DNA of 64,000 nt from assembly GCA_047495785.1 (NCBI GenBank), contig JBLDXI010000029.1:2356001-2420000 (forward strand), in the 5' to 3' direction. The notes beneath the pieces are model-generated. The model had not been told where the DNA came from and searched no databases. It saw only the letters and a program-made list of their open reading frames with translations. Shown one piece after another: positions 1 to 64,000 of the stretch. How positions within the stretch are numbered: position 1 is the first letter of the stretch; the number at the start of each line of letters is the position of its first letter. The DNA comes from Lepidodermella squamata (Eukaryota > Animalia > Gastrotricha). The position numbers were made by a program, and so were the translations under genes.

Positions 1-663
1 GGCGAATCGTAGTAGGCAGAAAATGGAGGCTCGTTTGCTCCAAAGGTCCATATTATATATTACAAATACCAATCATGATCAATCAATGAACATTTTTCGC
101 AGCTGCCGTCGGAAACGGAACTCAAGTTACGGGCCTTCCAGCTCTCGATTTGTTCGGGCCACCTTCTTGGAATGGTAAAACAATTCCCCGATCTGAGGCT
201 GTTATTGTGACGATGCCGAAGCCGAGTTACATTTCTTCGATTTCGTTTTCGATTCACAGCGGAGGCTTTAATAATTGTATGTACTCGATTGAGTTTTCTC
301 CCAGTCTGGAAGGTACTTGGTTGCGATTAAATAATGAGAAAATCGCAGGAGAAAATCTCAGTAACGATTTATCTCGTTTCCAAGTTATATTTTTCCGGAA
401 AAAGAGAATATGTCGCGGTAAGTTATGCTTGATTTGGATTTGATTTTCCTGCATTTATTAAACCATCTTGTATCTCTTGTATTACAGTGCGAATTACAGA
501 GGTTTCAGGGTTGTCGTCGAATTACACGGTACAACAGTTCTCATGCCCGTCTCCGGACTACGAAGCCGAGTTTTACGCCGATTATCTTTCCCTTTATCCC
601 AATGGCGAGACAGTGCTATACGAAATCAATAAAAACGGAGTTATGCGTCGGCTTGTAGTTTGA
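1..663 (+). CDS. BTBD9-like protein, array copy 0 (5'-truncated by window edge; exons ..45, 103-417, 488-663)
   Basis: Exons translate to AAVGNGTQVTG...AVIVTMPKPSYISSISFSIH...QVIFFRKKRICR / VRITEVSG...CPSPDYEAEFY...GETVLYEI, closely matching copy 1; GT-AG introns at the same positions. Confidence 0.85.
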
Positions 664-1997
664 ACGTTCACAGTTCAAAATGGTTATGCTCGTTTCAGGC
701 TGCATAACCTTTAAATTAAGCCTTTAACGCCGCTCAAAGCAATGAAATTCTCTATCATAATTCACTACAGTTCACTACACTATACATATAATATATCATA
801 TACCCGTTATACTCTGATTTTTGTCATGTCATCATGGTGATCAGTGGCCAACACTCTTTGATGATTTTACCGAATTTATGTTCTAAGCTGTATCGCTCGC
901 CGTCACTGGATTGGTGAGTTTAGAACCAGTTTACAGGAATTTTCAGACATCGATGAATTCCATAATAAAGTGTAATAAATTTATCAATTTATCAATGAAT
1001 ATTCCCGATTCATTTAAGGTCATATCCCACCCGATCCGATGCTGCGGCGCTGTTTGACAGCGGAGACAACAACGATGTGTTTTTTTGAATGAGAAGGGAC
1101 TGGACCCGGCATGTGAACTCCAAGAAGCGCGATCACCGATGGCCGTAAAATGTTTCATTCTAAAGAACTTCAACGCAACACTTTTCCTCCAAAGTTTCCA
1201 CTCGGCTAATGGCTAATGTAAAGAGAGGCTTTGAAAATTGAGGTCATTGAGGTCGCCCTGAACTGCATTTCTATCTGAAACACAGTAGAGAATTTTATTC
1301 GTTGTAGCGTTACTGTTCAAACTGTTCATTACCTCACAGTACGGCATAGAATGGGACAATTTGGCTCGGGAAGAAATCATTCGTATAAACTGTACGTATA
1401 AACTGTAGTTACGGAAATACTAACCCGGGCATATTAAAAATGATACCTCGAAAAATGGGGAAAAGTAGGCTAAACTAATCAAGGCTGGGCTTCTATTTGA
1501 GAAAGGCCAATGCCACGAAGACCTGACTTTTATTTCCGTCTATCAATCTCAAAACTCATCAAATTGTTTACAATTAAAACTCAGATATCTCGTCCGCGTC
1601 GTCTTCGTGGTAGACGCTCTCCTCGTCGTCGTGGATTTTAGGCACTTCCTCGGTTTGAGATTGAGGTTTAGGTTGAGTAGAAGTAGGTTGCGTCTAGGCG
1701 CAGCAGAGCACGCGTTTCGCACGTGCCGTAGTAGCCTAGGCTATTATTCGAGATAAGACTATCGACGAATTTCAATTTACCTAGGCTTCTAAACGAGGGG
1801 GCTTATATTTCGGTAACTATGATATTATCGATTAATTTTCGGTTTTTGAGATTTTTTGCCGGTACATTCAATTTCGGTGGATTTGAATTCAGCTTGGCCG
1901 CTTCGGAACTTTTTTTCATTGTTTTCAACCTTAATTTTGCTCTATTAGCCAATTTCACAATTTATTTGACGCTGAATCAGCAGCTCGATATCATTCG

Positions 1998-3755
1998 ATG
2001 GCGACGAAAGCGAAGTATTTCGAAAAATATCCTGTTTTGAACCTGTCAGATGTCATCATCAAAACTTATCTGGACCTTTTTGAAAGTTCGCTGAATAGCG
2101 ATGTTGTTTTTACGCTCGATGACGGCTCCGAAATCAAAGCCCACAGTTTTATTCTGAAAAGCCAAGTGCCGTATTTCGATAAGATGTTTGATTCTGGCCA
2201 TTTCAAGGAGGGAAAAACGGGCCAAGTGAAATTGCCGGGGAAAACGTCATTTGCGGTGAAAACTGTGCTACAATATCTGTATACCGGGCGAATCGACATA
2301 CACGAATTGAGCCTGGATGCCATTCTTGAAATCTATCGAGTAGCTCACGAATTCGATATTTCGGCAATGCTTGCGGAGTTGGAGCTAGTTTTTGAGGTGG
2401 GATTGATTTTTGAAATGCTTGATTTGAACTAGGTGAAAAAGACTTGGGCCAATCGAAATCCGGGCTAATTTCGAATGTCTCCCATGTTTTTAGGTCCAGG
2501 TTGATTTTGAGTTGATATCATCTGATTTCCAGGAGGTGATTGATAAGGACAATGTCTGGACGATATTTGAAACCGCTCGCTTTCTTGGACGGAATGATTT
2601 TCTCGGAGTTTGTCGAGACTTTCTCAATTCGAATGCGAGCGACTTGATCGATTCGCCTGCTATTGTTGACATGTCGAAAGATGGGTTGATCGATGTCATT
2701 TCAAACGACGATTTCAGCGCACCGGAAGTCGAAATATTGCTGGCAATTCGCACGTGGCAAGCCGCAAATAATCACTCGGACATTGCTGAGATACTGAACC
2801 AGGTCCGCTTCGGATTGGCCGAAGTTAATGGCTACACGCTCGGCCAAGTTGCTCCTCTCTACAAGTTTCTAGCCGAAAACAACATAAGCCAGGAAATTCT
2901 TGAGAAAAATGATGATGCTCGCAAACGGCGAGTCGTAATTGGCAGAAAATCTAAGATTTGCTCTAAAGGTCTGTGGCTGAAATGTCCTCTCCTTAACTGC
3001 TCTCAATGGTAATTTTTTCAGCTGCCATCGGAAACGGAACGCAAGTTACGGGCCTTCCAGCTAGCGTAGTATTCGGACCGACTGATTTATATGGTAAAAA
3101 AATTCCCCGATCTGAGGCTGTTATTGTGACGATGCCGAAGCCAAGTTACATTTCTTCGATTTCATTTGTGATCCACGACGGCGAAGGCAGAAATAATTGC
3201 GTGTACTCGATCGAGTTTTCCTCCAGTCTAGGAGGTACTTGGTCACGATTACATAACGTGAAAATCGCTGGGCACGCCTACGGTTCACCTTCTTCCCAAG
3301 TTTTGTTTTTCAAGAAAAAACGAATATGTCGCGGTAAGTTATATTTTACATCGACAGGGTGGCCACAAAACACCGCAGTGGGCGAAGTTCTTTGATTGGG
3401 GTGCGCATAAATTCAAAGAGGAGTTTTAAGAAATTGAAGAATTTCATGCATTCTTTTGCCGATGAAACTCCTGAATGTCCTGAAATTCGCATGAAATTGA
3501 TGCGCACTCCAATTAAATACTTATTCGCCCACTGCGGCGTTTTGTGGCCACCCTGGATGAAACCAACTTTTTGTTTCAGTTCGAGTACGAGAGGTTTCAG
3601 GGAAGCCGTCGAATTACACGGTACAGCAGTTCTTATGCCCGTCTCCGGATTACGAAGCCGAGTTTTACTCCGATTACGTCTCGCGTCATCCCAAGGGCGA
3701 GACAGTGCTATACGAAATCAACCAAAACGGAGTAATTCGTCGGCTGGTAGTTTGA
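1998..3755 (+). CDS. BTBD9-like BTB-BACK-discoidin protein, copy 1 (exons 1998-2396, 2533-2968, 3022-3333, 3580-3755)
   Basis: BTB motif SDVVFTLDDGSEIKAHSFILKSQVPYFDKMF...VLQYLYTG; BACK-like exon (LIDVISNDDFSAPEVEILLAIRTW); C-terminal exons resemble the BTBD9 F5/8C domain; canonical splice sites keep frame. Confidence 0.9.
3355..3555. mobile_element. MITE with hAT-like CAGGGTGGCCA termini in intron 3 of BTB copy 1
   Basis: TIRs cagggtggccacaaaac(a/g)ccgcagtgggcgaa match 31/32; the homologous intron of copy 0 (418-487) lacks it; no intact 8-bp TSD seen. Confidence 0.8.
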
Positions 3756-3989
3756 ATTTTTCGGAAGTTTCAAATTGCTTCTGCTCAGAGTGCTAATTTG
3801 CTCAAATTCTTTTCTTGAAAAAACATACCGCCGCTCAAAACAATTGAATTCTTGATTAGAAGATGTTCCCTGTGTTTCATACCTACTCTTCTATGTTTCG
3901 TGTTCGATACATTCACATGTCGTGGCGACAACCTATTCTTGATGATTTTTGCCGAATTTCATTCACTAATAAAATGTATTATGTATTTT

Positions 3990-4266
3990 CCACGAGCCGA
4001 CAACCGTTCTTTGGAAAGAGGACCTGAAGAGGATCATATTCTGGGGGTTTGGAAACTCCGGTAGCAGCAGTTATCCCGGTTTTTATCTCGAAGCGAAGGT
4101 TATCCCCACTAATAATGCAGGACTACATGTTTAACATTTAATTACGTTTTCCAATTATTAGTAATGTACTAATTTTTTTGAAAATGTAGAATTTTTTTTA
4201 CGTTTTTCCAAGTGGCTTAACCCCCAGCGGAGAGTCCTCTCATTTCCAACAGTTGTCGGCTCGTGG
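3990..4266. mobile_element. MITE-like element
   Basis: Perfect 15-bp inverted termini ccacgagccgacaac (3990-4004) / gttgtcggctcgtgg (4252-4266) with further imperfect internal symmetry; no clear TSD. Confidence 0.6.
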
Positions 4267-5174
4267 CAAAAAGAGGGGTAAAACAATAAAGCAGGTGTGT
4301 TGAGGAATAAAAATCACTCCGGTGCAAAAACCAGACGGGTAAGTTACGATGGGTGATATCTGGCAAGCAGAGCGCGGGTTGGAGGACTAATCTAGGAGAC
4401 CTAGACCTAGTCCAACCGGAATCGCCCCCATCATCAATGACTCAGGACTCAGCTAGTTCTATCGAACTTGTAATTTCTTTTCACGAATCAGAATAATCGG
4501 AAACACAAAAGCAACATGAAAAATGAATATTCAGGGTTCAGGGGTATCTGAAAAACAAGCGACACAAGTGACATAGGAGGTGAGCTTCACTTTCAGACTT
4601 GAAATACTTGAAATTTCGACGTTTTTTCGTATTAGGCCGTCGAACACCCTGCGTTTCACGAGTCGATCAGAAATAAAAACAATGCAAGAATAGTGATCTG
4701 CCCATTTTTTCTGTTCGAATGATCGCCGATGTTTCTTTCTTCTTCCCCTCGTTCCGCGATCTGTCGATTGGCGATCGATTATTGTTGCTACACTGTGAGT
4801 CGGTTTGTCCCCAACCCAAACCAGCAAACGCTATATAACAGCGATTTTTCCAACTTGCGACATAACAGCAGAAACACAATGCATCTTTTAAATAGTAAGT
4901 TTTTGCTGTTTTGTCGCGTTCGCTGTATTGCGCAGTTGCTGTTTTGTCGCCGTACCCGTTATCAAAGACTTGATCGAATAGCTTGATCAAAGCGATATAT
5001 CATGATTCAAGTAGAATAAAACTCAAAATTTAAACATTCTGGTAACCATCAAGTACATTAACCACTTGGATGTTGGCTGCGAAATCGCGAACATGCAGCA
5101 ATTTCATGTTCTCAATTTGTTCTCAATTATGAGCTGCATTTTAGAAGAATTTGACCTTCTTTTGCATCTACACA

Positions 5175-5368
5175 AGGGGCGAAGTTCTTTTATTGGAGTG
5201 CGCATTAATTTAATGAGGAATTTCAAGAATTATTTCGCCCGATAAAACATCAATTACATGAACTCATTCCTCGTTAAATCAATGATCTTCGACTTCTCTA
5301 CAGTTCGAATACGAGATGTGGTTTCAGGAAAATCTTCGACGATTTTTGCCGAATTTCATTCACTAATG
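5175..5368 (+). pseudogene. Remnant of a deleted BTB paralogue (intron-3 MITE fragment, exon-4 start, 3'UTR piece)
   Basis: gggcgaagttctttt..gtgcgcat matches the 3355 MITE interior; tacag|ttcgaatacgag matches the exon-4 acceptor; gatttttgccgaatttcattcactaat matches 3943-3970. Confidence 0.6.
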
Positions 5369-5879
5369 CGTGTGCCAAGTGCGTACCTTAAATTTAGGGT
5401 TCCATCACTAATTTTGAAACTCCAGCACTAGATTTCCATTAAATATGGTTTTTCGAGTTTCATGTCTTCGCTAGAATCTCAACTTTTTCGCTATCATGCC
5501 CAACCGATAGATCTTAATATTACGCTTATTTTGCGCTATAAGACGTTAGTATCCGAGATAGAATTCAGCCTGCAGAGCCGATATCGATTCCAAGTATCGA
5601 TTTTACAAATCAGTGATTATTCCGATATCAGCTGTTGCGGAACAAAACATCCATAATTTTTCTACATATCTTAGGGCGCCAGGTAGCTATAATATACAAA
5701 TCGTGGGTTCAGGGAGGGCATCAAAGGGTTTCGGGCGAGTTTCGATCAAAAGACGAAAACGCCGAAATTGCGAAGAATCTGAAAAATTTAGGCCCAAGTG
5801 GTGGAACCTCAGTTTTGTGGTGCAAATATTCGGACCCTAATAAAATGTCTTATCACGATGTCTATTTTAGTTGGTTACA

Positions 5880-7991
5880 ATGAATATGTTCGATTCTTTC
5901 GGGGTAATATCCCAACCGGATTCGATTCTGCAAAATCTCGCGACTCTGTTTGACGGCGGAGAAAACTATGATGTGTTGTTTATTCTCGACGACGGCTCAA
6001 AAATAAAAGCTCATCGCGCTATTCTTGCCGCTCAGCTGCCGATTTTCGCAGCCATGCTTGCCCCTTCCAAATTCAAGGAGGGAACTGTAGGCGAAGTAAA
6101 GCTTCCAGTAAAAGGTCCGACTGTGGTGAGGACGGTTCTGCGGTACCTGTACACGGGTGAGATGAAGCTCAACGATCTCGATCTCGATGATATGCTCGGA
6201 ATCTATCGAATGACTCATGAATATGCAATCCAACAGCTTCTTGATCGCGTTGAGGTTATTCTAGAGGTAAGTCGATTGTGAACCGTTTCCATCTCTAAAT
6301 TGCCATGGAAGAAGTTGAGATCGAAATTAAAAATTCTTGAAAACTCGGCAAAATAATATCCGAAATTTGAAGCATTTTATTATTGAACAATTGTGTTGGT
6401 TTTGCTTTGTGGAAATGGTTTATGCGTTCTCAAATTTAACATTCAAGTTTGGGGAGTCTTATAGGGGAAAATCATTTATAAAGAGAAAGCAGGTCACGAA
6501 AACCAACGACCTGAACATTTAAATTGAATATAACACTCAATTAAATATTTAAATATTTAAATTTACTAACTTCTTAATGTTCTTCCAGCAGCGTTTTTGA
6601 ATTACAAAACTATTTCAGAAATTGTCGATTTTTTCCCCTATTTTTCACGCTCCCATATATCCTTCCTAAAAATGAAGGTAAGCAAGGCTGCCTCGAAAAT
6701 TTATGGTTTCTAAATAAATTCGAAATTCAAAAAAATAAAAATTTTTTTTTTTATTTTTGTCCTATTTCGGACAAGATACGTTTTTGCGCTCAGTTTTGCT
6801 CCATCAGGCAAACGAATTTTTTGCTGGTTTCAGCAACAACAAAATGGATGAATAATTTATATATTTATCACAAATTATTTCATGTATTTTCATCAGGACG
6901 TTATTGACAAAAACACCGTTTGGGCGATTTTCGACAACGCGTACTTGTTGGGCCGAAACACTTTGATCGATTCGTGCCAGGAGTTCATTTCATCCGATCC
7001 TAAGGATATCATCGAATCGCCACCAATTGTCGATATTTCCTTTGAAGCGCTGACCTACTTGGTGACCAGCGACAAATTTGGCATAACTGTTATTGAAGCT
7101 CTATTCACGGTTCGAATCTGGCAAATTACTAACAAGCACCCGAAAATTCGGGAACTGCTCGAGAAAATTCGTTACGACAAATCACACATCGAAGGTTACA
7201 CACTGATAGATATCGAACCAATCTTCAAGTTTTTGGTTGATTACTCAATCGATATGTCTAGTCTAGTCCAGTCGGAGAATGCGAACCAGGAGCCACCTAA
7301 GAAACGGCTGAGACTTGCTGTGCCGAAAAGTTGTCTCAATAATGATTATATCTTCATCTAAGCAACTAAATTCTTCATTTTTCTAGCTTCGCTTGAAACT
7401 GTTTCTGAAGTTACTGGAATCGATAAGCAGATTCTGTTTGGCAATTTGGCAGATGACTGGATACCTGAAGGGAGCTTTTTGAAAAGTGGCGGAAGTGTAG
7501 AAATTTTGTTAGCCAAGCCGCTTACCACCAAGTCGATCGCTTTTCGCCTGATTACGTATGAATTCCGTTACGGTAGCTATTCCAGCCACAACTGTTCATG
7601 CCGCTGTTTCAAGGTTGAAGTTATCACGCGAAGTGGTGGTAGCTGGCAGAAATTGGCGCTTTTGCCGCCGAAAGTCGCCGACGGGGCCAATAACAATGTG
7701 GCAGGTTTTACTGATATGCAGGTTCTTTTATTCAAGCGGATGAGACTTCGAGGCAGTGAGTTGAATACCAGTTATAACAATTATTTAAGATGAAGGTTTT
7801 ATTTTTCAGTCAGGATAACAGCGGTTACGGAGCCGATTAATGCAAAGGAATATAGCATCAGAGGTTTCTCCTGTCCGTCGCCAACACACGAAGAATCGCT
7901 GTTCAATGACTATACGACTCTGTGTCAGGAAGGCGAAACGATGTTATTCGAAATTGTAAAAGGAAAATGCAATCGCAAACTCAAATTATAA
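5880..7991 (+). CDS. BTBD9-like protein, copy 2 (exons 5880-6266, 6897-~7330, 7387-7755, 7810-7991)
   Basis: YDVLFILDDGSKIKAHRAILAAQLPIF...LRYLYTG BTB motif; BACK exon; divergent discoidin-like exons; same four-exon layout. Confidence 0.85.
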
Positions 7992-8758
7992 AGTGGAAAA
8001 ACATGAATTGCGCCCCGATGTTATCGATTAAATTCATCATTTTGAAATAAATTATGAAATAGATTTTGATCGTTGCCTATTTTTACGAATGGTTATCCTG
8101 AAAAAATATTGCCATTTGACAATAAGCGAACACCATTTCATAATTTCATTAGTGTTTAGTGCGAGCCGCTCAATCCGCTGATGGTCGATTTCCGGTCGAT
8201 TTCAAGGCAGCAATAATATAATAATAATGATCAGGCTATAGGCCAGGAGGCGCAAAGGTCGCCGGGCGGGTGTAATTAAGCCGAGCGGTGATTCATTTTA
8301 TTACACGTGAGAATGAACACCAGAGCCGATGGGTCAGCCGCAAGCAGCATTATTGCCAATTTTATCGGCGGTCGATGTGTATTGCTTAGACTTAAGCATT
8401 ATAGTATAGGTACTAGATGATGAGAGTATACTGTTTTGATATCGCTTGAAAAGCTAAAATATTATTTTAACTGGCGATCGAGTTAAATTTTGCAACTAGC
8501 GGGTATTTTACGCGTTCGGGAGATCACTCCAATTATAGCACGTTGCATAGTGGCAGCGCAATGCCGCGGTAAGAATTGATTCGATATTCGCTCTTCGCTG
8601 AAATGAAACTATTCGATCAAGGATGTCATCTTTCGTTATGCGGCGTCTTGTGATTATGCATGGAAATCCGTACTGGATCCATATTTTACATTTTAATTTG
8701 CAGTATAGGCATTCTTTCAAGATTCATCTAAATATATTTCCGTCCTCGATTGCATTCA

Positions 8759-10560
8759 ATGGCGAGTAAATCTCAGTATTTCGGAAAATTTCCGGTTTTG
8801 AACCTGTCCGATGTCATCATCAAAACGTACCTGGACCTTTTTGAAAGCTCGCTGAATAGCGATGTCGCTTTTACGCTCGATGACGGCTCCGTAATCAAAG
8901 CCCACAGTTTTATTCTGAAAATCCAGCTACCTTATTTCGAGAAAATGCTGGACAGTGGCCGTTTCAAGGAGGGAAAAACGGGCCAAATCAACATGCCAGG
9001 GAAATCGTCTTTCGCGGTAAAAACTGTGCTTCGGTATCTGTACGCTGGTCAAATCGACATTCGCGAATGGGACATGGATACTACGCTTGAAATATATCGA
9101 ATAGCTCACGAATTCGATGTTTCGGCACTACTTCAGGAGATGGAGACAGTTTTTGAGGTGGCATTGATTTATTATTTTCAAAATGCCGATTTGTATTAAA
9201 ATAGCTAAAAATTCGATTCTGGGTCTCATTTTTATGGGAACAACTTTTTGAATAATTATTCATCAAAAAGGCTATTTCGAAATTCTTCAGATTTTCGTAA
9301 TTAATTATCTGAAATGTTAATATTATGGTCAAATTCTGCATGATTATTTAGTGTCTCAAAATAACTTTTTTTACTATTTTTCGGTCTTGTTAAATCTATA
9401 TCGTTTTCAGGATGTCATTAATAAGGACAATGTCTGGACGATATTCGAAACCGCCCACTTTCTTGGACGTCAAGATTTTCTTGGAGTTTGTCGAGACTTC
9501 GTCAACTCGAACGCTAGCGAAGTGATCGATTCGCCTGACATTGTCGACCTGTCGAAAGATGGGTTGATCGATGTCATTTCAAACGACGATTTCAGCGCCC
9601 CTGAGGTCGAAATACTGTTGGCGATTCGTAGGTGGCAAGAGGAGAAAAAGCACCCTGAAATCGCGCAGATATTGGGCAAGATTCGCTTTGGTTTGGCCGA
9701 AGTTCAAGGCTATACACTCGGCCAGATTTCTCCTCTCTACGATTTTCTGATTGAAAACGGCATTGGGTTGAAGGTGCTCCAGCAGAACGATGACTCTCGC
9801 AAACGGCGAGTCGTGGCTGGCAGAAGATTGCAGATTTACTCCAAAGGTTAATAGATCAAATAACTATACCCGTACTGATCTAAAGTTTTTGAATTTTAAA
9901 ATTTTAGCTGCAATGGGAAACGGAACTGAGGTTACAGGCCTATCAGATTTCGAAGTATTTGGGGAGCCGAGCACGCATACGCGCAAACGTAATTTGTTTA
10001 AATATAAACACATATTTTGACCTCCAAAACAGTTACTGACATCATTGCTTTAAACTTTTGTTAGATCCTGTGTCCACTATCCCGCCTACTGAGGCTGTGA
10101 TAGTGACGTTGCCGAAGCCGAGCTACATCTCGTCCATCTCATTTTCGATTCACGACGGCTTTGGCCACCTGAATTTCTTGTATTCGGTTGACATTTCCTC
10201 AAGTCTAGCAGGCCCCTGGTCGCGATTAAACAAAGAAGGCATCTTCACTGGAAATGGCAACATCCTTGTCCATGGCAAAATTCTTGATCCTTACCCTCGC
10301 CAAGTTTTGTTTTTCAAGAAACGAAGAGTTTGTCGAGGTAAGTAATGCAAACCGTATAAATCTTGCTCTCATTCCCCATTGAGACAGTGAAAATTACCGT
10401 TGAAACAACGGACAATCGCTACACTGTCCAGAAGTTCGCAAGCCCTTGTCCCGATTTCGAAGCCAAGTTTCATGCTGATTACATGGAGCGCTGTCCCGAA
10501 GGCGAGACGATGCTATTCGAAATCGTCAATGACCAAGTAATTAGTCAACTCAAAATTTGA
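8759..10560 (+). CDS. BTBD9-like protein, copy 3 (five exons; extra intron 9989-10064)
   Basis: Exons 1-2 nearly identical to copy 1 (FPVLNLSDVIIKTYLDLFESSLNSDV; DGLIDVISNDDFSAPEVEILLAIR); C-terminal exons end GETMLFEIVNDQVISQLKI*. Confidence 0.88.
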
Positions 10561-10592
10561 CGTTTCGAACATCTCAAACTGAGTTTGCTCGG

Positions 10593-10643
10593 CCTTGTTT
10601 CAAAGCTTGAATTTAAATTCAAATTTCAAGCTTTGAAACAAGG
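10593..10643. repeat. Short palindrome/hairpin just 3' of BTB copy 3
   Basis: Perfect 19-bp arms ccttgtttcaaagcttgaa / ttcaagctttgaaacaagg around an AT-rich loop. Confidence 0.8.
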
Positions 10644-11684
10644 ACTTTTTACTCAAAAGACTGATATTCCTGTTGAGATTTGAAATAAATCCGTTGATAT
10701 TCTCCCCTCACCCGTATCACCATGGCGATCAAGAAACATTCGAGAATGACGGTGTAGCTTTTCGATTGTGACGTAGATAGGACGCCGCACTCAGAGCACG
10801 CCGGCTGACCAAAAGACGTGTTCGCTTTTTTGGTCATGAATATTCTGAACTTGGATGCACTTGGATGTCATGAACTTCGATTATGCAGCACACCTCTCTC
10901 GAACTTCAATTCTCTGCTCTTTTCAGCTACGGTGAAGGACAAAAATCCGCCCAGTTTTTTGGTCTAAACGCAAGCGTATCGTATGGAGTGTACTTTCAAT
11001 ATTTAAAATACTCTCAACACTCCCATTCATTTCTATCCCGATTCGGAGTTTACTTCCAACTGTTTGAAGTTAAACAACAGCAGCAGGTAAGCCAGCTGCC
11101 GAAAAATGAGAAAGCCTGGGCATTATCATCCAGGAAAATCATGCAAATTTTTGATGTTTCAATTTTTTCTGGCTGATGAAAACAACAGGCAAAAAGCAAC
11201 TTCCGGATTGCTCATTGAGATATCTCTATCGGCAATTGGGGGGATTGCCACATATATTTCTCAGATTCGGGTTACTATCGGTCAACTTTCAAAGTGACTT
11301 TCATCCTAATCGCATGAGAATTGAAGAAAAGTCGCTACATTGTCGATAATCGATTATCGAACGCTAACCAATCAATAATCGATAACAAATATCTTCACCT
11401 TCGATGTTGCATTATTTTTTAGTAAGCCTTAAGCCTTCACGGTCAGGTATCGACATGGAACTTTTTTTTTCGCGCCGACAACGAATTTTTTATCATGGAT
11501 GCAATATCGTTTGGTGTTACACATTTATTTAATTTTTTCATTGAAATAAATGATGTTGTAACCTGTGAAATTTTACGCGAATACATCCAGCTCATAAACC
11601 TGGGCAGCAGAAATTTACAGCTGTTCACACTCTTCAATAGGCTATTCATCCATCATCCATCATGAAACTAATTTAGGTATAAAT

Positions 11685-12677
11685 ATGGAACTTTCAAATA
11701 CCAGTTTCAACGTCCTGATAACAATAGGAGGAATTCCAAAATCAGCAATTGATTTTTTGCAAGCGAAAGGCTGCAATGTCGACCTATGGCATCTCGAAAC
11801 TCAAATGCCAGTCGACGAGCTGAAAAAACGCATAAAAAACGCCGACGCCGTTTATTGCGATATTTCCGACAAAATCAATCGCGATGTGATCGAAGCTGCA
11901 AGTTCGAGGCTGGAAGTTATAGCTACAATGCCTGGTGAAGTGGATCATATCGATAGAACCGCCTTAAAAGAACGAGGAATCCGACTAGTCCAGACGCCTG
12001 ATTTTCCGACAGACACTGCTGCTGAACTGGTAATTTGCCTGACCCTTATGGCGATGCAGAAAGCTTTTCAAGTTAGGAATGGAACAATTCCCAATGACTG
12101 GATATGTGGTGACGTCATTTGCGAGTCCAAAATCGGACTTGTCGGGTTTGGCAGAATCGGCCAGGCCGTAACCTCGCGTTTAAAACCGTTTAAACCTGCG
12201 AAAATGTTATACAATTGCCTAAATCGGGAGAAAGGCCTAGAAGTTGAGCTCGGCGTTAGTTGGTGCGAAAATTTGGACGATTTGATGAAGCAGTCTGACG
12301 TTGTCATTGTTTGCTGTACATCAGATGATTCTACCCGCCATTTAATTTCGAAACAAAGGCTGAGTCTCATGAGGAAAGGGTCGTTTTTTATCAACGGCAG
12401 CTGCCGAGATGGGGTTGTCGATCAAGACGCGTTGATTGAGCTGTTACGGGAGGGTCACTTCGGCGGGGTCGGGCTAGCCGTGACAACGCCTGATTCTTTA
12501 CCGGCTGATAGCGAGCTGCTTAAATGCCCGGAATGTGTCGTTATTCCTCACATAGCGCCGTCGTGTCGAGAGAAAATCGTTGATTTAACTGTTCGAAACA
12601 TCTGGGCAGCTTTGCAAGGCGAACCAATGCCGGCTGAGAAATGCGATGAAAGAATTGTTCGAGAAACCCTCGTTTGA
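11685..12677 (+). CDS. D-isomer-specific 2-hydroxyacid dehydrogenase, glyoxylate/hydroxypyruvate reductase (GRHPR)-like, single coding exon, divergent active site
   Basis: 330-aa ORF; Rossmann GLVGFGRIG; DHID...TDTAAEL; VVDQDALIELL; VVIPHI; C-terminal LQGEPMP as in the GRHPR family. Confidence 0.88.
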   Translation: MELSNTSFNVLITIGGIPKSAIDFLQAKGCNVDLWHLETQMPVDELKKRIKNADAVYCDISDKINRDVIEAASSRLEVIATMPGEVDHIDRTALKERGIRLVQTPDFPTDTAAELVICLTLMAMQKAFQVRNGTIPNDWICGDVICESKIGLVGFGRIGQAVTSRLKPFKPAKMLYNCLNREKGLEVELGVSWCENLDDLMKQSDVVIVCCTSDDSTRHLISKQRLSLMRKGSFFINGSCRDGVVDQDALIELLREGHFGGVGLAVTTPDSLPADSELLKCPECVVIPHIAPSCREKIVDLTVRNIWAALQGEPMPAEKCDERIVRETLV

Positions 12678-13332
12678 ATAATTACTAACTGTGGTTGCTA
12701 TAAAATTTGTAATTTATTATTAGCTAGCCTACCTATATTTTTATGATCTAAATATTTATTCGGAAAGTCTACCTTAATAGAAATAAAATTCGATTTATCT
12801 TTGAAAAGTTGAGCTTTTAGCGGTCGATTCGCATGTCATTGTTCCTTTTCTTGATCTTGGAGCAGCTTGTGCATTTCGATTCGACATAATAAAAACGACC
12901 ATTTTCTTTAGATTTTGCGGTTGGACCTGGCTTTTTTGCAAGTGTACGTAGTTGGTTAATTATTGCGAGAGTTGAACATTTTGTTTAATCATTTTTATTC
13001 ATTTTCATAATATCAATTTGGTATGGTCTCCATCTCTCCGCATTCAACTAGTTTTCATATAGATTCATCAAAACATTACCGTTTACCATTTCCACTCGGT
13101 TTTGATAGCAATGCGTGGTTTTTCCTGAAAAATTACGAGAAATTACGAGACTTTTTGTGAGTGTGGCCCCAATGCGCGCGGTTATTACAGCCGAGCCGAC
13201 CTGGCTGTTAATTGCACTAGCCGCCTTCATTTTCTACTCAGGTCAGCCAAGCAACGTCTATTTTCGTCGTTTTATCGCTGATTATTTTGTTTGCTAAAAA
13301 AGATTGCTCTCGCCATCTAAAACTCGGGTTAA

Positions 13333-15092
13333 ATGGCAACTAAAACGCTTCCTTTCAACAAATTTCCGGCTATCAATCAAGCCGATGTCGTCATACGCGC
13401 TCTGACTAATCTTTTCGATAGCTCAGCCAACAGCGATGTCATTTTTCTGCTCGACGATGGCACCCGCATCCGAGCTCATAGAACGATATTAGCTGCGAGG
13501 CTGCCGGTATTCGATCGGATGCTGGCTCCACAGAATTTTCGCGAGGGAACTCTTGGTCAGGTTAAGCTGCCGGGTAAACGGTCGGTTGTCGTGAAAAACG
13601 TCTTGCGATACCTGTACACTGGTGAAATGGCGGTTAACGACTTTGACCTCGATGTGATGCTGGAAATCTATCAAATGGCTCATGAGTATGATATTCAGTC
13701 GCTCTTGAGTAAAGTTGAGGAGTTTCTGGAGGTTAGATTTGAATCCTATCAAATTCGTGATGAAAATACAAAATTAGCTAATTAAATCGAAAAATTGAAT
13801 GCATTTTTTTAATTCACTCCCTGAGCCACAGTAATTTTAGTTTTTCTTTGAAGGTCATTTTTCGATAAAGCTATGTTTTTTGAAGATGTAAAAATTCAGA
13901 AATGAACGATATTTCATACAAATACTTGTGTAAGGTTGGGCCTGATTTTTCTGCAGCAGATGTTTGCAATTTGACAAATTTTACCATATTTTTGAAGATC
14001 TACACAATTTTAGCGGCTTATTTTTCAGGAAGTTATCGATCAAGCTACAGTTTGGTCGATTTTTGACGTTGCCCATTTGCTCAACCGTAGCGATTTGCTT
14101 GGGGCGTGTCGAGATTTCATGGCAGCAAGCGCTAGCGATATCATCGAATCGCCCGATATTGTTCACGTGTCGAAAGAAGCTCTCATCGACATGATCAGCA
14201 ACGACGAATTCAGCGTGCCTGAAATCGACATTTTGTTCGCCGTACAAAAGTGGCAAGAAGCGAACAATCACCCTGATATTCAAAGCGTTTTACAGAAAGT
14301 TCGCTACGGGTTGGCTGAAATGGACGGGCTGAATATAATTCAAGTGGCGCCTCTCTACGCATTCTTGACCGCCAATGGTGTTGACCTTAGATCTCTCGGA
14401 CAAAAGAAAGATTCCGAAAGGGTAGTCAGCGGCAGAAGATGCAAGGCCTTGTCATCTAAAGGTGAATTTTCCGACATTTTTCAATTTTCATGGTTAAAAT
14501 TTCAATTATATATTCGTAAAAAGCTGCGCTCGGCAATGGCACCCAAGTTATTGGCATTGATGGAAAAATTGTATTCGAAAAAATTGATCTCTTGCGAATT
14601 ACGTATCCAGCTTCTGTGAATGATGGACAAGCAATAGTCGTTACCCTGCCCAAAGCTTATGCAGTCTCGTCGATATCATTTTGGTTGTACGGCGCGAATG
14701 GTTACGCTTGCAATAGCGTGAATGTAGAAGTTTCAACCAATCGCGAAGCTGAATGGCAGCAGTTGACCAAAATTAATCCTACTCGGGGCTCCTCTCACGG
14801 CCAAAGTTATTCCGGCCATTATGTTTTTCTCTTCAAAAGGCGCCGTGTCCGCAGTAGTAAGTTTCACTTGAAGTTCTCATTTCCAGTGGAATCTGCTTTC
14901 CAAATTTCAGTCAGGATTACTGCATCTCAGAATACGTATCGCGCCTTCTGTGTCAGAGATTTCCAGTGTCCATCGGTGGATTACGAAGCGAAATGCTTAC
15001 CGGAATATTGCGCTCGATTTCGGAACGGTGAAACCGTACTCTATCAGGTCTACAGCGACGGCAGCATCCTTGAGAAAACCTACTACGATTGA
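13333..15092 (+). CDS. BTBD9-like protein, copy 4
   Basis: SDVIFLLDDGTRIRAHRTILAARLPVF BTB; exon 1 ends 13731, exon 2 14029-14461; discoidin-like exons end GETVLYQVYSDGSILEKTYYD*. Confidence 0.88.
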
Positions 15093-15339
15093 CATGCTTC
15101 TTCCTCATTCATTCTTCTTGCAACATGCAAAATGACTCATTTCTCATTTGATTCGTATAATTTCATGTTCATTCGCAGAATTTGTGTTCTATCGAAAACT
15201 TCTAAAAATAAATGAACCTGACCATATGTGTGTCTGATTCGTTACACGACACAACGGTGACCTTAGGCGTTGATGAATAATCGCCTTTGGATAACTGTTC
15301 AAATTTCAAATTTAGGATGGGATTTCAATGCATTGCCGC

Positions 15340-15405
15340 AAGGTTTTTGCTGGCTCCACAAAGACTTCGCGAGGCAACTCTTGGCAAAGTTGAACTGTCG
15401 TGAAA
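15340..15405 (+). pseudogene. Small decayed fragment of BTB exon 1
   Basis: ttgctggctccacaaagacttcgcgaggcaactcttggcaaagttgaactg (LAPQRLREATLGKVEL) vs LAPQNFREGTLGQVKL in copies 4 and 5. Confidence 0.55.
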
Positions 15406-15969
15406 AGTCACGTTGTTGCGAGTCGTGATGTTGACTGAAATTTGATTTGAAAACCCAGCCAAAGCCGCATCAGAGCTAAAAATTCTCAAGACAAAATTGT
15501 CAATATCTTGTCAAATTAAATTAAATTTGTCAAAGTAAAATTGTCAAATACCAAAAGAGGTTTTTCCCTCTGGATCAAAGGGATGCTATGTTTATTTTTA
15601 AAATTTACGACGCGAAGTTTGAGAAATAAGGCCAAAACTAAGGCCGGAGCAATCAACCCATAAAACCTTCAGGTGACCTCAGCACTCGATGATATTTATG
15701 AAATCCTATATTGTAGTCAATTTTATTACACTGTAAAAAATCCAGGTTTTTAGCGGTTTTGAGAGCCCTAATCAATTTAATACGAGGGATTTATACGGGC
15801 TTTTCACAGCGTTTTCTGCGGTTCGGTTTCAGCCCACCGGTTCTGAATTGGTTTCAATCGCAGTTTTTTCGGGCTCATCAAAATGAGCCAAATTTGGCTT
15901 TTGGCTGTCGGACGGCTGCTGCACAAAGGCCGGCTTAGATGTCGAAATGTAGAGAAGGCCGGGTTTTAG

Positions 15970-17944
15970 ATGTCGACTGATAAAGGGTTTTTCAAAAATT
16001 GCCCAGCCATCCAGCATGCCGACGTCGTAATTTGTGCTCTCGCCAACCTCTTCGAGAGCGGTTCGAACAGCGATGTCGTTTTTCTACTCGACGATGGCAC
16101 CCACATCGGGGCTCATAGAACGATATTGGCAGCGAGGCTGCCGGTATTCGATCGGATGCTGGCTCCACAGAACTTTCGTGAGGGAACTCTTGGTCAGGTT
16201 AAGTTGCCGGGTAAACGATCGATTGTCGTGAAAAGCGCCTTGCGATACTTGTATACTGGTGAAATGACAGTCAACGACCTCGATGTGATGCTGGAAGTCT
16301 ATCAAATGGCTCATGAGTACGGCATTCAATCGCTGATGGAGCAAGTGGATGAATTTTTAGAAGTAAGTTCTCGAACTGTACATTTTCAGTTTGATTATGA
16401 TTAAAAAATCCTTCACTATAGAAAATAATTTTTTATCATGTCTAAGCGATACCTGTATCGCCATATTATCAAGCGAATTTTAGGGAGGGTATCTGTATCG
16501 ATCAGCAAATGAAAAAGTCGAATTCATAAAAAATCTGAAACATTTTAGCGCCCAAAAATCGGATGGGCAAATAGATTTTTATATTGCTTCTCTAGAATCA
16601 ACCGCTTGTTGATTTGTTTTTGTAGACGCATGGAATTTCCCTGGACCAAGCTATGACAACAAACTCAGATTTGATGAAATTAATAAAACTTATTATTTTT
16701 ATTATTTTTATTGGAAGTTGTCAATCAAGCTACAGTTTGGTCGATTTTCGATGTTGCCTTTTTACTGAACCGCAGCGATTTGCTTGAGTCCTGCCGAGAT
16801 TTTATGGCGTTGAACGCCAGGGATATCATCAAATCACCCGATATTGTTCGCGTGTCGAAAGAAGCTCTTGTAGACATGATCACTAATGAAGAATTCAGCG
16901 TGCCTGAAATCGACATTTTGTTCGCCGTGCATAAGTGGCAAGAAGCGAATAATCATCCTGATATTAAAAGTGTTTTACAAAAGATCCGCTACGGCTTGGC
17001 TAAAATCAACGGTCTGACGATAGTTCAAGTGGCGCCACTCTACTCATTCTTAGCTTCGAATGGCATCGATCTGAAATTGCTCGGGCAAGTTGTTCGAAAC
17101 GGCGAAGCAACTAAAAGAAAATCATCCAAAGGTAACTTTTACACAACTTGTCACGGACTAAGCGGGTTTATAAGTTAAAACTTTAATTCAGCTTCAATCC
17201 AGGATAATTTTAGATTATTGGTTCGGTTATTTCTGTTTTGTCAGCAAATTTTGACGATTTTAAGTATTAGCCTATATACCAAATTTTTGGTAATTTATAA
17301 CACGACTTGGTTTTTAATTGCTCCTATTTTATACACCACTACGAAGCGGCACTTAGTAATGGCACCAAGGTTACCGGTATTGATGCTAAAACATTATTCG
17401 AGAAAGTTGACAATTTCTCGGAATCGATTCCGAACGCCGTTAAAGATGGGGAATCAATAGTCGTCACATTGCCTAGAGCGTGCATGGTTTCGTCTATTTC
17501 ATTTTCGCTGTACGGAAGCCGTGGCCGAATTTGCTCAAGCCTCCAGGTGGATGTTTCCAAGGCAGCAAGCTCCGAATGGCAGCAATTGGTAGCACAAGGC
17601 TATGGTAGCTCTGGGGTATTTTATTCTACTAATCCTGGGTTGTACGGCCACCAGGTGATTTGTTTCAAACGCCGGCGTGTTCAAAAAAGTGAGTTGGCGT
17701 TTTTCCAATGCTTCAACATGAGATTGTTGCCCGAATTTTTTTAGTAAGAATAACATCAAATTCGAACGGCAGCGATTATTATTGCGTCAACGATTTTCAA
17801 TGCCCTTCGTCCGAATTCGAATCGAAATACCTGCCCCGATTTTCTGCTCGACGTCCGAAAGCTGAAGCCGTGCTCTACCACATTTATAACGGTAGCCTTC
17901 GAATGGAATTCGTCAGCGCTCCAAGTCCCACAATGAATGACTGA
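15970..17944 (+). CDS. BTBD9-like protein, copy 5 (reading frames intact but intron-1 acceptor reads TG; possible incipient pseudogene)
   Basis: Very close to copy 4 in exons 1-2; four exon blocks present; expected acceptor at 16712-16713 is TG, not AG. Confidence 0.75.
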
Positions 17945-18528
17945 TTTTATCATATGACGCTGAGTCCCTATGACTCTTCACTCCCATATTCAATCTGATG
18001 ACTGATAAGATCTATGGCCGCAATCGAAAGAAAAATATTTTGAAATTAATAAATCTGTACACTTATGAGTAAAATTGGCGACAATTTCCGGGCTATCGAG
18101 AATTATTTCGAGGCAATCATGTAGCCATTCGCGCCTTATTGGCTAATCTCTTGGACCTTCGATATTAGCTCAATTGAGGTGAAATCGGCAATCATGTTAA
18201 ACAGAACCACTCCTTGATTAACTGATAAACGGATAACTCGAAAGCAACTTCTACTATAACACCAATTGGCGGATCGGATTAAAGCGCGCGAAAAACTATG
18301 CGCGCAAACCAAACAAATTATGCGTTATTACCCCGTTGATAATAAATCAGCAAAAACAATCTGGTAATTATCGAGCGATCGCCGGTAATTTATCGCGCTG
18401 GCTTAACAATTAGTTACTCCACAAGTCCTTCGATAGCGAGAAATTGAAATACATTTTTGCAGTCACTTCATTCACGTTTCATTTTCGCTAATATTGCATC
18501 TTTCTTGCCGATATCGTCCGGTTATAGC

Positions 18529-20620
18529 ATGAAAAACGAGTCTCGGCTCTTCTACCACTTGCCGAACATAAGACACCATGACGTGGTGATAAATGGTCTA
18601 GCCAAGCTTTACGACAACGCGACATTCAGCAATGTCGTGTTCGTACTCGACGACGGCACGCGCGCCTACCAGCCCATCGGCTTATTCTCGCGTCGCAATT
18701 GCCGATATTCGAAAAAATGCTGTTTTCCCGGCATTTCAATAAAGAAGGGTACATGAGGGAAGTTAACTTGCCCGGCAAGCGATCTATTGTTGTCGAAAAA
18801 GTTCTGGCATATCTATACACTGGCGTTTTGAACGTGAGAGAGTTGGAGCTCGATGTGATGCTAGAAATCTACCGAATGGCACGCGACTACGACATAATCG
18901 CGTTGCTCGATCAAATCGAAGAATTCCTAGAGGTGAACTAAAAATTATTGAATTTAAATGCATTTTTAATTGCTATGAATATTTATATTTGAATTTAATT
19001 TTTTCGTTTCTTTAAAAGTTTAATTTTTTTTTAATTTCAATAAAAATTTCTATTTAATTTTTTAATTTTTAATTGATTTTTTTTAATTTTTAATTTTAAG
19101 AAAATTGTTTTTCAGTGTTTCCCATTTTTATATTCAAAGATTATTTTAATTAAAATTCGACGCATAAAATTTTTCCTGTTAGGATGTGATCAACTTCGAT
19201 ACAGTCTGGCCAATATTCGATACCGCTTACTTGCTAGGCCGTAGTAAATTGCTGGAGGCGTGCCGTGATTATATGACGTACAACGCTGAAAGCATAATTT
19301 CTTCACCCGATATCATCAACGTGTCAAAGGAAGCTCTCATCGACATGATCGGCAGCGATGAATTCTGCGTCCGTGAAACCGACATCCTATTCGCTGTTCG
19401 CAAGTGGCAAGAGGTCAATTGCCACCCTGATATTCTTCAAGTGTTTGAAAAAGTCCGTTTCGGTTTGGTCAAACTCGACGGGTTGACACTTTTGCAAGTA
19501 GCACCACTCTTTTTGTTCTTATGGTGTCGACTTGAAACTGCTGGTTGAAAACAGAAATTCTCAACGAGTTGAGGCTGCTAGGAAGAAGAAGCACATAACA
19601 GAATCGTTTGGTAGGTTTTCGATTTTCTTTTTATTACCGCAACTTTGAACTTGTTTTTCGGGGGTTAAAAATAAAAAAGGGTCCTCCTTATACCGGAACA
19701 AAATTTGCTGTAGCGGAACCAAACATGCCATTAAACGGAACCAAATTTTAAAATTTTTGGTGGGCCTAAAACCACTTTTCGGAACTTCAAGAATAAAAAA
19801 TTCTAAAAAGAAATTCTGAATAAAAAATCTCTAAAATTTGAACCAGAATTGTGATGAATTTTAAGAATTTTTATTTTTTCCACGGGTATTAGCGGAAAAA
19901 TCGCGCAAATAAAATCAAATCGTAGCGCGAAACAAAAAGGTCGCGCGAAAATATCTAAAATAACATTATGTCCAAAATCATCCTATTTTTGTATTCTTGA
20001 ATATTTTTTTCATGTTTAGCGGCGCTGGGAAATGGAACAAAGGTGACCGGCATGGACGAGAAATCGTTGTTTGAAAAGTATGTCAACCTTCAAGGCTACT
20101 CTCACAATAACGTCGCACCAAGTCTCCCCAAGTCCGTGAGTGACAGCAAATCGGTAATTATCACCCTGCCGAAGCGAAGTTTCGTCTCCTCAATTGCATT
20201 TTCGCTGCATGGCGCTCATGGTTACGGCTGTCCCAAGTATTCAGTTTGCGTTAGTTCGAGGGTTAACGGCAGTTGGTTACTGCTGGCTGAATTGCCGAAC
20301 GGCTCGAATACTTACAAGGAAAATTATCGCGATCAACAAGTTCTTTTCTTTCAGCGCCGCCGCATTCAAAGCAGTAAGTCTGTCTTTATTGCTGGAATTT
20401 TACTGCAAATTGAAATTATTAATCAATTTATTTTATTTTAGTACGGATAACGTCTTATTCAAGTACAAACGGTGACTACTGTGTCAAAGAATTCGCTTGT
20501 CCGGCGCCGAATATCGAGGCTGAGTATTTCAGCGAATATCAAACCAATTACCCACAAGGCGAGACAGTGGTCTATCAAATCGAAGGCGAACGTGTTCTTG
20601 ACAAACTGCAAGGATTATGA
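18529..20620 (+). pseudogene. BTBD9-like copy 6, frameshifted
   Basis: +2 frameshift in a cgcgcg run near 18663 (GTR/LPAHR split across ORFs 18457 and 18699); second frameshift near 19521 (FL/GVDLKLL out of frame); exons 3-4 remain open. Confidence 0.8.
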
Positions 20621-21231
20621 TTGGCTGATTGATTTTCAACGTTTGGACAATGTTTTTGTGTTCACAATCTTTTATCAGTTCTGAATAAAATTTCATAATA
20701 AAATTTTCAGCATCAATTTTTCAAGTTTTCTTCGAATTTTCCTCGTTGAATTCTATATCGAAAAAGTAAAGTTCGGGATTGTCGGCAGATTTGAAAATTA
20801 AATAAACCGCCAAGGTGCGTTAGAGTTTAATTTATTTTATGAATTGCACTTGAATTGCACTTTATTTTTTTCTGAAACATGTCTCTACTTCAAATGGTCA
20901 GAAGCTTTGATTCTGGCGACGTTAGATTCCGACGCAACCTTAGGAAATCATATAAATAGGTTCCGCTTTCTGAGGTTATTGTGTTTGGCAGTGACAATTG
21001 TTTTGAGGGGAAATTGGGGCTTAGGGACCGGGCTTAGGGATTTTCGGGCTTCTCATGAAATGGGAAACAAATTTTTGTCATGCTGATGAGGGGGCATTTT
21101 CTAATGAGCAAATGGAGCGAAATAACCCTCCACCCGTGCAAGTAATACAAGAGTATTTCTACAACGACAATGGTCTATTATTAATTATCGCCTGATGGAC
21201 AACGCCCATTGCGCGTTTCATAGACAACTCT

Positions 21232-21266
21232 CATAGATAAATAAATACTGTATTTATTTATCTATG
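21232..21266. mobile_element. 35-bp P-type excision footprint / mini-element inside the left TIR
   Basis: CATAGATAAATAAATAC-T-GTATTTATTTATCTATG (17+1+17 palindrome) flanked by direct repeat acaactct (21224-21231, 21267-21274); absent from the right TIR. Confidence 0.85.
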
Positions 21267-22114
21267 ACAACTCTATACAGATCGGAAACTAGCGATCTTC
21301 CTATAGTAAATAAATTCACACCAAAACGTGAAAAAGAACAAATTCTGATTCGCTCAAGGTTTATATCGTTGGATAGAGCAAAAATCGAATAAGATCATAG
21401 TATTTTTCTCGGAATTTTTCGGCTTAAAATGAAAAAGGGTGAGGTAAAATCTGCCGCCCGAAAGGGTAAAAGTTCGCCCCATTTGTGTCGCCCAAAAGTA
21501 AATAAAGTCGCCCTCATTGCGTGATCGCCGCACTAATCCACCTTAATCCGCCTCTTACGGCGAAAGGCCGCACCTGACTGATAAAATGTCGCCCCGTTAG
21601 AATAAGAAAAACGCAAATGTGATGATGATGCCTATTAGCCGCATCTCTATTCCTTTATTTGGTATCAATATTACATCGGCTGAACCGGTATATGAACCAA
21701 AATAACTACCATACATTAGGATATATGATTACCGCGGACGATAGCGATAGGAATATCGCGCGGACGATTTTTTGGGACAATTTGGCAATCTGAGCAGTAA
21801 AGCAATAGCCACTAATGCTTGAGCAGGGACATATTAGGACATTAGACACTTACCACTGGCCAGGTTTTGCTTGGACGTTTTGGGACGGATTTATGTTCAA
21901 GGCATGCTTATTACAGGCCGAACAAATTACGACGTGGAAGCGTTGGTTGCGTCTCTCTTCAAGCATTTTATTACCACTGAAAGTTCACACACCCGCTGCG
22001 CCCCTCGCATGCCTGTCGAAGGTGTTGCAAGCTCGCGGCGTTAAAGCGGCTTGCCGGGGATCAAGGGATTATCTGCTGCGTTCGAGTGTTTACACGCCGG
22101 ATAAGCTACGTGTG

Positions 22115-22172
22115 AAGGACTCGATGTCCGGTCACTAAAATAGGCAGCTTTGACCACTACGCGCACCATGCA
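22115..22172 (-). repeat. Possible tRNA-derived SINE head
   Basis: Minus strand gcatggtgcgcgtagtggtcaaagc (A-box-like) ... acatcgagtcc (degenerate B-box); no full cloverleaf. Confidence 0.25.
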
Positions 22173-22409
22173 GTTACTACCTGTAATAAATAGGAACTAA
22201 CTGTGCTGTTCAGTTTTGCTGTCAACAAGTTTGCGATATGGCTATTCAAGAGCTATTGCGAACACCTATTGCGAACAGCGATCGCTATTAGATCGCTCAA
22301 AGGTAGCGCTAACCTATAACGTGTAGTTTTATTAGGTAGACCGTGCGATGTATCGCCCATCGGGCTGCTATCCTCATCCGCAGGTCTTATTCGAACAGCT
22401 TAGGTATAT

Positions 22410-22654
22410 CAGTGCTCCGCAAACTTTTTTCACCATCAGCATTTTTGGCGGCCGGAAAGCCTATGCTCCAGCCACAATTTTGGCTGAAAATAGTGCAAAA
22501 CAGGCTGATTTTCGGGTTATGATCGTGCGAAACAAGGCATCCGGCCGCATTCCAGCAATCCTTTGAGAAAATTCTACCGGCCGCCAATAGGCCGCCATGA
22601 TCTGCCCAGCCGGCCGCACGTGGCCGGAAAAAAATCCGAGTTTGCGGAGCACTG
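22410..22654. mobile_element. hAT-like MITE nested in the Mutator-like element
   Basis: Perfect 16-bp TIR cagtgctccgcaaact / agtttgcggagcactg; internal GGCCG subterminal motifs; 8-bp flanks match only 5/8. Confidence 0.65.
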
Positions 22655-23431
22655 ATTTAAATAAAAAATTAGCTGCCCAAGTTGGATAAATGAAATTGGG
22701 CGGCGGTTTAACCTCATGGCGACTTTGTTTACTTTAGGGCGCACCTCTTCAAAACGAGGGCGCGCTATTATTAAATGAGGGCTGAGATTAAACGAGGGCG
22801 GACTTTTACCTTTTGGGGCGGCAGATTTTATTTTACCGAATGAAAAATTTTACCGTCCTGAAAGACTCTTGAAATGGCGATTTTTCGTAAAAGTGACCAA
22901 CTTTAAGAATATTTTAATAAAGTTAGAAGAAAACCGTCTCATGAGACGGGACTCATTCGATAGAGGAGCGCTTCTAGTATTCTGGTAAATTTGTTTGAAA
23001 TTTTTGGGAAATGAAAGATTTTCTCTGGGAATTTTAGAAAATAATTAAAAATCGGAAAAATTACTATGGGCGGATAGGGCGATGAGTGAATAAAAATGAA
23101 GATCGCGTGCCCACTTTTTCACGTTTTGGTGTGAATTTATTTACTATAGGAAGATCGCTAGTTTCCGATCTGTATAGAGTTGTCTATGGCGCGTTTATTC
23201 ATATCTAGCTAGTGTTATCGGCACTTTTTCTTGTGTTTGAGATAGAAACTAACTCAATTACACTTTCTTCGCAATTAACCATAAGTATTCATTTTGTGCG
23301 ACAGTTTTTCGAAAATGGTCGGAAGCATCAAGTTTGATGCCTGGAGGCCGCAATGGCCTGTGACAGCGCAAAAAATACCCAGCCGTTATTGCCGTTATAG
23401 CCAACGGCTAATACTAATACCTATTAGTAAT

Positions 23432-23575
23432 CCGATTCCGATGAACGAAGGCGATTTTTCGGTGGTTCTCGTACCTCGCACTAAGCAGCAGTCGTGATTT
23501 TAGCTTGCTGAAAATTTTCTATTGTTAACTCTATTGTAATGGCTATTTATCACTGGAATTCTGCTCTCTTGTAAC
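23432..23575 (+). repeat. Inverted duplicate of the last exon and 3'UTR of GH31 copy A (~26420-26555)
   Basis: Encodes IPMNEGDFSVVLVPRTKQQS* vs IPLSEGDFSVVLVPRTKQQS* on the minus strand at 26555-26491; UTR similarity continues downstream. Confidence 0.88.
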
Positions 23576-23725
23576 CACACATTTTTTAACGGATTATCGG
23601 GTAGATTCTTTGGCATTGTTCTTTTATTTCGGTGAACAGCTTATCCACATAGAACATGAACACGGACACCCGGAGTCAGTATTAGAAATCAGTTGCTTAT
23701 GGCATGAGATATGATCGTATAGGTG

Positions 23726-26017
23726 TTACTTGCAAACTAGTTCTTCCTGAATGATACCGTTGTGCACTTGGAACAGCACTGTTTCACCTTTCTTGTATCG
23801 AGTTGAGTACTGCGTCAGATATTTCGGTTCGTAATCAGCCGATGGACATTGGAAATCTTGGACACCATAGTGGTTAGAAAGATAGCTAGACGATGTAATT
23901 CTGACTGAAAGAGTACAAAATGCAACTGTGAATAAAAATCCCTGTATATCAGAAACTGAAACTAACCTGATCGAACGAGGCGTCTTGTAAAGAACAAAAC
24001 TTGGTGATTGGAAAAATGCTGGCCATACAGTCTCGCCAATTGCTGCCATTCGGACCCTTCTTCCTTTGATACATCCAACAGTAGACTTGAGCAAAACTGC
24101 CCCTGACCATCGAACAGCCAAAACGAAAGCGACGATATTGCTTGTAATTTAGGCAGAATGATAACTATCGATTGACCACTTTTAACTGCAGCTGGAAATG
24201 TTCGCTTGAATTTCTCGAATAATATTTTTTCGTCGATACCGATAACTTTGGTACCATTTCCGATGGCCGCTATAATCAATGAATATACATAGTTATATTA
24301 TGTATTCCATCGCTTTTGATTAGTAAACGAAATATCGTCGTGCGCCCAGAAAAAAATGGGATGTCCACAAAACTTGTCGAGATTAATCGAAATCCAACTT
24401 TGATAATTTCTACAATCGGAATTACCAGTAAAATTCGTCACTGGGTAATCGACCCCGCTCTTTCGAATGGCGGAGTCTGTTTCCTTATTCGTACGTGTTG
24501 CGCTATAGGTAAAAACGGACGTTGCTTTTTGGTTTTCGCGTAAAATCATGGTTTGCGGGCGCTTCGGGTTCGATTCCTTGCGGCCCCCACAATGCTCGAT
24601 TTTTCAATGTTTATTTTTTATTACATCTTTAGGTAGCCTGATAAACCCATTTGCAATTTTTTTGCTTTTTCGTGAAGTGCCCAGGGCGTTTACGAATGCT
24701 TATCGGCGAGTATCAACTAGGAATCATGGACTTGTGAATTGATATGAGCTATTGCATTTGCTATTATTCCAAAAATAGTCGCCAATAATTTTTACGATGC
24801 ATTCATGTCAGTGAGTGAGCATTATTTTTTCCGTGGACTTGCCTCCACGCTTTGGACTTTGCCCGTCGAAATACTGACCTTGTAAAGCTACGAATCCGTC
24901 AAAAGTCATTTTCGACCGGGTATGAACGTAGCACTTTTTCCGCGCGCAGGACGATATATCTCAACGTGTTTCTGTCGTAATAATTTATCTAGAGACACGC
25001 CTCTTAGAACCGCACTTACCGTAAGAAGATGTCGAGGATGTCCGCTTTGTTTCAGAGTTAGGACTTTGACCAAGCAATTTAAGGTCAACGTCATTGGCGG
25101 TCAAGAACTGGCAGAGCGGTGCCACTTGAACTAATGTCAAGCCATCAATCGTAGCCAAGCCATAGCGAATATATTTCAGAATCTCTTTGATGTCCGGATG
25201 TTTATTCTCCTCCTGCCACTTTTGAACGGCGAACAGTATGTCGATTTCAGCAGCGCTGAATTCATCCTTGCTTATCATGTCGACGAGAGCTGCTTTTGAC
25301 ACGTGAACAATGTCGGGTGATTTGATGATTTCATCGGCATTAGATGTCATGAAATCTCGACAGGCGTCGAGCAGATCGCACCGGTTTAGTAATAGAGCAA
25401 CGTTGAAAATCGGCAACACTGTGTCTTTATCAATCACTTTCTGCAAAGAATACCAGTTGCCTTCAACATTTTTTTATATAATTTGCATCAAAATATAAAA
25501 TCTTTTTCATTTCCCAAATCCTAATAGTTTTCTATGTGTGAACTATCGGCAAGTAAAATGTGATGAAGTTAGATCTTCTCCTGAAAGCTGGCTTAGTTCG
25601 TTTCAATTGAAATCTTACTTCGAGATATCCTTCAATTTCCGCAAGCAAGGCTTCAATGTCGTACTCATGAGCCATTTGATAGATTTCCAGCATCACATCC
25701 AGGTCAAAGTCGTTAACCGCCATTTCACCGGTGTAGAGGTATCGCAAGACGCTTTTCACGACAATTGACTGCTTACCCGGCAGCTTAATTTCGCCGAGTG
25801 TTCCTTCGCGAAATTTCTGCGGAGCCAGCATGGTATCGAAAATTGGCAATTGCGCTGCCAGAATTGCTCTATGGGCTGGGATGCGGGTACCGTCGTCGAG
25901 CAGAAAAACGACATCGCTGTTGGCGGAGCTATCGAAAAGTTTAGCAAAGGCACGAATAATAACATCAACCTGCTTGATAGCTGGGAATTTGCGAAACCAA
26001 GTTTCAGCGGAAGCCAT
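23726..26017 (-). CDS. BTBD9-like protein, copy 7 (the only minus-strand copy)
   Basis: MASAETWFRKFPAI...SDVVFLLDDGTRIPAHRAIL BTB; BACK exon ~25441-25020; discoidin-like exons ~24270-23968 and ~23904-23726; canonical splice sites. Confidence 0.88.
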
Positions 26018-26490
26018 TTGATAGAGCACTCAAATTTTTGACAAATGAATACTTATGGTTAATTGCGAAGAAAGTGTAATTGAGTTAGTTTCTATCTCAA
26101 ACACAAGAAAAAGTGCCGATAACACTAGCTAGATATGAATAAACGCGCAATGGGCGTTGTCCATCAGGCGATAATTAATAATAGACCATTGTCGTTGTAG
26201 AAATACTCATGTATTACTTGCACGGGTGGAGGGTCATTTCGCTCCATTTGCTCATTAGAAAATGCCCCCTCATCAGCATGACAAAAGTTTGTTTCCCATT
26301 TCATGAGAAGCCCGAAAATCCTGTTCCATCGGTCCATAAGCCCCAAGTTCCCCTCAAAAGCCGATAATCCTAAATTCGATTTTACTCAACATCTTTTCAT
26401 AAAAAAGGTCTGGTTACAAGAGAGCAGGATTCCACAGATAAATAGCAATTACAACAGAGTTTACAATAGAAAATTTTCAGCAAGCTAAAA

Positions 26491-29400
26491 TCACGACTGC
26501 TGCTTGGTGCGAGGTACGAGAACCACCGAAAAATCGCCTTCGCTCAACGGAATCGAAATTCGAGCTGCATGCAATATCTAAAATATCGAAACTCAAAATT
26601 AAATAATCAAATTCTTTCAATTTAAACGTACTCTTTGCTCGGCCTCGTAGACTGCGATCATCTCGCGCGTTGTAGCCATCGCCGCATCGCCCGACACGGC
26701 CTGTTTCACATCGACCTTGACTTCATTGCTAGCAATACTACCCTGAGCCTGAGTAACTGGCTTCGTGCTATTATCGCCGCTTATATCGATGACCGGCGCA
26801 ACTGTCGTAGTTTTCGAATCAATCATTTTAGAAACATCGATGCCGAAAAACAGAATGTGGTCGATCGTAACTTCAAAAGGCCATGGCAGAGTCGGAGGGC
26901 GTGGGATATTCGGTTGAAGGTGCATGTGAGGCACCCGGACCGGCTGAAAGGTCACGCGACCTTCAAGGATATAATACTGCGACAGAACGAAGCTCACGTG
27001 AATCGAAGAAGTGTCTAGAAAAATAATTTAAAATTTTTTAAATTCAACACAGGGCGAAAATTGCTCACCATTCACTCCGCCCTCCCAAAAGAAAGATCCC
27101 CGAGCTAAAGGTCGACCTTTGACCCTTCGATGTTCGCACTCTTCAGTGACCAGCAAACTGATATGCATCGCGCCATAATCGACCAAATTCGACTTCCGGC
27201 CCCTCGAATTCGACGGAATCGAGATGTTAAATGTAGCTAAAGCATTTGTATCGATCGGAACAATAGCCCCGCTTCTCATGTAGATAAAATTCTCCGGCGC
27301 TTCACTCGCCACTGATTCAATGGGGCGGAAAATTCTGGCGTCATTTTCAGCGCCTCGACACATGTCGTATTCGGTATTTGAGCGTAAATGAAGCCATTTG
27401 AATCGCGAGACTAATTGAACCCTGGCCTGGGGGTTGACCGCCAATGGCTGGGTGACGATGGGTGCAACAAGGAGCCCCTCACCCAACAGGAAGGTTTGAT
27501 ACTCGTCGATCAACGCAGGATCGGCTGGTGATAGGTGGAACAACGGCTTCCAAAACGGCAATCCATTTTGCGAAAATTCGTATAGTTGAGTATACGTATA
27601 AGGGAGTAGTAATTTTCGGAAATTTAACGAGTGATTAAAAGCTCGGGTGAAAGATGACTCATTAAGCAGGGCGTGATGGCGATGCCGGCCAGTTGGGTTG
27701 TAGTCGTAGCGGATCATCGGCAAGAATGCGGCCAGGTGAGCCCAGGCTGTGCATAATTCCAGACTGCCGGGCCCGTCTTCACCGCAAATCCAGTCGCCTA
27801 CGACTGGGATTCCGAACCAGTTGAATTCGAGTATGGACATGACGCTGGATTTTAGTGATAGCCAGGTTGCGGCTGTTTGGCCTAACCAATGGCCGCCGAT
27901 TTTGCCGTAGCCTGGGAAGGTTGATGATGACATGAATGGAGAGGGGCTTGAGCGTTTCATCAGAGCGTGACGGGCTTGGCCAAGTAATTGAGTCCAGGCT
28001 CTAAAAAATTAACAAGAGTGCAATTTTGGAATCCAGCTCTAAATTTTCCAAGAATTTTGGTTTTCGATTTTTTCGAATTTGAATTTGAATTTCGATTTTA
28101 TATCTAATACCTAGTAACCGATCGATCTCTGCTTACGAGTTCTTCAGCAATTTAGTTTGAGGATCCAACATATCGATTTTCGGTATCGATTTTGAATGAT
28201 TTTTTGATGTCACCAGTCATGGAAGTAAAAACTGAACTTTACAATTTTCACTTTTTTAATATAGGGCAGATCGAGTGCTAAAATACTCAAATTTAGAGCT
28301 GGAACCTCAATTTTAGGCCCAAAAATTTTCCTCTAAATTTTCCTTGAAAAAGAGCTTAAAATTTATGATTTGAAAATTCCAAATTTAATTTGAAAACTAA
28401 ATAAAAAATCCTATTTTATAGGGTAAATTGAGAACTTACTGGCCCATAGACTTGGACATGAGCAGGCCGTAGGCATTATGAATGTCGACGTGAGGCAAAG
28501 AACAGTCGCGATGCAGGGCCATGGCACAAATTGTTGCAAAGCTCAAGGTAGAAGAGGACGTATTTTGAAAATATCCGGCTCCTAAACATTGAAATATTCG
28601 AAAAAATTGAATTAAAAAATTCAAGGCGTCATTCAAACTTGTCGTGTATGGCATCTCGTAGCTTAGGCAATTTGAAGCAGTCAAATTTTTGTCTCGACTA
28701 TTGACATAGGGCTGATTTTCCAGCTGAGAAAAAATCCAAAACATTAATGTTCGTATAATTTCTGAAATTTCGAAATTACCAGTTCCAGGCTGTTGAATTC
28801 GGTCACACGAAATTTCGGGGTCAAAAAGTTGCGCATAACATTGACCGCCTCTTTGGCTAACGGGTCCCAGAAAGCAAACGCTAGTTGAGGACCGCCGAAC
28901 TCGTTGTTCCGGTAAATGTGAAAAGTTTGCTTGACGACATCAGATGGAATAATGCAAGATAGCTGATTGATAGCATTTTCGACAGCTCGACCCATCAGAA
29001 CTTCATTTGGAACCACTCTAGTCAGGGTGCTCACGTGTGGTAACTGAAAATTATTTAAAAAAATTATTTTTGAATTTTCAATGTCGAAAGTTTTGCGAAC
29101 CAAGCTGTATGTAAATTTTTTCATCGCATTTGAAGGCTTTAGGCGCCGCCATTTCGCAACAATTTCGTCGAAGCCGGTTGAGTGATGCTCGTATCGGTGC
29201 TTTTGGTCCTGTTGTTTTATGCATAGAGTTGTCCAAGGAATTCGCGCCGCTTCCCACCCGGTAACAGTCGTGTTCAAATCGGTGAATGAGTCGATGCCAG
29301 ATACGCAGACATGAAGGTCAAGGAACCATCTTGGAGGCAAAGCTGGCCTTCCGATGAGCTTAGAAAAATAAAAAAATCATTCAAACAAAATCGAAATTAA

Positions 29401-32400
29401 AATTTCAAATTGTATCGTCAATGTTCGCCAACTTTAAGAAAAATTATCATTTTGACCTCATATAAACACATTTTTTATTTCCAGGTTGGACAAAATTATT
29501 GTTCCCACAAGTCACCAAACCGCACCTTTCTCGACTTGTTATGCAGCGTAATAACGCAGGGTGTGGCACGGGTTATCTGTTGCACCTTGCGGTGGTGGAA
29601 CAGGCTGTTGCACTAATCTAGCAATCTGCCATATTTGTTTGTTAATTTCTTAACCTTATATTTTGACTTCAAGTTGCATCTATGGCAAACTGATCTTTAG
29701 TTTACCTAATTCTGATGAGTGGGTCAACCTTTTCCGTATGAGGATCGTATGAAGAAAGGTGAGGAAACAGGCCGTGATAATTGAAGTTGTAGAAATTTCA
29801 TAGATTATTTGAAAAAGTCTCATTGCTTAAATTCCTGATTTTTCTTTCCCATAACTTTCAGTGTGTTTTAAATAGTTGAATTTTTGTAAAAATGCCAGTT
29901 AAATCTGAGACTGAGAAGCCATGGGTCAATGCTGACCAAGTAGCAACTGACCACGCGAAAATGATGAACGAGTTTGTGGAAACTTTTGGGCCGCTTCGCA
30001 ACAACGACGTAGGCCTGCCTCTCGCCCTGTTTCACGGCCAGTGGCTACCAGCATTCTTGCCAATCTACTGGCCTCAAATCTACAACTTTCCTGTCAAGCC
30101 TGACGACGTTACTGTGCTGAGTTTCCCGAAAAGCGGAACCCATTGGCTGCACTACATGGTTTATCTGATCACAACAGGAAATTTCGATAGCGCACCGCCG
30201 TCTGATGAGCGAGAACTTCTCGAATTTCCACGGCCGAACGCGCAGGCGGTACTGGAGCGCCTGGCCGCTAAACCTGGGCCGAAGGTGTTGAGCTCGCATT
30301 TGTCTGCTGATCTGTTGCCGAAGAACATTTTCAACGGTAAAGTAATTTACATCTACCGCAACGCAAAGGATGCCTGCGTATCGTTCTACCATCATCTTCG
30401 GGCGATGAGCAATCCTAACTGGCCGTTTAACCTCACTTTCGACGAATTTGCGAGAACTTTCATCGAGGGTAAATTCATGTTTGGACCCTATCCTTCCCAT
30501 GTCGTTGGCTACGAGAAGCTGAAACAGGATGGCAAGGATATTTTGCTTCTTCGATACGAAGATATGAAACAGGTTTGGTAATAGAAAAATATTAGAATTA
30601 AAATGTCCACCTTAATAAATCAGGATCACACTGGGTCAATTCGTAAAATTGCGGCTTTTCTCGGCAAGGATTTGGACGACGCGACGGTTGAGAAGATTCG
30701 CGAGAAGACAACCTTTGCTAGCATGCGCAACAACGATGGCTACAATTGGTCCGAGAGGAAGAAGAGCGGCATGTTTGCGAAAGATGCCGATTTTATTCGC
30801 AAGGGTGAAATAGGCGACTGGCGCAATCACTTCAACGACCCGAAACTGCTGGCAGATTTCGAGGAGTTTATCAAACAAAAATTACCAGCTGACCTTGTCA
30901 TACCTTGCGAATAATCCTAAAATTCTGACTCAAATTACTTTTGTTGTCAATATTATAAATTACGATTATTTCGTTTCACGCACATGGGAATTAAAACAAT
31001 CAAAAATGATGATAAAATCCGATTTTGGCGGTGAATTTCATTTTGGTCGAAATAAAAAGCTGAATAATGAGAAATCAATTATGAGAAGACTTTTATGAAG
31101 AAATCAACACTGTGAAATACTGGATCGAATTAATTCCGAATTAATGGAGGGCTTAAACCATTGGTACTCGGCTACATATTTTTTAAATTATTCCAAAGTG
31201 AGATTTTAAATTATTTTAAATTTAAATTTTAAATTTTAATAAATAATCATACCTGAGTGTACTGTTGAATAACATTGTCTGGTGTTGGGCCAGTAAAAAT
31301 GTACATATCAATGACCCCAGAAATGCCTCGCCAGGCAATTTGCGGGTATGGATTAATCGTGATTTCTGAAAAAATTGACTAATAAAGGGAAAAAATTGAA
31401 ATTTGCCAAAAATCGAACCTGAAGGTGCGGCATTGTAGAAAAGGATTCCATGCGCGAGACCATTCGGGTCAATAACCATAATAAAAGGATGAGCGCCGTA
31501 AAGATTCGATTCCGTCTGTATTTATAAAAAAAATCAGCATTCAGCTTGACAAAAATTCCGAAAATTTTACCATCCAATCAGCGGGCTGATACCGCGAGAA
31601 AATCGTCCAAGTTTGCGCCCTGGTTTTGTCGCTATTCCGCCGGAAAGTTTTATGTCGATGCTCGCCAATTCCGTAAATTCGCGAATCTCTCGCCGCAAGC
31701 CCCGTTATCTGCATGAAATCACTCGTAAAAACCAACCCGCCAACATCTGCATCCCACAATACAGGCGAATTTTGGTAGGTCGTCGCGTCCGGGTCCGGCG
31801 ATCTTGCTACTCGAAACGCGAACGGATTCGCTGTGACCACATCCACCTTATACTTCGTTTTAATCTCAACATCCGAGGCGAATAATTCAGAATTTAACAG
31901 GCCCTCCCGAGTAAAATCGTAAGAAGGCTGGCCGGTATTTGTCGCCGGGGTTTGGTCCTTATCCGGCTTGACGTTAATTCGAACAATCGAGTCTGACAGC
32001 TCGGTAACTGCGAGGCTAATGCCGTCGATCATAGTCCCGAAAACGCCGGCTGGAGTCAAGCGGCGTAGGATGTACTCCGTAGTTCGGCGGGGCGAGTCGA
32101 CAGTTCGAACATCGACCTGTCGATAGCCCAGCGTAGCGGGTGGCATGAAGCAAATCGGCATGCTAGGGTTGGTCCGCGGTCGTTTATAGACACAGCCCCG
32201 TTTTTCGCACGCCAACTTGCTAATATGCCACGTTTCGTCCGGCGATCCGTCCTGTTCCGGGTAGCAATTAACCCGGCGCAGTTCCTCCCGAATCACCGCT
32301 GGGTCGTCCGTGACAGGTGGTTCGATGTAAGTTGAGTTATCGGCGTTTTTGTAGAATAAAAAGTAGTAGCCGGTCGCGCAGGTCGCGGCGAGTGTCAGCG

Positions 32401-32590
32401 CGACTCCGATTGCGGTCAGGGTGACTGCGATGGTGACGGAGCGGCGGTGTTCCGCTTTTCGCCGCCGATCTTCAGCCAAGATTAGGGCCATCTGCGGGTC
32501 GACGCCGAGCAACGGCGGCAACAGGTTGGAATCGCCGTCGAGCGAGTCCATTTGAATGCTCTGGCTGTGTTTTCTAGACAATTTCTTCAT
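26491..32590 (-). CDS. GH31 alpha-glucosidase-like type II membrane protein, copy A (trefoil + GH31 domains; catalytic residues substituted)
   Basis: N-terminal TM (VTIAVTLTAIGVALTLAATCATGYYFLFY); trefoil RVNCYPE...CEKRGC; IYGIGEH; HGILFYN; IHNAYG; SSTFPGYGKIGGHWLG; LLPYTYT; FLLGEGLLVAPI; multi-exon, last exon 26577-26491. Confidence 0.88.
29892..30914 (+). CDS. Cytosolic sulfotransferase (SULT1-like), two exons (29892-30572, 30624-30914), nested antisense in a GH31 intron
   Basis: 5'-PSB loop SFPKSGTHW, SH catalytic His, 3'-PB YIYRNAKDACVSFY, C-terminal RKGEIGDWRNHF; 51-nt GT-AG intron. Confidence 0.93.
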
Positions 32591-34203
32591 TTCAGAAAAT
32601 GTTAACCTGGGAGAAAAAAATTAGTTTGAAAAATCCCAAAAAATCCCGAAAATCCCGCCGTCTTCAGATTAATCAAGGTGTACTATGATTATCGTCGATT
32701 AGGCGAAAACGATGGTGAACCTGCTCATGCCAAGAATAAAGGAATTCGAAGAAATTTCGCGAAAATGCGAAAATCGCCGCAAAATACCAATCATCGGGTT
32801 TTTTCGGGTTTTATGCCAAAATTTTCCCATTTCCCTGGATTAGGTGTTTGAAGCCCTAATAGGAATACTAAAAAGCAAAACTCCTACAACTAAAGATTTG
32901 CGCCAACATTTTAATCAAAGAAACTGATTCTTCAATTTGAAAAAAGATTTTGTGGGGTGGAGCTTAATAGATTTAATACCAATTTTAATATATAAAAATT
33001 TAGCAGAAAAAATTAATGGGGAGGAAATTCTTTCAAACGCTGAGTTGAATATATTTAAGGTTGGTTCTCATTGGCTCAGTCAATAAATGCCCAATAATTT
33101 TTCGATTTTTTTCGCGCGATTAGAAAAATAGCGAAAATTGTCCGCCACCCTAATATTTTTAGGTTATGTAAGGCACATTCATCAGGTATGGGAGTAATCT
33201 GAGAGTTTATCCATTGTTTCAAAATAATGATAATAAGGTCCCACAACGACGAGTATGGGGGTTCCATGGTGGAGAATGGCTTTTTTGTACAAAAAAGTAG
33301 CTAGTGTCAGAAAATTGCAATAAAATTGTTTCCGTGAGAGTTTCTGCTTGGCCTGTCATCTGCGAACAATGAGCGCGAGCGGGCGGACGACAGATATTGT
33401 AAGAACTCGCCCATCGAAATGATAAAGGTATAATGTTATTATTACCATCCAACGCGCGCATCTTTATATCATCAGCACCCATAGCTTCCTGCATACGCCT
33501 ATCTCTATTAAAACGGCGGCTCGTTGAGAAAAGACCAGACCAGACCAGGCTGTGCCTCATCTAAGCCTGGAACGCGCTGTATTAATCGCAACGCTAAATA
33601 TTGACCCGCTTATTTGCCGGCGCGCTTTTATATACCTAATATGTCAACGCGCACTCGTTTTAAGCTGGCTGGGGGTGACAGTGCGTACCTATGCGCGCGA
33701 GCGCGGTTGCCGGCTAAATATGACAATAAAACCCGGTTTATTACTGTTCTGCCCCGGCCCGTCCAGCGCTTCATTGTTCGCACGTGCGTGTAATGCGCGC
33801 AAATCCGGCCAGTACTGCTGCGCTCTTATTTGCAGACACCCCCTGATCAGGTAAGAAACGCTCTCAATCACTTTTTAGCCACAATATCACACTGCCTGTT
33901 CAATCGTGTCATCTTTTATTGTTATCAGCATTTGACATATATCCATCAACAATCCATAGTAATAAAAATCGTCTCACGAGCACAAGCATTGAACAATAGT
34001 AATAATACACTCATGAATGAAGTAATAAGAATAACGTGAAAGCTGTGTCATTTTAGCAGCTATTTTTGAATACCATAACAAGAAAAATCGGTCGATCAAA
34101 GAGAATCATCACAATATTTTTTGTTTCGAATTGCATTTTCAAATTTTAGGCGAAAGCTCAATAATTTTAATATTGCGAAAAATATATGACGATGTTAATT
34201 AAA

Positions 34204-37200
34204 TTAAGCTGGACGCATATTTGTGGGCGGAGGGAGTTGATTAGAGGCGATCAAATCCTGTGAAAAAAATGTGTTAAAATTACATGAAAAATCTAAAAAA
34301 GTCCTTCTTACCTTGATCAAAGGCGTTGCTTGGGAGTTGACCAGCTCCAGTTGCAAGTCGCTGAAACCCATGCGACCAGACAGACGATATTGCACTGTCC
34401 AGTCTGGGCAATAATGCAGGATGCGCTTCAATCGTCCGGCTTGTTGGGGCGTTAAACCAGGGTTATTCGCCTGAGCTTGTTGCGTATTATACCGCTCCGC
34501 CAAATTCACAATTTCCTAACAAAATAGACAGTTATCAGTTATTCCGATAATAAATCATTATCAAGCTTGATTTTGCTGAATAATCTCAGAATTTGACCAA
34601 TTTTCCTCAATTAATTTTCTAATTTTCTCAAGTTTACCCAAGTATCAAGTATGTTAGTCCAACTCAAAAACAATTGAATCCAGTACTTCATTTAAGAATT
34701 TGATTAAGAAAAAATCCCGCGATTTCTGAAGTCAATGCCGTAAATCGACATGAGTTCTAGAATTCGAAATGACCAATCAGCGCCACGGGTAACTTCGCCG
34801 AATCCATTCAAAGCCGAGCCTGTTGATCTTACTCAGCTTATTCAAGCTGCGCCTCGACTAGCCTCGACCCCAGCAACCCCAACAACCTAAGCCGATTATT
34901 TAATTCTGCGGCTCGCAGAATTTTCGGCGTTTCCATCGTGGGTAGCCACTTTTATTTTTCGCAAGCTCTTTCGCAAGAAGAATTCTTATTCTGGGTCTCT
35001 GGGACGAGTACAACGAGCCAGGTAGTTTGGCGAGGAAAGGCAATCAGGCGATGAATGGCCTAGTACCACTCCTACCAGTTCATCAGATCGGCACTGCTTA
35101 CCAACAAATAAAGCTTTCATGCCGATTTACAAAATATTTTTGTCTATTTTAAATCCATTGGTACGTACACGGTCAGCCCTACCGAATTTCGTCGAGGGCT
35201 GGAATAGTTGGATAAATCGTACAGCTCGTGTCGTCCACCTTAACATTTGGTAGTTTTAAACTATCCGGCAATCCCCCGGGATGCCAAGTCTCAAATCTTT
35301 GGCTATGGAGATCAGATGCGGTTTGGCGCGTTTGGAAATTCTGCCTGCCAAGCAGTCGCCAATGCCGTAAAAGACAATTGGTACGAAATTTCCAACAGCG
35401 TCCTCTCACCGCAAAGCCGGAATACCGATTGGGGAATATTGTGTACCAATTGTCGGTTACTGCCGCAACGGTGGCAAAGGCTATCGAAGATATTCCCGTT
35501 GTTGCTGAGTCACCTGTTCGCAAAATTCAGCTATTTTGCAGACAAAAATCTACGCTGAAGGCCCGGATGTCGATGCGGAGACGCTCGGCAGTTATGCTCG
35601 GAAAGCCCGCAATTTTGCACGGAACTTTTCATTATAAATAAAATTTGATTCTCAATTTATATAAACATAGACTTTGCCCCGAAATTTCTACAAAATTGAG
35701 CAAGTAATCCGAAATATCCACAGAAAAAACCCGAAAAAACTCCTAAATATAGTGTGCGCGTCAGGCCCATTCAAAAATTAATGAAAAATTTTACTTTTTC
35801 CATTTTTTTCAATTTTTCACAAGTTTTCAAATACCCTATCGAAGCGCCTTACCTCGAAAAATCGATCAGTCAGCGGGTAGAAGGCCATCAAATCGTGAAA
35901 ATAACGCGAATTTTTCGACTGCATAACCACCTGCCGAAACACAGCCTCAGCCCAATAGTCCACCTTATACGCCTCCGCAATAATCAACGACTCGAACGCA
36001 ACAGACTGCTGAATAATCATATCCCTGATGTGATCCGGGTTCGTCCGGCCGATGATCACCAACGAACTCGGCTGGCGTTGAGACGTCGATAGAGTTTGCC
36101 CATCACCCTGTTGTTGCTGTTGCTGCTGGGCCGCAGCGGCCGCGGCTGCTGTAGAAACAGTGCCTTCGGACAAAAATCGTAATTGCAACGCCAGTAATCT
36201 AGCCTGCCTAATGCAAGAATCGGCCTGATTCGGACACTCAGCCCTGGCAAAACCCTTCGCGGCATCGACCAATTTTTGAGCCAAAAGCGGCAGAGAACTA
36301 CTCGCCTCGGTCGCCCAGGAATTTAGATCAGTCGTATGGGCTAATCTACCCAAATCAGCGACCTGTGACGTCGCGGAGTCATGCAACAACTGGGCGACCT
36401 CTCGCTCCATGCCGTATTGAAGGCAAACGTGGCGGTACAAATCAGGCTGGCCGCTGGTTTGGCCAGACAGCGGCCTTAAAAACTCGAGTAGACTCGTTCG
36501 AAATTGCGCCTCGCAATCAGGCCGTGGTCGCAACTGAAAAACTAGCGGTAACTTCCCGTTTCGGTACAAAATATCGAGAATATACGACATTTCACCGTAA
36601 CGACCAATGTTATGCAGCATTTTGACCAGTAGTTGTAAATGCGAGTCTGAGGTACTGTTCTCGAGCTCTCGGCTCAAAGTTCGAGCTAGATGAAGAGCCG
36701 ACGCGATTCCTTCGACGTTATTAGTCAACGCAAACGCGTTATGGGCATGGACTAGGATATCAACAGCGGCTGATAATTCGTGAAAACCACGGCCGGGTCC
36801 GTTCAGAAGTTGCTGAACCCCCTGGACCAGCTGATTGCCGAGAATCGTTTGATCTGGGCAGAGCTGGAATAACCGATTTGCCATATCGTCCAACCCGACC
36901 GGTCGATCGATGGCCGCGGTTGATACAGCGTCGAAATCTGTGGTCCAATAACGTAGCACGTGTTGGCAGACTAGAACTGCGTAGTCTTCCGGGGCTAGTA
37001 AATCGCCGGATTTCGCCAATTTTCCAATCAAATCCAGCGCGTTGAAGGTAGCTTTTCTCAGCAGCAACTCGCATAGGGTCAAAGCTGGTAGGGTTTCGGC
37101 CTGGGCGTAAGGTATCGAGCATTCGACGGAAATTGAGTAGTAGAGCCGTAGACGGTCGATATGGGCTCGCATTGTTTGGCTTTCAGCAGCCATTCGTTCC

Positions 37201-40200
37201 ATGGCTTGAGCCACTGTGGCGCAGGCCGAGTAGGGCGGGGGTAGTTCGGATACGCCCATTCGGCCCCAAACCAAATCGGTGCACAGTTTGACGATCAGCA
37301 AGTCTAAAGAACAAAACAAATAGGTTTTTAGAATATTCTACTAATTCAGTTACAATGCCAATTTCCAATTTTGTAATTTACCGATGAAGAAATAATTCAA
37401 AGAATAAATAATAATTTCCGTCAGGCTTGGAATTGATCCTAGCTTTTGCCTGATAAATTAGTCTATCAGAATTCATATTGTCAAGTTTCAATAATTCCTA
37501 CAGCATGTTCATTTATCTATAGGAATTGAAATTGAATCGCGTCGAATAGCATTAGCATTATAAGAACTACGAATATTCTCGCATGTCTTTGCTGTTGTTC
37601 ACATCAGAACGTGAAGGCCTAACCAAAAAGTCCCCCAGCTTAGGGTGGAATTGTGGCTGACGGCTGACCCGACTAATTTTGACTAATATTTATGTACATT
37701 TGTTATATATTTTATGTATATATCGATTTTCTGATTTGTTACTCTGATTCTTGTTTTCTTCAATTTTCCGGGATAACCCTTTGGCACCGTTCGGTCAGCA
37801 CGCTCCCTTTTTCTCTTCTTAGAAAGCGCTAGGAGAGAACAAGACTGGGTCGAAACAAAAATGGCGTCAATGGCTGGCAGGGCGGAAATTTTTGTCGCCC
37901 GAAATGCTCAATACGAGTGTTCAAATCGAGCATTCATTTTTCATTCATTCGGAATCATTTTCAACGGCTGCATCTATTCTACCTTCATCATCATCGCGGC
38001 ATACGTCTTCGTAGCATTCATGGAAAGCCGTGGATTCTTAGACTCAAGGGGAATCGACGGGCGTAGAACGGAACGATTTTTCAGGCTGGCTATAGAAACT
38101 ATTTCTTATATTTAACCTCCTTCCTCACGGGAGCTTCGGGGCTTTTAATAGGCAACGGCTCAGCTTTGTAGCTTTGCAACACAGTGGCTGGGACGAAAAC
38201 TGGCGCAGCTGGGGTCAGAAAATCCGGTCGGCTTTTCACGAGTTGGCACAAGTCAACCTTTTTGTTATCCGAATTTGTGTATTGAATTGTAGCGAAGACG
38301 CCAGATTTAGCGGCCGAAATGACTTTGACATCGACCGATGCGTCGAAAATGCCCTCTCGCTCCAACGTTTCCGCCGTTTCTGGGAATCCAAGTTTTATGT
38401 CCTGCGCCGCCGTAATAGGCCGTTAGCAGTTGTTCCGATTAGCAGATTGAACTTCGGGTTCTTCTAAACTTTTAGAGGCTAACGTCAGACGATATTTCAG
38501 TTTCGCTTTCAGGTTTTGATGAGACTATTGCGTCATTTATGCAGTTCAAATTAAAACCGAAATTTATTCCTAGAGAAAACGTTAGATGAAAGCAAGAAGG
38601 TTTGACCGATCACTTCGTTAGCGGGGCGTTGTTAAAGTCATATCGGCAGCAATCCAATCGAACTCAACATCATCACAGCACAGAGTGACTCGGTGGCGAT
38701 TTTCTCTCAAACGTTGGTGAGTTTTTAGCTGATTTTTCAGTAAGACGTCGCGACCCAAGGTGATGACGCATCCGTCAGATCCAAGAAGTAATTAAGCGGA
38801 TCTAGAGGCTTGAACCACTGGTCGTAGTTTTTTCCAACAAAAAACCGTGATAAAAAATTAGAATATTTAAACCATAAGGTTATTATTGATTTTTCCTGTA
38901 AATTTTGAGAATTTTTTCAATTTCTATCTGAAATTTGGCAATCTAATCTCAATATAGTGTGTTTGCCTTGAACGATACAAAGTGAGCCTGTCTCAATGTA
39001 CACTCAATTAGTGTCATTAGTGTCGATTTTGACCTTCGCAATCGTTCGACCAACAGCGCTGTTTTCGGCCGATTTCTTATTTTCAACTTGATATCGACAT
39101 CCCACCGATTTGACCGAAAGTTTTGTTCTAGTTCGTCCGCAACATCGACAATCTCGTCTTTGCGGATCAATTTCACCGCGACTTCGCTGTTTTCATCCCG
39201 CTGTGGCACCAAACTGAGGGTAACATCCCGCTCGTGAACTGCCTCTCGGAACGCCTCGGCGGCTTCTTGCGGCCATTCAGCGCCTACATATGATTGAATG
39301 ATCGATAAGACAGTAGCTTCGAATCCAATCGATACTGCGCAGTCTATCAGTCCAACCATATCGGATTTTTCATTTAGTTCTAACAATCGGCCGATGGGTA
39401 TTCAATAAAAGCCCGGAATTTAGCCTGATGTACATCGTGGAGCCAGATCGATCCAATGCAGCGAAAAGGTCGCTCATGAGCCAGTATAAGGTCAACTCTT
39501 TCAAACGTATCAACTTCCCTGTGTCAGAAGAGCTATTTACGCAGTGGATGAAACAGTCAGAACTTCTGTGTAACGCCCACAAATCTCATCTCCGACACCC
39601 TGTTCCTAATTGTGCAAAGTACTGCTATACCTTTTCAGTGTGTCTTCGATTGCTTTATCGAAATCTGAAGCCTGAAAAATTTGCGGATCTCTTGTTCGCC
39701 GCTAAAATCTCGTCGAACCATAGGGGCCGAGATTTGAAGAAGGAAATTAAGAGGGCCAACAAACACGACTGCGGCTTACAATGGTGCCACCGCCTCACGC
39801 GCTTCAACGTTGTGTCTTTTATTTAGGTTGGCCCCGTCTGGGATGACCAGGGTCGTCCTGGACCCATGCTATCCGCTTCCTACCCCGCCGGATGCGACTA
39901 TGATTGCGATGCAACGGTTGGAACAGGTACGGCAGCAAGCGGTGGGGAATTGCAACCCCGACAACCTCAGCAAGCTCAGCAACTTCAACCCCATTGGGCC
40001 ATTGGGCTCGAAAAAATTATCAAAATCAAAATGTCAATTTTTATCGAGCCAAATTAATTGAGAGAAGTAATGCATTTCGAATTTGACCCAAAGGAATCCT
40101 CTTCGTTCGTACATCTGAACGAAAACGCCCGCGCTGTGCAGTAATGTTGATTTTATTACTATCAAATCAGCTTGCCGACGGGCGATGAAGCCGAAACTGA

Positions 40201-43200
40201 AGGTCATCAATTTTTGCCGAATTTCAATAGGAAAAACAACAGAAAAAAGGAGTACAGTCGCCTCGATGAAACTCGCCACCAGGAAGAGCCGGAAACGGAT
40301 GAAAAAGGGGGGAAACATTTACAAATATGTCATTTTCTGCGGCACCTCCTAAAATAGTATTTTCAGCATTTTCAGCAAATGGCTTGAAGTGGCACGATTC
40401 TGAGATTCCTCGATGTTCTTTGTCAGTATTCTTGAGGACTTTAAATTTTCAAACTACATACCTCTAGGAAACTCCCATCCAACTCAATAGAGGGGGGACC
40501 CCAAAGTGTCGCCGAAAATACTTATCGCTTTAGGTCGACGTAATAGCACTAGCTTGAAATTGTGTTTCAATGATTCAATGATTAATTAATACAATTAAAT
40601 AATTTTCCCAGCCAGCCATAAAATGCAAATTTAGCTTACCAGTTGATTTATTTCCAACCACTTTGTTCAGCAGCAACGCATCGGCCGTGTAGCTGTGTTC
40701 CAGCAAATCGTCGAGCAGCACCCGAAACGCGAGTTGGCCAAGCTCGGACGACGCAAGCGACGGCAGCACCTTATTGCCATTCGACGCACTCGTCGTTTGC
40801 TCCTCCAAATCATACCGACACTGCAACAGGCGATTCGTCGCAGAACTTCGGCTCGAACTCAGCGATGACTCGAAGTACTTCTCAAACAAAATCGCAGCCG
40901 GGGACGGCGGCAATTTCTCGCCAGGATTCGGCAAATCAGGCAGCGAATCGCAGTAGAATTGCAGGAAATTCGAATAGAACGTATAGAAAATATTCGCTTT
41001 CGGTATCCAATTCTCGGCATCGCTGATAATCGCCGACAGCCTCGCGATTTCATACGACACCATCGCTCGTTCAAGGGGGGTTTTACAGCTCTCGTCCAGT
41101 AATGTCTGCAAAAAGCCGAGCAGCATATCATTCGAAACAGCCATAGCCGTGACTGATTGCCGCCGAGCCTCCGTAAAAGTTCTCCAATAATCAATCAATT
41201 TTTCAACAGAAGCCGCCTCGGTTTCAGTCGTCATTCGGCTGTAGCGATGGCGAAATTCTTTAAGGAGAATCTCGCCCAGTGAAATGCCGAGTAATTGCCC
41301 GACTAAACGAGCTCGGATGTATTGACCCCGAGACTGGAGTTCGCCTATCAGGGACCAATTAACGTTATCAACATCGTCGCCTAGCAACTTCGCAATCGGT
41401 TGTTGCTGCAATTTTTCAGTAGAATTATCGTCCGGGGTCGATACCATTTGATTAGCGAGCCCGAGTAGTTGCTTCGGCGATAATCGAAGCGGCCATAGCA
41501 CGACATCAGCAATTCGACATTCGTTGAAAACTTCGAGCAGCTTGATCAGATACATGTTGATCATCTCGGCGAGATACAACAATCGGGCTAGGAATAGCCC
41601 GGCTATTGCTGAAACCGCCTCAACAGGCATTTCCGGGCACATCATTTGCGCGTCGTAGAACTCAACAGCCAGGACGAACTGGTTCAAATCCGAGTGAAAT
41701 TCTTCAATACTTTGCTGGGTAGTCAGCGAAACTGCCGATTTGAACAGCTTAACCAATGGGCAGGACGGTAGTAGAATCGTGAAACCGTCAAGAAGCGTTT
41801 TATACGCCCGTTTAGCGCTTAGATGGTCGATAGCCGTTGCCAGGGTGTTCAAAACAGGGTTCTTCCCGAATGACGGGTTTGAAGTCGCGGGCAAATGATG
41901 CAAAATTTGGTCGTTATTCGGCGAATTCGATGCATTTTCCGGGGTAATATCCGGGTAATAGCACTGAAAATACGCGACGAGACACGCCAGTCGATCAGCC
42001 CGGGGTAGGCAAGCAGCGTAGATCGCGCAAACCGGGTTTTTCGTGCGGTAAACGGCCTCGATGAAATCTTCAAATTCAAACTCGGTCGAGTCGGACTTCG
42101 AATCGCGAACTGCGGCTGAAACTTGAAGGACAACACTCAACAGGTCCTGCTCACGTTGGTAGATGACTGAGGAAGTTTTGTGAAGGCGACGAGCTGGTTG
42201 AGGCGTGCTGCTGTTCGAACTACCTGGTTTCTTCCGGGTTTTCGCGGTTTCTTCATCACTATCCGAACTTTCGCCGGCCTTTTTCTTTTGAACACGTTTT
42301 CTACGGGTCGAGCGTCTTCGCGTTAGATTTGGAGTCGACCTATCCCCAGTTTCTTCAAGCTCCGCGGTTTTTTTGAGTAAAACAGCCGCGACACCTCGAG
42401 CTGTTTTAATGACATGGCTCTTCAAATGCGGGTCGGAAAACCAGGAGGCTAGTTGCAAAATTTCATCGGGATCAACCTGCAACACCTCAGCGTACGTGAA
42501 AAAGCCGATCCAGTTATTGGAAGTCGCTAGGCTGATCAAAAGCCGCGACCAGGCTGGCCTCAAATCCCCGCCCTGTTCGTTACTCAGCCGATCTAGCACG
42601 GTCAGGGTCGAAACAGAAGTGTATAAATCGTAGTTTATCGAGCTTAATTCGGCTAAACAAATCGATTCAAGGTCAGTAATGTAACGCTCCGGCTTCGAAA
42701 ACGCCAATTTGCAAAACGTGACCGGGGAGTAAGGACTCGGGGCCGGCATGGTCGATGGAATCGGGGTGCTAGTCATACTACTGGACATAACACTCGCATC
42801 AGCCAAATTGTTGTTCAAAAGTCGCAAAATACAAATGGCACATTGCAATTTTTCGGGTGAAAAGCCGAGCATTGTCAGTAGCAGAATGCAAGAAGCGACT
42901 ATTGGGGCGTTATCAGCGTTTTCAATCGCTAAATTGAACACTTTTTCCTCGAGACGGGCTCGATTTTTCGACAGCGCTGCTGCGTTGTATTTGCCAGAGG
43001 ACAGTAAATGTTGTAGGACTGCGCGTAACGGCCGGCCGAAACCTAGGTAAGACACGGGTTCAGGACGCCTCAGCCGGGTCGGGGCTGGTCTTTGGTGTTG
43101 AAGCGGCACGGCTGCGATTGAGGCGCGGAGAAAAGCGGGCGGGAATGCGTCTTCCTGCGAAAAAGTCTCGGCCAAACTCTCACCAGCCTCTTCAGTCGCG

Positions 43201-45164
43201 AGATAATTCGCACTCTGAAAGCCGAATAGTTTCGTAACATCGAAAACCATATTCGACCTCAACAACGTGTACAACAACCGAGAATCTTCCAATTTCACAT
43301 CACCCTTGTCGTGGAAAAGAGACGTCAAAAAGCCGGAATAACGAGCTAAATTAGCCGGTTGTTCAATTTCGAAATCAACGACGGGTTTTTGCGTTAGTTG
43401 CCGGATAAAATGACCGTATAGCTGCTCGGTTATATTAAGGTGGCCCTCGGCGAATCGAACGCATTCTTCTACGAAATTTTCGTCGAGAACGCGGCCATTC
43501 CCGTCGTCTCCAATCAAATATTGGCGTGATTTTTCGAAAAATTGCGCCCAAATCGGTTTCTCTGCCAACTGATCGACATATCTCGCAAATTTCAGCGAAT
43601 CATTGTGGCAAAGTGATAGAAAAACGTTGACATAACCGCGTTCACAGCAAATTTTCGCGATTTCCGCCAGCAACCGCTCGTTTTGCGCATCAGTGTAACG
43701 AATTGTTAAATGCTCATTAGTCGGCGATCGAGAGCATGCAACCAGCCGAGCAGCTTCACTAAGACTCAGCGAATCAAACACATTTTCGATTTGACTTTTC
43801 AACTCAGGCGACGACATATCAACAGCTAGCAACGCCTTTTCTCGCACAAAAGCCGGGACTTGCGCGTCAGTCTTCATCAGAAATTCGATTAAGCTGGGTT
43901 GCTGCGTTTTTGCCAATTGTAGAATTTTGTGAAATTCAGCTTTCAATGTCATTAGGTCTATATCATCGCTGGTTGGTATTTCAGACGGGGTCATGGTAGT
44001 CATGCCTTTCAAAGCATGACACGCCGCTTGAATTCGATGCCTTTCAACCGGGCTCAGCTGCTTAATCCAGGCGAAAGGGAACGGAATTGGCTCGCAGGTA
44101 TGTTGGGCCAACTGAAATTTGCCATCACTAGTTTGCTTGCGATGATAATATTTTAGAACAGGATCAAGACTTGCCGGTGAAAATTGGCCATTTTGCTCGG
44201 AAAAGATGTCAACCATACCCTTCAAAACACACGGGCAGCTGTTGAAACAACTCGACAATGTCGCGAAAACGGCAACAGCATCAACTGGGGGTAGATGACC
44301 TATTTCGCCGAGCAGGCAAATCGCATTTTCCGAAATGTGCCAATCGTATGTTTGATCAGCTATTGACGAAAAGTCCGAAACTGGGTCTCGACCAGCGTTG
44401 GTCAAAACTTCTGCGGCGGCTAGTGATTTTCCGTGGCGGAGTAGCTCGCACGACGACGGGAGGACACTACTTTCATATAACGAGCTGATATTAGCTGATT
44501 TCAGCGAAAATTCATGCTCAACAGGTTTTGACAACGAATTAGCCACAGCTGATTGAAAAAGCGGTAATTGATTAGAATTTAGCGCCGAGACAACTAGGAC
44601 TGGTTGAATCGGGTTAGAACCAGCATGGTCGACCTGTTCCTCCCAATCCTCGTACTGGCGGGGTAGGATTTTTTCAGCCTCGCGATTTTTCAGCTGTTTC
44701 AAATGGTCCTTCTTATGCAACTGGTCTCTCATAGCTGATAGAAACATAGCAAATCGGTTCAAAGGCTGGCATAGCTCGGCTTTAGCTGATTCGCTGGTTT
44801 GGGCGGATTGATGGCGAAATAATTGGCTGATCATTTCCTCACAAAACGGTATAGCCACCCCGTAGAAACTGGTAGTGGCATCAGGAATTCGATCGCCATC
44901 ATCATCTTCGTCCGATTTTTCGCTACTTTCAACAGTTTCCAGTGCACTGAAAGAGGCGGCCAAGTATTTTCCCAATAAATCATCATCAGCCCGAGTTATA
45001 GCTTGAGCAGCACCTTGAAATATATTTTTCTCAGAAATGTTCTTCCTTAAATATTTTTTCGTAAAAATACCATTGGTCAACTGAGCTAGCACGAAAGACG
45101 TCACATATTGCTGATTCAAGCCAACGGAACATCGCAAAATCTCTAAAAGCGCATCCGTGTCCAT
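34204..45164 (-). CDS. SPG11: Spatacsin (exons 45164-45071, 45013-40640, 37303-35853, 34515-34312, 34257-34204)
   Basis: ~2100-aa helical protein; C-terminal motifs ILVHAHNAFALTNNVEGIA and LLVKMLHNIGRYGEMSYILDIL, plus FESLIIAEAY..DYWAEAVF, resemble the spatacsin C-terminal domain; splice phases consistent. Confidence 0.85.
35200..35470 (+). pseudogene. Decayed fragment of an uncharacterised protein, antisense in an SPG11 intron
   Basis: Protein-like segments GSFKLSGNP and GDQMRFGAFGNSACQAVANAVKDNWY in different frames. Confidence 0.3.
37870..39386 (-). pseudogene. Degenerate multi-Tudor (extended Tudor/SN-like) gene fragments in an SPG11 intron
   Basis: Two segments fit the eTudor C-terminal pattern: WPQEAAEAFREAVHERDVTLSLV...VAVKL...VDVADEL and FPETAETLEREGIFDASVDVKVIS...VFATI...VDL; separated by stops and frameshifts. 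Confidence 0.45.
39392..39600 (+). pseudogene. BACK-domain-like fragment in an SPG11 intron
   Basis: RWVFNKSPE...KRINFPVSEELF...SELLCNAHKSHL resembles the RW..VRFPL..LL.EA..YHL end of BACK domains. Confidence 0.3.
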
Positions 45165-45224
45165 TCTAAAAAAATTCAAAAACAATTAAGGAGGGTATTT
45201 TATATTCGCATTTTTATTTTTATT
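45165..45224 (-). promoter_or_regulatory. DHX8 poly(A) signal followed by a splice acceptor directly before the SPG11 ATG (candidate trans-splice site)
   Basis: Minus strand AATAAA (45224-45219, 45218-45213) ... ttgtttttgaatttttttAG|aATG. Confidence 0.55.
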
Positions 45225-45307
45225 AAACGAGTTCAAATAAAAATTAGCGGCAAATGATGATGAACTTGGTTAGATTGAGCGATGAACACAACAACGGTAA
45301 CAATATT

Positions 45308-48300
45308 TCAGAAGGTGACCTTCGTGCGGAATTTCTTGCCAATAACGCGGGATAGACGCCACGAATTCGGCTCTTCGTACTTGTTGACGAGCGGCTCGAT
45401 TTTCTGGCCCTTTTTCTGCTTCGACAACTTCGTAGAATCGCCATGTTTAAAGAACTTCGGCGCAAATTCGACCAGCCAATGCGGATCGATGGCCGTGCAT
45501 TCACGCATATACTCCTTCGAAGTCATAACCAGCTCGTGGTAGACAACCCAGTCAGGTTGGTGTTGATAAAGCGCTGAAGACGGGTGGATATAGACCAGCT
45601 GAGCGTCGACTAAGGTTCGATACCCTTCTTGCGGGTCTTTTTTAGCCGCGTGACGGAAAAACCCAGATAAAATTGCTTTTTGAGCCCGGGCAGTCGCTTT
45701 CCCACAGCTAACCACGTCCAATTTGTGCCTGTCCATTATACCCAACATTTGCTTACGAATATCTTGAGCTCGCCGCAAAGTTCGAGCCTGGACAAAGTTC
45801 TCGAAACACCACGGATTTGAAAATTTATTATTTTTCCAGGCGTTGTAGACCGCAAGAAGGGTTAAATGATCCCCCTCAGACTGGTGAAACTTCGCCTTTC
45901 GCTGATCGGCAAGTTCAGCTTTTTCTTTAGGCCGGTAGAAAATGTTTTGAACCGACAGCAGCGAGACAATTGTCAAAATTTCGTCCGAACAGCCGAGTTG
46001 AACCGACATAATGAGCATTTTCGATAACATAGGTTCCAGCGGAAATTCAGCCATTCTTCGACCTAACCGGGTTAGAAGGCCTTCATCGTCCAGGGCAGAT
46101 AACGCGTGAAGTTGCTCCATCGCAGCGACAAGGGTTTGCACCTGGGGTGCGTCCATGAAGTCAAACGATAGCAAATCGTTGATACCAAGCGCTTTTAGCG
46201 ACAGAACAGTACCCGCTAAATTGGTACGTTGAATTTCGGGAACGGCTGATGGTAACATCTCATCACGATACGCGCGTTCTGTGTAGAGACGGTAGCATTT
46301 ACCAGGTCCGGTTCGACCGGCTCGACCCGCTCGCTGTTTCGCCTGGGCTTGAGAAATCGGAGTAACGACGAGTTGATCCATACCTGATTTCGGGTTATAG
46401 ACTTTTTGTTTGACAAAACCCGGGTCGACCACGTAGTAAATTCCATCGATGGTCAGACTGGTTTCGGCAATGTTAGTCGCAATGATAACTTTACGACTGC
46501 CAGGCGGTGCCGGGTCGAAAATTCGAGATTGCATTTCTGAGGGCAGAGCACCGTAAATTGGTAGAATAATAAGTTCAGGCACGTCGGTTCCAAGGGCTTT
46601 CATTCGATCGAACAAAATTTCACAGGCGGTGTCGATTTCTTCTTGACCAGTTAGAAAGACGAGAATATCACCAGGCGGTTCGGTCAGATGAATCTGCATA
46701 ACTGTAATCAGCGATGCGTCCAAATAATCGGTTTCGGGCTCCTTTGTATACAGGATTTCGACAGGGAATGATCGTCCTAAATAAATTAGAAATTATTAAA
46801 TAAAAATAATTTAAATATAAAATATAAAAAAAATTGAAAAATCCTCCTTAATATTTCTCTCAATTTTTCTTACCTGGAATAGTGAAAATCGGACTTCCGA
46901 AGAAGTAAGTACTGAATTTAACGGCATCAAGAGTCGCAGAAGTGATAATCAGCTTCAAATCCGGCCTCCGCTTAATCGTAGCTTTCATCAGACCAAATAA
47001 CACGTCAGTATGAATAGTTCGCTCGTGAGCCTCGTCCAAAATGATGAAAGAGTACGCCTTCAAATCTGGATCGACCAGGCACTCTCGCAGTAACATACCG
47101 TCAGTCATGTACTTGATGACAGTATCAGCTGATGTGCAGTCCTCGAAACGAATGGTATACCCGACTTCTTGGCCTAATCGGCATCCGAATTCTTCAGCGA
47201 CTCGTTTAGCGACTGACATCGCAGCGACACGACGAGGCTGGGTGCAGCCGATTTTACCCTTGGCGGTATAGCCAGCCTCAGCCAAATATTGCGTGGTTTG
47301 CGTTGTTTTACCACTGCCGGTCTCTCCAATTACAATCAAAATTTGGTTATCATTCACAGCTTTTATCAACTCGTCCTTCAGTTTTGCGATTGGAAGGCCC
47401 TGTCGCTGCTCCAAAATCGATCGCTTCTCCTTTTTGAACAAATTAGCTCGACTACCGGAGGCCATGTACTTTTTCCATTCTGGTACGTCGAGTAGCCCAC
47501 CGGATTTACCGACGGTTAAAGGTCTGTCCTGAGCCCCCATTCCTAGGGTGGGATCAGCGCCTCCTGAAGAAAATGGGTCTGTAAAGGTTTTCCCCATAGG
47601 AGCTGGGGCGGCAGGGAGCGCGGATTTCTGAGACTCCTGTTCCTTCATAATTCGCTCCTGTTGCTTAATCTCACGGCGTTCTTTCTGCAAAGCCGCTTGC
47701 ATCATTGAAGACTGGGCCAAGGAACCGTCGGGATTTTTCACAATTTTCACAGGCTCCAGGTCGAGAAGTGACTGACGGCCGTAGCCGCGGAGAAAAGCCG
47801 GTTCTTCCTCGACCAGTTCGATTTCAACGTCTTCATCCGATTCTTCAGCCTCCTTGAAAATAGCGCCTGTCTCATCGTCGAAATCAGGAAGTTCGTTCAT
47901 AGATATACCACCGCCGGCTAACATTTGCTTCAATTCAAAACGCTCGGGGCTGGATAAGCGTTTACAGCGACCTCGTTCCATGTCGCTAGAGGCGATATTA
48001 GTCGAGCCGGTAACAATGTCAAGCCGAGACACGCCTGATCTACCGCCTTCACCCGATTCTCCGGGTCTTTCCGGATTTCGACCAGTTGCTTCGGATTCGG
48101 TGAGACCGCCTAGACCAGCGCGAAGTCGTTCGGTCCTTTCCGGGTTTTCGTCTTTACCGGTTTCTTGATTCACGTCTTTCATCGATAGACCCGTCCGATT
48201 TCCGGTAAATGACAGACATTTTACGAACACTTTTTGACCTCGTTTCACGAAATCTCCGACATTATTAACTCGACCCTCGCGCCGTAGTTCGGAAATGTGG

Positions 48301-49210
48301 CATAAACCTTCGTACGACTTGACTAAACCCTCAAGGCGGATGAAACAGCCGAACTGCATAATACTAGAGATAGTTCCTTCGTAAACATCACCAACGATTG
48401 GCTGGAGAGGTTTCCGGGGTTTTGACGATAGGTCGCCAGCTTTTCGGTGAGACTCGCGGCTCGGTGGAGAAGGAGACCTGCGACGCCGATGCCTATCGCG
48501 AGACCTGCTCCGTGACCTTGATCGACTACGTGAACGAGATCGGCTTCTAGACCGACGTCTATCCCTGTCTCGCTTGTGATGGCGGCGATCGTCACGGTCG
48601 TCACGGCGATCTCTGTCACGATCTCGGCGGTCTGAGTCCTTGGAAGTAGGCTGGGGAGGGGGCTGCTTAGCCTGCTGTAGCATAGCCTCCAGGTCATCTA
48701 ACATGCTGGAAACAACGGCTTGATCAGAGCCAGGTTCTGCCGGTTCTTTAGGAGCACTATCAGTCTTCAATTCAGAATCCAACATGGTCTAAAAACAATT
48801 GAAAATTGAAATCCAGCAATCGCATGAAAAGAAAAATTTTGACATACCCGAACTTTAGGATCATCCGGTATGCAAAGCCCAGGAAATAACTGCTTCTTCA
48901 ACTCGCGATCATCGACGTTTTCTTTAGACGTGCCTCCTCCAGAATCCCCACTTGGAGCACTGGGCTGCGGTTTCGCCTTTTTCGGCTTCATTTTCTGGAT
49001 CAGACGTAGCAAATTCGCTACAAAAGAGTCAGAAAACTCTGCCCCTGACTCGTTCAGTGCTTTTCTGAAGGCGGTGAAGGTTGGGTGCTCTTCAGCCATT
49101 GCAATGATAAATTCGGCAAGGTCTTTGTCATTTAGACCCAAATGGTTGTCCAACTCGGTGCATATTTTTGATACCAGCGATAAATATTCTAATTGCTCTA
49201 CAGTGTCCAT
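45308..49210 (-). CDS. DHX8: ATP-dependent RNA helicase DHX8/Prp22 (exons 49210-48848, 48788-46874, 46776-45308)
   Basis: [20 protein letters not shown]-terminus, RS repeat, S1 domain, [42 protein letters not shown]. Confidence 0.97.
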
Positions 49211-49329
49211 TTTATATTGACCTAAAGAAAGATGAAATACAATGTTAACAGATTGATGAGGTCAAAATCGTGGAAGAAAATCAAAAATCACGGTGCAAGC
49301 ATTCTGTCATCATCACATGAGCTTTTCAT

Positions 49330-50361
49330 TCAAATGCCAAGACGCCAGCGCCGGTATTTATGCAACAGTAAGCCAACCCAGGAATAAACAGTTTCGCCTC
49401 CAAATTTGAACAAGGCCAACTGAATTTCGTGTGGACCCCAGCCGGTTAATTCAATCAAAGGAAAAGATTGAGAAAATACATCTGATTTCAACGCTTTGTC
49501 TAGGGCATTAAATGCCGAAGCTGTAAAACGATCAACCGAAGGACATGCAGCGGAATGGCTAGTGTACCAATAAGCTGTCATGTCTGTTAACAAATACGAT
49601 GGCTTCAACAGTGTCACGCAAAGCTTTCTCTCGGTGTAGAGGTGTTTAGCCTCAAGCGCCAAACACTTTGAAAGAAAATCCATGAATTGCTTTGATGCTG
49701 AGTATATGCCCTGGAGAGGCAGAGGGTAGGCAGCAGCAACAGAGCCGATATTGATAATGAGAAGTTTGCAATTGCTCTTAGACTGCTTTTTATAATTTAG
49801 AATGTTATAAAGAATCCAGGCAGGAGCAAAACAATTGACGATAGCAATGCGGCGCAAGAGATCTGGATCCGCTTCAGTAATGTATAGCGGAGTATCAAAT
49901 ATCTGACCAGCATTATTAACGACTACGGCAATTTCCAAAGACCTCAGTGAATCGAATACACCAACATTGGTACTCAAGTCACTCTCCAGATCAGCGCCAA
50001 TAGTTGCAATTTTGCAAGAAGGGTGAATTGTCTTGATCTCTCTGCCTAAATCCTCTAACTTATCCAGACTCCGCCCAATTAAAACGAGGGAGAAACCCAA
50101 GTCAGCAAGCCGCATGGTAACGGCTTTCCCGAGACCACGAGTGGGCCCTGTAACAACCGCATATCGTGTAAATCTTTCACCAGCAAGCTCTTTCCAAGAG
50201 TCGACTGTTGATGGTAACATGTACCGATGAATCAGGCGGGCAAAAGAAAGCAAAACGTTAGCAGTCCACTTGGCAACAAATGCGCCGCCAATAACACGCA
50301 AACAGATTGTGGTTGCATCACCTTGAAACATCGATTGTGCGGTGCGAATGAAGTGAGACAT
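49330..50361 (-). CDS. Short-chain dehydrogenase/reductase, HSD17B12 / very-long-chain 3-oxoacyl-CoA reductase-like, single exon
   Basis: AVVTGPTRGLG, VLIGRSLDKL, VVVNNAG, INIGS, catalytic YSASK; hydrophobic N-terminus. Confidence 0.9.
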   Translation of the reverse strand: MSHFIRTAQSMFQGDATTICLRVIGGAFVAKWTANVLLSFARLIHRYMLPSTVDSWKELAGERFTRYAVVTGPTRGLGKAVTMRLADLGFSLVLIGRSLDKLEDLGREIKTIHPSCKIATIGADLESDLSTNVGVFDSLRSLEIAVVVNNAGQIFDTPLYITEADPDLLRRIAIVNCFAPAWILYNILNYKKQSKSNCKLLIINIGSVAAAYPLPLQGIYSASKQFMDFLSKCLALEAKHLYTERKLCVTLLKPSYLLTDMTAYWYTSHSAACPSVDRFTASAFNALDKALKSDVFSQSFPLIELTGWGPHEIQLALFKFGGETVYSWVGLLLHKYRRWRLGI

Positions 50362-51219
50362 ATCTTTCCGCGATTCGCGATTCTAATACGAAAAAGAAAT
50401 GCTGATATCTGGGGTCTTCGAGCGGCAAGTTGAAAGGGCGAGCACTGGTAACTGGTAACTGGTATGAAATAAAAAACCAAGAAATCCAGGATCCCGAAAC
50501 GAACATTCAAGTTCAAAACCTTCAGGGAAAAGCCGGGTTGGGTGTGCGCGGGTTTACCCGATTATTTAGTTTTCACGCATATTCACAATGTAATATTTTT
50601 GCACGAAAAACTTCATTTCTGACATGAAAGTAAAACTTAATTATTTTGAAGCGCAGCTAATTTGTTGCATGCTTTTCAAGCCGCACAAAAAGTTCACGGT
50701 CTCCTTTTTTTACCCGTGATACGCATATGATCGCTCCAATTACCATTAACTTGATTGCTCAATTGACTTTCCTAGAAGCACACTTGATTTGCATGCACCT
50801 TGAAAATTTCCATACAATTACCGCATAACAACCGTAGAAAGGGATCATTTGGATTTGTAACATTGCCGGACTGTTTTGCGCAGCGTCATTACGACTTACT
50901 CTTTAATAGTTAAACCGTTCCAGATTCAAGTTCAGAGTGTATGAAGGTGCATTTAGCATGTTGGCGCGGACGTCCCTCAGCTTGAAATAGCAAACAGGCA
51001 ACTGGTTCGCTTTGCCGAAGATAAGAGTTCAACAATTAGCCGTAATTTAAAGCACAGTTGTTAAATTTAGGGGTGCATTGCTTCCTTTTTTAATATTTAA
51101 TGATACTGCCATAATGCTCAGTTGCCAACATTTAAAAAGGATGGAAAATGGCGATCAACTCAACACCTCTCCGATTTTCTTTTATTCACGTCGTTTGCTC
51201 CGACATTCATGATAACACG

Positions 51220-54200
51220 TTAGGATTCAAAAGGCGTACTTGTCTGCAGATGGGACACTGGTTTGTTCAATGTTATTGTAAAATCTCCGTCAGAAACAGT
51301 GAGAGAAAGGTTTTGAGCAACCAGAACCTAAACAATTAAATGTTAGCAATTCGAATTCTCATTTATGCGGCTTTCTTCAAGTTACCTGTCTCCTCCAATC
51401 AAAGTAAGCGTTATGGTGCTTGGTGAGTGTCAGTTTATGATTACCAGCGACTGTTTGCTTAATAGTTAGTTTTACAACGCTGTTATCCATTGAAGGGGTG
51501 GTTGAAGCCCTAAATGGAGTTGTGGTCGTTGAAGACGTCGTAGATTCAGTAGTTGTCGTGGTCGTTGTCGTAGCCTCGGTGGTCGTCGGCCCAGCACCAA
51601 AGGCGAAATCATGAAGGCCTAAATCTTGGTCAAGAATAATGCTGTGACGAGGATTCACTGCTGAGACCGGCGGAGTCTTCGGGAAGAAAACGGATACGTT
51701 AATTCCATAGAATAAAATGTTGTCGATAATGATTTCGAATTCCCACGGGGAGCCGCCCACTGTTGATGCGTCACTTTCTGCAGGGCGTCGAACTGGATTG
51801 AAGTTCATTTTCGCATCTAAAGTGTACTCTTTGCTGAGTTCCATTTTCGCAGAAACAGTAGCAAAATCTAAAACGCAATTCGCAAGTTAATAAAAGCTTG
51901 TTCAGTGGCTATCATGATTACCATTAACACCCCCTTCCCAATAGAGCGAGCCTTGAGCCAGCCCGGTGAATTTTGTTCCTTCTTCGTAAATTCGATTCAA
52001 ACAGCCACATGACACTAGAAGAGAGATGTGCATTGGCTTTGAAACGGTAACGTTGGCATTGGAAGGCCATTCAGGTGGTGCATTCAAGGTTTCAGGTTCA
52101 GTTTCGGAAATCGGATTGAATGGGTCGATAATAGATAATATTTCCGACATGACCGGTACAATAGAGCCGCCTTTCAGGTAGACGTAATTCTCTGGTCCTT
52201 CAACATCGATGTGTCCGGGGCGATGTTTCTTCGTGCGCCTTCTCATAATCTAAAAATACAAGCAATAAATAGATATCGAAGAGCGAAGTAAGAACTAGTA
52301 ATACCTTGGCATCAATTTTATGATCACGGGGAAGTAGAGGTTCGCCGTTTCTGGAGCAGTAATTGAATTCTTGGCTCGTTCTGAGGTGGAACCAGCGATA
52401 ACTGGGCACCAACTGAACCGGTTGGTAATCACCAGCTGATTGAGTGAGAACCGGAGAAACCAACATGCCGTCACCTAGCATGAATGTATGATATTCATCA
52501 GCTAGGTGTCTATCAGCAGGGAACAAATGAAACAGCGGTTTCCAGACAGGATAACCTTTGTTGAAAGCATCGTAAAACGTAGCGAACATGTATGGGAAAA
52601 TGTGAGCGCGGAAAGTTAGCGAGCGATGCAAGGTACTCAAAAATGTTGGCTCGTTGAGCAATGCCATGAAACGATGTCGGTTGTGTGGGTTGTAGTCCAA
52701 GCGAACGGTGGGATAGAACGCAGCCAACGTTGCCCAATGAGTACACATTGCAATACTTCCTGGTCCTTCCTCGCCGCAAATCGTGTCACCAGTCAAAGGT
52801 ACACCGAACCAGTTCATCTCAAGAATCGACATGACGCTTGATTGGAGCGATTGCCAACTTGCAAATGTTCGGCCGACCCAGTGACCAGTCACACGGCCGG
52901 ATCCTGGGAAGGTCGAAGAAGCCATTATTGGCAGTTTATAGCGGCGGCTCGAGATTCCTGCCTGCTGGTCACTTTCGTTTACAACTTTCAGCCAAGCACT
53001 AAAATGATAACGTTTGAGACCCCATGTTATTATCCACTATCCACAATGTCCTTACTCTGATACAGCGTTGGCGAAAAAATAGCCGTATGCATTGTGAACG
53101 TCCAAATGGCGAACTGAGCAGTTGCGATGAAGAGCCGACATGCAAACGGTTCCTTTGCTTAGCGTAGCTGTCGTGTAGTTGTAGTAGGGCTGTTCGTTCT
53201 CGTTCTTGCGCATTGTGCGCAAGAATCCAGCCTCTGAATGAGGAAATGCGTCATGAAAATATCAGTCATTTTACAAATTTACTTGTTAGATATTTTCTTG
53301 GAAGCTCGTAACAGTCTGATACTGTCACATTGTCCTCAGAAAAATCGATGTATGGCTGATTGTCGTGCAATTCAAGAGCATCGAACGGGATCAAGTCACG
53401 TTTTTTCTGAATCTCATTCATGAGCAATTTTCCTATGTCTCCGTCCATCGGATCCCAAACATGATAATTTTGCGTAGATTCCTATTCGGAAATACGTAGG
53501 AAAATGATGGACAAAAAGCAAATATTTTTCTCACTTGTTTGTGCTTGGTAATGGTGACAAGCTCGTCTTGGCAAGATTTTGCTCTCACAGCTCTGCCCAC
53601 AAAGGCTTTAACACTCGATTTAGAAGTTTCCCTGGCCAGAGCTGACATGGTGACTGAGATCTTCTTTGAACCTGCGATTTCCGCCAGCTCAGGTTTAAGC
53701 AGAGATTCTGAGTTGCTTCTCAGGCAGAAAACGCTCCAAGGCAGGCCTTTAGCGTCGAAGTGGCGCCTCATCTCAGCAAGATCTGACATGTTTTTGGCTC
53801 CTTGAAAGCAAACATGCATTCCGAGGAACCACCTAGGTGGAAGCAATGGTCGCCCCACTACCTGAGTGTATTGAGCGATAACGTTATCCGGCGTGGGACC
53901 AGTGAACACAAAGATGTCAGGTATGCCTCCGATGGCACGCCATACCAAGGCTGGATAAGGAGTGACAGAAATTTCTGCTGGAGCTGAGTTGTAGAACAAA
54001 ATGCCGTGAGCATTGCCATGTGAATCAATGATTAGCACGAATGGATGAGCACCATAGAGATTCGAGTCCAGCTGAAAATTTCAAGATTAGATAAATCATA
54101 TAGAATTACGACCGTACCATCCAATCTGGAGGCTGATTTCGGGCGAACATTGCCCATGTCCCGGCGATGATGCCGCGACGAAACTTTGTATGGCGATGCT

Positions 54201-55118
54201 CGCCGATGCCATAAACTCGTGCATTTTTCGGTAGAGCTGTTGTAACTTGCATGAAGGTTGGACTGATGATCAAACCTCCAAGCTCTGAGCTCCATCTATT
54301 AAAAAATGCAATCTCTAGACCCCTAAAATAATTGCCAAAGCTTACAAAGGTGCAGAGCCATGGACTATTCCGTTTTTCGATCGCATAACTCTAACAGAGA
54401 AAGGCCAATCTTTAACCTCTTCGATCTTGTAAGTCAGCAGAGGTATAGGATTTCCTTCTTCGCTGTAGGTTACAGGAACACCTGGATGAATCCTCGCTCT
54501 CACGAAACCTTCGTCAGACAGTTCGTAGCCTGGGGTGAAAGCTGGAATAGGTTTCGTTGGCTGATAGAAAAGCCGTGATTTTTCCGTAATTCGAACTCGG
54601 AATATGTAACTGGACATGTCGTAAAATGACATTGTTACTTCGTAAGATGAATTCGTGAAAAATACGCTGGATCCAAGCCGTCGTAAAGTGAATTCCTTTT
54701 TACCCTGTTCGTCTCGCCTGAAGTCAACGCGTCGATAGACAAATTTACCGGGTGACATGTAGCAAGGTGGTGCGTAGGGATTGTTCATTTTCCAGTACTC
54801 GCAACCTCGTTGTTTACACATGTGGTCCGATATGAACCAAGGGTCTGTCAGAGAGCCGTCCTGTTCCGGGTAGCAATTGATTCTTCGCATCTCGCCATCG
54901 GTGAGCGGCGGGAATTTAGGCGCCTGGGGCGTCGCCGGGGTGACTGGTTTTTGCGCGACGTTCTTCGCAATGTTGACTATCACGATGACAACGATGAGAA
55001 CCACGCCGGTTATGCTGCCGATGATGGCCATGACGACACGCCTCTTCTTCTTCTTTTCCGCCTTGATGCGCTGCAGTCGAGCAGCCTCCTTCAAGGCGGA
55101 AGCACCGGCGCGGCGCAT
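51220..55118 (-). CDS. GH31 alpha-glucosidase-like type II membrane protein, copy B (catalytic residues substituted; Thr-rich insert)
   Basis: KKKKRR + TM VVMAIIGSITGVVLIVVIVIV; trefoil RINCYPE...CKQRGC; HGILFYNS; YTQVVGRPLLPPRW; SSTFPGSGRVTGHWVG; FMLGDGMLVSPV; last exon 51327-51220 with AATAAA downstream; start codon uncertain. Confidence 0.88.
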
Positions 55119-56304
55119 GTTAGTATTAAGCTGATTTATGCGATGCACTTTTATTTATTTCGATTAAAACAAATTTTAAAAATTGAAAGCAGATGATTGA
55201 TGATTGATGATTAAAAGTCGGAGGTTTTAATCGCGTAGCAAGCTCTGTTATTTTTCTTGAAGCACAGCTAGAAAGCAAAAAAGGGAAAAAAAGAAAAATT
55301 GAACACGAACATAAAATATTGATGCAAAACGTAAAATTTCTCGTGCAATAAATGAAAACTGAAAACTAATCTAATAGTATGAGAAACAGACCAGCTAAGG
55401 GACTTTCAAGTGACCGGCCGTGTTGACAAGTGTATTGATTTTATTGAATAGAGGTGGGCTATTAGATAAATGGTGCAAGTAATTGAATTTATTATCACGT
55501 ATAAAAGCTGCGAAGTCGATTTTGCTCTATGCCCTGAAAATAATATAACGGTAAGCACTGATGCTCAGCGTAATACCCTATGCGTTAAAAAATCAGCGGC
55601 TGTTCAGGCACGATGAGCAAAATTCGGCCATGATAATAAATTACACCACACACACGTTGAATCGAAAAGTGCACTTTCCCAGCTTCTTTTTTTTACGGCT
55701 CATGTTGTCTGCAACCAGCGATTCCATGTTGGGATAACGGCCGTGTGTGAGCGCTTGTAGTCAGGCGATCGGCTTTATATGTGTTTATACTGAAAAAGCG
55801 ATCGCCTAGCCTGCGTATGTAGTCTAAATAATATGCTTCTTTTCACATATCTACGCTGCGTGTGCGAACTGCGGCTACCGTGCAGTACTTGTCGGCATTT
55901 TTACAAGGCATTCCAAGGCTCGTCCAGGGCCGAGATGAGCTCTACGTGTATAACCGATGATGGTCTTCCCAATAACCCACCGGTTATTTCTTTAGGCGCT
56001 CTTATTATCGCCAGATAACATCGCGGGATGGTTGTAGCGGGTGGAATCACACCCTCCGCCGCAGCTGCTGGCAGTGGAAAAACAACAACAACAACATAAA
56101 CCAGAGACATCTCATCGCTTATTTGCGTATTTTATTTTTGGTCTCTCATCCACTCGTGTCTGATTAACACAAAGCACGAGCGAATAATCATCACACTTGT
56201 TATAACAAAAAATGAGCGTCGAAACAATTAAATTATATTTTTTTCACCCAGGTATGGAAATATTTTAAGGCTAAATGCTTTTTTCACGTGAGATTTTATT
56301 GATT

Positions 56305-59300
56305 TCAAAGAACTTGACTGGCCGAACTCTGACTTGTGAACACAATGCCACCTGTCAAGCTGATTGCAGATGATAGGATGAATACAGGTAACCATCGACC
56401 GGATGAAGACGCCACTAGGGAGGCCGTCAACGGGCCACTGAGCACCCCAGGTATTGTTGCCAGGGTGTTTGAAATTGCGAAAGTTATTGCGGCGTGATTA
56501 GGAGCGACTTCAACGTGGTTACTCAAATGGCCAGCCGAATTGCACGCAGAAAATGACATCATGAGCGAAACAAGTCTTGGAATATGAATAAAATGAATAA
56601 ATAATTGACATTTTTAATAAACATCAACTTACAATATCGCGGTGGGAATGGATCTAACGAAGCCGAAAATCGCTAACAATAATCCGGGAACAACGAGACC
56701 GACAAAAGTCATCAAACGTCGAACGGCGAGCCTAAAATATAAGCGAATTAAAAATTAAAAATATTTGAACAGCTAAAAGGTTGAGGTTCAAAGTTCAAAA
56801 CTGAATTTTTTGTTTTCTGATCAATTACATCCGTTTACATCCGGCTCGTCGAAACCTCAAAAAGTCGGTAAGAGAGGGCGAAATGCTGTCAACTTTTCAT
56901 CGCTGTCTTACGGCCCTCCGATTCTGCTGCTACGCTTATGCATAGTCTAAGCCAAAAGAGGCGATTAGCCTTGAATCTCGTTGCCAACGCTAAGCGGCGA
57001 AAAATTCAGTGATTACCATTGAAACTGTCAAATGATTTTAGTCAAATTGTTCATGTCTTATGCGTCGCGGTGCGGAGGTTGGGTCGGGTGGGTGGGTCAC
57101 TTTTTTTACCCCTTCAACTCTGTTTATAAGTCACATCTCCCATTTCAGCTGGCAACCATGGGACCAACCGGAGTGGCAGCCGAAGTAGCAGCGGCAGCCG
57201 AGGTAGCAACGGCAAACGGCCGGACAACCGGGGCGGCAACCGGAATGGCATGTCGGACTTGCATAGTGGTGTCTCCCAATGGCCCACGGCAACAACACAC
57301 GGCCTGCCGAATTTTTTTATGAATGGTTGTTTTTACTTATATTTGTCCATTTCTCTCTATTTCACACCCTCCTCTATCACAGCATATCCTGAAACCCAAC
57401 CGGCAGTAAACATTCAAAACATTTTTATCTATTACTAAATATTCGACGTCGTCGTTATTTATTGGAGAAATAAATATTCAGTGTAATTATTCAATATAAC
57501 ATTCGTTGCCTTATCATTCCTTTATTTAATAATAATAATAATAATAATAATAATTTTATTTCGAAATTACTTTCAGGATTAAAAGGGCAGGCCACTAACA
57601 CCAACCAATTACAATAATAATTTACATTTTATATAGGATTTAAGATTATGAATGAAATAAGATCATTCATTCACGCGATTTCATTCTAAACGTAACTTGA
57701 TTTTTTGTGTTTTTGCACACACTTGATAACCCTCTCTGAAATTTACTATACTGGCACTTTGCCAACATGCCAATTGACGATGCCGAATGGTCTAGGCTCG
57801 AACGACTGATGATGGGTACGAACGGAAGTACGAATCAAGGAGCATTTCACCACGGAAATTATCAAGCTCAAGTCTGAAGTCGAGCAACTCCGAACGACAG
57901 TGACCGATCAGACCAAGGTTATTAATGACAATGCAGCTGCTGCGAACGCTTGCCATGCGGCTACAACGAATTGGGCGTCTTATTGCGTAGTTCTCTGCCA
58001 TACTGGTGTTTCGCTCACCTCAAGACAAGCAGCCATTCTGTGGGTGATATCTAATGGTGGTAAGCCAGCAGATGGAACGCAGATCAGTTCTTGGGCTGCC
58101 ACGGTTTGGCCAACGCTGCCCATCTGCTTGGTGGTCAGGAAGCCCGAACTCAACAATAATGGTTTCTGGTTTCCGACCAGCCGAGTGGTGAGGCTTGGTA
58201 CAACGAGGTGGTTGCGCATCTGGCCAACGGTCTGACTGCTGCTGAGGTTGAGTGGTTTAGAAAGTCATTCTCGCAGACCCTGTTCCCTAATGCCCGCGCC
58301 CCAACTGCTCTGTCAGTCCTGGTCGCCTCCCGCCTTCTGATGGCTTATAAGGCTAGTGTTGTCAGTTTTGCCTCAGTCGCTCATTAATAAAGCTGTATTA
58401 AAGGTTGCTTACTCTCGTCTTATCGTATAGCGGGACCTCAAATCACATTTAATAGATATCGACGTCGAAGTACTGAGCCAACGAAAAAGAGAATGGAAGG
58501 CTTCACGATCTCTGGGACATGGCCCGATTGAAAATTTTGACTTTGACCCTCAAATTTCGGGTATGCACTGTCAAAGAAATATCAAAAACAAAACTTACGG
58601 CGACCATTTCCGATAAGTTATTAGAAAATCACTGTAGTGACCGGCAACTGTTAGAAAAAATTGAATAATTTTAAATAATTTTTCTTGTCGATCGGGAAAC
58701 TTACCGACGCCAAATATTGAGTTTCCAATAAAGGGTAACGCCGTTAGCATCAAGGTGGAATTATCAGCTTTCAGCACGACAGTCATATAAGTAGGCAGCC
58801 AGTTCATCATGACGTAATTGGACCAATTCATCGAAGCATGGGCGATGTAGATAGCCCATAGTGGCCAGTGGGCAAAGTAGACCAGCCAGCGAGATCCGCG
58901 TTTTTGAAGAATTTCGATTTCACTCGGGACAGGCTCGGCGGATGGCGTGACGTCGGTGTAGAAAATCGACCACCACGCGACCCAGGCGAGGCCTAGGGAG
59001 CCGAAGCCGTAGAAAGACAGCCGCCACGGCAGGTGGGGGCATAGCAGCGTTGCGATGGTGTGCCCTACTGAGCCGAATGCCACCATGTAGGCAACAGCTC
59101 GAGATCGCTCCTCGGGCGCCACAGTTCCGGAAAAGATGTGAAAAATCGCAGGAAGACCAATTCCTAAAATGAAATATAGATTTTAATTTAAGCTATAACT
59201 TTGTAACAGTGAAAAATTTGGACTTGGTCAAACTTGGATACATATCATGGCATTTTTTGCTTTGTTGCATTAAGTGTCCCTTGTGCTTTCTTTCATTACA

Positions 59301-61257
59301 GAACTTGCCAAGTTACATTACAATAAAGTGTCTAATTTCATCTATCGGCGTAAACTCAAGTTGAAGCCTCGTATCCCGCGCGATCTGTCCAAGCTTGGAA
59401 GGATCAAAAGCTCGTTAGAATCAATCGAATTCACCGAATGGACGACTCACGCCCTTATCCGTTACTGTTTCATCTCAAGCAAGTGCCAGCATTGTTCCAG
59501 CCAGATGGGCCAGATTGCCAGATTGTCTCCAAGAATGACTGTAAATTGTACATTCCGAAACTTCTGCGAGATTGCGTGCAACAACAGCCCAACAAGGAAG
59601 CAGCTTCTTCTCCGTCAGAAAATTTCCCTGACACCGGAAGAAATTTAGCAAATTGCAGCTGATACGACCAAGCAGCCACCCTTCTGGAATCTGATCAGAA
59701 CGGCTAGGTTCGAGAATGGTTTTGGCGATCAGCGCCAAGAGGTAAGGTCGCCTAACGGAAGCTCTGAGAAATTGTATGTCTCCGGTTCCTGCGTATAATT
59801 TATCCGGGATCAAGGCGATAAGGTTCGGCGTTGCGCACGAAATCGATGGTCGACATGCTTTCACCGCAACGGCTTGCAAAGAAACTGTTTCTACTGGGAT
59901 ATGGCTTCATCCATCTGGTGCGTCGCCCGACTCATTGGTCGGTGATGACGAGACACTCGAGGAGAAATGTCTTTACTCAATGCGCGGCCATTCTATTCTT
60001 CGCTCATTGAAAATTCAATCTTTTGCACTATTTGTGGCGAAATTCTCGTTGACGGAAAGAAAGGCAAGAAAACCATCGATTGTCTATAGCTAAGAGGCCT
60101 GATAGCAAGCTGGATTTCCGCCGAACTCATCCTTATTAGCATCAAATTCAATGTCAGCTGTTCTCTACCGGTCGAAGCGTCGGAAACCAAGTCTTTGGTC
60201 TGATATTGACTGGATTACTGTTTGTCACTGTTTGTTGTGAAACCATTGTTGTGAGCGTTCGATCTCCGACTATAGCTCTTCATAAATTAAGGATGGGCCT
60301 ATCTTTAACAAATTGTTCGACAAACTGCGAGAGTTGGTACTGACTTATACTTCGATCAAGTGACGATTGACTTCGAGCAAGCAGGCAATTGCGATAGCAA
60401 CAACGAGGCCAAATTGTGGCATGAAGTTTTTCGAGATTTCGTTGATAAACCCCACCCTTCGCCATACGAGCTTCTGCCTTCTTACTAAAATAACAGGACC
60501 TGTGTGATAGCCGTCTTATGGCTTGTGCAGCTGGCGAGAAATACAAGCGGTCATACCCGACTGAAGTGAAACACAGCATGGCTTTGTAAAAATTCGCTCC
60601 CTTTTTGAATTAATGAGTTTTCGCTGATAAATTTTGCTGTTGGAAAATGATATTGAGCTGATGGAAAAATCATTGCTTTCAGTCAGTCCTCTCATTAGTA
60701 CACTCCGGTATAGTATACTTTTTGGTTGGTCCCAATTATGAGCTAACAAGGTCATTTTGACTCGCAAGGGTACAATTTTCGCTTAGGTACACCAATTTTT
60801 GTCCCCCGTGAAAGTGTACTATGTATAGCGAGTTCTGACTGTATATGAATACCAAGCATCTCAAGGAAAAATTAACTGCACTCTTTGTACTAATTACTAA
60901 TATTAGTATCAAATCAAATGAAGTCCTACCTTCACCGATACCAAGAAGAACTCGCGTTAAAATCAGCATAGGAAGAACAGAAGCGAAAAGTGGAGTTAGG
61001 AAAGTTGATAGGGACCATAGAAAGACGGCAAGAGCCAGCGTCCGTTTGCCGCCGAACCGTCTCGCAGCTCGCGCGCCGAAAACTTGACTACTCAAGTAGC
61101 CGATGGAGAAGGCGCTCAGCACCCAGCCCTGATGATGCAACGCCCAGCCGTATTCGGCCGTCATTTGAATAATGGCCAGCGGCATGACAACTCGATCGGC
61201 GGCATTGATAAAATTAGCCAGCGAGCAGTACCAAATCACAGATCGGCCAACAACCAT
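56305..61257 (-). CDS. SLC17A9: SLC17A9-like MFS anion/nucleotide transporter (exons 61257-60930, 59163-58705, 58647-58599, 56731-56633, 56575-56305)
   Basis: NFINAADRVVMPLAI, VLSAFSIGY, RFGGKR, TRVLLGIGEG, EERSRA, WLPTY, VAPNHAAITFAISNTLATIPG; canonical introns. Confidence 0.78.
57528..58395. mobile_element. Decayed retroelement-like sequence in an SLC17A9 intron
   Basis: (AAT)n tract preceded on the minus strand by AATAAA (LINE-like 3' tail); frameshifted plus-strand coiled-coil ORF from 57768 (MPIDDAEWSRLERLMM/EVRIKEHFTTEIIKLKSEVEQLRTTV...VVRLG) reminiscent of LINE ORF1; orientation ambiguous. Confidence 0.35.
59250..60600 (-). mobile_element. Degenerate CR1/L2-like non-LTR retrotransposon ORF2 (endonuclease end + RT N-terminal half)
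   Basis: Ordered decayed motifs: QYQLSQFVEQFVKDRPILNL (~LxQxVxxPTRxxNILDL), KLYAGTGDI (~KSPGPDGI), IPEGWLLGRI, ID/F*RAFD (~IDFSKAFD), FCNERKH (~FLSNRKQ). Confidence 0.55.
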
Positions 61258-61888
61258 TTTAGAAGCAGGAAATTCCGAAAACCTTCAACAAGTACAACTT
61301 TCCATCGCGAATTCAATATTAAATAATCAACCCTAATTATTGAAAATTAAAGGATTAAATTCTCAAGAATTGGTCGGAATGTTTTTATTATGAATAAGCG
61401 AAGTTCCACAAAATAATCGCTGCGGTCAGAACAGTTTTTCATCTTGATAGACGTTCAGTGAAAGCCTAACGAGCTAGATGGATTTGATGACTGTGAAACA
61501 ATCTGCAAAAAAGAGGTAAAAATAAACACAGACCTCAATTTCTAATGGGTGAAAATCCTTGAATGAATTCTAATTAAGTGGATTTTCAATTTTTTGGTTA
61601 ATTTTTTTCAGAGATTTGTGTTTAAGATTGAACGTAACGCAGGACTTGCTAGAATGTGACCCGAAATTCAAAGGCGAACCTTAATACTCACAAGAGCGTC
61701 CAAATTTAATCGTTTGAATTTGACAAAAATGAAATAAAAATGGGAAATTTCTCAAAATTTGCAGAAAAATGAGAAATCACATTTTGCTGATTTTCAATCG
61801 TTGAAAACATGATTTTGTCTCATTTTTAAACTCTCGTTAGAGAATTCTCAATTTTAAAATTTCTGGTAAATATTGAAAATAATGTTAA

Positions 61889-64000
61889 TTAAAAACTTTG
61901 AATTACCTCTACAACAATTCCAGCAGCCAACGTCGTCGAGCCAGATCGAAGCAGAAACCTGCCAAGATCTTTACATTCCTTGTACAGATCAACCACAATC
62001 GGTTGCGTAGTTTCTATTTCTACGAGGCCGCTGCTATTACGCTGCAAACACTTGATTTTCGCCTTCTTCACCTCGCCCGTTGTTTTACTGACCTCGGCCA
62101 GTAGGCGCGAAATCGAGGCTGGTTCTTCGGAATTATGAATGTGTAACATCACCGGGAAGCCCTGGGTCAACGGAATTCGAACGTCGAAAACAACGATTCG
62201 AGCGCGGAATCGGTTCGAAGTCGGCGCGGGTAGGTTGGCATCGGCCAGAATCGAGCCGACAGCTATCGTGGCCGGGTCAATGGTTTGAGCTAGCACAATC
62301 TGAGCTTGGTCGCCGCCGAACGCGGCCTGAGCTGGTTGGTTGTCGATAGTTATCGATTTGATAGTTGCTAACTGCGACGAGGGCTGGAGGACCATGCGAT
62401 CGTTGACTTGCAAATGACCGGAACAGACAATACCGGCCAGAGTTGTAGCGGCTGAACCGGTCGCTTGGCGGAAGACGTCAACCACGCAAAAACGAGTCGG
62501 ACTGAGGAAAGAGCCGCGGTCGGGTGGAACCAAAGAGTCTGAAATAACAGCAAATTGAAAAGCCTCATTCTAATAAATTATTATTGGGAATATATTAAGA
62601 TGGACGCTTGGGCCTGAACAAATATCAGTGCATTATTTCGCTCGTTCTTTAAGCAGTCTTTAAGCTCTTTAGCGCGAAAATGCACCGAGATATTATGGAA
62701 AATAATCAGCACCCTGAAATAATTGATGGTTCAAAAACGTAATTTTTCACTAAATACCGTTTGAAGTAATTGTGCATAAGGTTTCATGTTATTAAATACA
62801 ATTTTCAAATCGAAAGGTAAAATCATTACTACTTTCATGGGGGTCATTTAGAATCTGAAATTCCAATGTTGAAAGCATCCGATTTAGAAATCAGGGTGCA
62901 CAAAAAATCGCCTGAAATCGATTGGGCCGATAGGGCGATTTCGACCACTTTTCGCATTCTTAACAACGACAAACGGGTTTCAAAATCGTGATTAGGACCA
63001 TTGAACCCTGAAATGCCGCCATACATTTGTTTCGTCCACAGATAAAAAAAAGTCGGCCGTGAAAGGGTTAATGGTTGCTCTAAAGGCGATTTTTTTACGA
63101 GAAAATCGTTTTCAACTCACCTATTTGGTCGACGAGGCAAGGTCCATTGTACCATTGTTTCAGTTCGGCAACGTCAGTCGGGTATTTCGTCAAATTCAGC
63201 CCAAGCAATCCACTCACCGGAACGTAGAAAATATCACTATCTTTGAAGCCAGTCGTCTTCAAAAACAGCCCCAATTTCGTCGTAATCTCTTTGAAACGAT
63301 CCTCGGCCCAATTCACAGTGTCCATCTTGTTAACCGCAATAACAACCTGGGTTACACCCAACGCACGCAGTAACAACGCGTGTTCTCGAGTTTGCCCACC
63401 TGATTCGAACCCAGATTCAAATTCACCCTTTGTCGCATTCACGACCAAAATCGCAACATCGGCCTGGCTAGCGCCGGTTATCATATTGGGCACAAAATCG
63501 CGATGCCCCGGCGCGTCCATTAAATTGATGATCCGATTTTTCGTCTCAAATCTCATGTGACCAACATCGATGGTCACGCCTCGATTCCTCTCCTCGTCAG
63601 TTTCATCGAAAACCCAGGCAAATGCGAATGAACCTTTCCCGATTTTCTCAGAATCAGTCTTATTGCGATGCATTGTCTTTTTGTCGACAAAATCGAGTTG
63701 GTAAAGCAAATGGCCCATTAGGGTCGATTTTCCAGCGTCAACGTGGCCTACAACAACCAGATTCAACAGGTGTTTACCGTTATTCCGCGTATTCAAAATT
63801 TGCTCCAATTCGGCTACGTTTTTCACAGTCTTCGTCTTCTCGATACTGCCTCGATTGACAACTCCCTTTTGCTGGCGAATAGTCGGTGAAGCTCGCGGGT
63901 CTCCGTACGCACTCGAACACCGCTCGGACCGCTCGCGTGTCGGTGTCCCCGGGCACGGAGAGGGAGCGGGTGAAGAGGCGACTGATGAAATCGCGTTACT
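61889..64000 (-). CDS. HBS1L: HBS1-like translational GTPase (5' part outside window; exons ..-63121, 62538-61889)
   Basis: [100 protein letters not shown]; long N-terminal extension argues against eEF1A. Confidence 0.93.

Follow-up and report, generated by a model that had tools for sequence, protein, structure and literature searches.

Positions 1-26017 of the window (the whole 64,000-nt stretch of Lepidodermella squamata DNA analyzed here) hold eight BTB-BACK-discoidin paralogues, which belong to an adaptor family derived from BTBD9 whose architecture is new and whose binding face appears re-specified. This family is real and apparently undescribed. Judging from sequence, its members are probably CUL3 adaptors derived from BTBD9, in which the target-binding face would have been re-specified and different proteins would be presented via variable loops.

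An array of eight BTB-BACK-discoidin paralogues

The first-pass annotation had listed at least eight paralogues plus remnants, and our count agrees with it, with eight copies and two remnants identified (Table 1). Six of the copies are intact, with open frames of 433-456 aa and normal splice sites, one is frameshifted, and one has a damaged splice acceptor. Seven lie on the forward strand and one on the reverse strand, with the last one ending exactly at position 26017. Each copy has one exon for BTB, one for BACK and two for the C-terminal part, and the introns, in phases 0, 1, and 1, are at positions common to all copies. Copy 1 starts 934 nt upstream of the window, and the 30 kb upstream contain no additional copy beyond it. 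Copy 6 is possibly splice-defective, the nearest in-frame open alternative to its exon-2 acceptor being 25 codons downstream. The earlier description of the BTB and BACK exons as near-identical within subgroups was overstated since identity there is 65-81% at the amino acid level. An unrelated intronless 2-hydroxyacid dehydrogenase gene also lies inside the array. The window has, in addition, short introns and metazoan housekeeping genes, including a DHX8 whose N-terminus, compared over most of its length, reaches no more than 63% identity with named animal proteins.

Table 1. Features of the array (window positions unless stated otherwise)
Feature	Position	Strand	Remarks
Copy 1, exons 1-2	5' of window, L001:8566-8964, 9110-9545	+	
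Copy 1, exons 3-4	103-417, 488-663	+	441 aa, intact
Remnant	995-1085		Resembles start of BTB exon, 72% nt identity to copy 3
Copy 2	1998-2396 (BTB), 2533-2968 (BACK and linker), 3022-3333, 3580-3755	+	440 aa, intact; ancestry mosaic
Copy 3	5880-6266, 6897-7329, 7387-7755, 7810-7991	+	456 aa, intact; most divergent member of the array
Copy 4	8759-9157, 9411-9846, 9908-9988, 10065-10337, 10388-10560	+	453 aa, intact; exon 3 split by an extra 76-nt intron
Copy 5	13333-13731, 14029-14461, 14524-14856, 14911-15092	+	448 aa, intact; weak exon-3 acceptor
Copy 5, discoidin (F5/8C-like) domain and helix/beta-hairpin tail	14524..15092	+	Four variable loops
BTB exon remnant	15348-15418	+	
Copy 6	15970-16362, 16714-17131, 17347-17688, 17745-17944	+	450 aa open frame; exon-2 acceptor TG instead of AG in the assembly
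Copy 7, pseudogene	18529..20620	+	Assembly frameshifts near 18662 (exon 1) and 19520 (exon 2)
Local inverted duplicates of the copy 8 upstream flank	21001-21218 / 26141-26359; 23186-23294 / 26043-26151; 23433-23588 / 26400-26555		93-99% alike, split by nested MITEs
Copy 8, inverted	26017-25619, 25440-25020, 24269-23967, 23904-23726	-	433 aa, intact

The copies are derived from BTBD9

Normally, BTBD9 is conserved and present as one gene, with links to sleep and muscle signaling. Database searches with the array copies were made exon by exon, while spliced models were built locally only. The BTB (Pfam PF00651, 60-69 bits) and BACK (PF07707, 39-46 bits) domains both score above cut-off; exon 3 gave sub-threshold F5/8C matches only, with PF22633 reaching 23.4 bits, below its cut-off. 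No close relative with a name emerged from word-based protein searches, and a sequence search of the PDB was blank. Since word searches left the C-terminal domain open, we built a profile from 19 exon-3 sequences and searched 1.84 billion representative proteins with it. Most of the matched proteins carry two matches, 40 of 150 display a BTB-BACK-domain-domain architecture, and those that are named are BTBD9 of mite, beetle, and nematodes. These matches to BTB-BACK-2xF5/8C proteins bear out the BTBD9 ancestry that had been proposed at first pass, and BTBD9 is the closest named relative of the copies.

The genome retains a canonical two-domain BTBD9 on contig 17, with its NEV motif intact. A mite BTBD9 query found its best match there (395-397 kb, E 1e-48) and matched the window copies at E 1e-4 to 1e-6 per exon only. 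The array copies are derived paralogues, not BTBD9 orthologues. As in BTBD9, BTB, BACK, and discoidin follow each other in the same order, a phi-x-E motif is present, and the last intron (phase 1, before the last two strands) coincides in position with one of the BTBD9 encoded by this genome, where a corresponding intron occurs in both discoidin domains. In contrast to BTBD9, the copies have one discoidin domain instead of two, with a stop codon 35-45 residues beyond the FxCP motif; the NEV motif is replaced in every copy, as are the other conserved loops; a helix/hairpin tail and two introns have been gained; and there are about 34 genes, with the canonical gene persisting separately. The single discoidin domain is most like the second one of BTBD9, which outscores the first in 24 of 29 copies when D1 and D2 HMM scores are compared, and complete copies end with an F-x-C/S-P-type motif, as in BTBD9 domain 2.

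A predicted discoidin fold with an added tail

Structure prediction yielded the discoidin/galactose-binding-like fold that the first-pass annotation had suggested. AlphaFold models with pLDDT of 84.8 and 85.7 (the latter with a pTM of 0.83) display a galactose-binding-like sandwich; for the model of the domain plus tail, we made use of the natural in-frame read-through of the last intron of copy 5. Structural matches include CBM32, IFT25, BIRC6, and DOC domains, with Z of 7-9.6 (about 9 to CBM32/DOC-like domains) and rmsd of about 3 Å. Foldseek gave no match at E<0.001, and an Atlas structure search was uninformative. While the fold is common to the discoidin domain of the copies and the galactose-binding-like domains of DOC/APC10 and CBM32, identity is 8-18%, which allows no ligand inference, and the tail of the copies lies outside most matches. 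This tail of about 40 residues, which follows the sandwich and is absent from canonical BTBD9, is predicted to be a confidently folded helix and beta-hairpin.

Variable loops on a steady scaffold

Four inter-strand loops vary both in sequence and in length, and the alternation of strands in the sandwich would place all four on one face. The five loop peptides quoted in the first-pass annotation all immediately precede the QV(L/I)(F/C)F strand in exon 3, and the loop flagged there (before QVLFF) spans 11-24 residues among the copies. Within the subgroups defined at first pass, identity is 62-86% in the discoidin strands and 29-58% in the loops. The strong exon-3 variation reported earlier therefore holds for the loops but not for the strands, which are as conserved as BTB/BACK. 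Similarly, its placement in exon 3 is right for three of the loops, but the fourth, which is the mapped substrate loop, is in exon 4. This last loop, equivalent to the NEV loop of BTBD9, lies early in exon 4 and is different in every copy. Human BTBD9 uses the NEV motif in its second discoidin domain to bind the proteins KCTD10 and CAV1 (10.1101/2025.05.15.654347). In true BTBD9, these loops are where conservation is highest, with 69% identity across animals versus 54% for the frame (in well-conserved orthologues), and the pattern is thus reversed in the paralogues.

Selection on the loops

We estimated dN/dS using our own GY94 code on the locally spliced models, with loop limits set after seeing the alignment. 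In the two window subgroups, omega was 0.20 for BTB, 0.20 for BACK, and 0.26 for the discoidin frame, 0.58 for the linker and 0.48 for the tail, and 1.01 for the loops, with a likelihood ratio (LRT) of 210 at 5 df for region-wise differences in the window clades. Seven subgroups genome-wide gave the same picture. When synonymous rates were left free per region, loop omega fell to 0.60 and frame omega to 0.19. The loop dN/dS excess over BTB/BACK (0.6-1.0 versus about 0.2), which had been anticipated, is therefore robust. The first-pass annotation had named a non-discoidin fold and the lack of such an excess as findings that would speak against its proposal; what we found is a discoidin fold and an excess in the loops.

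In contrast, positive selection on the loops is suggestive only. In the M7 versus M8 comparison proposed at first pass, M8 was favored (p 1.6e-5 in the window, 1.7e-4 in 15 genes), and it was weakly favored over M8a (p 0.034 and 0.008, respectively). Every site with a posterior >0.9 in the site models falls in a loop, and a class restricted to the loops gave an omega of about 1.8 (p 0.002). However, the signal of omega >1 was gone when columns within two of a gap were dropped, which left 14 loop columns, and again when multi-nucleotide substitutions were allowed (LRT 0.04). Loop sites are also in part constrained, with an omega of about 0.15.

Family size, age, and array history

Scans of the 121.2-Mb assembly (151 contigs) revealed about 34 such genes, which is a lower bound, with eight on contig 29 (the window), seven plus one on contig 1, six on contig 3, four on contig 17, three each on contigs 10 and 19, and one each on contigs 16 and 59. 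There are tandem clusters on contigs 29, 1, 3, 10, 17, and 19, and pseudogenes and remnants are present. In a quick BTB+BACK tree comprising 32 family members, BTBD9s, and kelch-type outgroups, all 32 members group together (SH-aLRT 99) to the exclusion of the BTBD9s and the outgroups, which together with the genome-wide count agrees with the lineage-specific expansion that had been postulated; the placement of the family relative to BTBD9 has a support of only 48 in this tree. The window copies are monophyletic (96) and nested in a 16-gene clade with genes from contigs 1 and 16 (99).

Two ENA metagenome proteins are one-to-one sisters of dispersed family members, and one of these sister genes shares an upstream ankyrin gene with its counterpart. 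The metagenome contigs with these two syntenic or orthologous copies derive from a related animal. Since such sisters exist, the one-domain-plus-tail design is older than this species, and the window array is a later local expansion. No relatives of the window clade were found elsewhere, either in the profile search of 1.84 billion proteins or in a JGI metagenome scan with the BTB exon. Nematodes have divergent BTBD9-like proteins, including two one-domain proteins outside this clade, which suggest parallel cases.

The 3' half of the genes exceeds BTB about 1.8-fold in synonymous divergence (p 6e-6), and in both trios of window copies the informative sites change their pattern along the gene (permutation p 0.007 and 0.003), which indicates that part of the conserved-adaptor pattern is due to gene conversion or unequal crossing-over. 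A pair of genes on contig 1 has 6-12 nt differences per 150 in BTB and 29-47 thereafter. Such exchange also couples old adaptor halves with new receptor halves. Overall, the copies differ from each other at 23-67% of four-fold sites. The inverted duplicates of the flank of copy 8 (Table 1) are the scar of its inversion. Capture of copy 8 by a Pack-MULE was considered and rejected, its flanks being unique to this locus.

Proposed mechanism and alternative explanations

In other BTB adaptors, a phi-x-(D/E) motif in the BTB alpha3-beta4 loop contacts CUL3, with phi-x-E alone being insufficient proof of CUL3 binding (PMC6484134). This motif is found as F-[K/R/I]-E in all eight window copies, and cullin genes are present in the genome. 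No signal-like or membrane-like hydrophobic segments were detected in the seven copies translated in full. A shared nuclear localization signal was rejected, the canonical motif occurring in only 2 of 29 linkers.

We propose that a duplicate of an ancestral BTBD9 lost one discoidin domain, the survivor being most like domain 2, and that this one-discoidin derivative gained a short folded tail. It would then have multiplied by tandem duplication, accompanied by conversion between neighbors, inversion, and loss. Since BTB and BACK are kept under purifying selection and phi-x-E is retained, each protein most likely docks on CUL3. The loops on the face equivalent to the one with which BTBD9 binds KCTD10 and CAV1 would have been rewritten in each copy, so each copy most likely delivers its own, different target from the cytosol or nucleus to the ligase.

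As for what drove this re-specification, one tentative answer, a sub-case that names the driver, is an intracellular surveillance repertoire, as had been suggested at first pass, here pitted in an arms race against proteins of pathogens or transposons, which is possible but on balance doubtful. It would account for the clustering in tandem, the birth and death of genes, the indels in the loops, and the 5'/3' mosaicism, as well as for the preference for M8 over both M7 and M8a, the restriction of high-posterior sites to loops, and the elevated loop-only omega, but this selection signal is the one lost with near-gap trimming or multi-nucleotide changes, and for some family members another species has one-to-one orthologues, unlike fast arms-race genes. 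The fuller proposal of a gastrotrich-lineage innate surveillance system, in which dozens of one-discoidin BTBD9 derivatives would act as antibody-like CUL3 receptors tagging pathogen or transposon proteins, positive selection and 5'/3' recombination having diversified their four loops, seems rather unlikely to us. We are just as skeptical of genomic drift, whereby the loops of redundant duplicates would have been freed from constraint and evolved neutrally while weak purifying selection and conversion held the fold and BTB/BACK. A loop dN/dS that is never robustly above 1, the pseudogene and remnants, and the 5' homogenization implied by the higher 3' synonymous divergence are what drift would leave behind, and it has likewise been argued for plant F-box genes (PMC3030570). 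However, six of the eight copies keep open frames and splice sites despite substantial synonymous divergence, dN/dS in the strands is about 0.2, and some of the loop sites are constrained. Besides pathogens and drift, endogenous targets may be a further driver.

Two other readings concern the nature of the copies. As Fbs F-box proteins read glycans, the copies might be cytosolic lectin-type adaptors reading glycans through a CBM32-like domain, and the top structural matches are indeed CBM32 and fucosidase CBMs. We find this highly improbable: IFT25 and BIRC6 are within about 1 Z of the lectins, the DOC domains of CUL7, HERC2, HECTD3, and APC10 match with Z of 7.1-7.5, and no loop residue is common to the whole family among 19 members. 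Glycan recognition is further disfavored since the parent BTBD9 domain binds proteins, as described above, and since several E3 ligases use this fold, in the form of a DOC domain, to bind peptides. An artefact of whole-genome amplification, with chimeras or haplotypes in the assembly, deserves mention because MDA DNA was used for the probable source assembly (PMC11660948) and an inverted segment is present, but we give it almost no credence. The copies are too different at four-fold sites, the inverted flanks are 93-99% alike and MITE-interrupted, unlike a chimera, and relatives occur on seven other contigs and in another species. BTBD9-derived CUL3 adaptors with a re-specified target-binding face are the reading that we prefer.

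Significance

The array follows the expanded-E3-adaptor pattern already known from the F-box and MATH-BTB families. Nematode expansions of both families were reportedly described by Thomas in 2006, and those of monocot MATH-BTB and plant FBX genes are discussed in PMC3030570. The array shares with them the conservation of the end that binds cullin, the variability of the substrate end, and the occurrence of tandem clusters and pseudogenes. In contrast to these families, the substrate domain here is discoidin, the phylum is another one, the genes number tens rather than hundreds, and positive selection is suggestive only. A literature search, of incomplete coverage, found no report of a BTBD9 expansion.

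Our findings amount to a well-supported gene-family observation, not a new mechanism. BTBD9, which is normally a single gene, became a multi-gene family in which the conservation of the binding face is reversed. The recurring expansion of cullin adaptors thereby gains an independent example from a phylum that has received little study, and one that involves a new substrate domain; it bears on whether immunity or drift lies behind such expansions. The copies also represent a natural collection of loop variants of the discoidin domain, all carried by a stable, putatively CUL3-recruiting scaffold.

Neighboring Genes and Repeats

By eye, two diverged multi-exon genes of the window look like membrane-anchored glucosidases combining a trefoil domain with a GH31 domain, as in maltase-glucoamylase. 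The housekeeping run includes a 1536-aa ORF, DHX8, a short-chain dehydrogenase, an SLC17-like transporter, and an HBS1-like GTPase. Within the paralogue array lies a 330-aa D-2-hydroxyacid dehydrogenase gene without introns, glyoxylate reductase-like and with domains PF02826 and PF00389, which is possibly a retrocopy or a transferred gene.

The MITE has ends identical over 71 nt, is present in dozens of genomic copies, one of which sits in an intron of a contig-1 paralogue, and carries a second, 1.4-kb element nested within it. Sequence related to the smaller element in copy 2 was found near 5177-5229.

Features of the window, with positions and strands
Feature	Position	Strand	Remark
Element, ~200 nt	3355-3555		Inverted ends of 32 nt; in last intron of copy 2
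Copy 4 intron	9989-10064		
Dehydrogenase gene	11685-12677	+	Between copies 4 and 5
Short, near-perfect palindrome	21231-21267		Adjoins left end of MITE
Non-coding inverted-repeat element (MITE)	21266-23184		~1 kb type, multi-copy
Diverged multi-exon gene	26480-32620	-	Judged by eye
Sulfotransferase-like gene	29880-30911	+	In intron of 26480-32620 gene
Housekeeping gene run	40578-64000	all -	
Diverged multi-exon gene	51380-55154	-	Judged by eye

Diverged Members, Outside Relatives, and Introns

Three family members at 344-362 kb of contig 10 (loci L013-L014) have very diverged, multi-exon discoidin parts that the profiles barely pick up. Two BTBD9-like proteins of other organisms, P0257 and P0265, also have a single discoidin domain but fall outside the family clade and lack its C-terminal tail; their one-discoidin state reflects either independent domain loss or truncated models.

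In a contig-1 paralogue (L007:2877-3053, ~2,488.9 kb), the conserved third intron requires GC-AG splice sites. Copy 4 alone has an additional intron, positioned inside a variable loop, an apparent case of recent intron gain.

Follow-up and report, generated by a model that had tools for sequence, protein, structure and literature searches.

Two paralogous GH31-fold proteins of a gastrotrich, predicted to be membrane-anchored, lack the catalytic machinery of their family

The window, that is, the whole stretch of 64,000 nucleotides of the Lepidodermella squamata genome analysed here, encodes on its minus strand two proteins of the GH31 glycosidase fold, termed here copy A and copy B (Table 1). 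Their orthologues in a second, distant species are known from metagenome data; OA (on L003) and OB (on L006) come from the same metagenome samples. The first-pass annotation described both genes as having intact reading frames, and indeed the spliced frames of A and B contain no stops and all their introns have GT-AG ends. The exon order and exon ends of copy A match those of OA, and copy B has a full-length orthologue in OB. A further in-frame intron of 57 nt in copy A (29100-29044) is very probable, because the 19 residues that it would encode are missing in all three relatives. Intron position and phase are common to all four genes in three cases and to three of the genes in two more. The small last exon of copy B (51327-51220) has its sequence kept in copy A and in both orthologues; the last exon of copy A is 86% identical to that of OA, and its motif ILHAARISIPLSEGDFSVVLV is common to copy B and OB. 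Four unrelated genes also lie in the interval 26491-55118, encoding a sulfotransferase (inside an intron of copy A), spatacsin, a DEAH/S1 helicase and an SDR. For a glyoxylate-reductase-like gene the best named matches are from insects, at only ~40%. Rfam and tRNA scans of the 64-kb window gave no matches.

Table 1. Positions of the two GH31 genes and of their parts in the window
Feature	Position	Strand	Remark
Copy A GH31 gene	26491-32590	minus	10 exons, 1126 aa product
Copy A exons 1-5	32590-31571, 31515-31419, 31365-31253, 29358-29101, 29043-28780	minus	
Copy A exons 6-10	28723-28639, 28581-28440, 28000-27069, 27014-26632, 26577-26491	minus	
Copy A membrane-spanning segment, residues 52-76	32363-32437	minus	sole N-terminal hydrophobic segment
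Copy A trefoil (P-type)	32147-32272	minus	PF00088 23.6 bits, cut-off 21; 4 of 6 Cys
Copy A PWTTLCIKQ	29212-29238	minus	counterpart of canonical IP.D..W.D.DYM (MAFFT alignments)
Copy A nucleophile block	28709-28797	minus	FNSLEL 28780-28797, LENQP 28709-28723
Copy A SSSTF...HWLGQT	27874-27930	minus	HWLGQT 27874-27891
Copy A GDWICGEDGPGS ... RYDYNP	27694-27798	minus	RYDYNP 27694-27711
Copy A last small exon, conserved C-terminal motif ILHAARISIPLSEGDFSVVLV	26515-26577	minus	
Copy B GH31 gene	51220-55118	minus	9 exons, 1158 aa product
Copy B exons 1-5	55118-54346, 54295-54118, 54071-53535, 53481-53283, 53233-53056	minus	
Copy B exons 6-9	52998-52305, 52249-51922, 51867-51386, 51327-51220	minus	
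Copy B membrane-spanning segment, residues 28-51	54966-55037	minus	sole hydrophobic segment of the protein
Copy B PWSVFCLRS	53715-53741	minus	canonical Trp to Cys; Asp404 position to Arg
Copy B FDALELHDNQP	53353-53385	minus	
Copy B ASSTF...HWVGRT	52866-52922	minus	HWVGRT 52866-52883
Copy B GDTICGEEGPGS ... RLDYNP	52686-52790	minus	RLDYNP 52686-52703
Copy B Thr-rich mucin-like insert, distal C-terminal domain	51491-51583	minus	25 Ser+Thr per 40 residues

In both copies a basic N-terminal tail leads into a single predicted membrane-spanning segment, after which come a probable trefoil domain, a probable GH31 N domain and the barrel and C domains of GH31. Pfam and PDB searches were run per exon, and the joined proteins were used for frame checks, alignments and trees. 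Public protein collections, also searched by exon, contained no protein of this genome. PF01055 scored above its cut-off in copy A (78.9 bits, E 6e-22) and in copy B (69.0 bits, E 6e-19), as did PF21365 (33.8 and 39.3 bits, respectively), and the best PDB matches of both copies were MGAM, GAA and SI chains with E values of 1e-25 to 1e-58. Pfam recognised in copy A the trefoil, the GH31 N domain (weakly), the barrel and the C domain, and in copy B the barrel and C domains, with the trefoil under the cut-off (PF00088, 16.7 bits). PF13802, the N-terminal galactose-mutarotase-like beta-sandwich, reached 17.5 bits in exon 1 of copy A versus a cut-off of 27 and is a weak precomputed match of the N-terminal product of OB; the GH31 N region aligns with canonical sequences near GIGEHRH / NLYGAHPF. 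A look-alike search in the ESM Atlas returned nothing beyond generic GH31 fragments. The apparent order of domains, with the trefoil first, then the N-terminal beta-sandwich, the (beta/alpha)8 barrel and finally the proximal and the distal C domain, is that of GAA, MGAM and SI. Compared with these enzymes, copies A and B have five active-site residues replaced, the Trp481 loop deleted, four rather than six trefoil cysteines and an additional C-terminal stretch, and copy B has a mucin-like insert, where OB has a still longer Thr run and which copy A and OA lack.

The N-terminal hydropathy maxima (2.05-3.13) fall at residues 25-85, beside a tail with 8-9 Lys+Arg. In copy A (Kyte-Doolittle 19-residue mean 2.05) the tail of 49 residues ends with RRRKAEHRR before the membrane segment, and in copy B (Kyte-Doolittle mean 3.02) the tail of 24 residues ends with KAEKKKKRR. 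The remainder of the proteins carries 7-9 N-X-S/T sequons and 14-15 cysteines. The type II membrane segment proposed for both copies in the first-pass annotation fits this hydropathy and the basic tail, which are consistent with type II (signal-anchor) membrane proteins, the topology that MGAM and SI have. The trefoil cysteines, said there to be kept, are kept in part: four of the six are present, and C1 and C5, which normally form a disulfide pair, are gone in all four family members (A, B, OA and OB).

To compare the active sites, we aligned the proteins to GAA and MGAM chains and, with MAFFT, to sets of 10 and of 24 canonical sequences of GH31, using GAA numbering. All the catalytic motifs that had been quoted as altered were found on the minus strand, and ICGE.GPGS and DYNP are also present in both copies. 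All five catalytic or -1-subsite residues are replaced: Asp404 by Lys/Arg, Asp518 by Leu/His, Arg600 by Ser, Asp616 by Gln/Arg and His674 by Asp. The nucleophile position 518 is Leu in A and OA and His in B and OB, and the acid/base position 616 is Gln in A and OA and Arg in B and OB; position 404 reads Lys, Lys, Arg and Gly over the four proteins, so that Lys or Arg stands in three of four. In all four, position 600 is Ser, position 674 is Asp and positions 516 and 519 are acidic, and the Trp481 loop is deleted in the family. Around the nucleophile, Trp516, Met519 and Glu521 have become Glu, Glu and Gln in copy A and Glu, Asp and Gln in copy B; in copy A the block is cut between FNSLEL and LENQP by a GT-AG intron (28779-28724), and OA has an intron at the same position. 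The changes at Arg600 and Asp616 were read in copy A from HMMER alignments to MGAM, sugar-beet alpha-glucosidase and GAA chains, and in copy B from residue-level alignment to GAA and MGAM chains, in both cases also from the multiple alignment. Further downstream, Phe649 has become Glu in both copies, and in copy A Asp645 has become Trp and Arg672 is retained. Replacement of the WxDxDYM motif had been reported as well: the loss of Asp404 stands, but the register was wrong by four. In the corrected register, given by two MAFFT alignments, the Trp of the family lies opposite the Leu of canonical IPLD and a Cys occupies the position of the canonical Trp, with Lys at that of Asp404 in copy A.

No catalytic or -1-subsite column is left unchanged; of the 60 columns that are invariant in canonical GH31, 26 are retained in all four family members. 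Scaffold glycines, prolines and cysteines are kept, as are HW.G, with its Trp613, and Arg672. Judged by these alignments, both proteins are of the GH31 fold without its catalytic machinery, as the first-pass annotation had proposed in calling them pseudo-glycosidases. They should be unable to hydrolyse alpha-glucosides by the GH31 mechanism, and since the glucose-holding residues are also gone, the old pocket probably binds no glucose. From the conservation of the replacements themselves we infer that constraint continues to act on the pocket, which would have been remodelled into a charged one.

This charged pocket bears on two other readings. Substitute carboxylates could provide a new catalytic pair or an activity on another substrate, the candidates being Glu/Asp at the Met519 position, Asp at that of His674 and Glu/Asp at that of Trp516, and the conservation of acidic residues at 516, 519 and 674 in four of four proteins gives a novel chemistry a low but real probability. 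We nevertheless regard continued enzymatic activity as very improbable, as both catalytic aspartates are lost together with the substrate-positioning Arg600, Asp404 and His674. The acid/base position is Gln in A but Arg in B, and the paralogues would therefore need different chemistries. Characterised GH31 hydrolases, transglycosylases and lyases all use the Asp of WIDMNE and the Asp of HW.GD (PMC8063059).

Alternatively, A and B could be lectin-type receptors, with the GH31 domain, the trefoil or outer subsites binding glycan, and act as membrane glycan sensors or adhesion molecules, comparable to chitinase-like lectins. The retained fold and scaffold, with Trp613 and Arg672 in place, the pocket replacements that are conserved rather than random, and the presence of the trefoil domain would all agree with such a role. 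However, none of Asp404, Arg600, His674, Trp516, Phe649 and Asp645 is retained and the Trp481 loop is missing, so that the glucose-binding -1 subsite would be gone, and the new pocket is richer in charged residues (Asp, Glu, Lys and Arg) than sugar sites typically are. Known pseudo-glycosidase lectins have lost a catalytic residue and kept the sugar-holding ones, which A and B do not retain. We therefore consider a lectin role possible but rather unlikely.

The comparison with the second species provided evidence on selection and on the time of the loss. A and OA are 56% identical and B and OB 60%, and the replacements are identical in kind. Some neighbours are common to both species, namely spatacsin before A, and a GTPase and an SLC17-type MFS gene before B, this SLC17/sialin-type transporter lying directly upstream of copy B in both; upstream of copy A, synteny past spatacsin is not kept in the relative. 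Because dS was saturated or undefined both between paralogues and between species, within-species polymorphism was used in place of dN/dS. Metagenome haplotypes gave 11 synonymous and 0 non-synonymous polymorphisms for OA and 5 and 1 for OB, that is, 16 to 1 when pooled, and under neutrality the probability of at least 16 synonymous among 17 is ~8e-10. That the genes are decaying, functionless GH31 copies or annotation artefacts could be suspected from the foreign gene in one intron of copy A. This has next to no credibility beside the polymorphism ratio, the stop-free frame of ~3.4 kb in each gene with 9-10 exons and canonical splice sites, the conserved intron positions and the retention of both copies in species with saturated synonymous distance. 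By this evidence both genes are selected pseudo-enzymes under strong purifying selection, and not pseudogenes; for copy B in the species of the window, we infer selection from the intact frame and the orthologue.

The tree has the topology (A,OA),(B,OB), with support of 100/100 and 100/95. As the replacements Arg600 to Ser, His674 to Asp, Glu521 to Gln and Trp to Cys are common to both paralogues and both orthologues, they place the loss of catalysis before the A/B duplication, in agreement with the first-pass annotation.

The first-pass annotation had also presented A and B as an undescribed family, a label that is only partly right. Similar anchored degenerate proteins exist in arthropods, one being GAB6020583.1 of the millipede Chamberlinius hualienensis (P0114); further ones in public data are P0136, P0095, P0108 and P0189, from Logan contigs of ~3 kb that are probably transcripts. 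Like A and B, these proteins are type II, with an N-terminal anchor, trefoil and GH31, carry Cys at the position of the canonical Trp and have lost Arg600, His674 and Glu521. They form one group with the A/B family (FastTree 97, IQ-TREE 98/98); the stem of the A/B family is ~1.3 substitutions per site long, and long-branch attraction may lie behind the grouping. Unlike A and B, they retain six trefoil cysteines, some have Asp518 and/or Asp616 (signatures DDLDY, SDMNS), and they lack the ICGE.GPGS, DYNP and LENQP motifs and the C-terminal extension. The second-best profile match, the dead GH31 protein P0037 of a JGI metagenome, was rejected, as the family motifs are absent from it.

Degenerate proteins are also known in Nematocera. 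'Lysosomal alpha-glucosidases' of mosquitoes and sandflies without catalytic residues have been described (LLOJ006451, PPAI002935, AAEL017226, AGAP001534 and CPIJ001201; da Costa-Latge et al. 2021, PMC8063059), and apart from this sandfly paper our literature search on inactive GH31 found nothing. A sandfly sequence in its supplement, with motifs compared by eye only, has LPFDTHCIRE and ICGD and shows derived states as in the A/B family, namely Cys in place of the canonical Trp, a basic residue instead of Asp404 and an acidic one instead of Phe649; HW.G is lost there, whereas the A/B family retains it. This likeness sheds no light on the mechanism of A and B.

The residues for cutting sugar are lost, yet the genes have been kept in two distant species, and we therefore favour a non-enzymatic job. 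In our preferred reading, to which we give a probability of about 0.6, A and B are ancient paralogous glycoproteins with a type II anchor and a dismantled active site, whose ectodomain is a binding scaffold for a partner. The complete fold of the GAA/MGAM/sucrase-isomaltase clade of GH31 would form their lumenal or extracellular part, and this ectodomain would serve another membrane or secreted protein as its partner, chaperone or co-receptor, by analogy with SLC3 heavy chains and Klotho; the two copies may have diverged toward different partners. SLC3 heavy chains (rBAT/SLC3A1 and 4F2hc/SLC3A2) are type II glycoproteins with a glycosidase-fold ectodomain and transporter partners, and 4F2hc has no catalytic activity. 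Their ectodomain is GH13-like and that of A and B is GH31; the likeness serves as a working analogy only. The defining feature of SLC3 heavy chains is a juxtamembrane Cys, disulfide-linked to the light chain, and no conserved Cys of this type was found in the alignment of A, OA, B and OB: B and OB have no Cys from the membrane segment to the trefoil, and the cysteines of A and OA lie within the hydrophobic segment and are unaligned. Klotho (alpha and beta, dead GH1), the FGF co-receptor, and the chitinase-like lectins (dead GH18) resemble A and B in that a glycosidase fold remained under selection after the loss of catalysis, and there it was reused for binding. Their folds and topologies are unlike those of A and B, and chitinase-like lectins have kept the sugar-binding cleft, whereas the -1 subsite of A and B appears dismantled.

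A much more specific version of the binding-scaffold reading can be formulated, which we regard as quite improbable. A and B would belong to one old clade of pseudo-enzymes, along with the anchored dead GH31 proteins known from arthropods and those of mosquitoes and sandflies. Their charged pocket would bind protein, and as heavy-chain-like subunits or chaperones they would be obligatory partners of membrane transporters; the partner of copy B would be the SLC17/sialin-type transporter encoded upstream of it.

Glycosidase folds that were kept after their activity died have repeatedly proved to be important binding proteins, as in SLC3 heavy chains, Klotho co-receptors and chitinase-like lectins. 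Here, a GH31 of the GAA/maltase type appears without catalytic and sugar-holding residues, yet as two paralogues in two species and with hardly any amino-acid polymorphism. Taken with the millipede protein and, probably, those of mosquitoes and sandflies, it points to a widespread, arthropod-type family of membrane proteins. Such proteins are now mis-annotated as 'lysosomal alpha-glucosidase(-like)', and work on genomes or on digestion should leave their genes out of glucosidase counts. The mosquito genes are tractable and would offer a route to the function of the family.

The gene models of copies A and B, the two GH31 paralogues, were assembled from the raw window sequence and then refined against relatives. 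With 42% G+C, introns of ~50-60 nt and TTTCAG/TTTTAG acceptors, the window has the look of a compact animal genome. Every motif that the first-pass annotation had quoted for the two copies was located, always on the minus strand, and its claim of intact reading frames was borne out, as all introns are GT-AG and neither spliced frame contains a stop. In copy A, a stretch of 57 in-frame nucleotides is bounded by GT..AG (the GTTCGC donor is weak, the acceptor is TTTTCAG), and the 19 residues that it encodes are missing from copy B and from both orthologues described below. Judged by this comparison it is probably an intron, which brings the exons of copy A to ten, and may be retained in some transcripts. 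The terminal small exon of both copies carries a motif that is conserved among the relatives, [IV]L.A....[IL]..S[ED]GDF.

Searching 1.84 billion representative proteins by HMMER with a 310-residue exon of copy A returned one close match, a 198-residue fragment; all other matches were canonical GH31 proteins at 31-43% identity. A further protein came from word-index searches that used exon profiles, and both are encoded on contigs of one animal present in four ENA metagenome assemblies. These contigs hold full-length orthologues of both copies: OA (contig L003, 9 exons, 1142 aa, 56% identity to A) and OB (contig L006, 5 exons, 1160 aa, 60% identity to B), which share the catalytic replacements and the C-terminal motif of the window copies. 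Three introns agree in position and phase in all four genes (the window family), and two more in three of the four. Spatacsin precedes copy A in the window and OA in the metagenome species, and the order of an eEF1A/HBS1-like GTPase, an SLC17/sialin-type MFS transporter and then B or OB is conserved in both. That this transporter adjoins the dead GAA-like B is a lead towards a functional link, not evidence of one. The SDR, helicase and spatacsin genes between the copies lie on the same strand, short gaps apart. For one neighbouring gene, glyoxylate-reductase-like, the top matches with a species name are insect proteins at only ~40%. A short ORF conserved in both species (79-101 aa, 53% interspecies identity, no Pfam match) separates spatacsin from copy A and may be either the last spatacsin exon or a small gene of its own. 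A two-exon sulfotransferase gene (PF00685, matched in two pieces) is nested on the opposite strand in the third intron of copy A, which is 1.9 kb long; OA has no intron at this site, which makes both this intron and the gene inside it specific to the window lineage.

Coordinates of the GH31 genes, their parts and their neighbours
Feature	Window	Strand	Metagenome counterpart	Remark
Copy A gene	32590-26491	-		ATG at 32590, TGA ending 26491; 1126 residues
In-frame 57-nt stretch, copy A	29100-29044	-		
Sulfotransferase gene	29892-30914	+		
Small conserved ORF	34204-34509	-	L005 16046-16285	
Spatacsin	35817-45185	-		between A and B
DEAH-box helicase with S1 domain, DHX8/PRP22-like	45308-49210	-		between A and B
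SDR	49330-50361	-		between A and B
Copy B gene	55118-51220	-		ATG at 55118, stop at 51220; 1158 residues
Thr-rich run	51491-51583	-	L006 ~13150-13300	
GTPase-transporter block	56308-63955	-	L006 5732-9508 (+)	upstream of B/OB; neighbours 65-83% identity

Pfam, PDB and database searches were run exon by exon. Pfam reported a trefoil (above the cut-off in A, below it in B), a GH31 N-terminal sandwich (weak), a GH31 barrel (E 6e-22 in A, 6e-19 in B) and a GH31 C-terminal domain, and the top solved-structure relatives were maltase-glucoamylase, sugar-beet alpha-glucosidase, lysosomal GAA and sucrase-isomaltase. Each protein has a single N-terminal hydrophobic segment behind a Lys/Arg-rich tail, and the remainder bears 7-9 N-glycosylation sequons along with 14-15 cysteines. 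This arrangement agrees with the type II anchor proposed at first reading, with a predicted lumenal or extracellular body. The trefoil cysteines, said to be kept, are so for four of six; C1 and C5, normally a pair, are missing. Only B and OB carry a Thr-rich mucin-like insert, which lies in the distal C-terminal domain, remote from the membrane anchor, rather than in the usual stalk position.

The state of the catalytic site was read from residue-level alignments to GAA chains, numbered as in the full-length protein, and from alignments with 10, then 24 canonical GH31 sequences. The nucleophile, the acid/base and -1 subsite residues are all replaced, which upholds the pseudo-glycosidase reading. 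The loop bearing Trp481 is deleted in the window family, Trp613 and Arg672 are retained, and 26 of 60 canonical-invariant columns persist in all four proteins, chiefly scaffold Gly, Pro, Cys, Trp and His. At the W.D.DYM motif the reported loss of Asp stands, but the register was wrong by four: the window-family Trp corresponds to Leu of IPLD, and a Cys to the canonical Trp. By these alignments the fold is kept, and the GH31 catalytic apparatus and glucose-holding residues are lost. We infer that A and B are not glucosidases and that their former -1 subsite probably does not bind glucose any more.

Residues at catalytic, -1 subsite and pocket positions (GAA numbering)
Position	Role	A	OA	B	OB
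Asp404	-1 subsite	Lys	Lys	Arg	Gly
Trp516	pocket	Glu	Asp	Glu	Asp
Asp518	nucleophile	Leu	Leu	His	His
Met519	pocket	Glu	Glu	Asp	Asp
Glu521	pocket	Gln	Gln	Gln	Gln
Arg600	-1 subsite	Ser	Ser	Ser	Ser
Asp616	acid/base	Gln	Gln	Arg	Arg
Asp645	pocket	Trp	Trp	Thr	Trp
Phe649	pocket	Glu	Gly	Glu	Glu
His674	-1 subsite	Asp	Asp	Asp	Asp

Synonymous sites are saturated both between species and between paralogues, which makes dN/dS unusable, and the metagenome haplotypes therefore served as a direct test. All 11 coding differences between OA haplotypes are synonymous, with indels confined to introns, and OB haplotypes show five synonymous differences and one non-synonymous (pooled P = 8e-10 for at least 16 of 17 synonymous under neutrality, with 23% synonymous sites). 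The proteins are under purifying selection, which contradicts the view that they have no function. The tree pairs A with OA and B with OB with full support, so the A/B duplication is older than the split of the two species and both copies have been retained since. Together with the substitutions common to all four, this supports the earlier proposal that catalysis was lost before duplication.

Pocket replacements are either identical in all four proteins or fixed per paralogue, suggesting continued constraint on the former pocket. Most economically, the ectodomain would be a scaffold that binds a protein partner, and A and B would be specialised for different partners. Rival readings are glycan binding elsewhere on the GH31 domain and new chemistry from the carboxylates at 516, 519 and 674, which are indeed conserved in the window family. 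The analogy drawn to SLC3 heavy chains survives as a functional one only, as the juxtamembrane Cys that defines SLC3 is absent from the aligned window proteins.

Many other GH31 domains among the 150 best database matches have non-canonical catalytic signatures. Five of these, all single-domain proteins, have both an N-terminal anchor and a trefoil; one comes from a millipede and the rest from Logan contigs of ~3 kb, probably transcripts. Like the window family, they have Cys at the canonical Trp and have lost Arg600, His674 and Glu521. They grouped with it (97 in FastTree, 98/98 in IQ-TREE under LG+G4) when compared with 27 further sequences, almost all of which have the canonical catalytic residues, although attraction due to the long stem of the window family may underlie this grouping. 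The literature on GH31 proteins without catalysis yielded one relevant statement: sandflies and mosquitoes have a single 'lysosomal alpha-glucosidase' gene lacking catalytic residues, and no gene of this type is listed for Drosophila (PMC8063059). The sandfly sequence in its supplement, compared by eye only, shows the window-family derived states LPFDTHCIRE and ICGD. Calling the family undescribed was thus an overstatement. Non-canonical signatures occur in the millipede protein named above, P0114 (Chamberlinius hualienensis GAB6020583.1, 'hypothetical protein', DDLDY), and in the tick protein P0148 (Ornithodoros turicata XP_064482599.1, 'lysosomal alpha-glucosidase-like', DTSEH), whose glucosidase name is probably misleading. 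Six two-domain MGAM/SI-like proteins of ~1800 residues (P0025, P0030, P0016, P0018, P0008 and P0015) have lost catalytic residues in the N-terminal GH31 unit (signatures DTRFF, DTTSF, DRTNH, DNREL), and most of their C-terminal units are canonical. Public data contain many dead GH31 units, which have largely passed without comment. A and B add a new, strongly derived pair to a class of dead GAA-like membrane proteins that has hardly been noticed.
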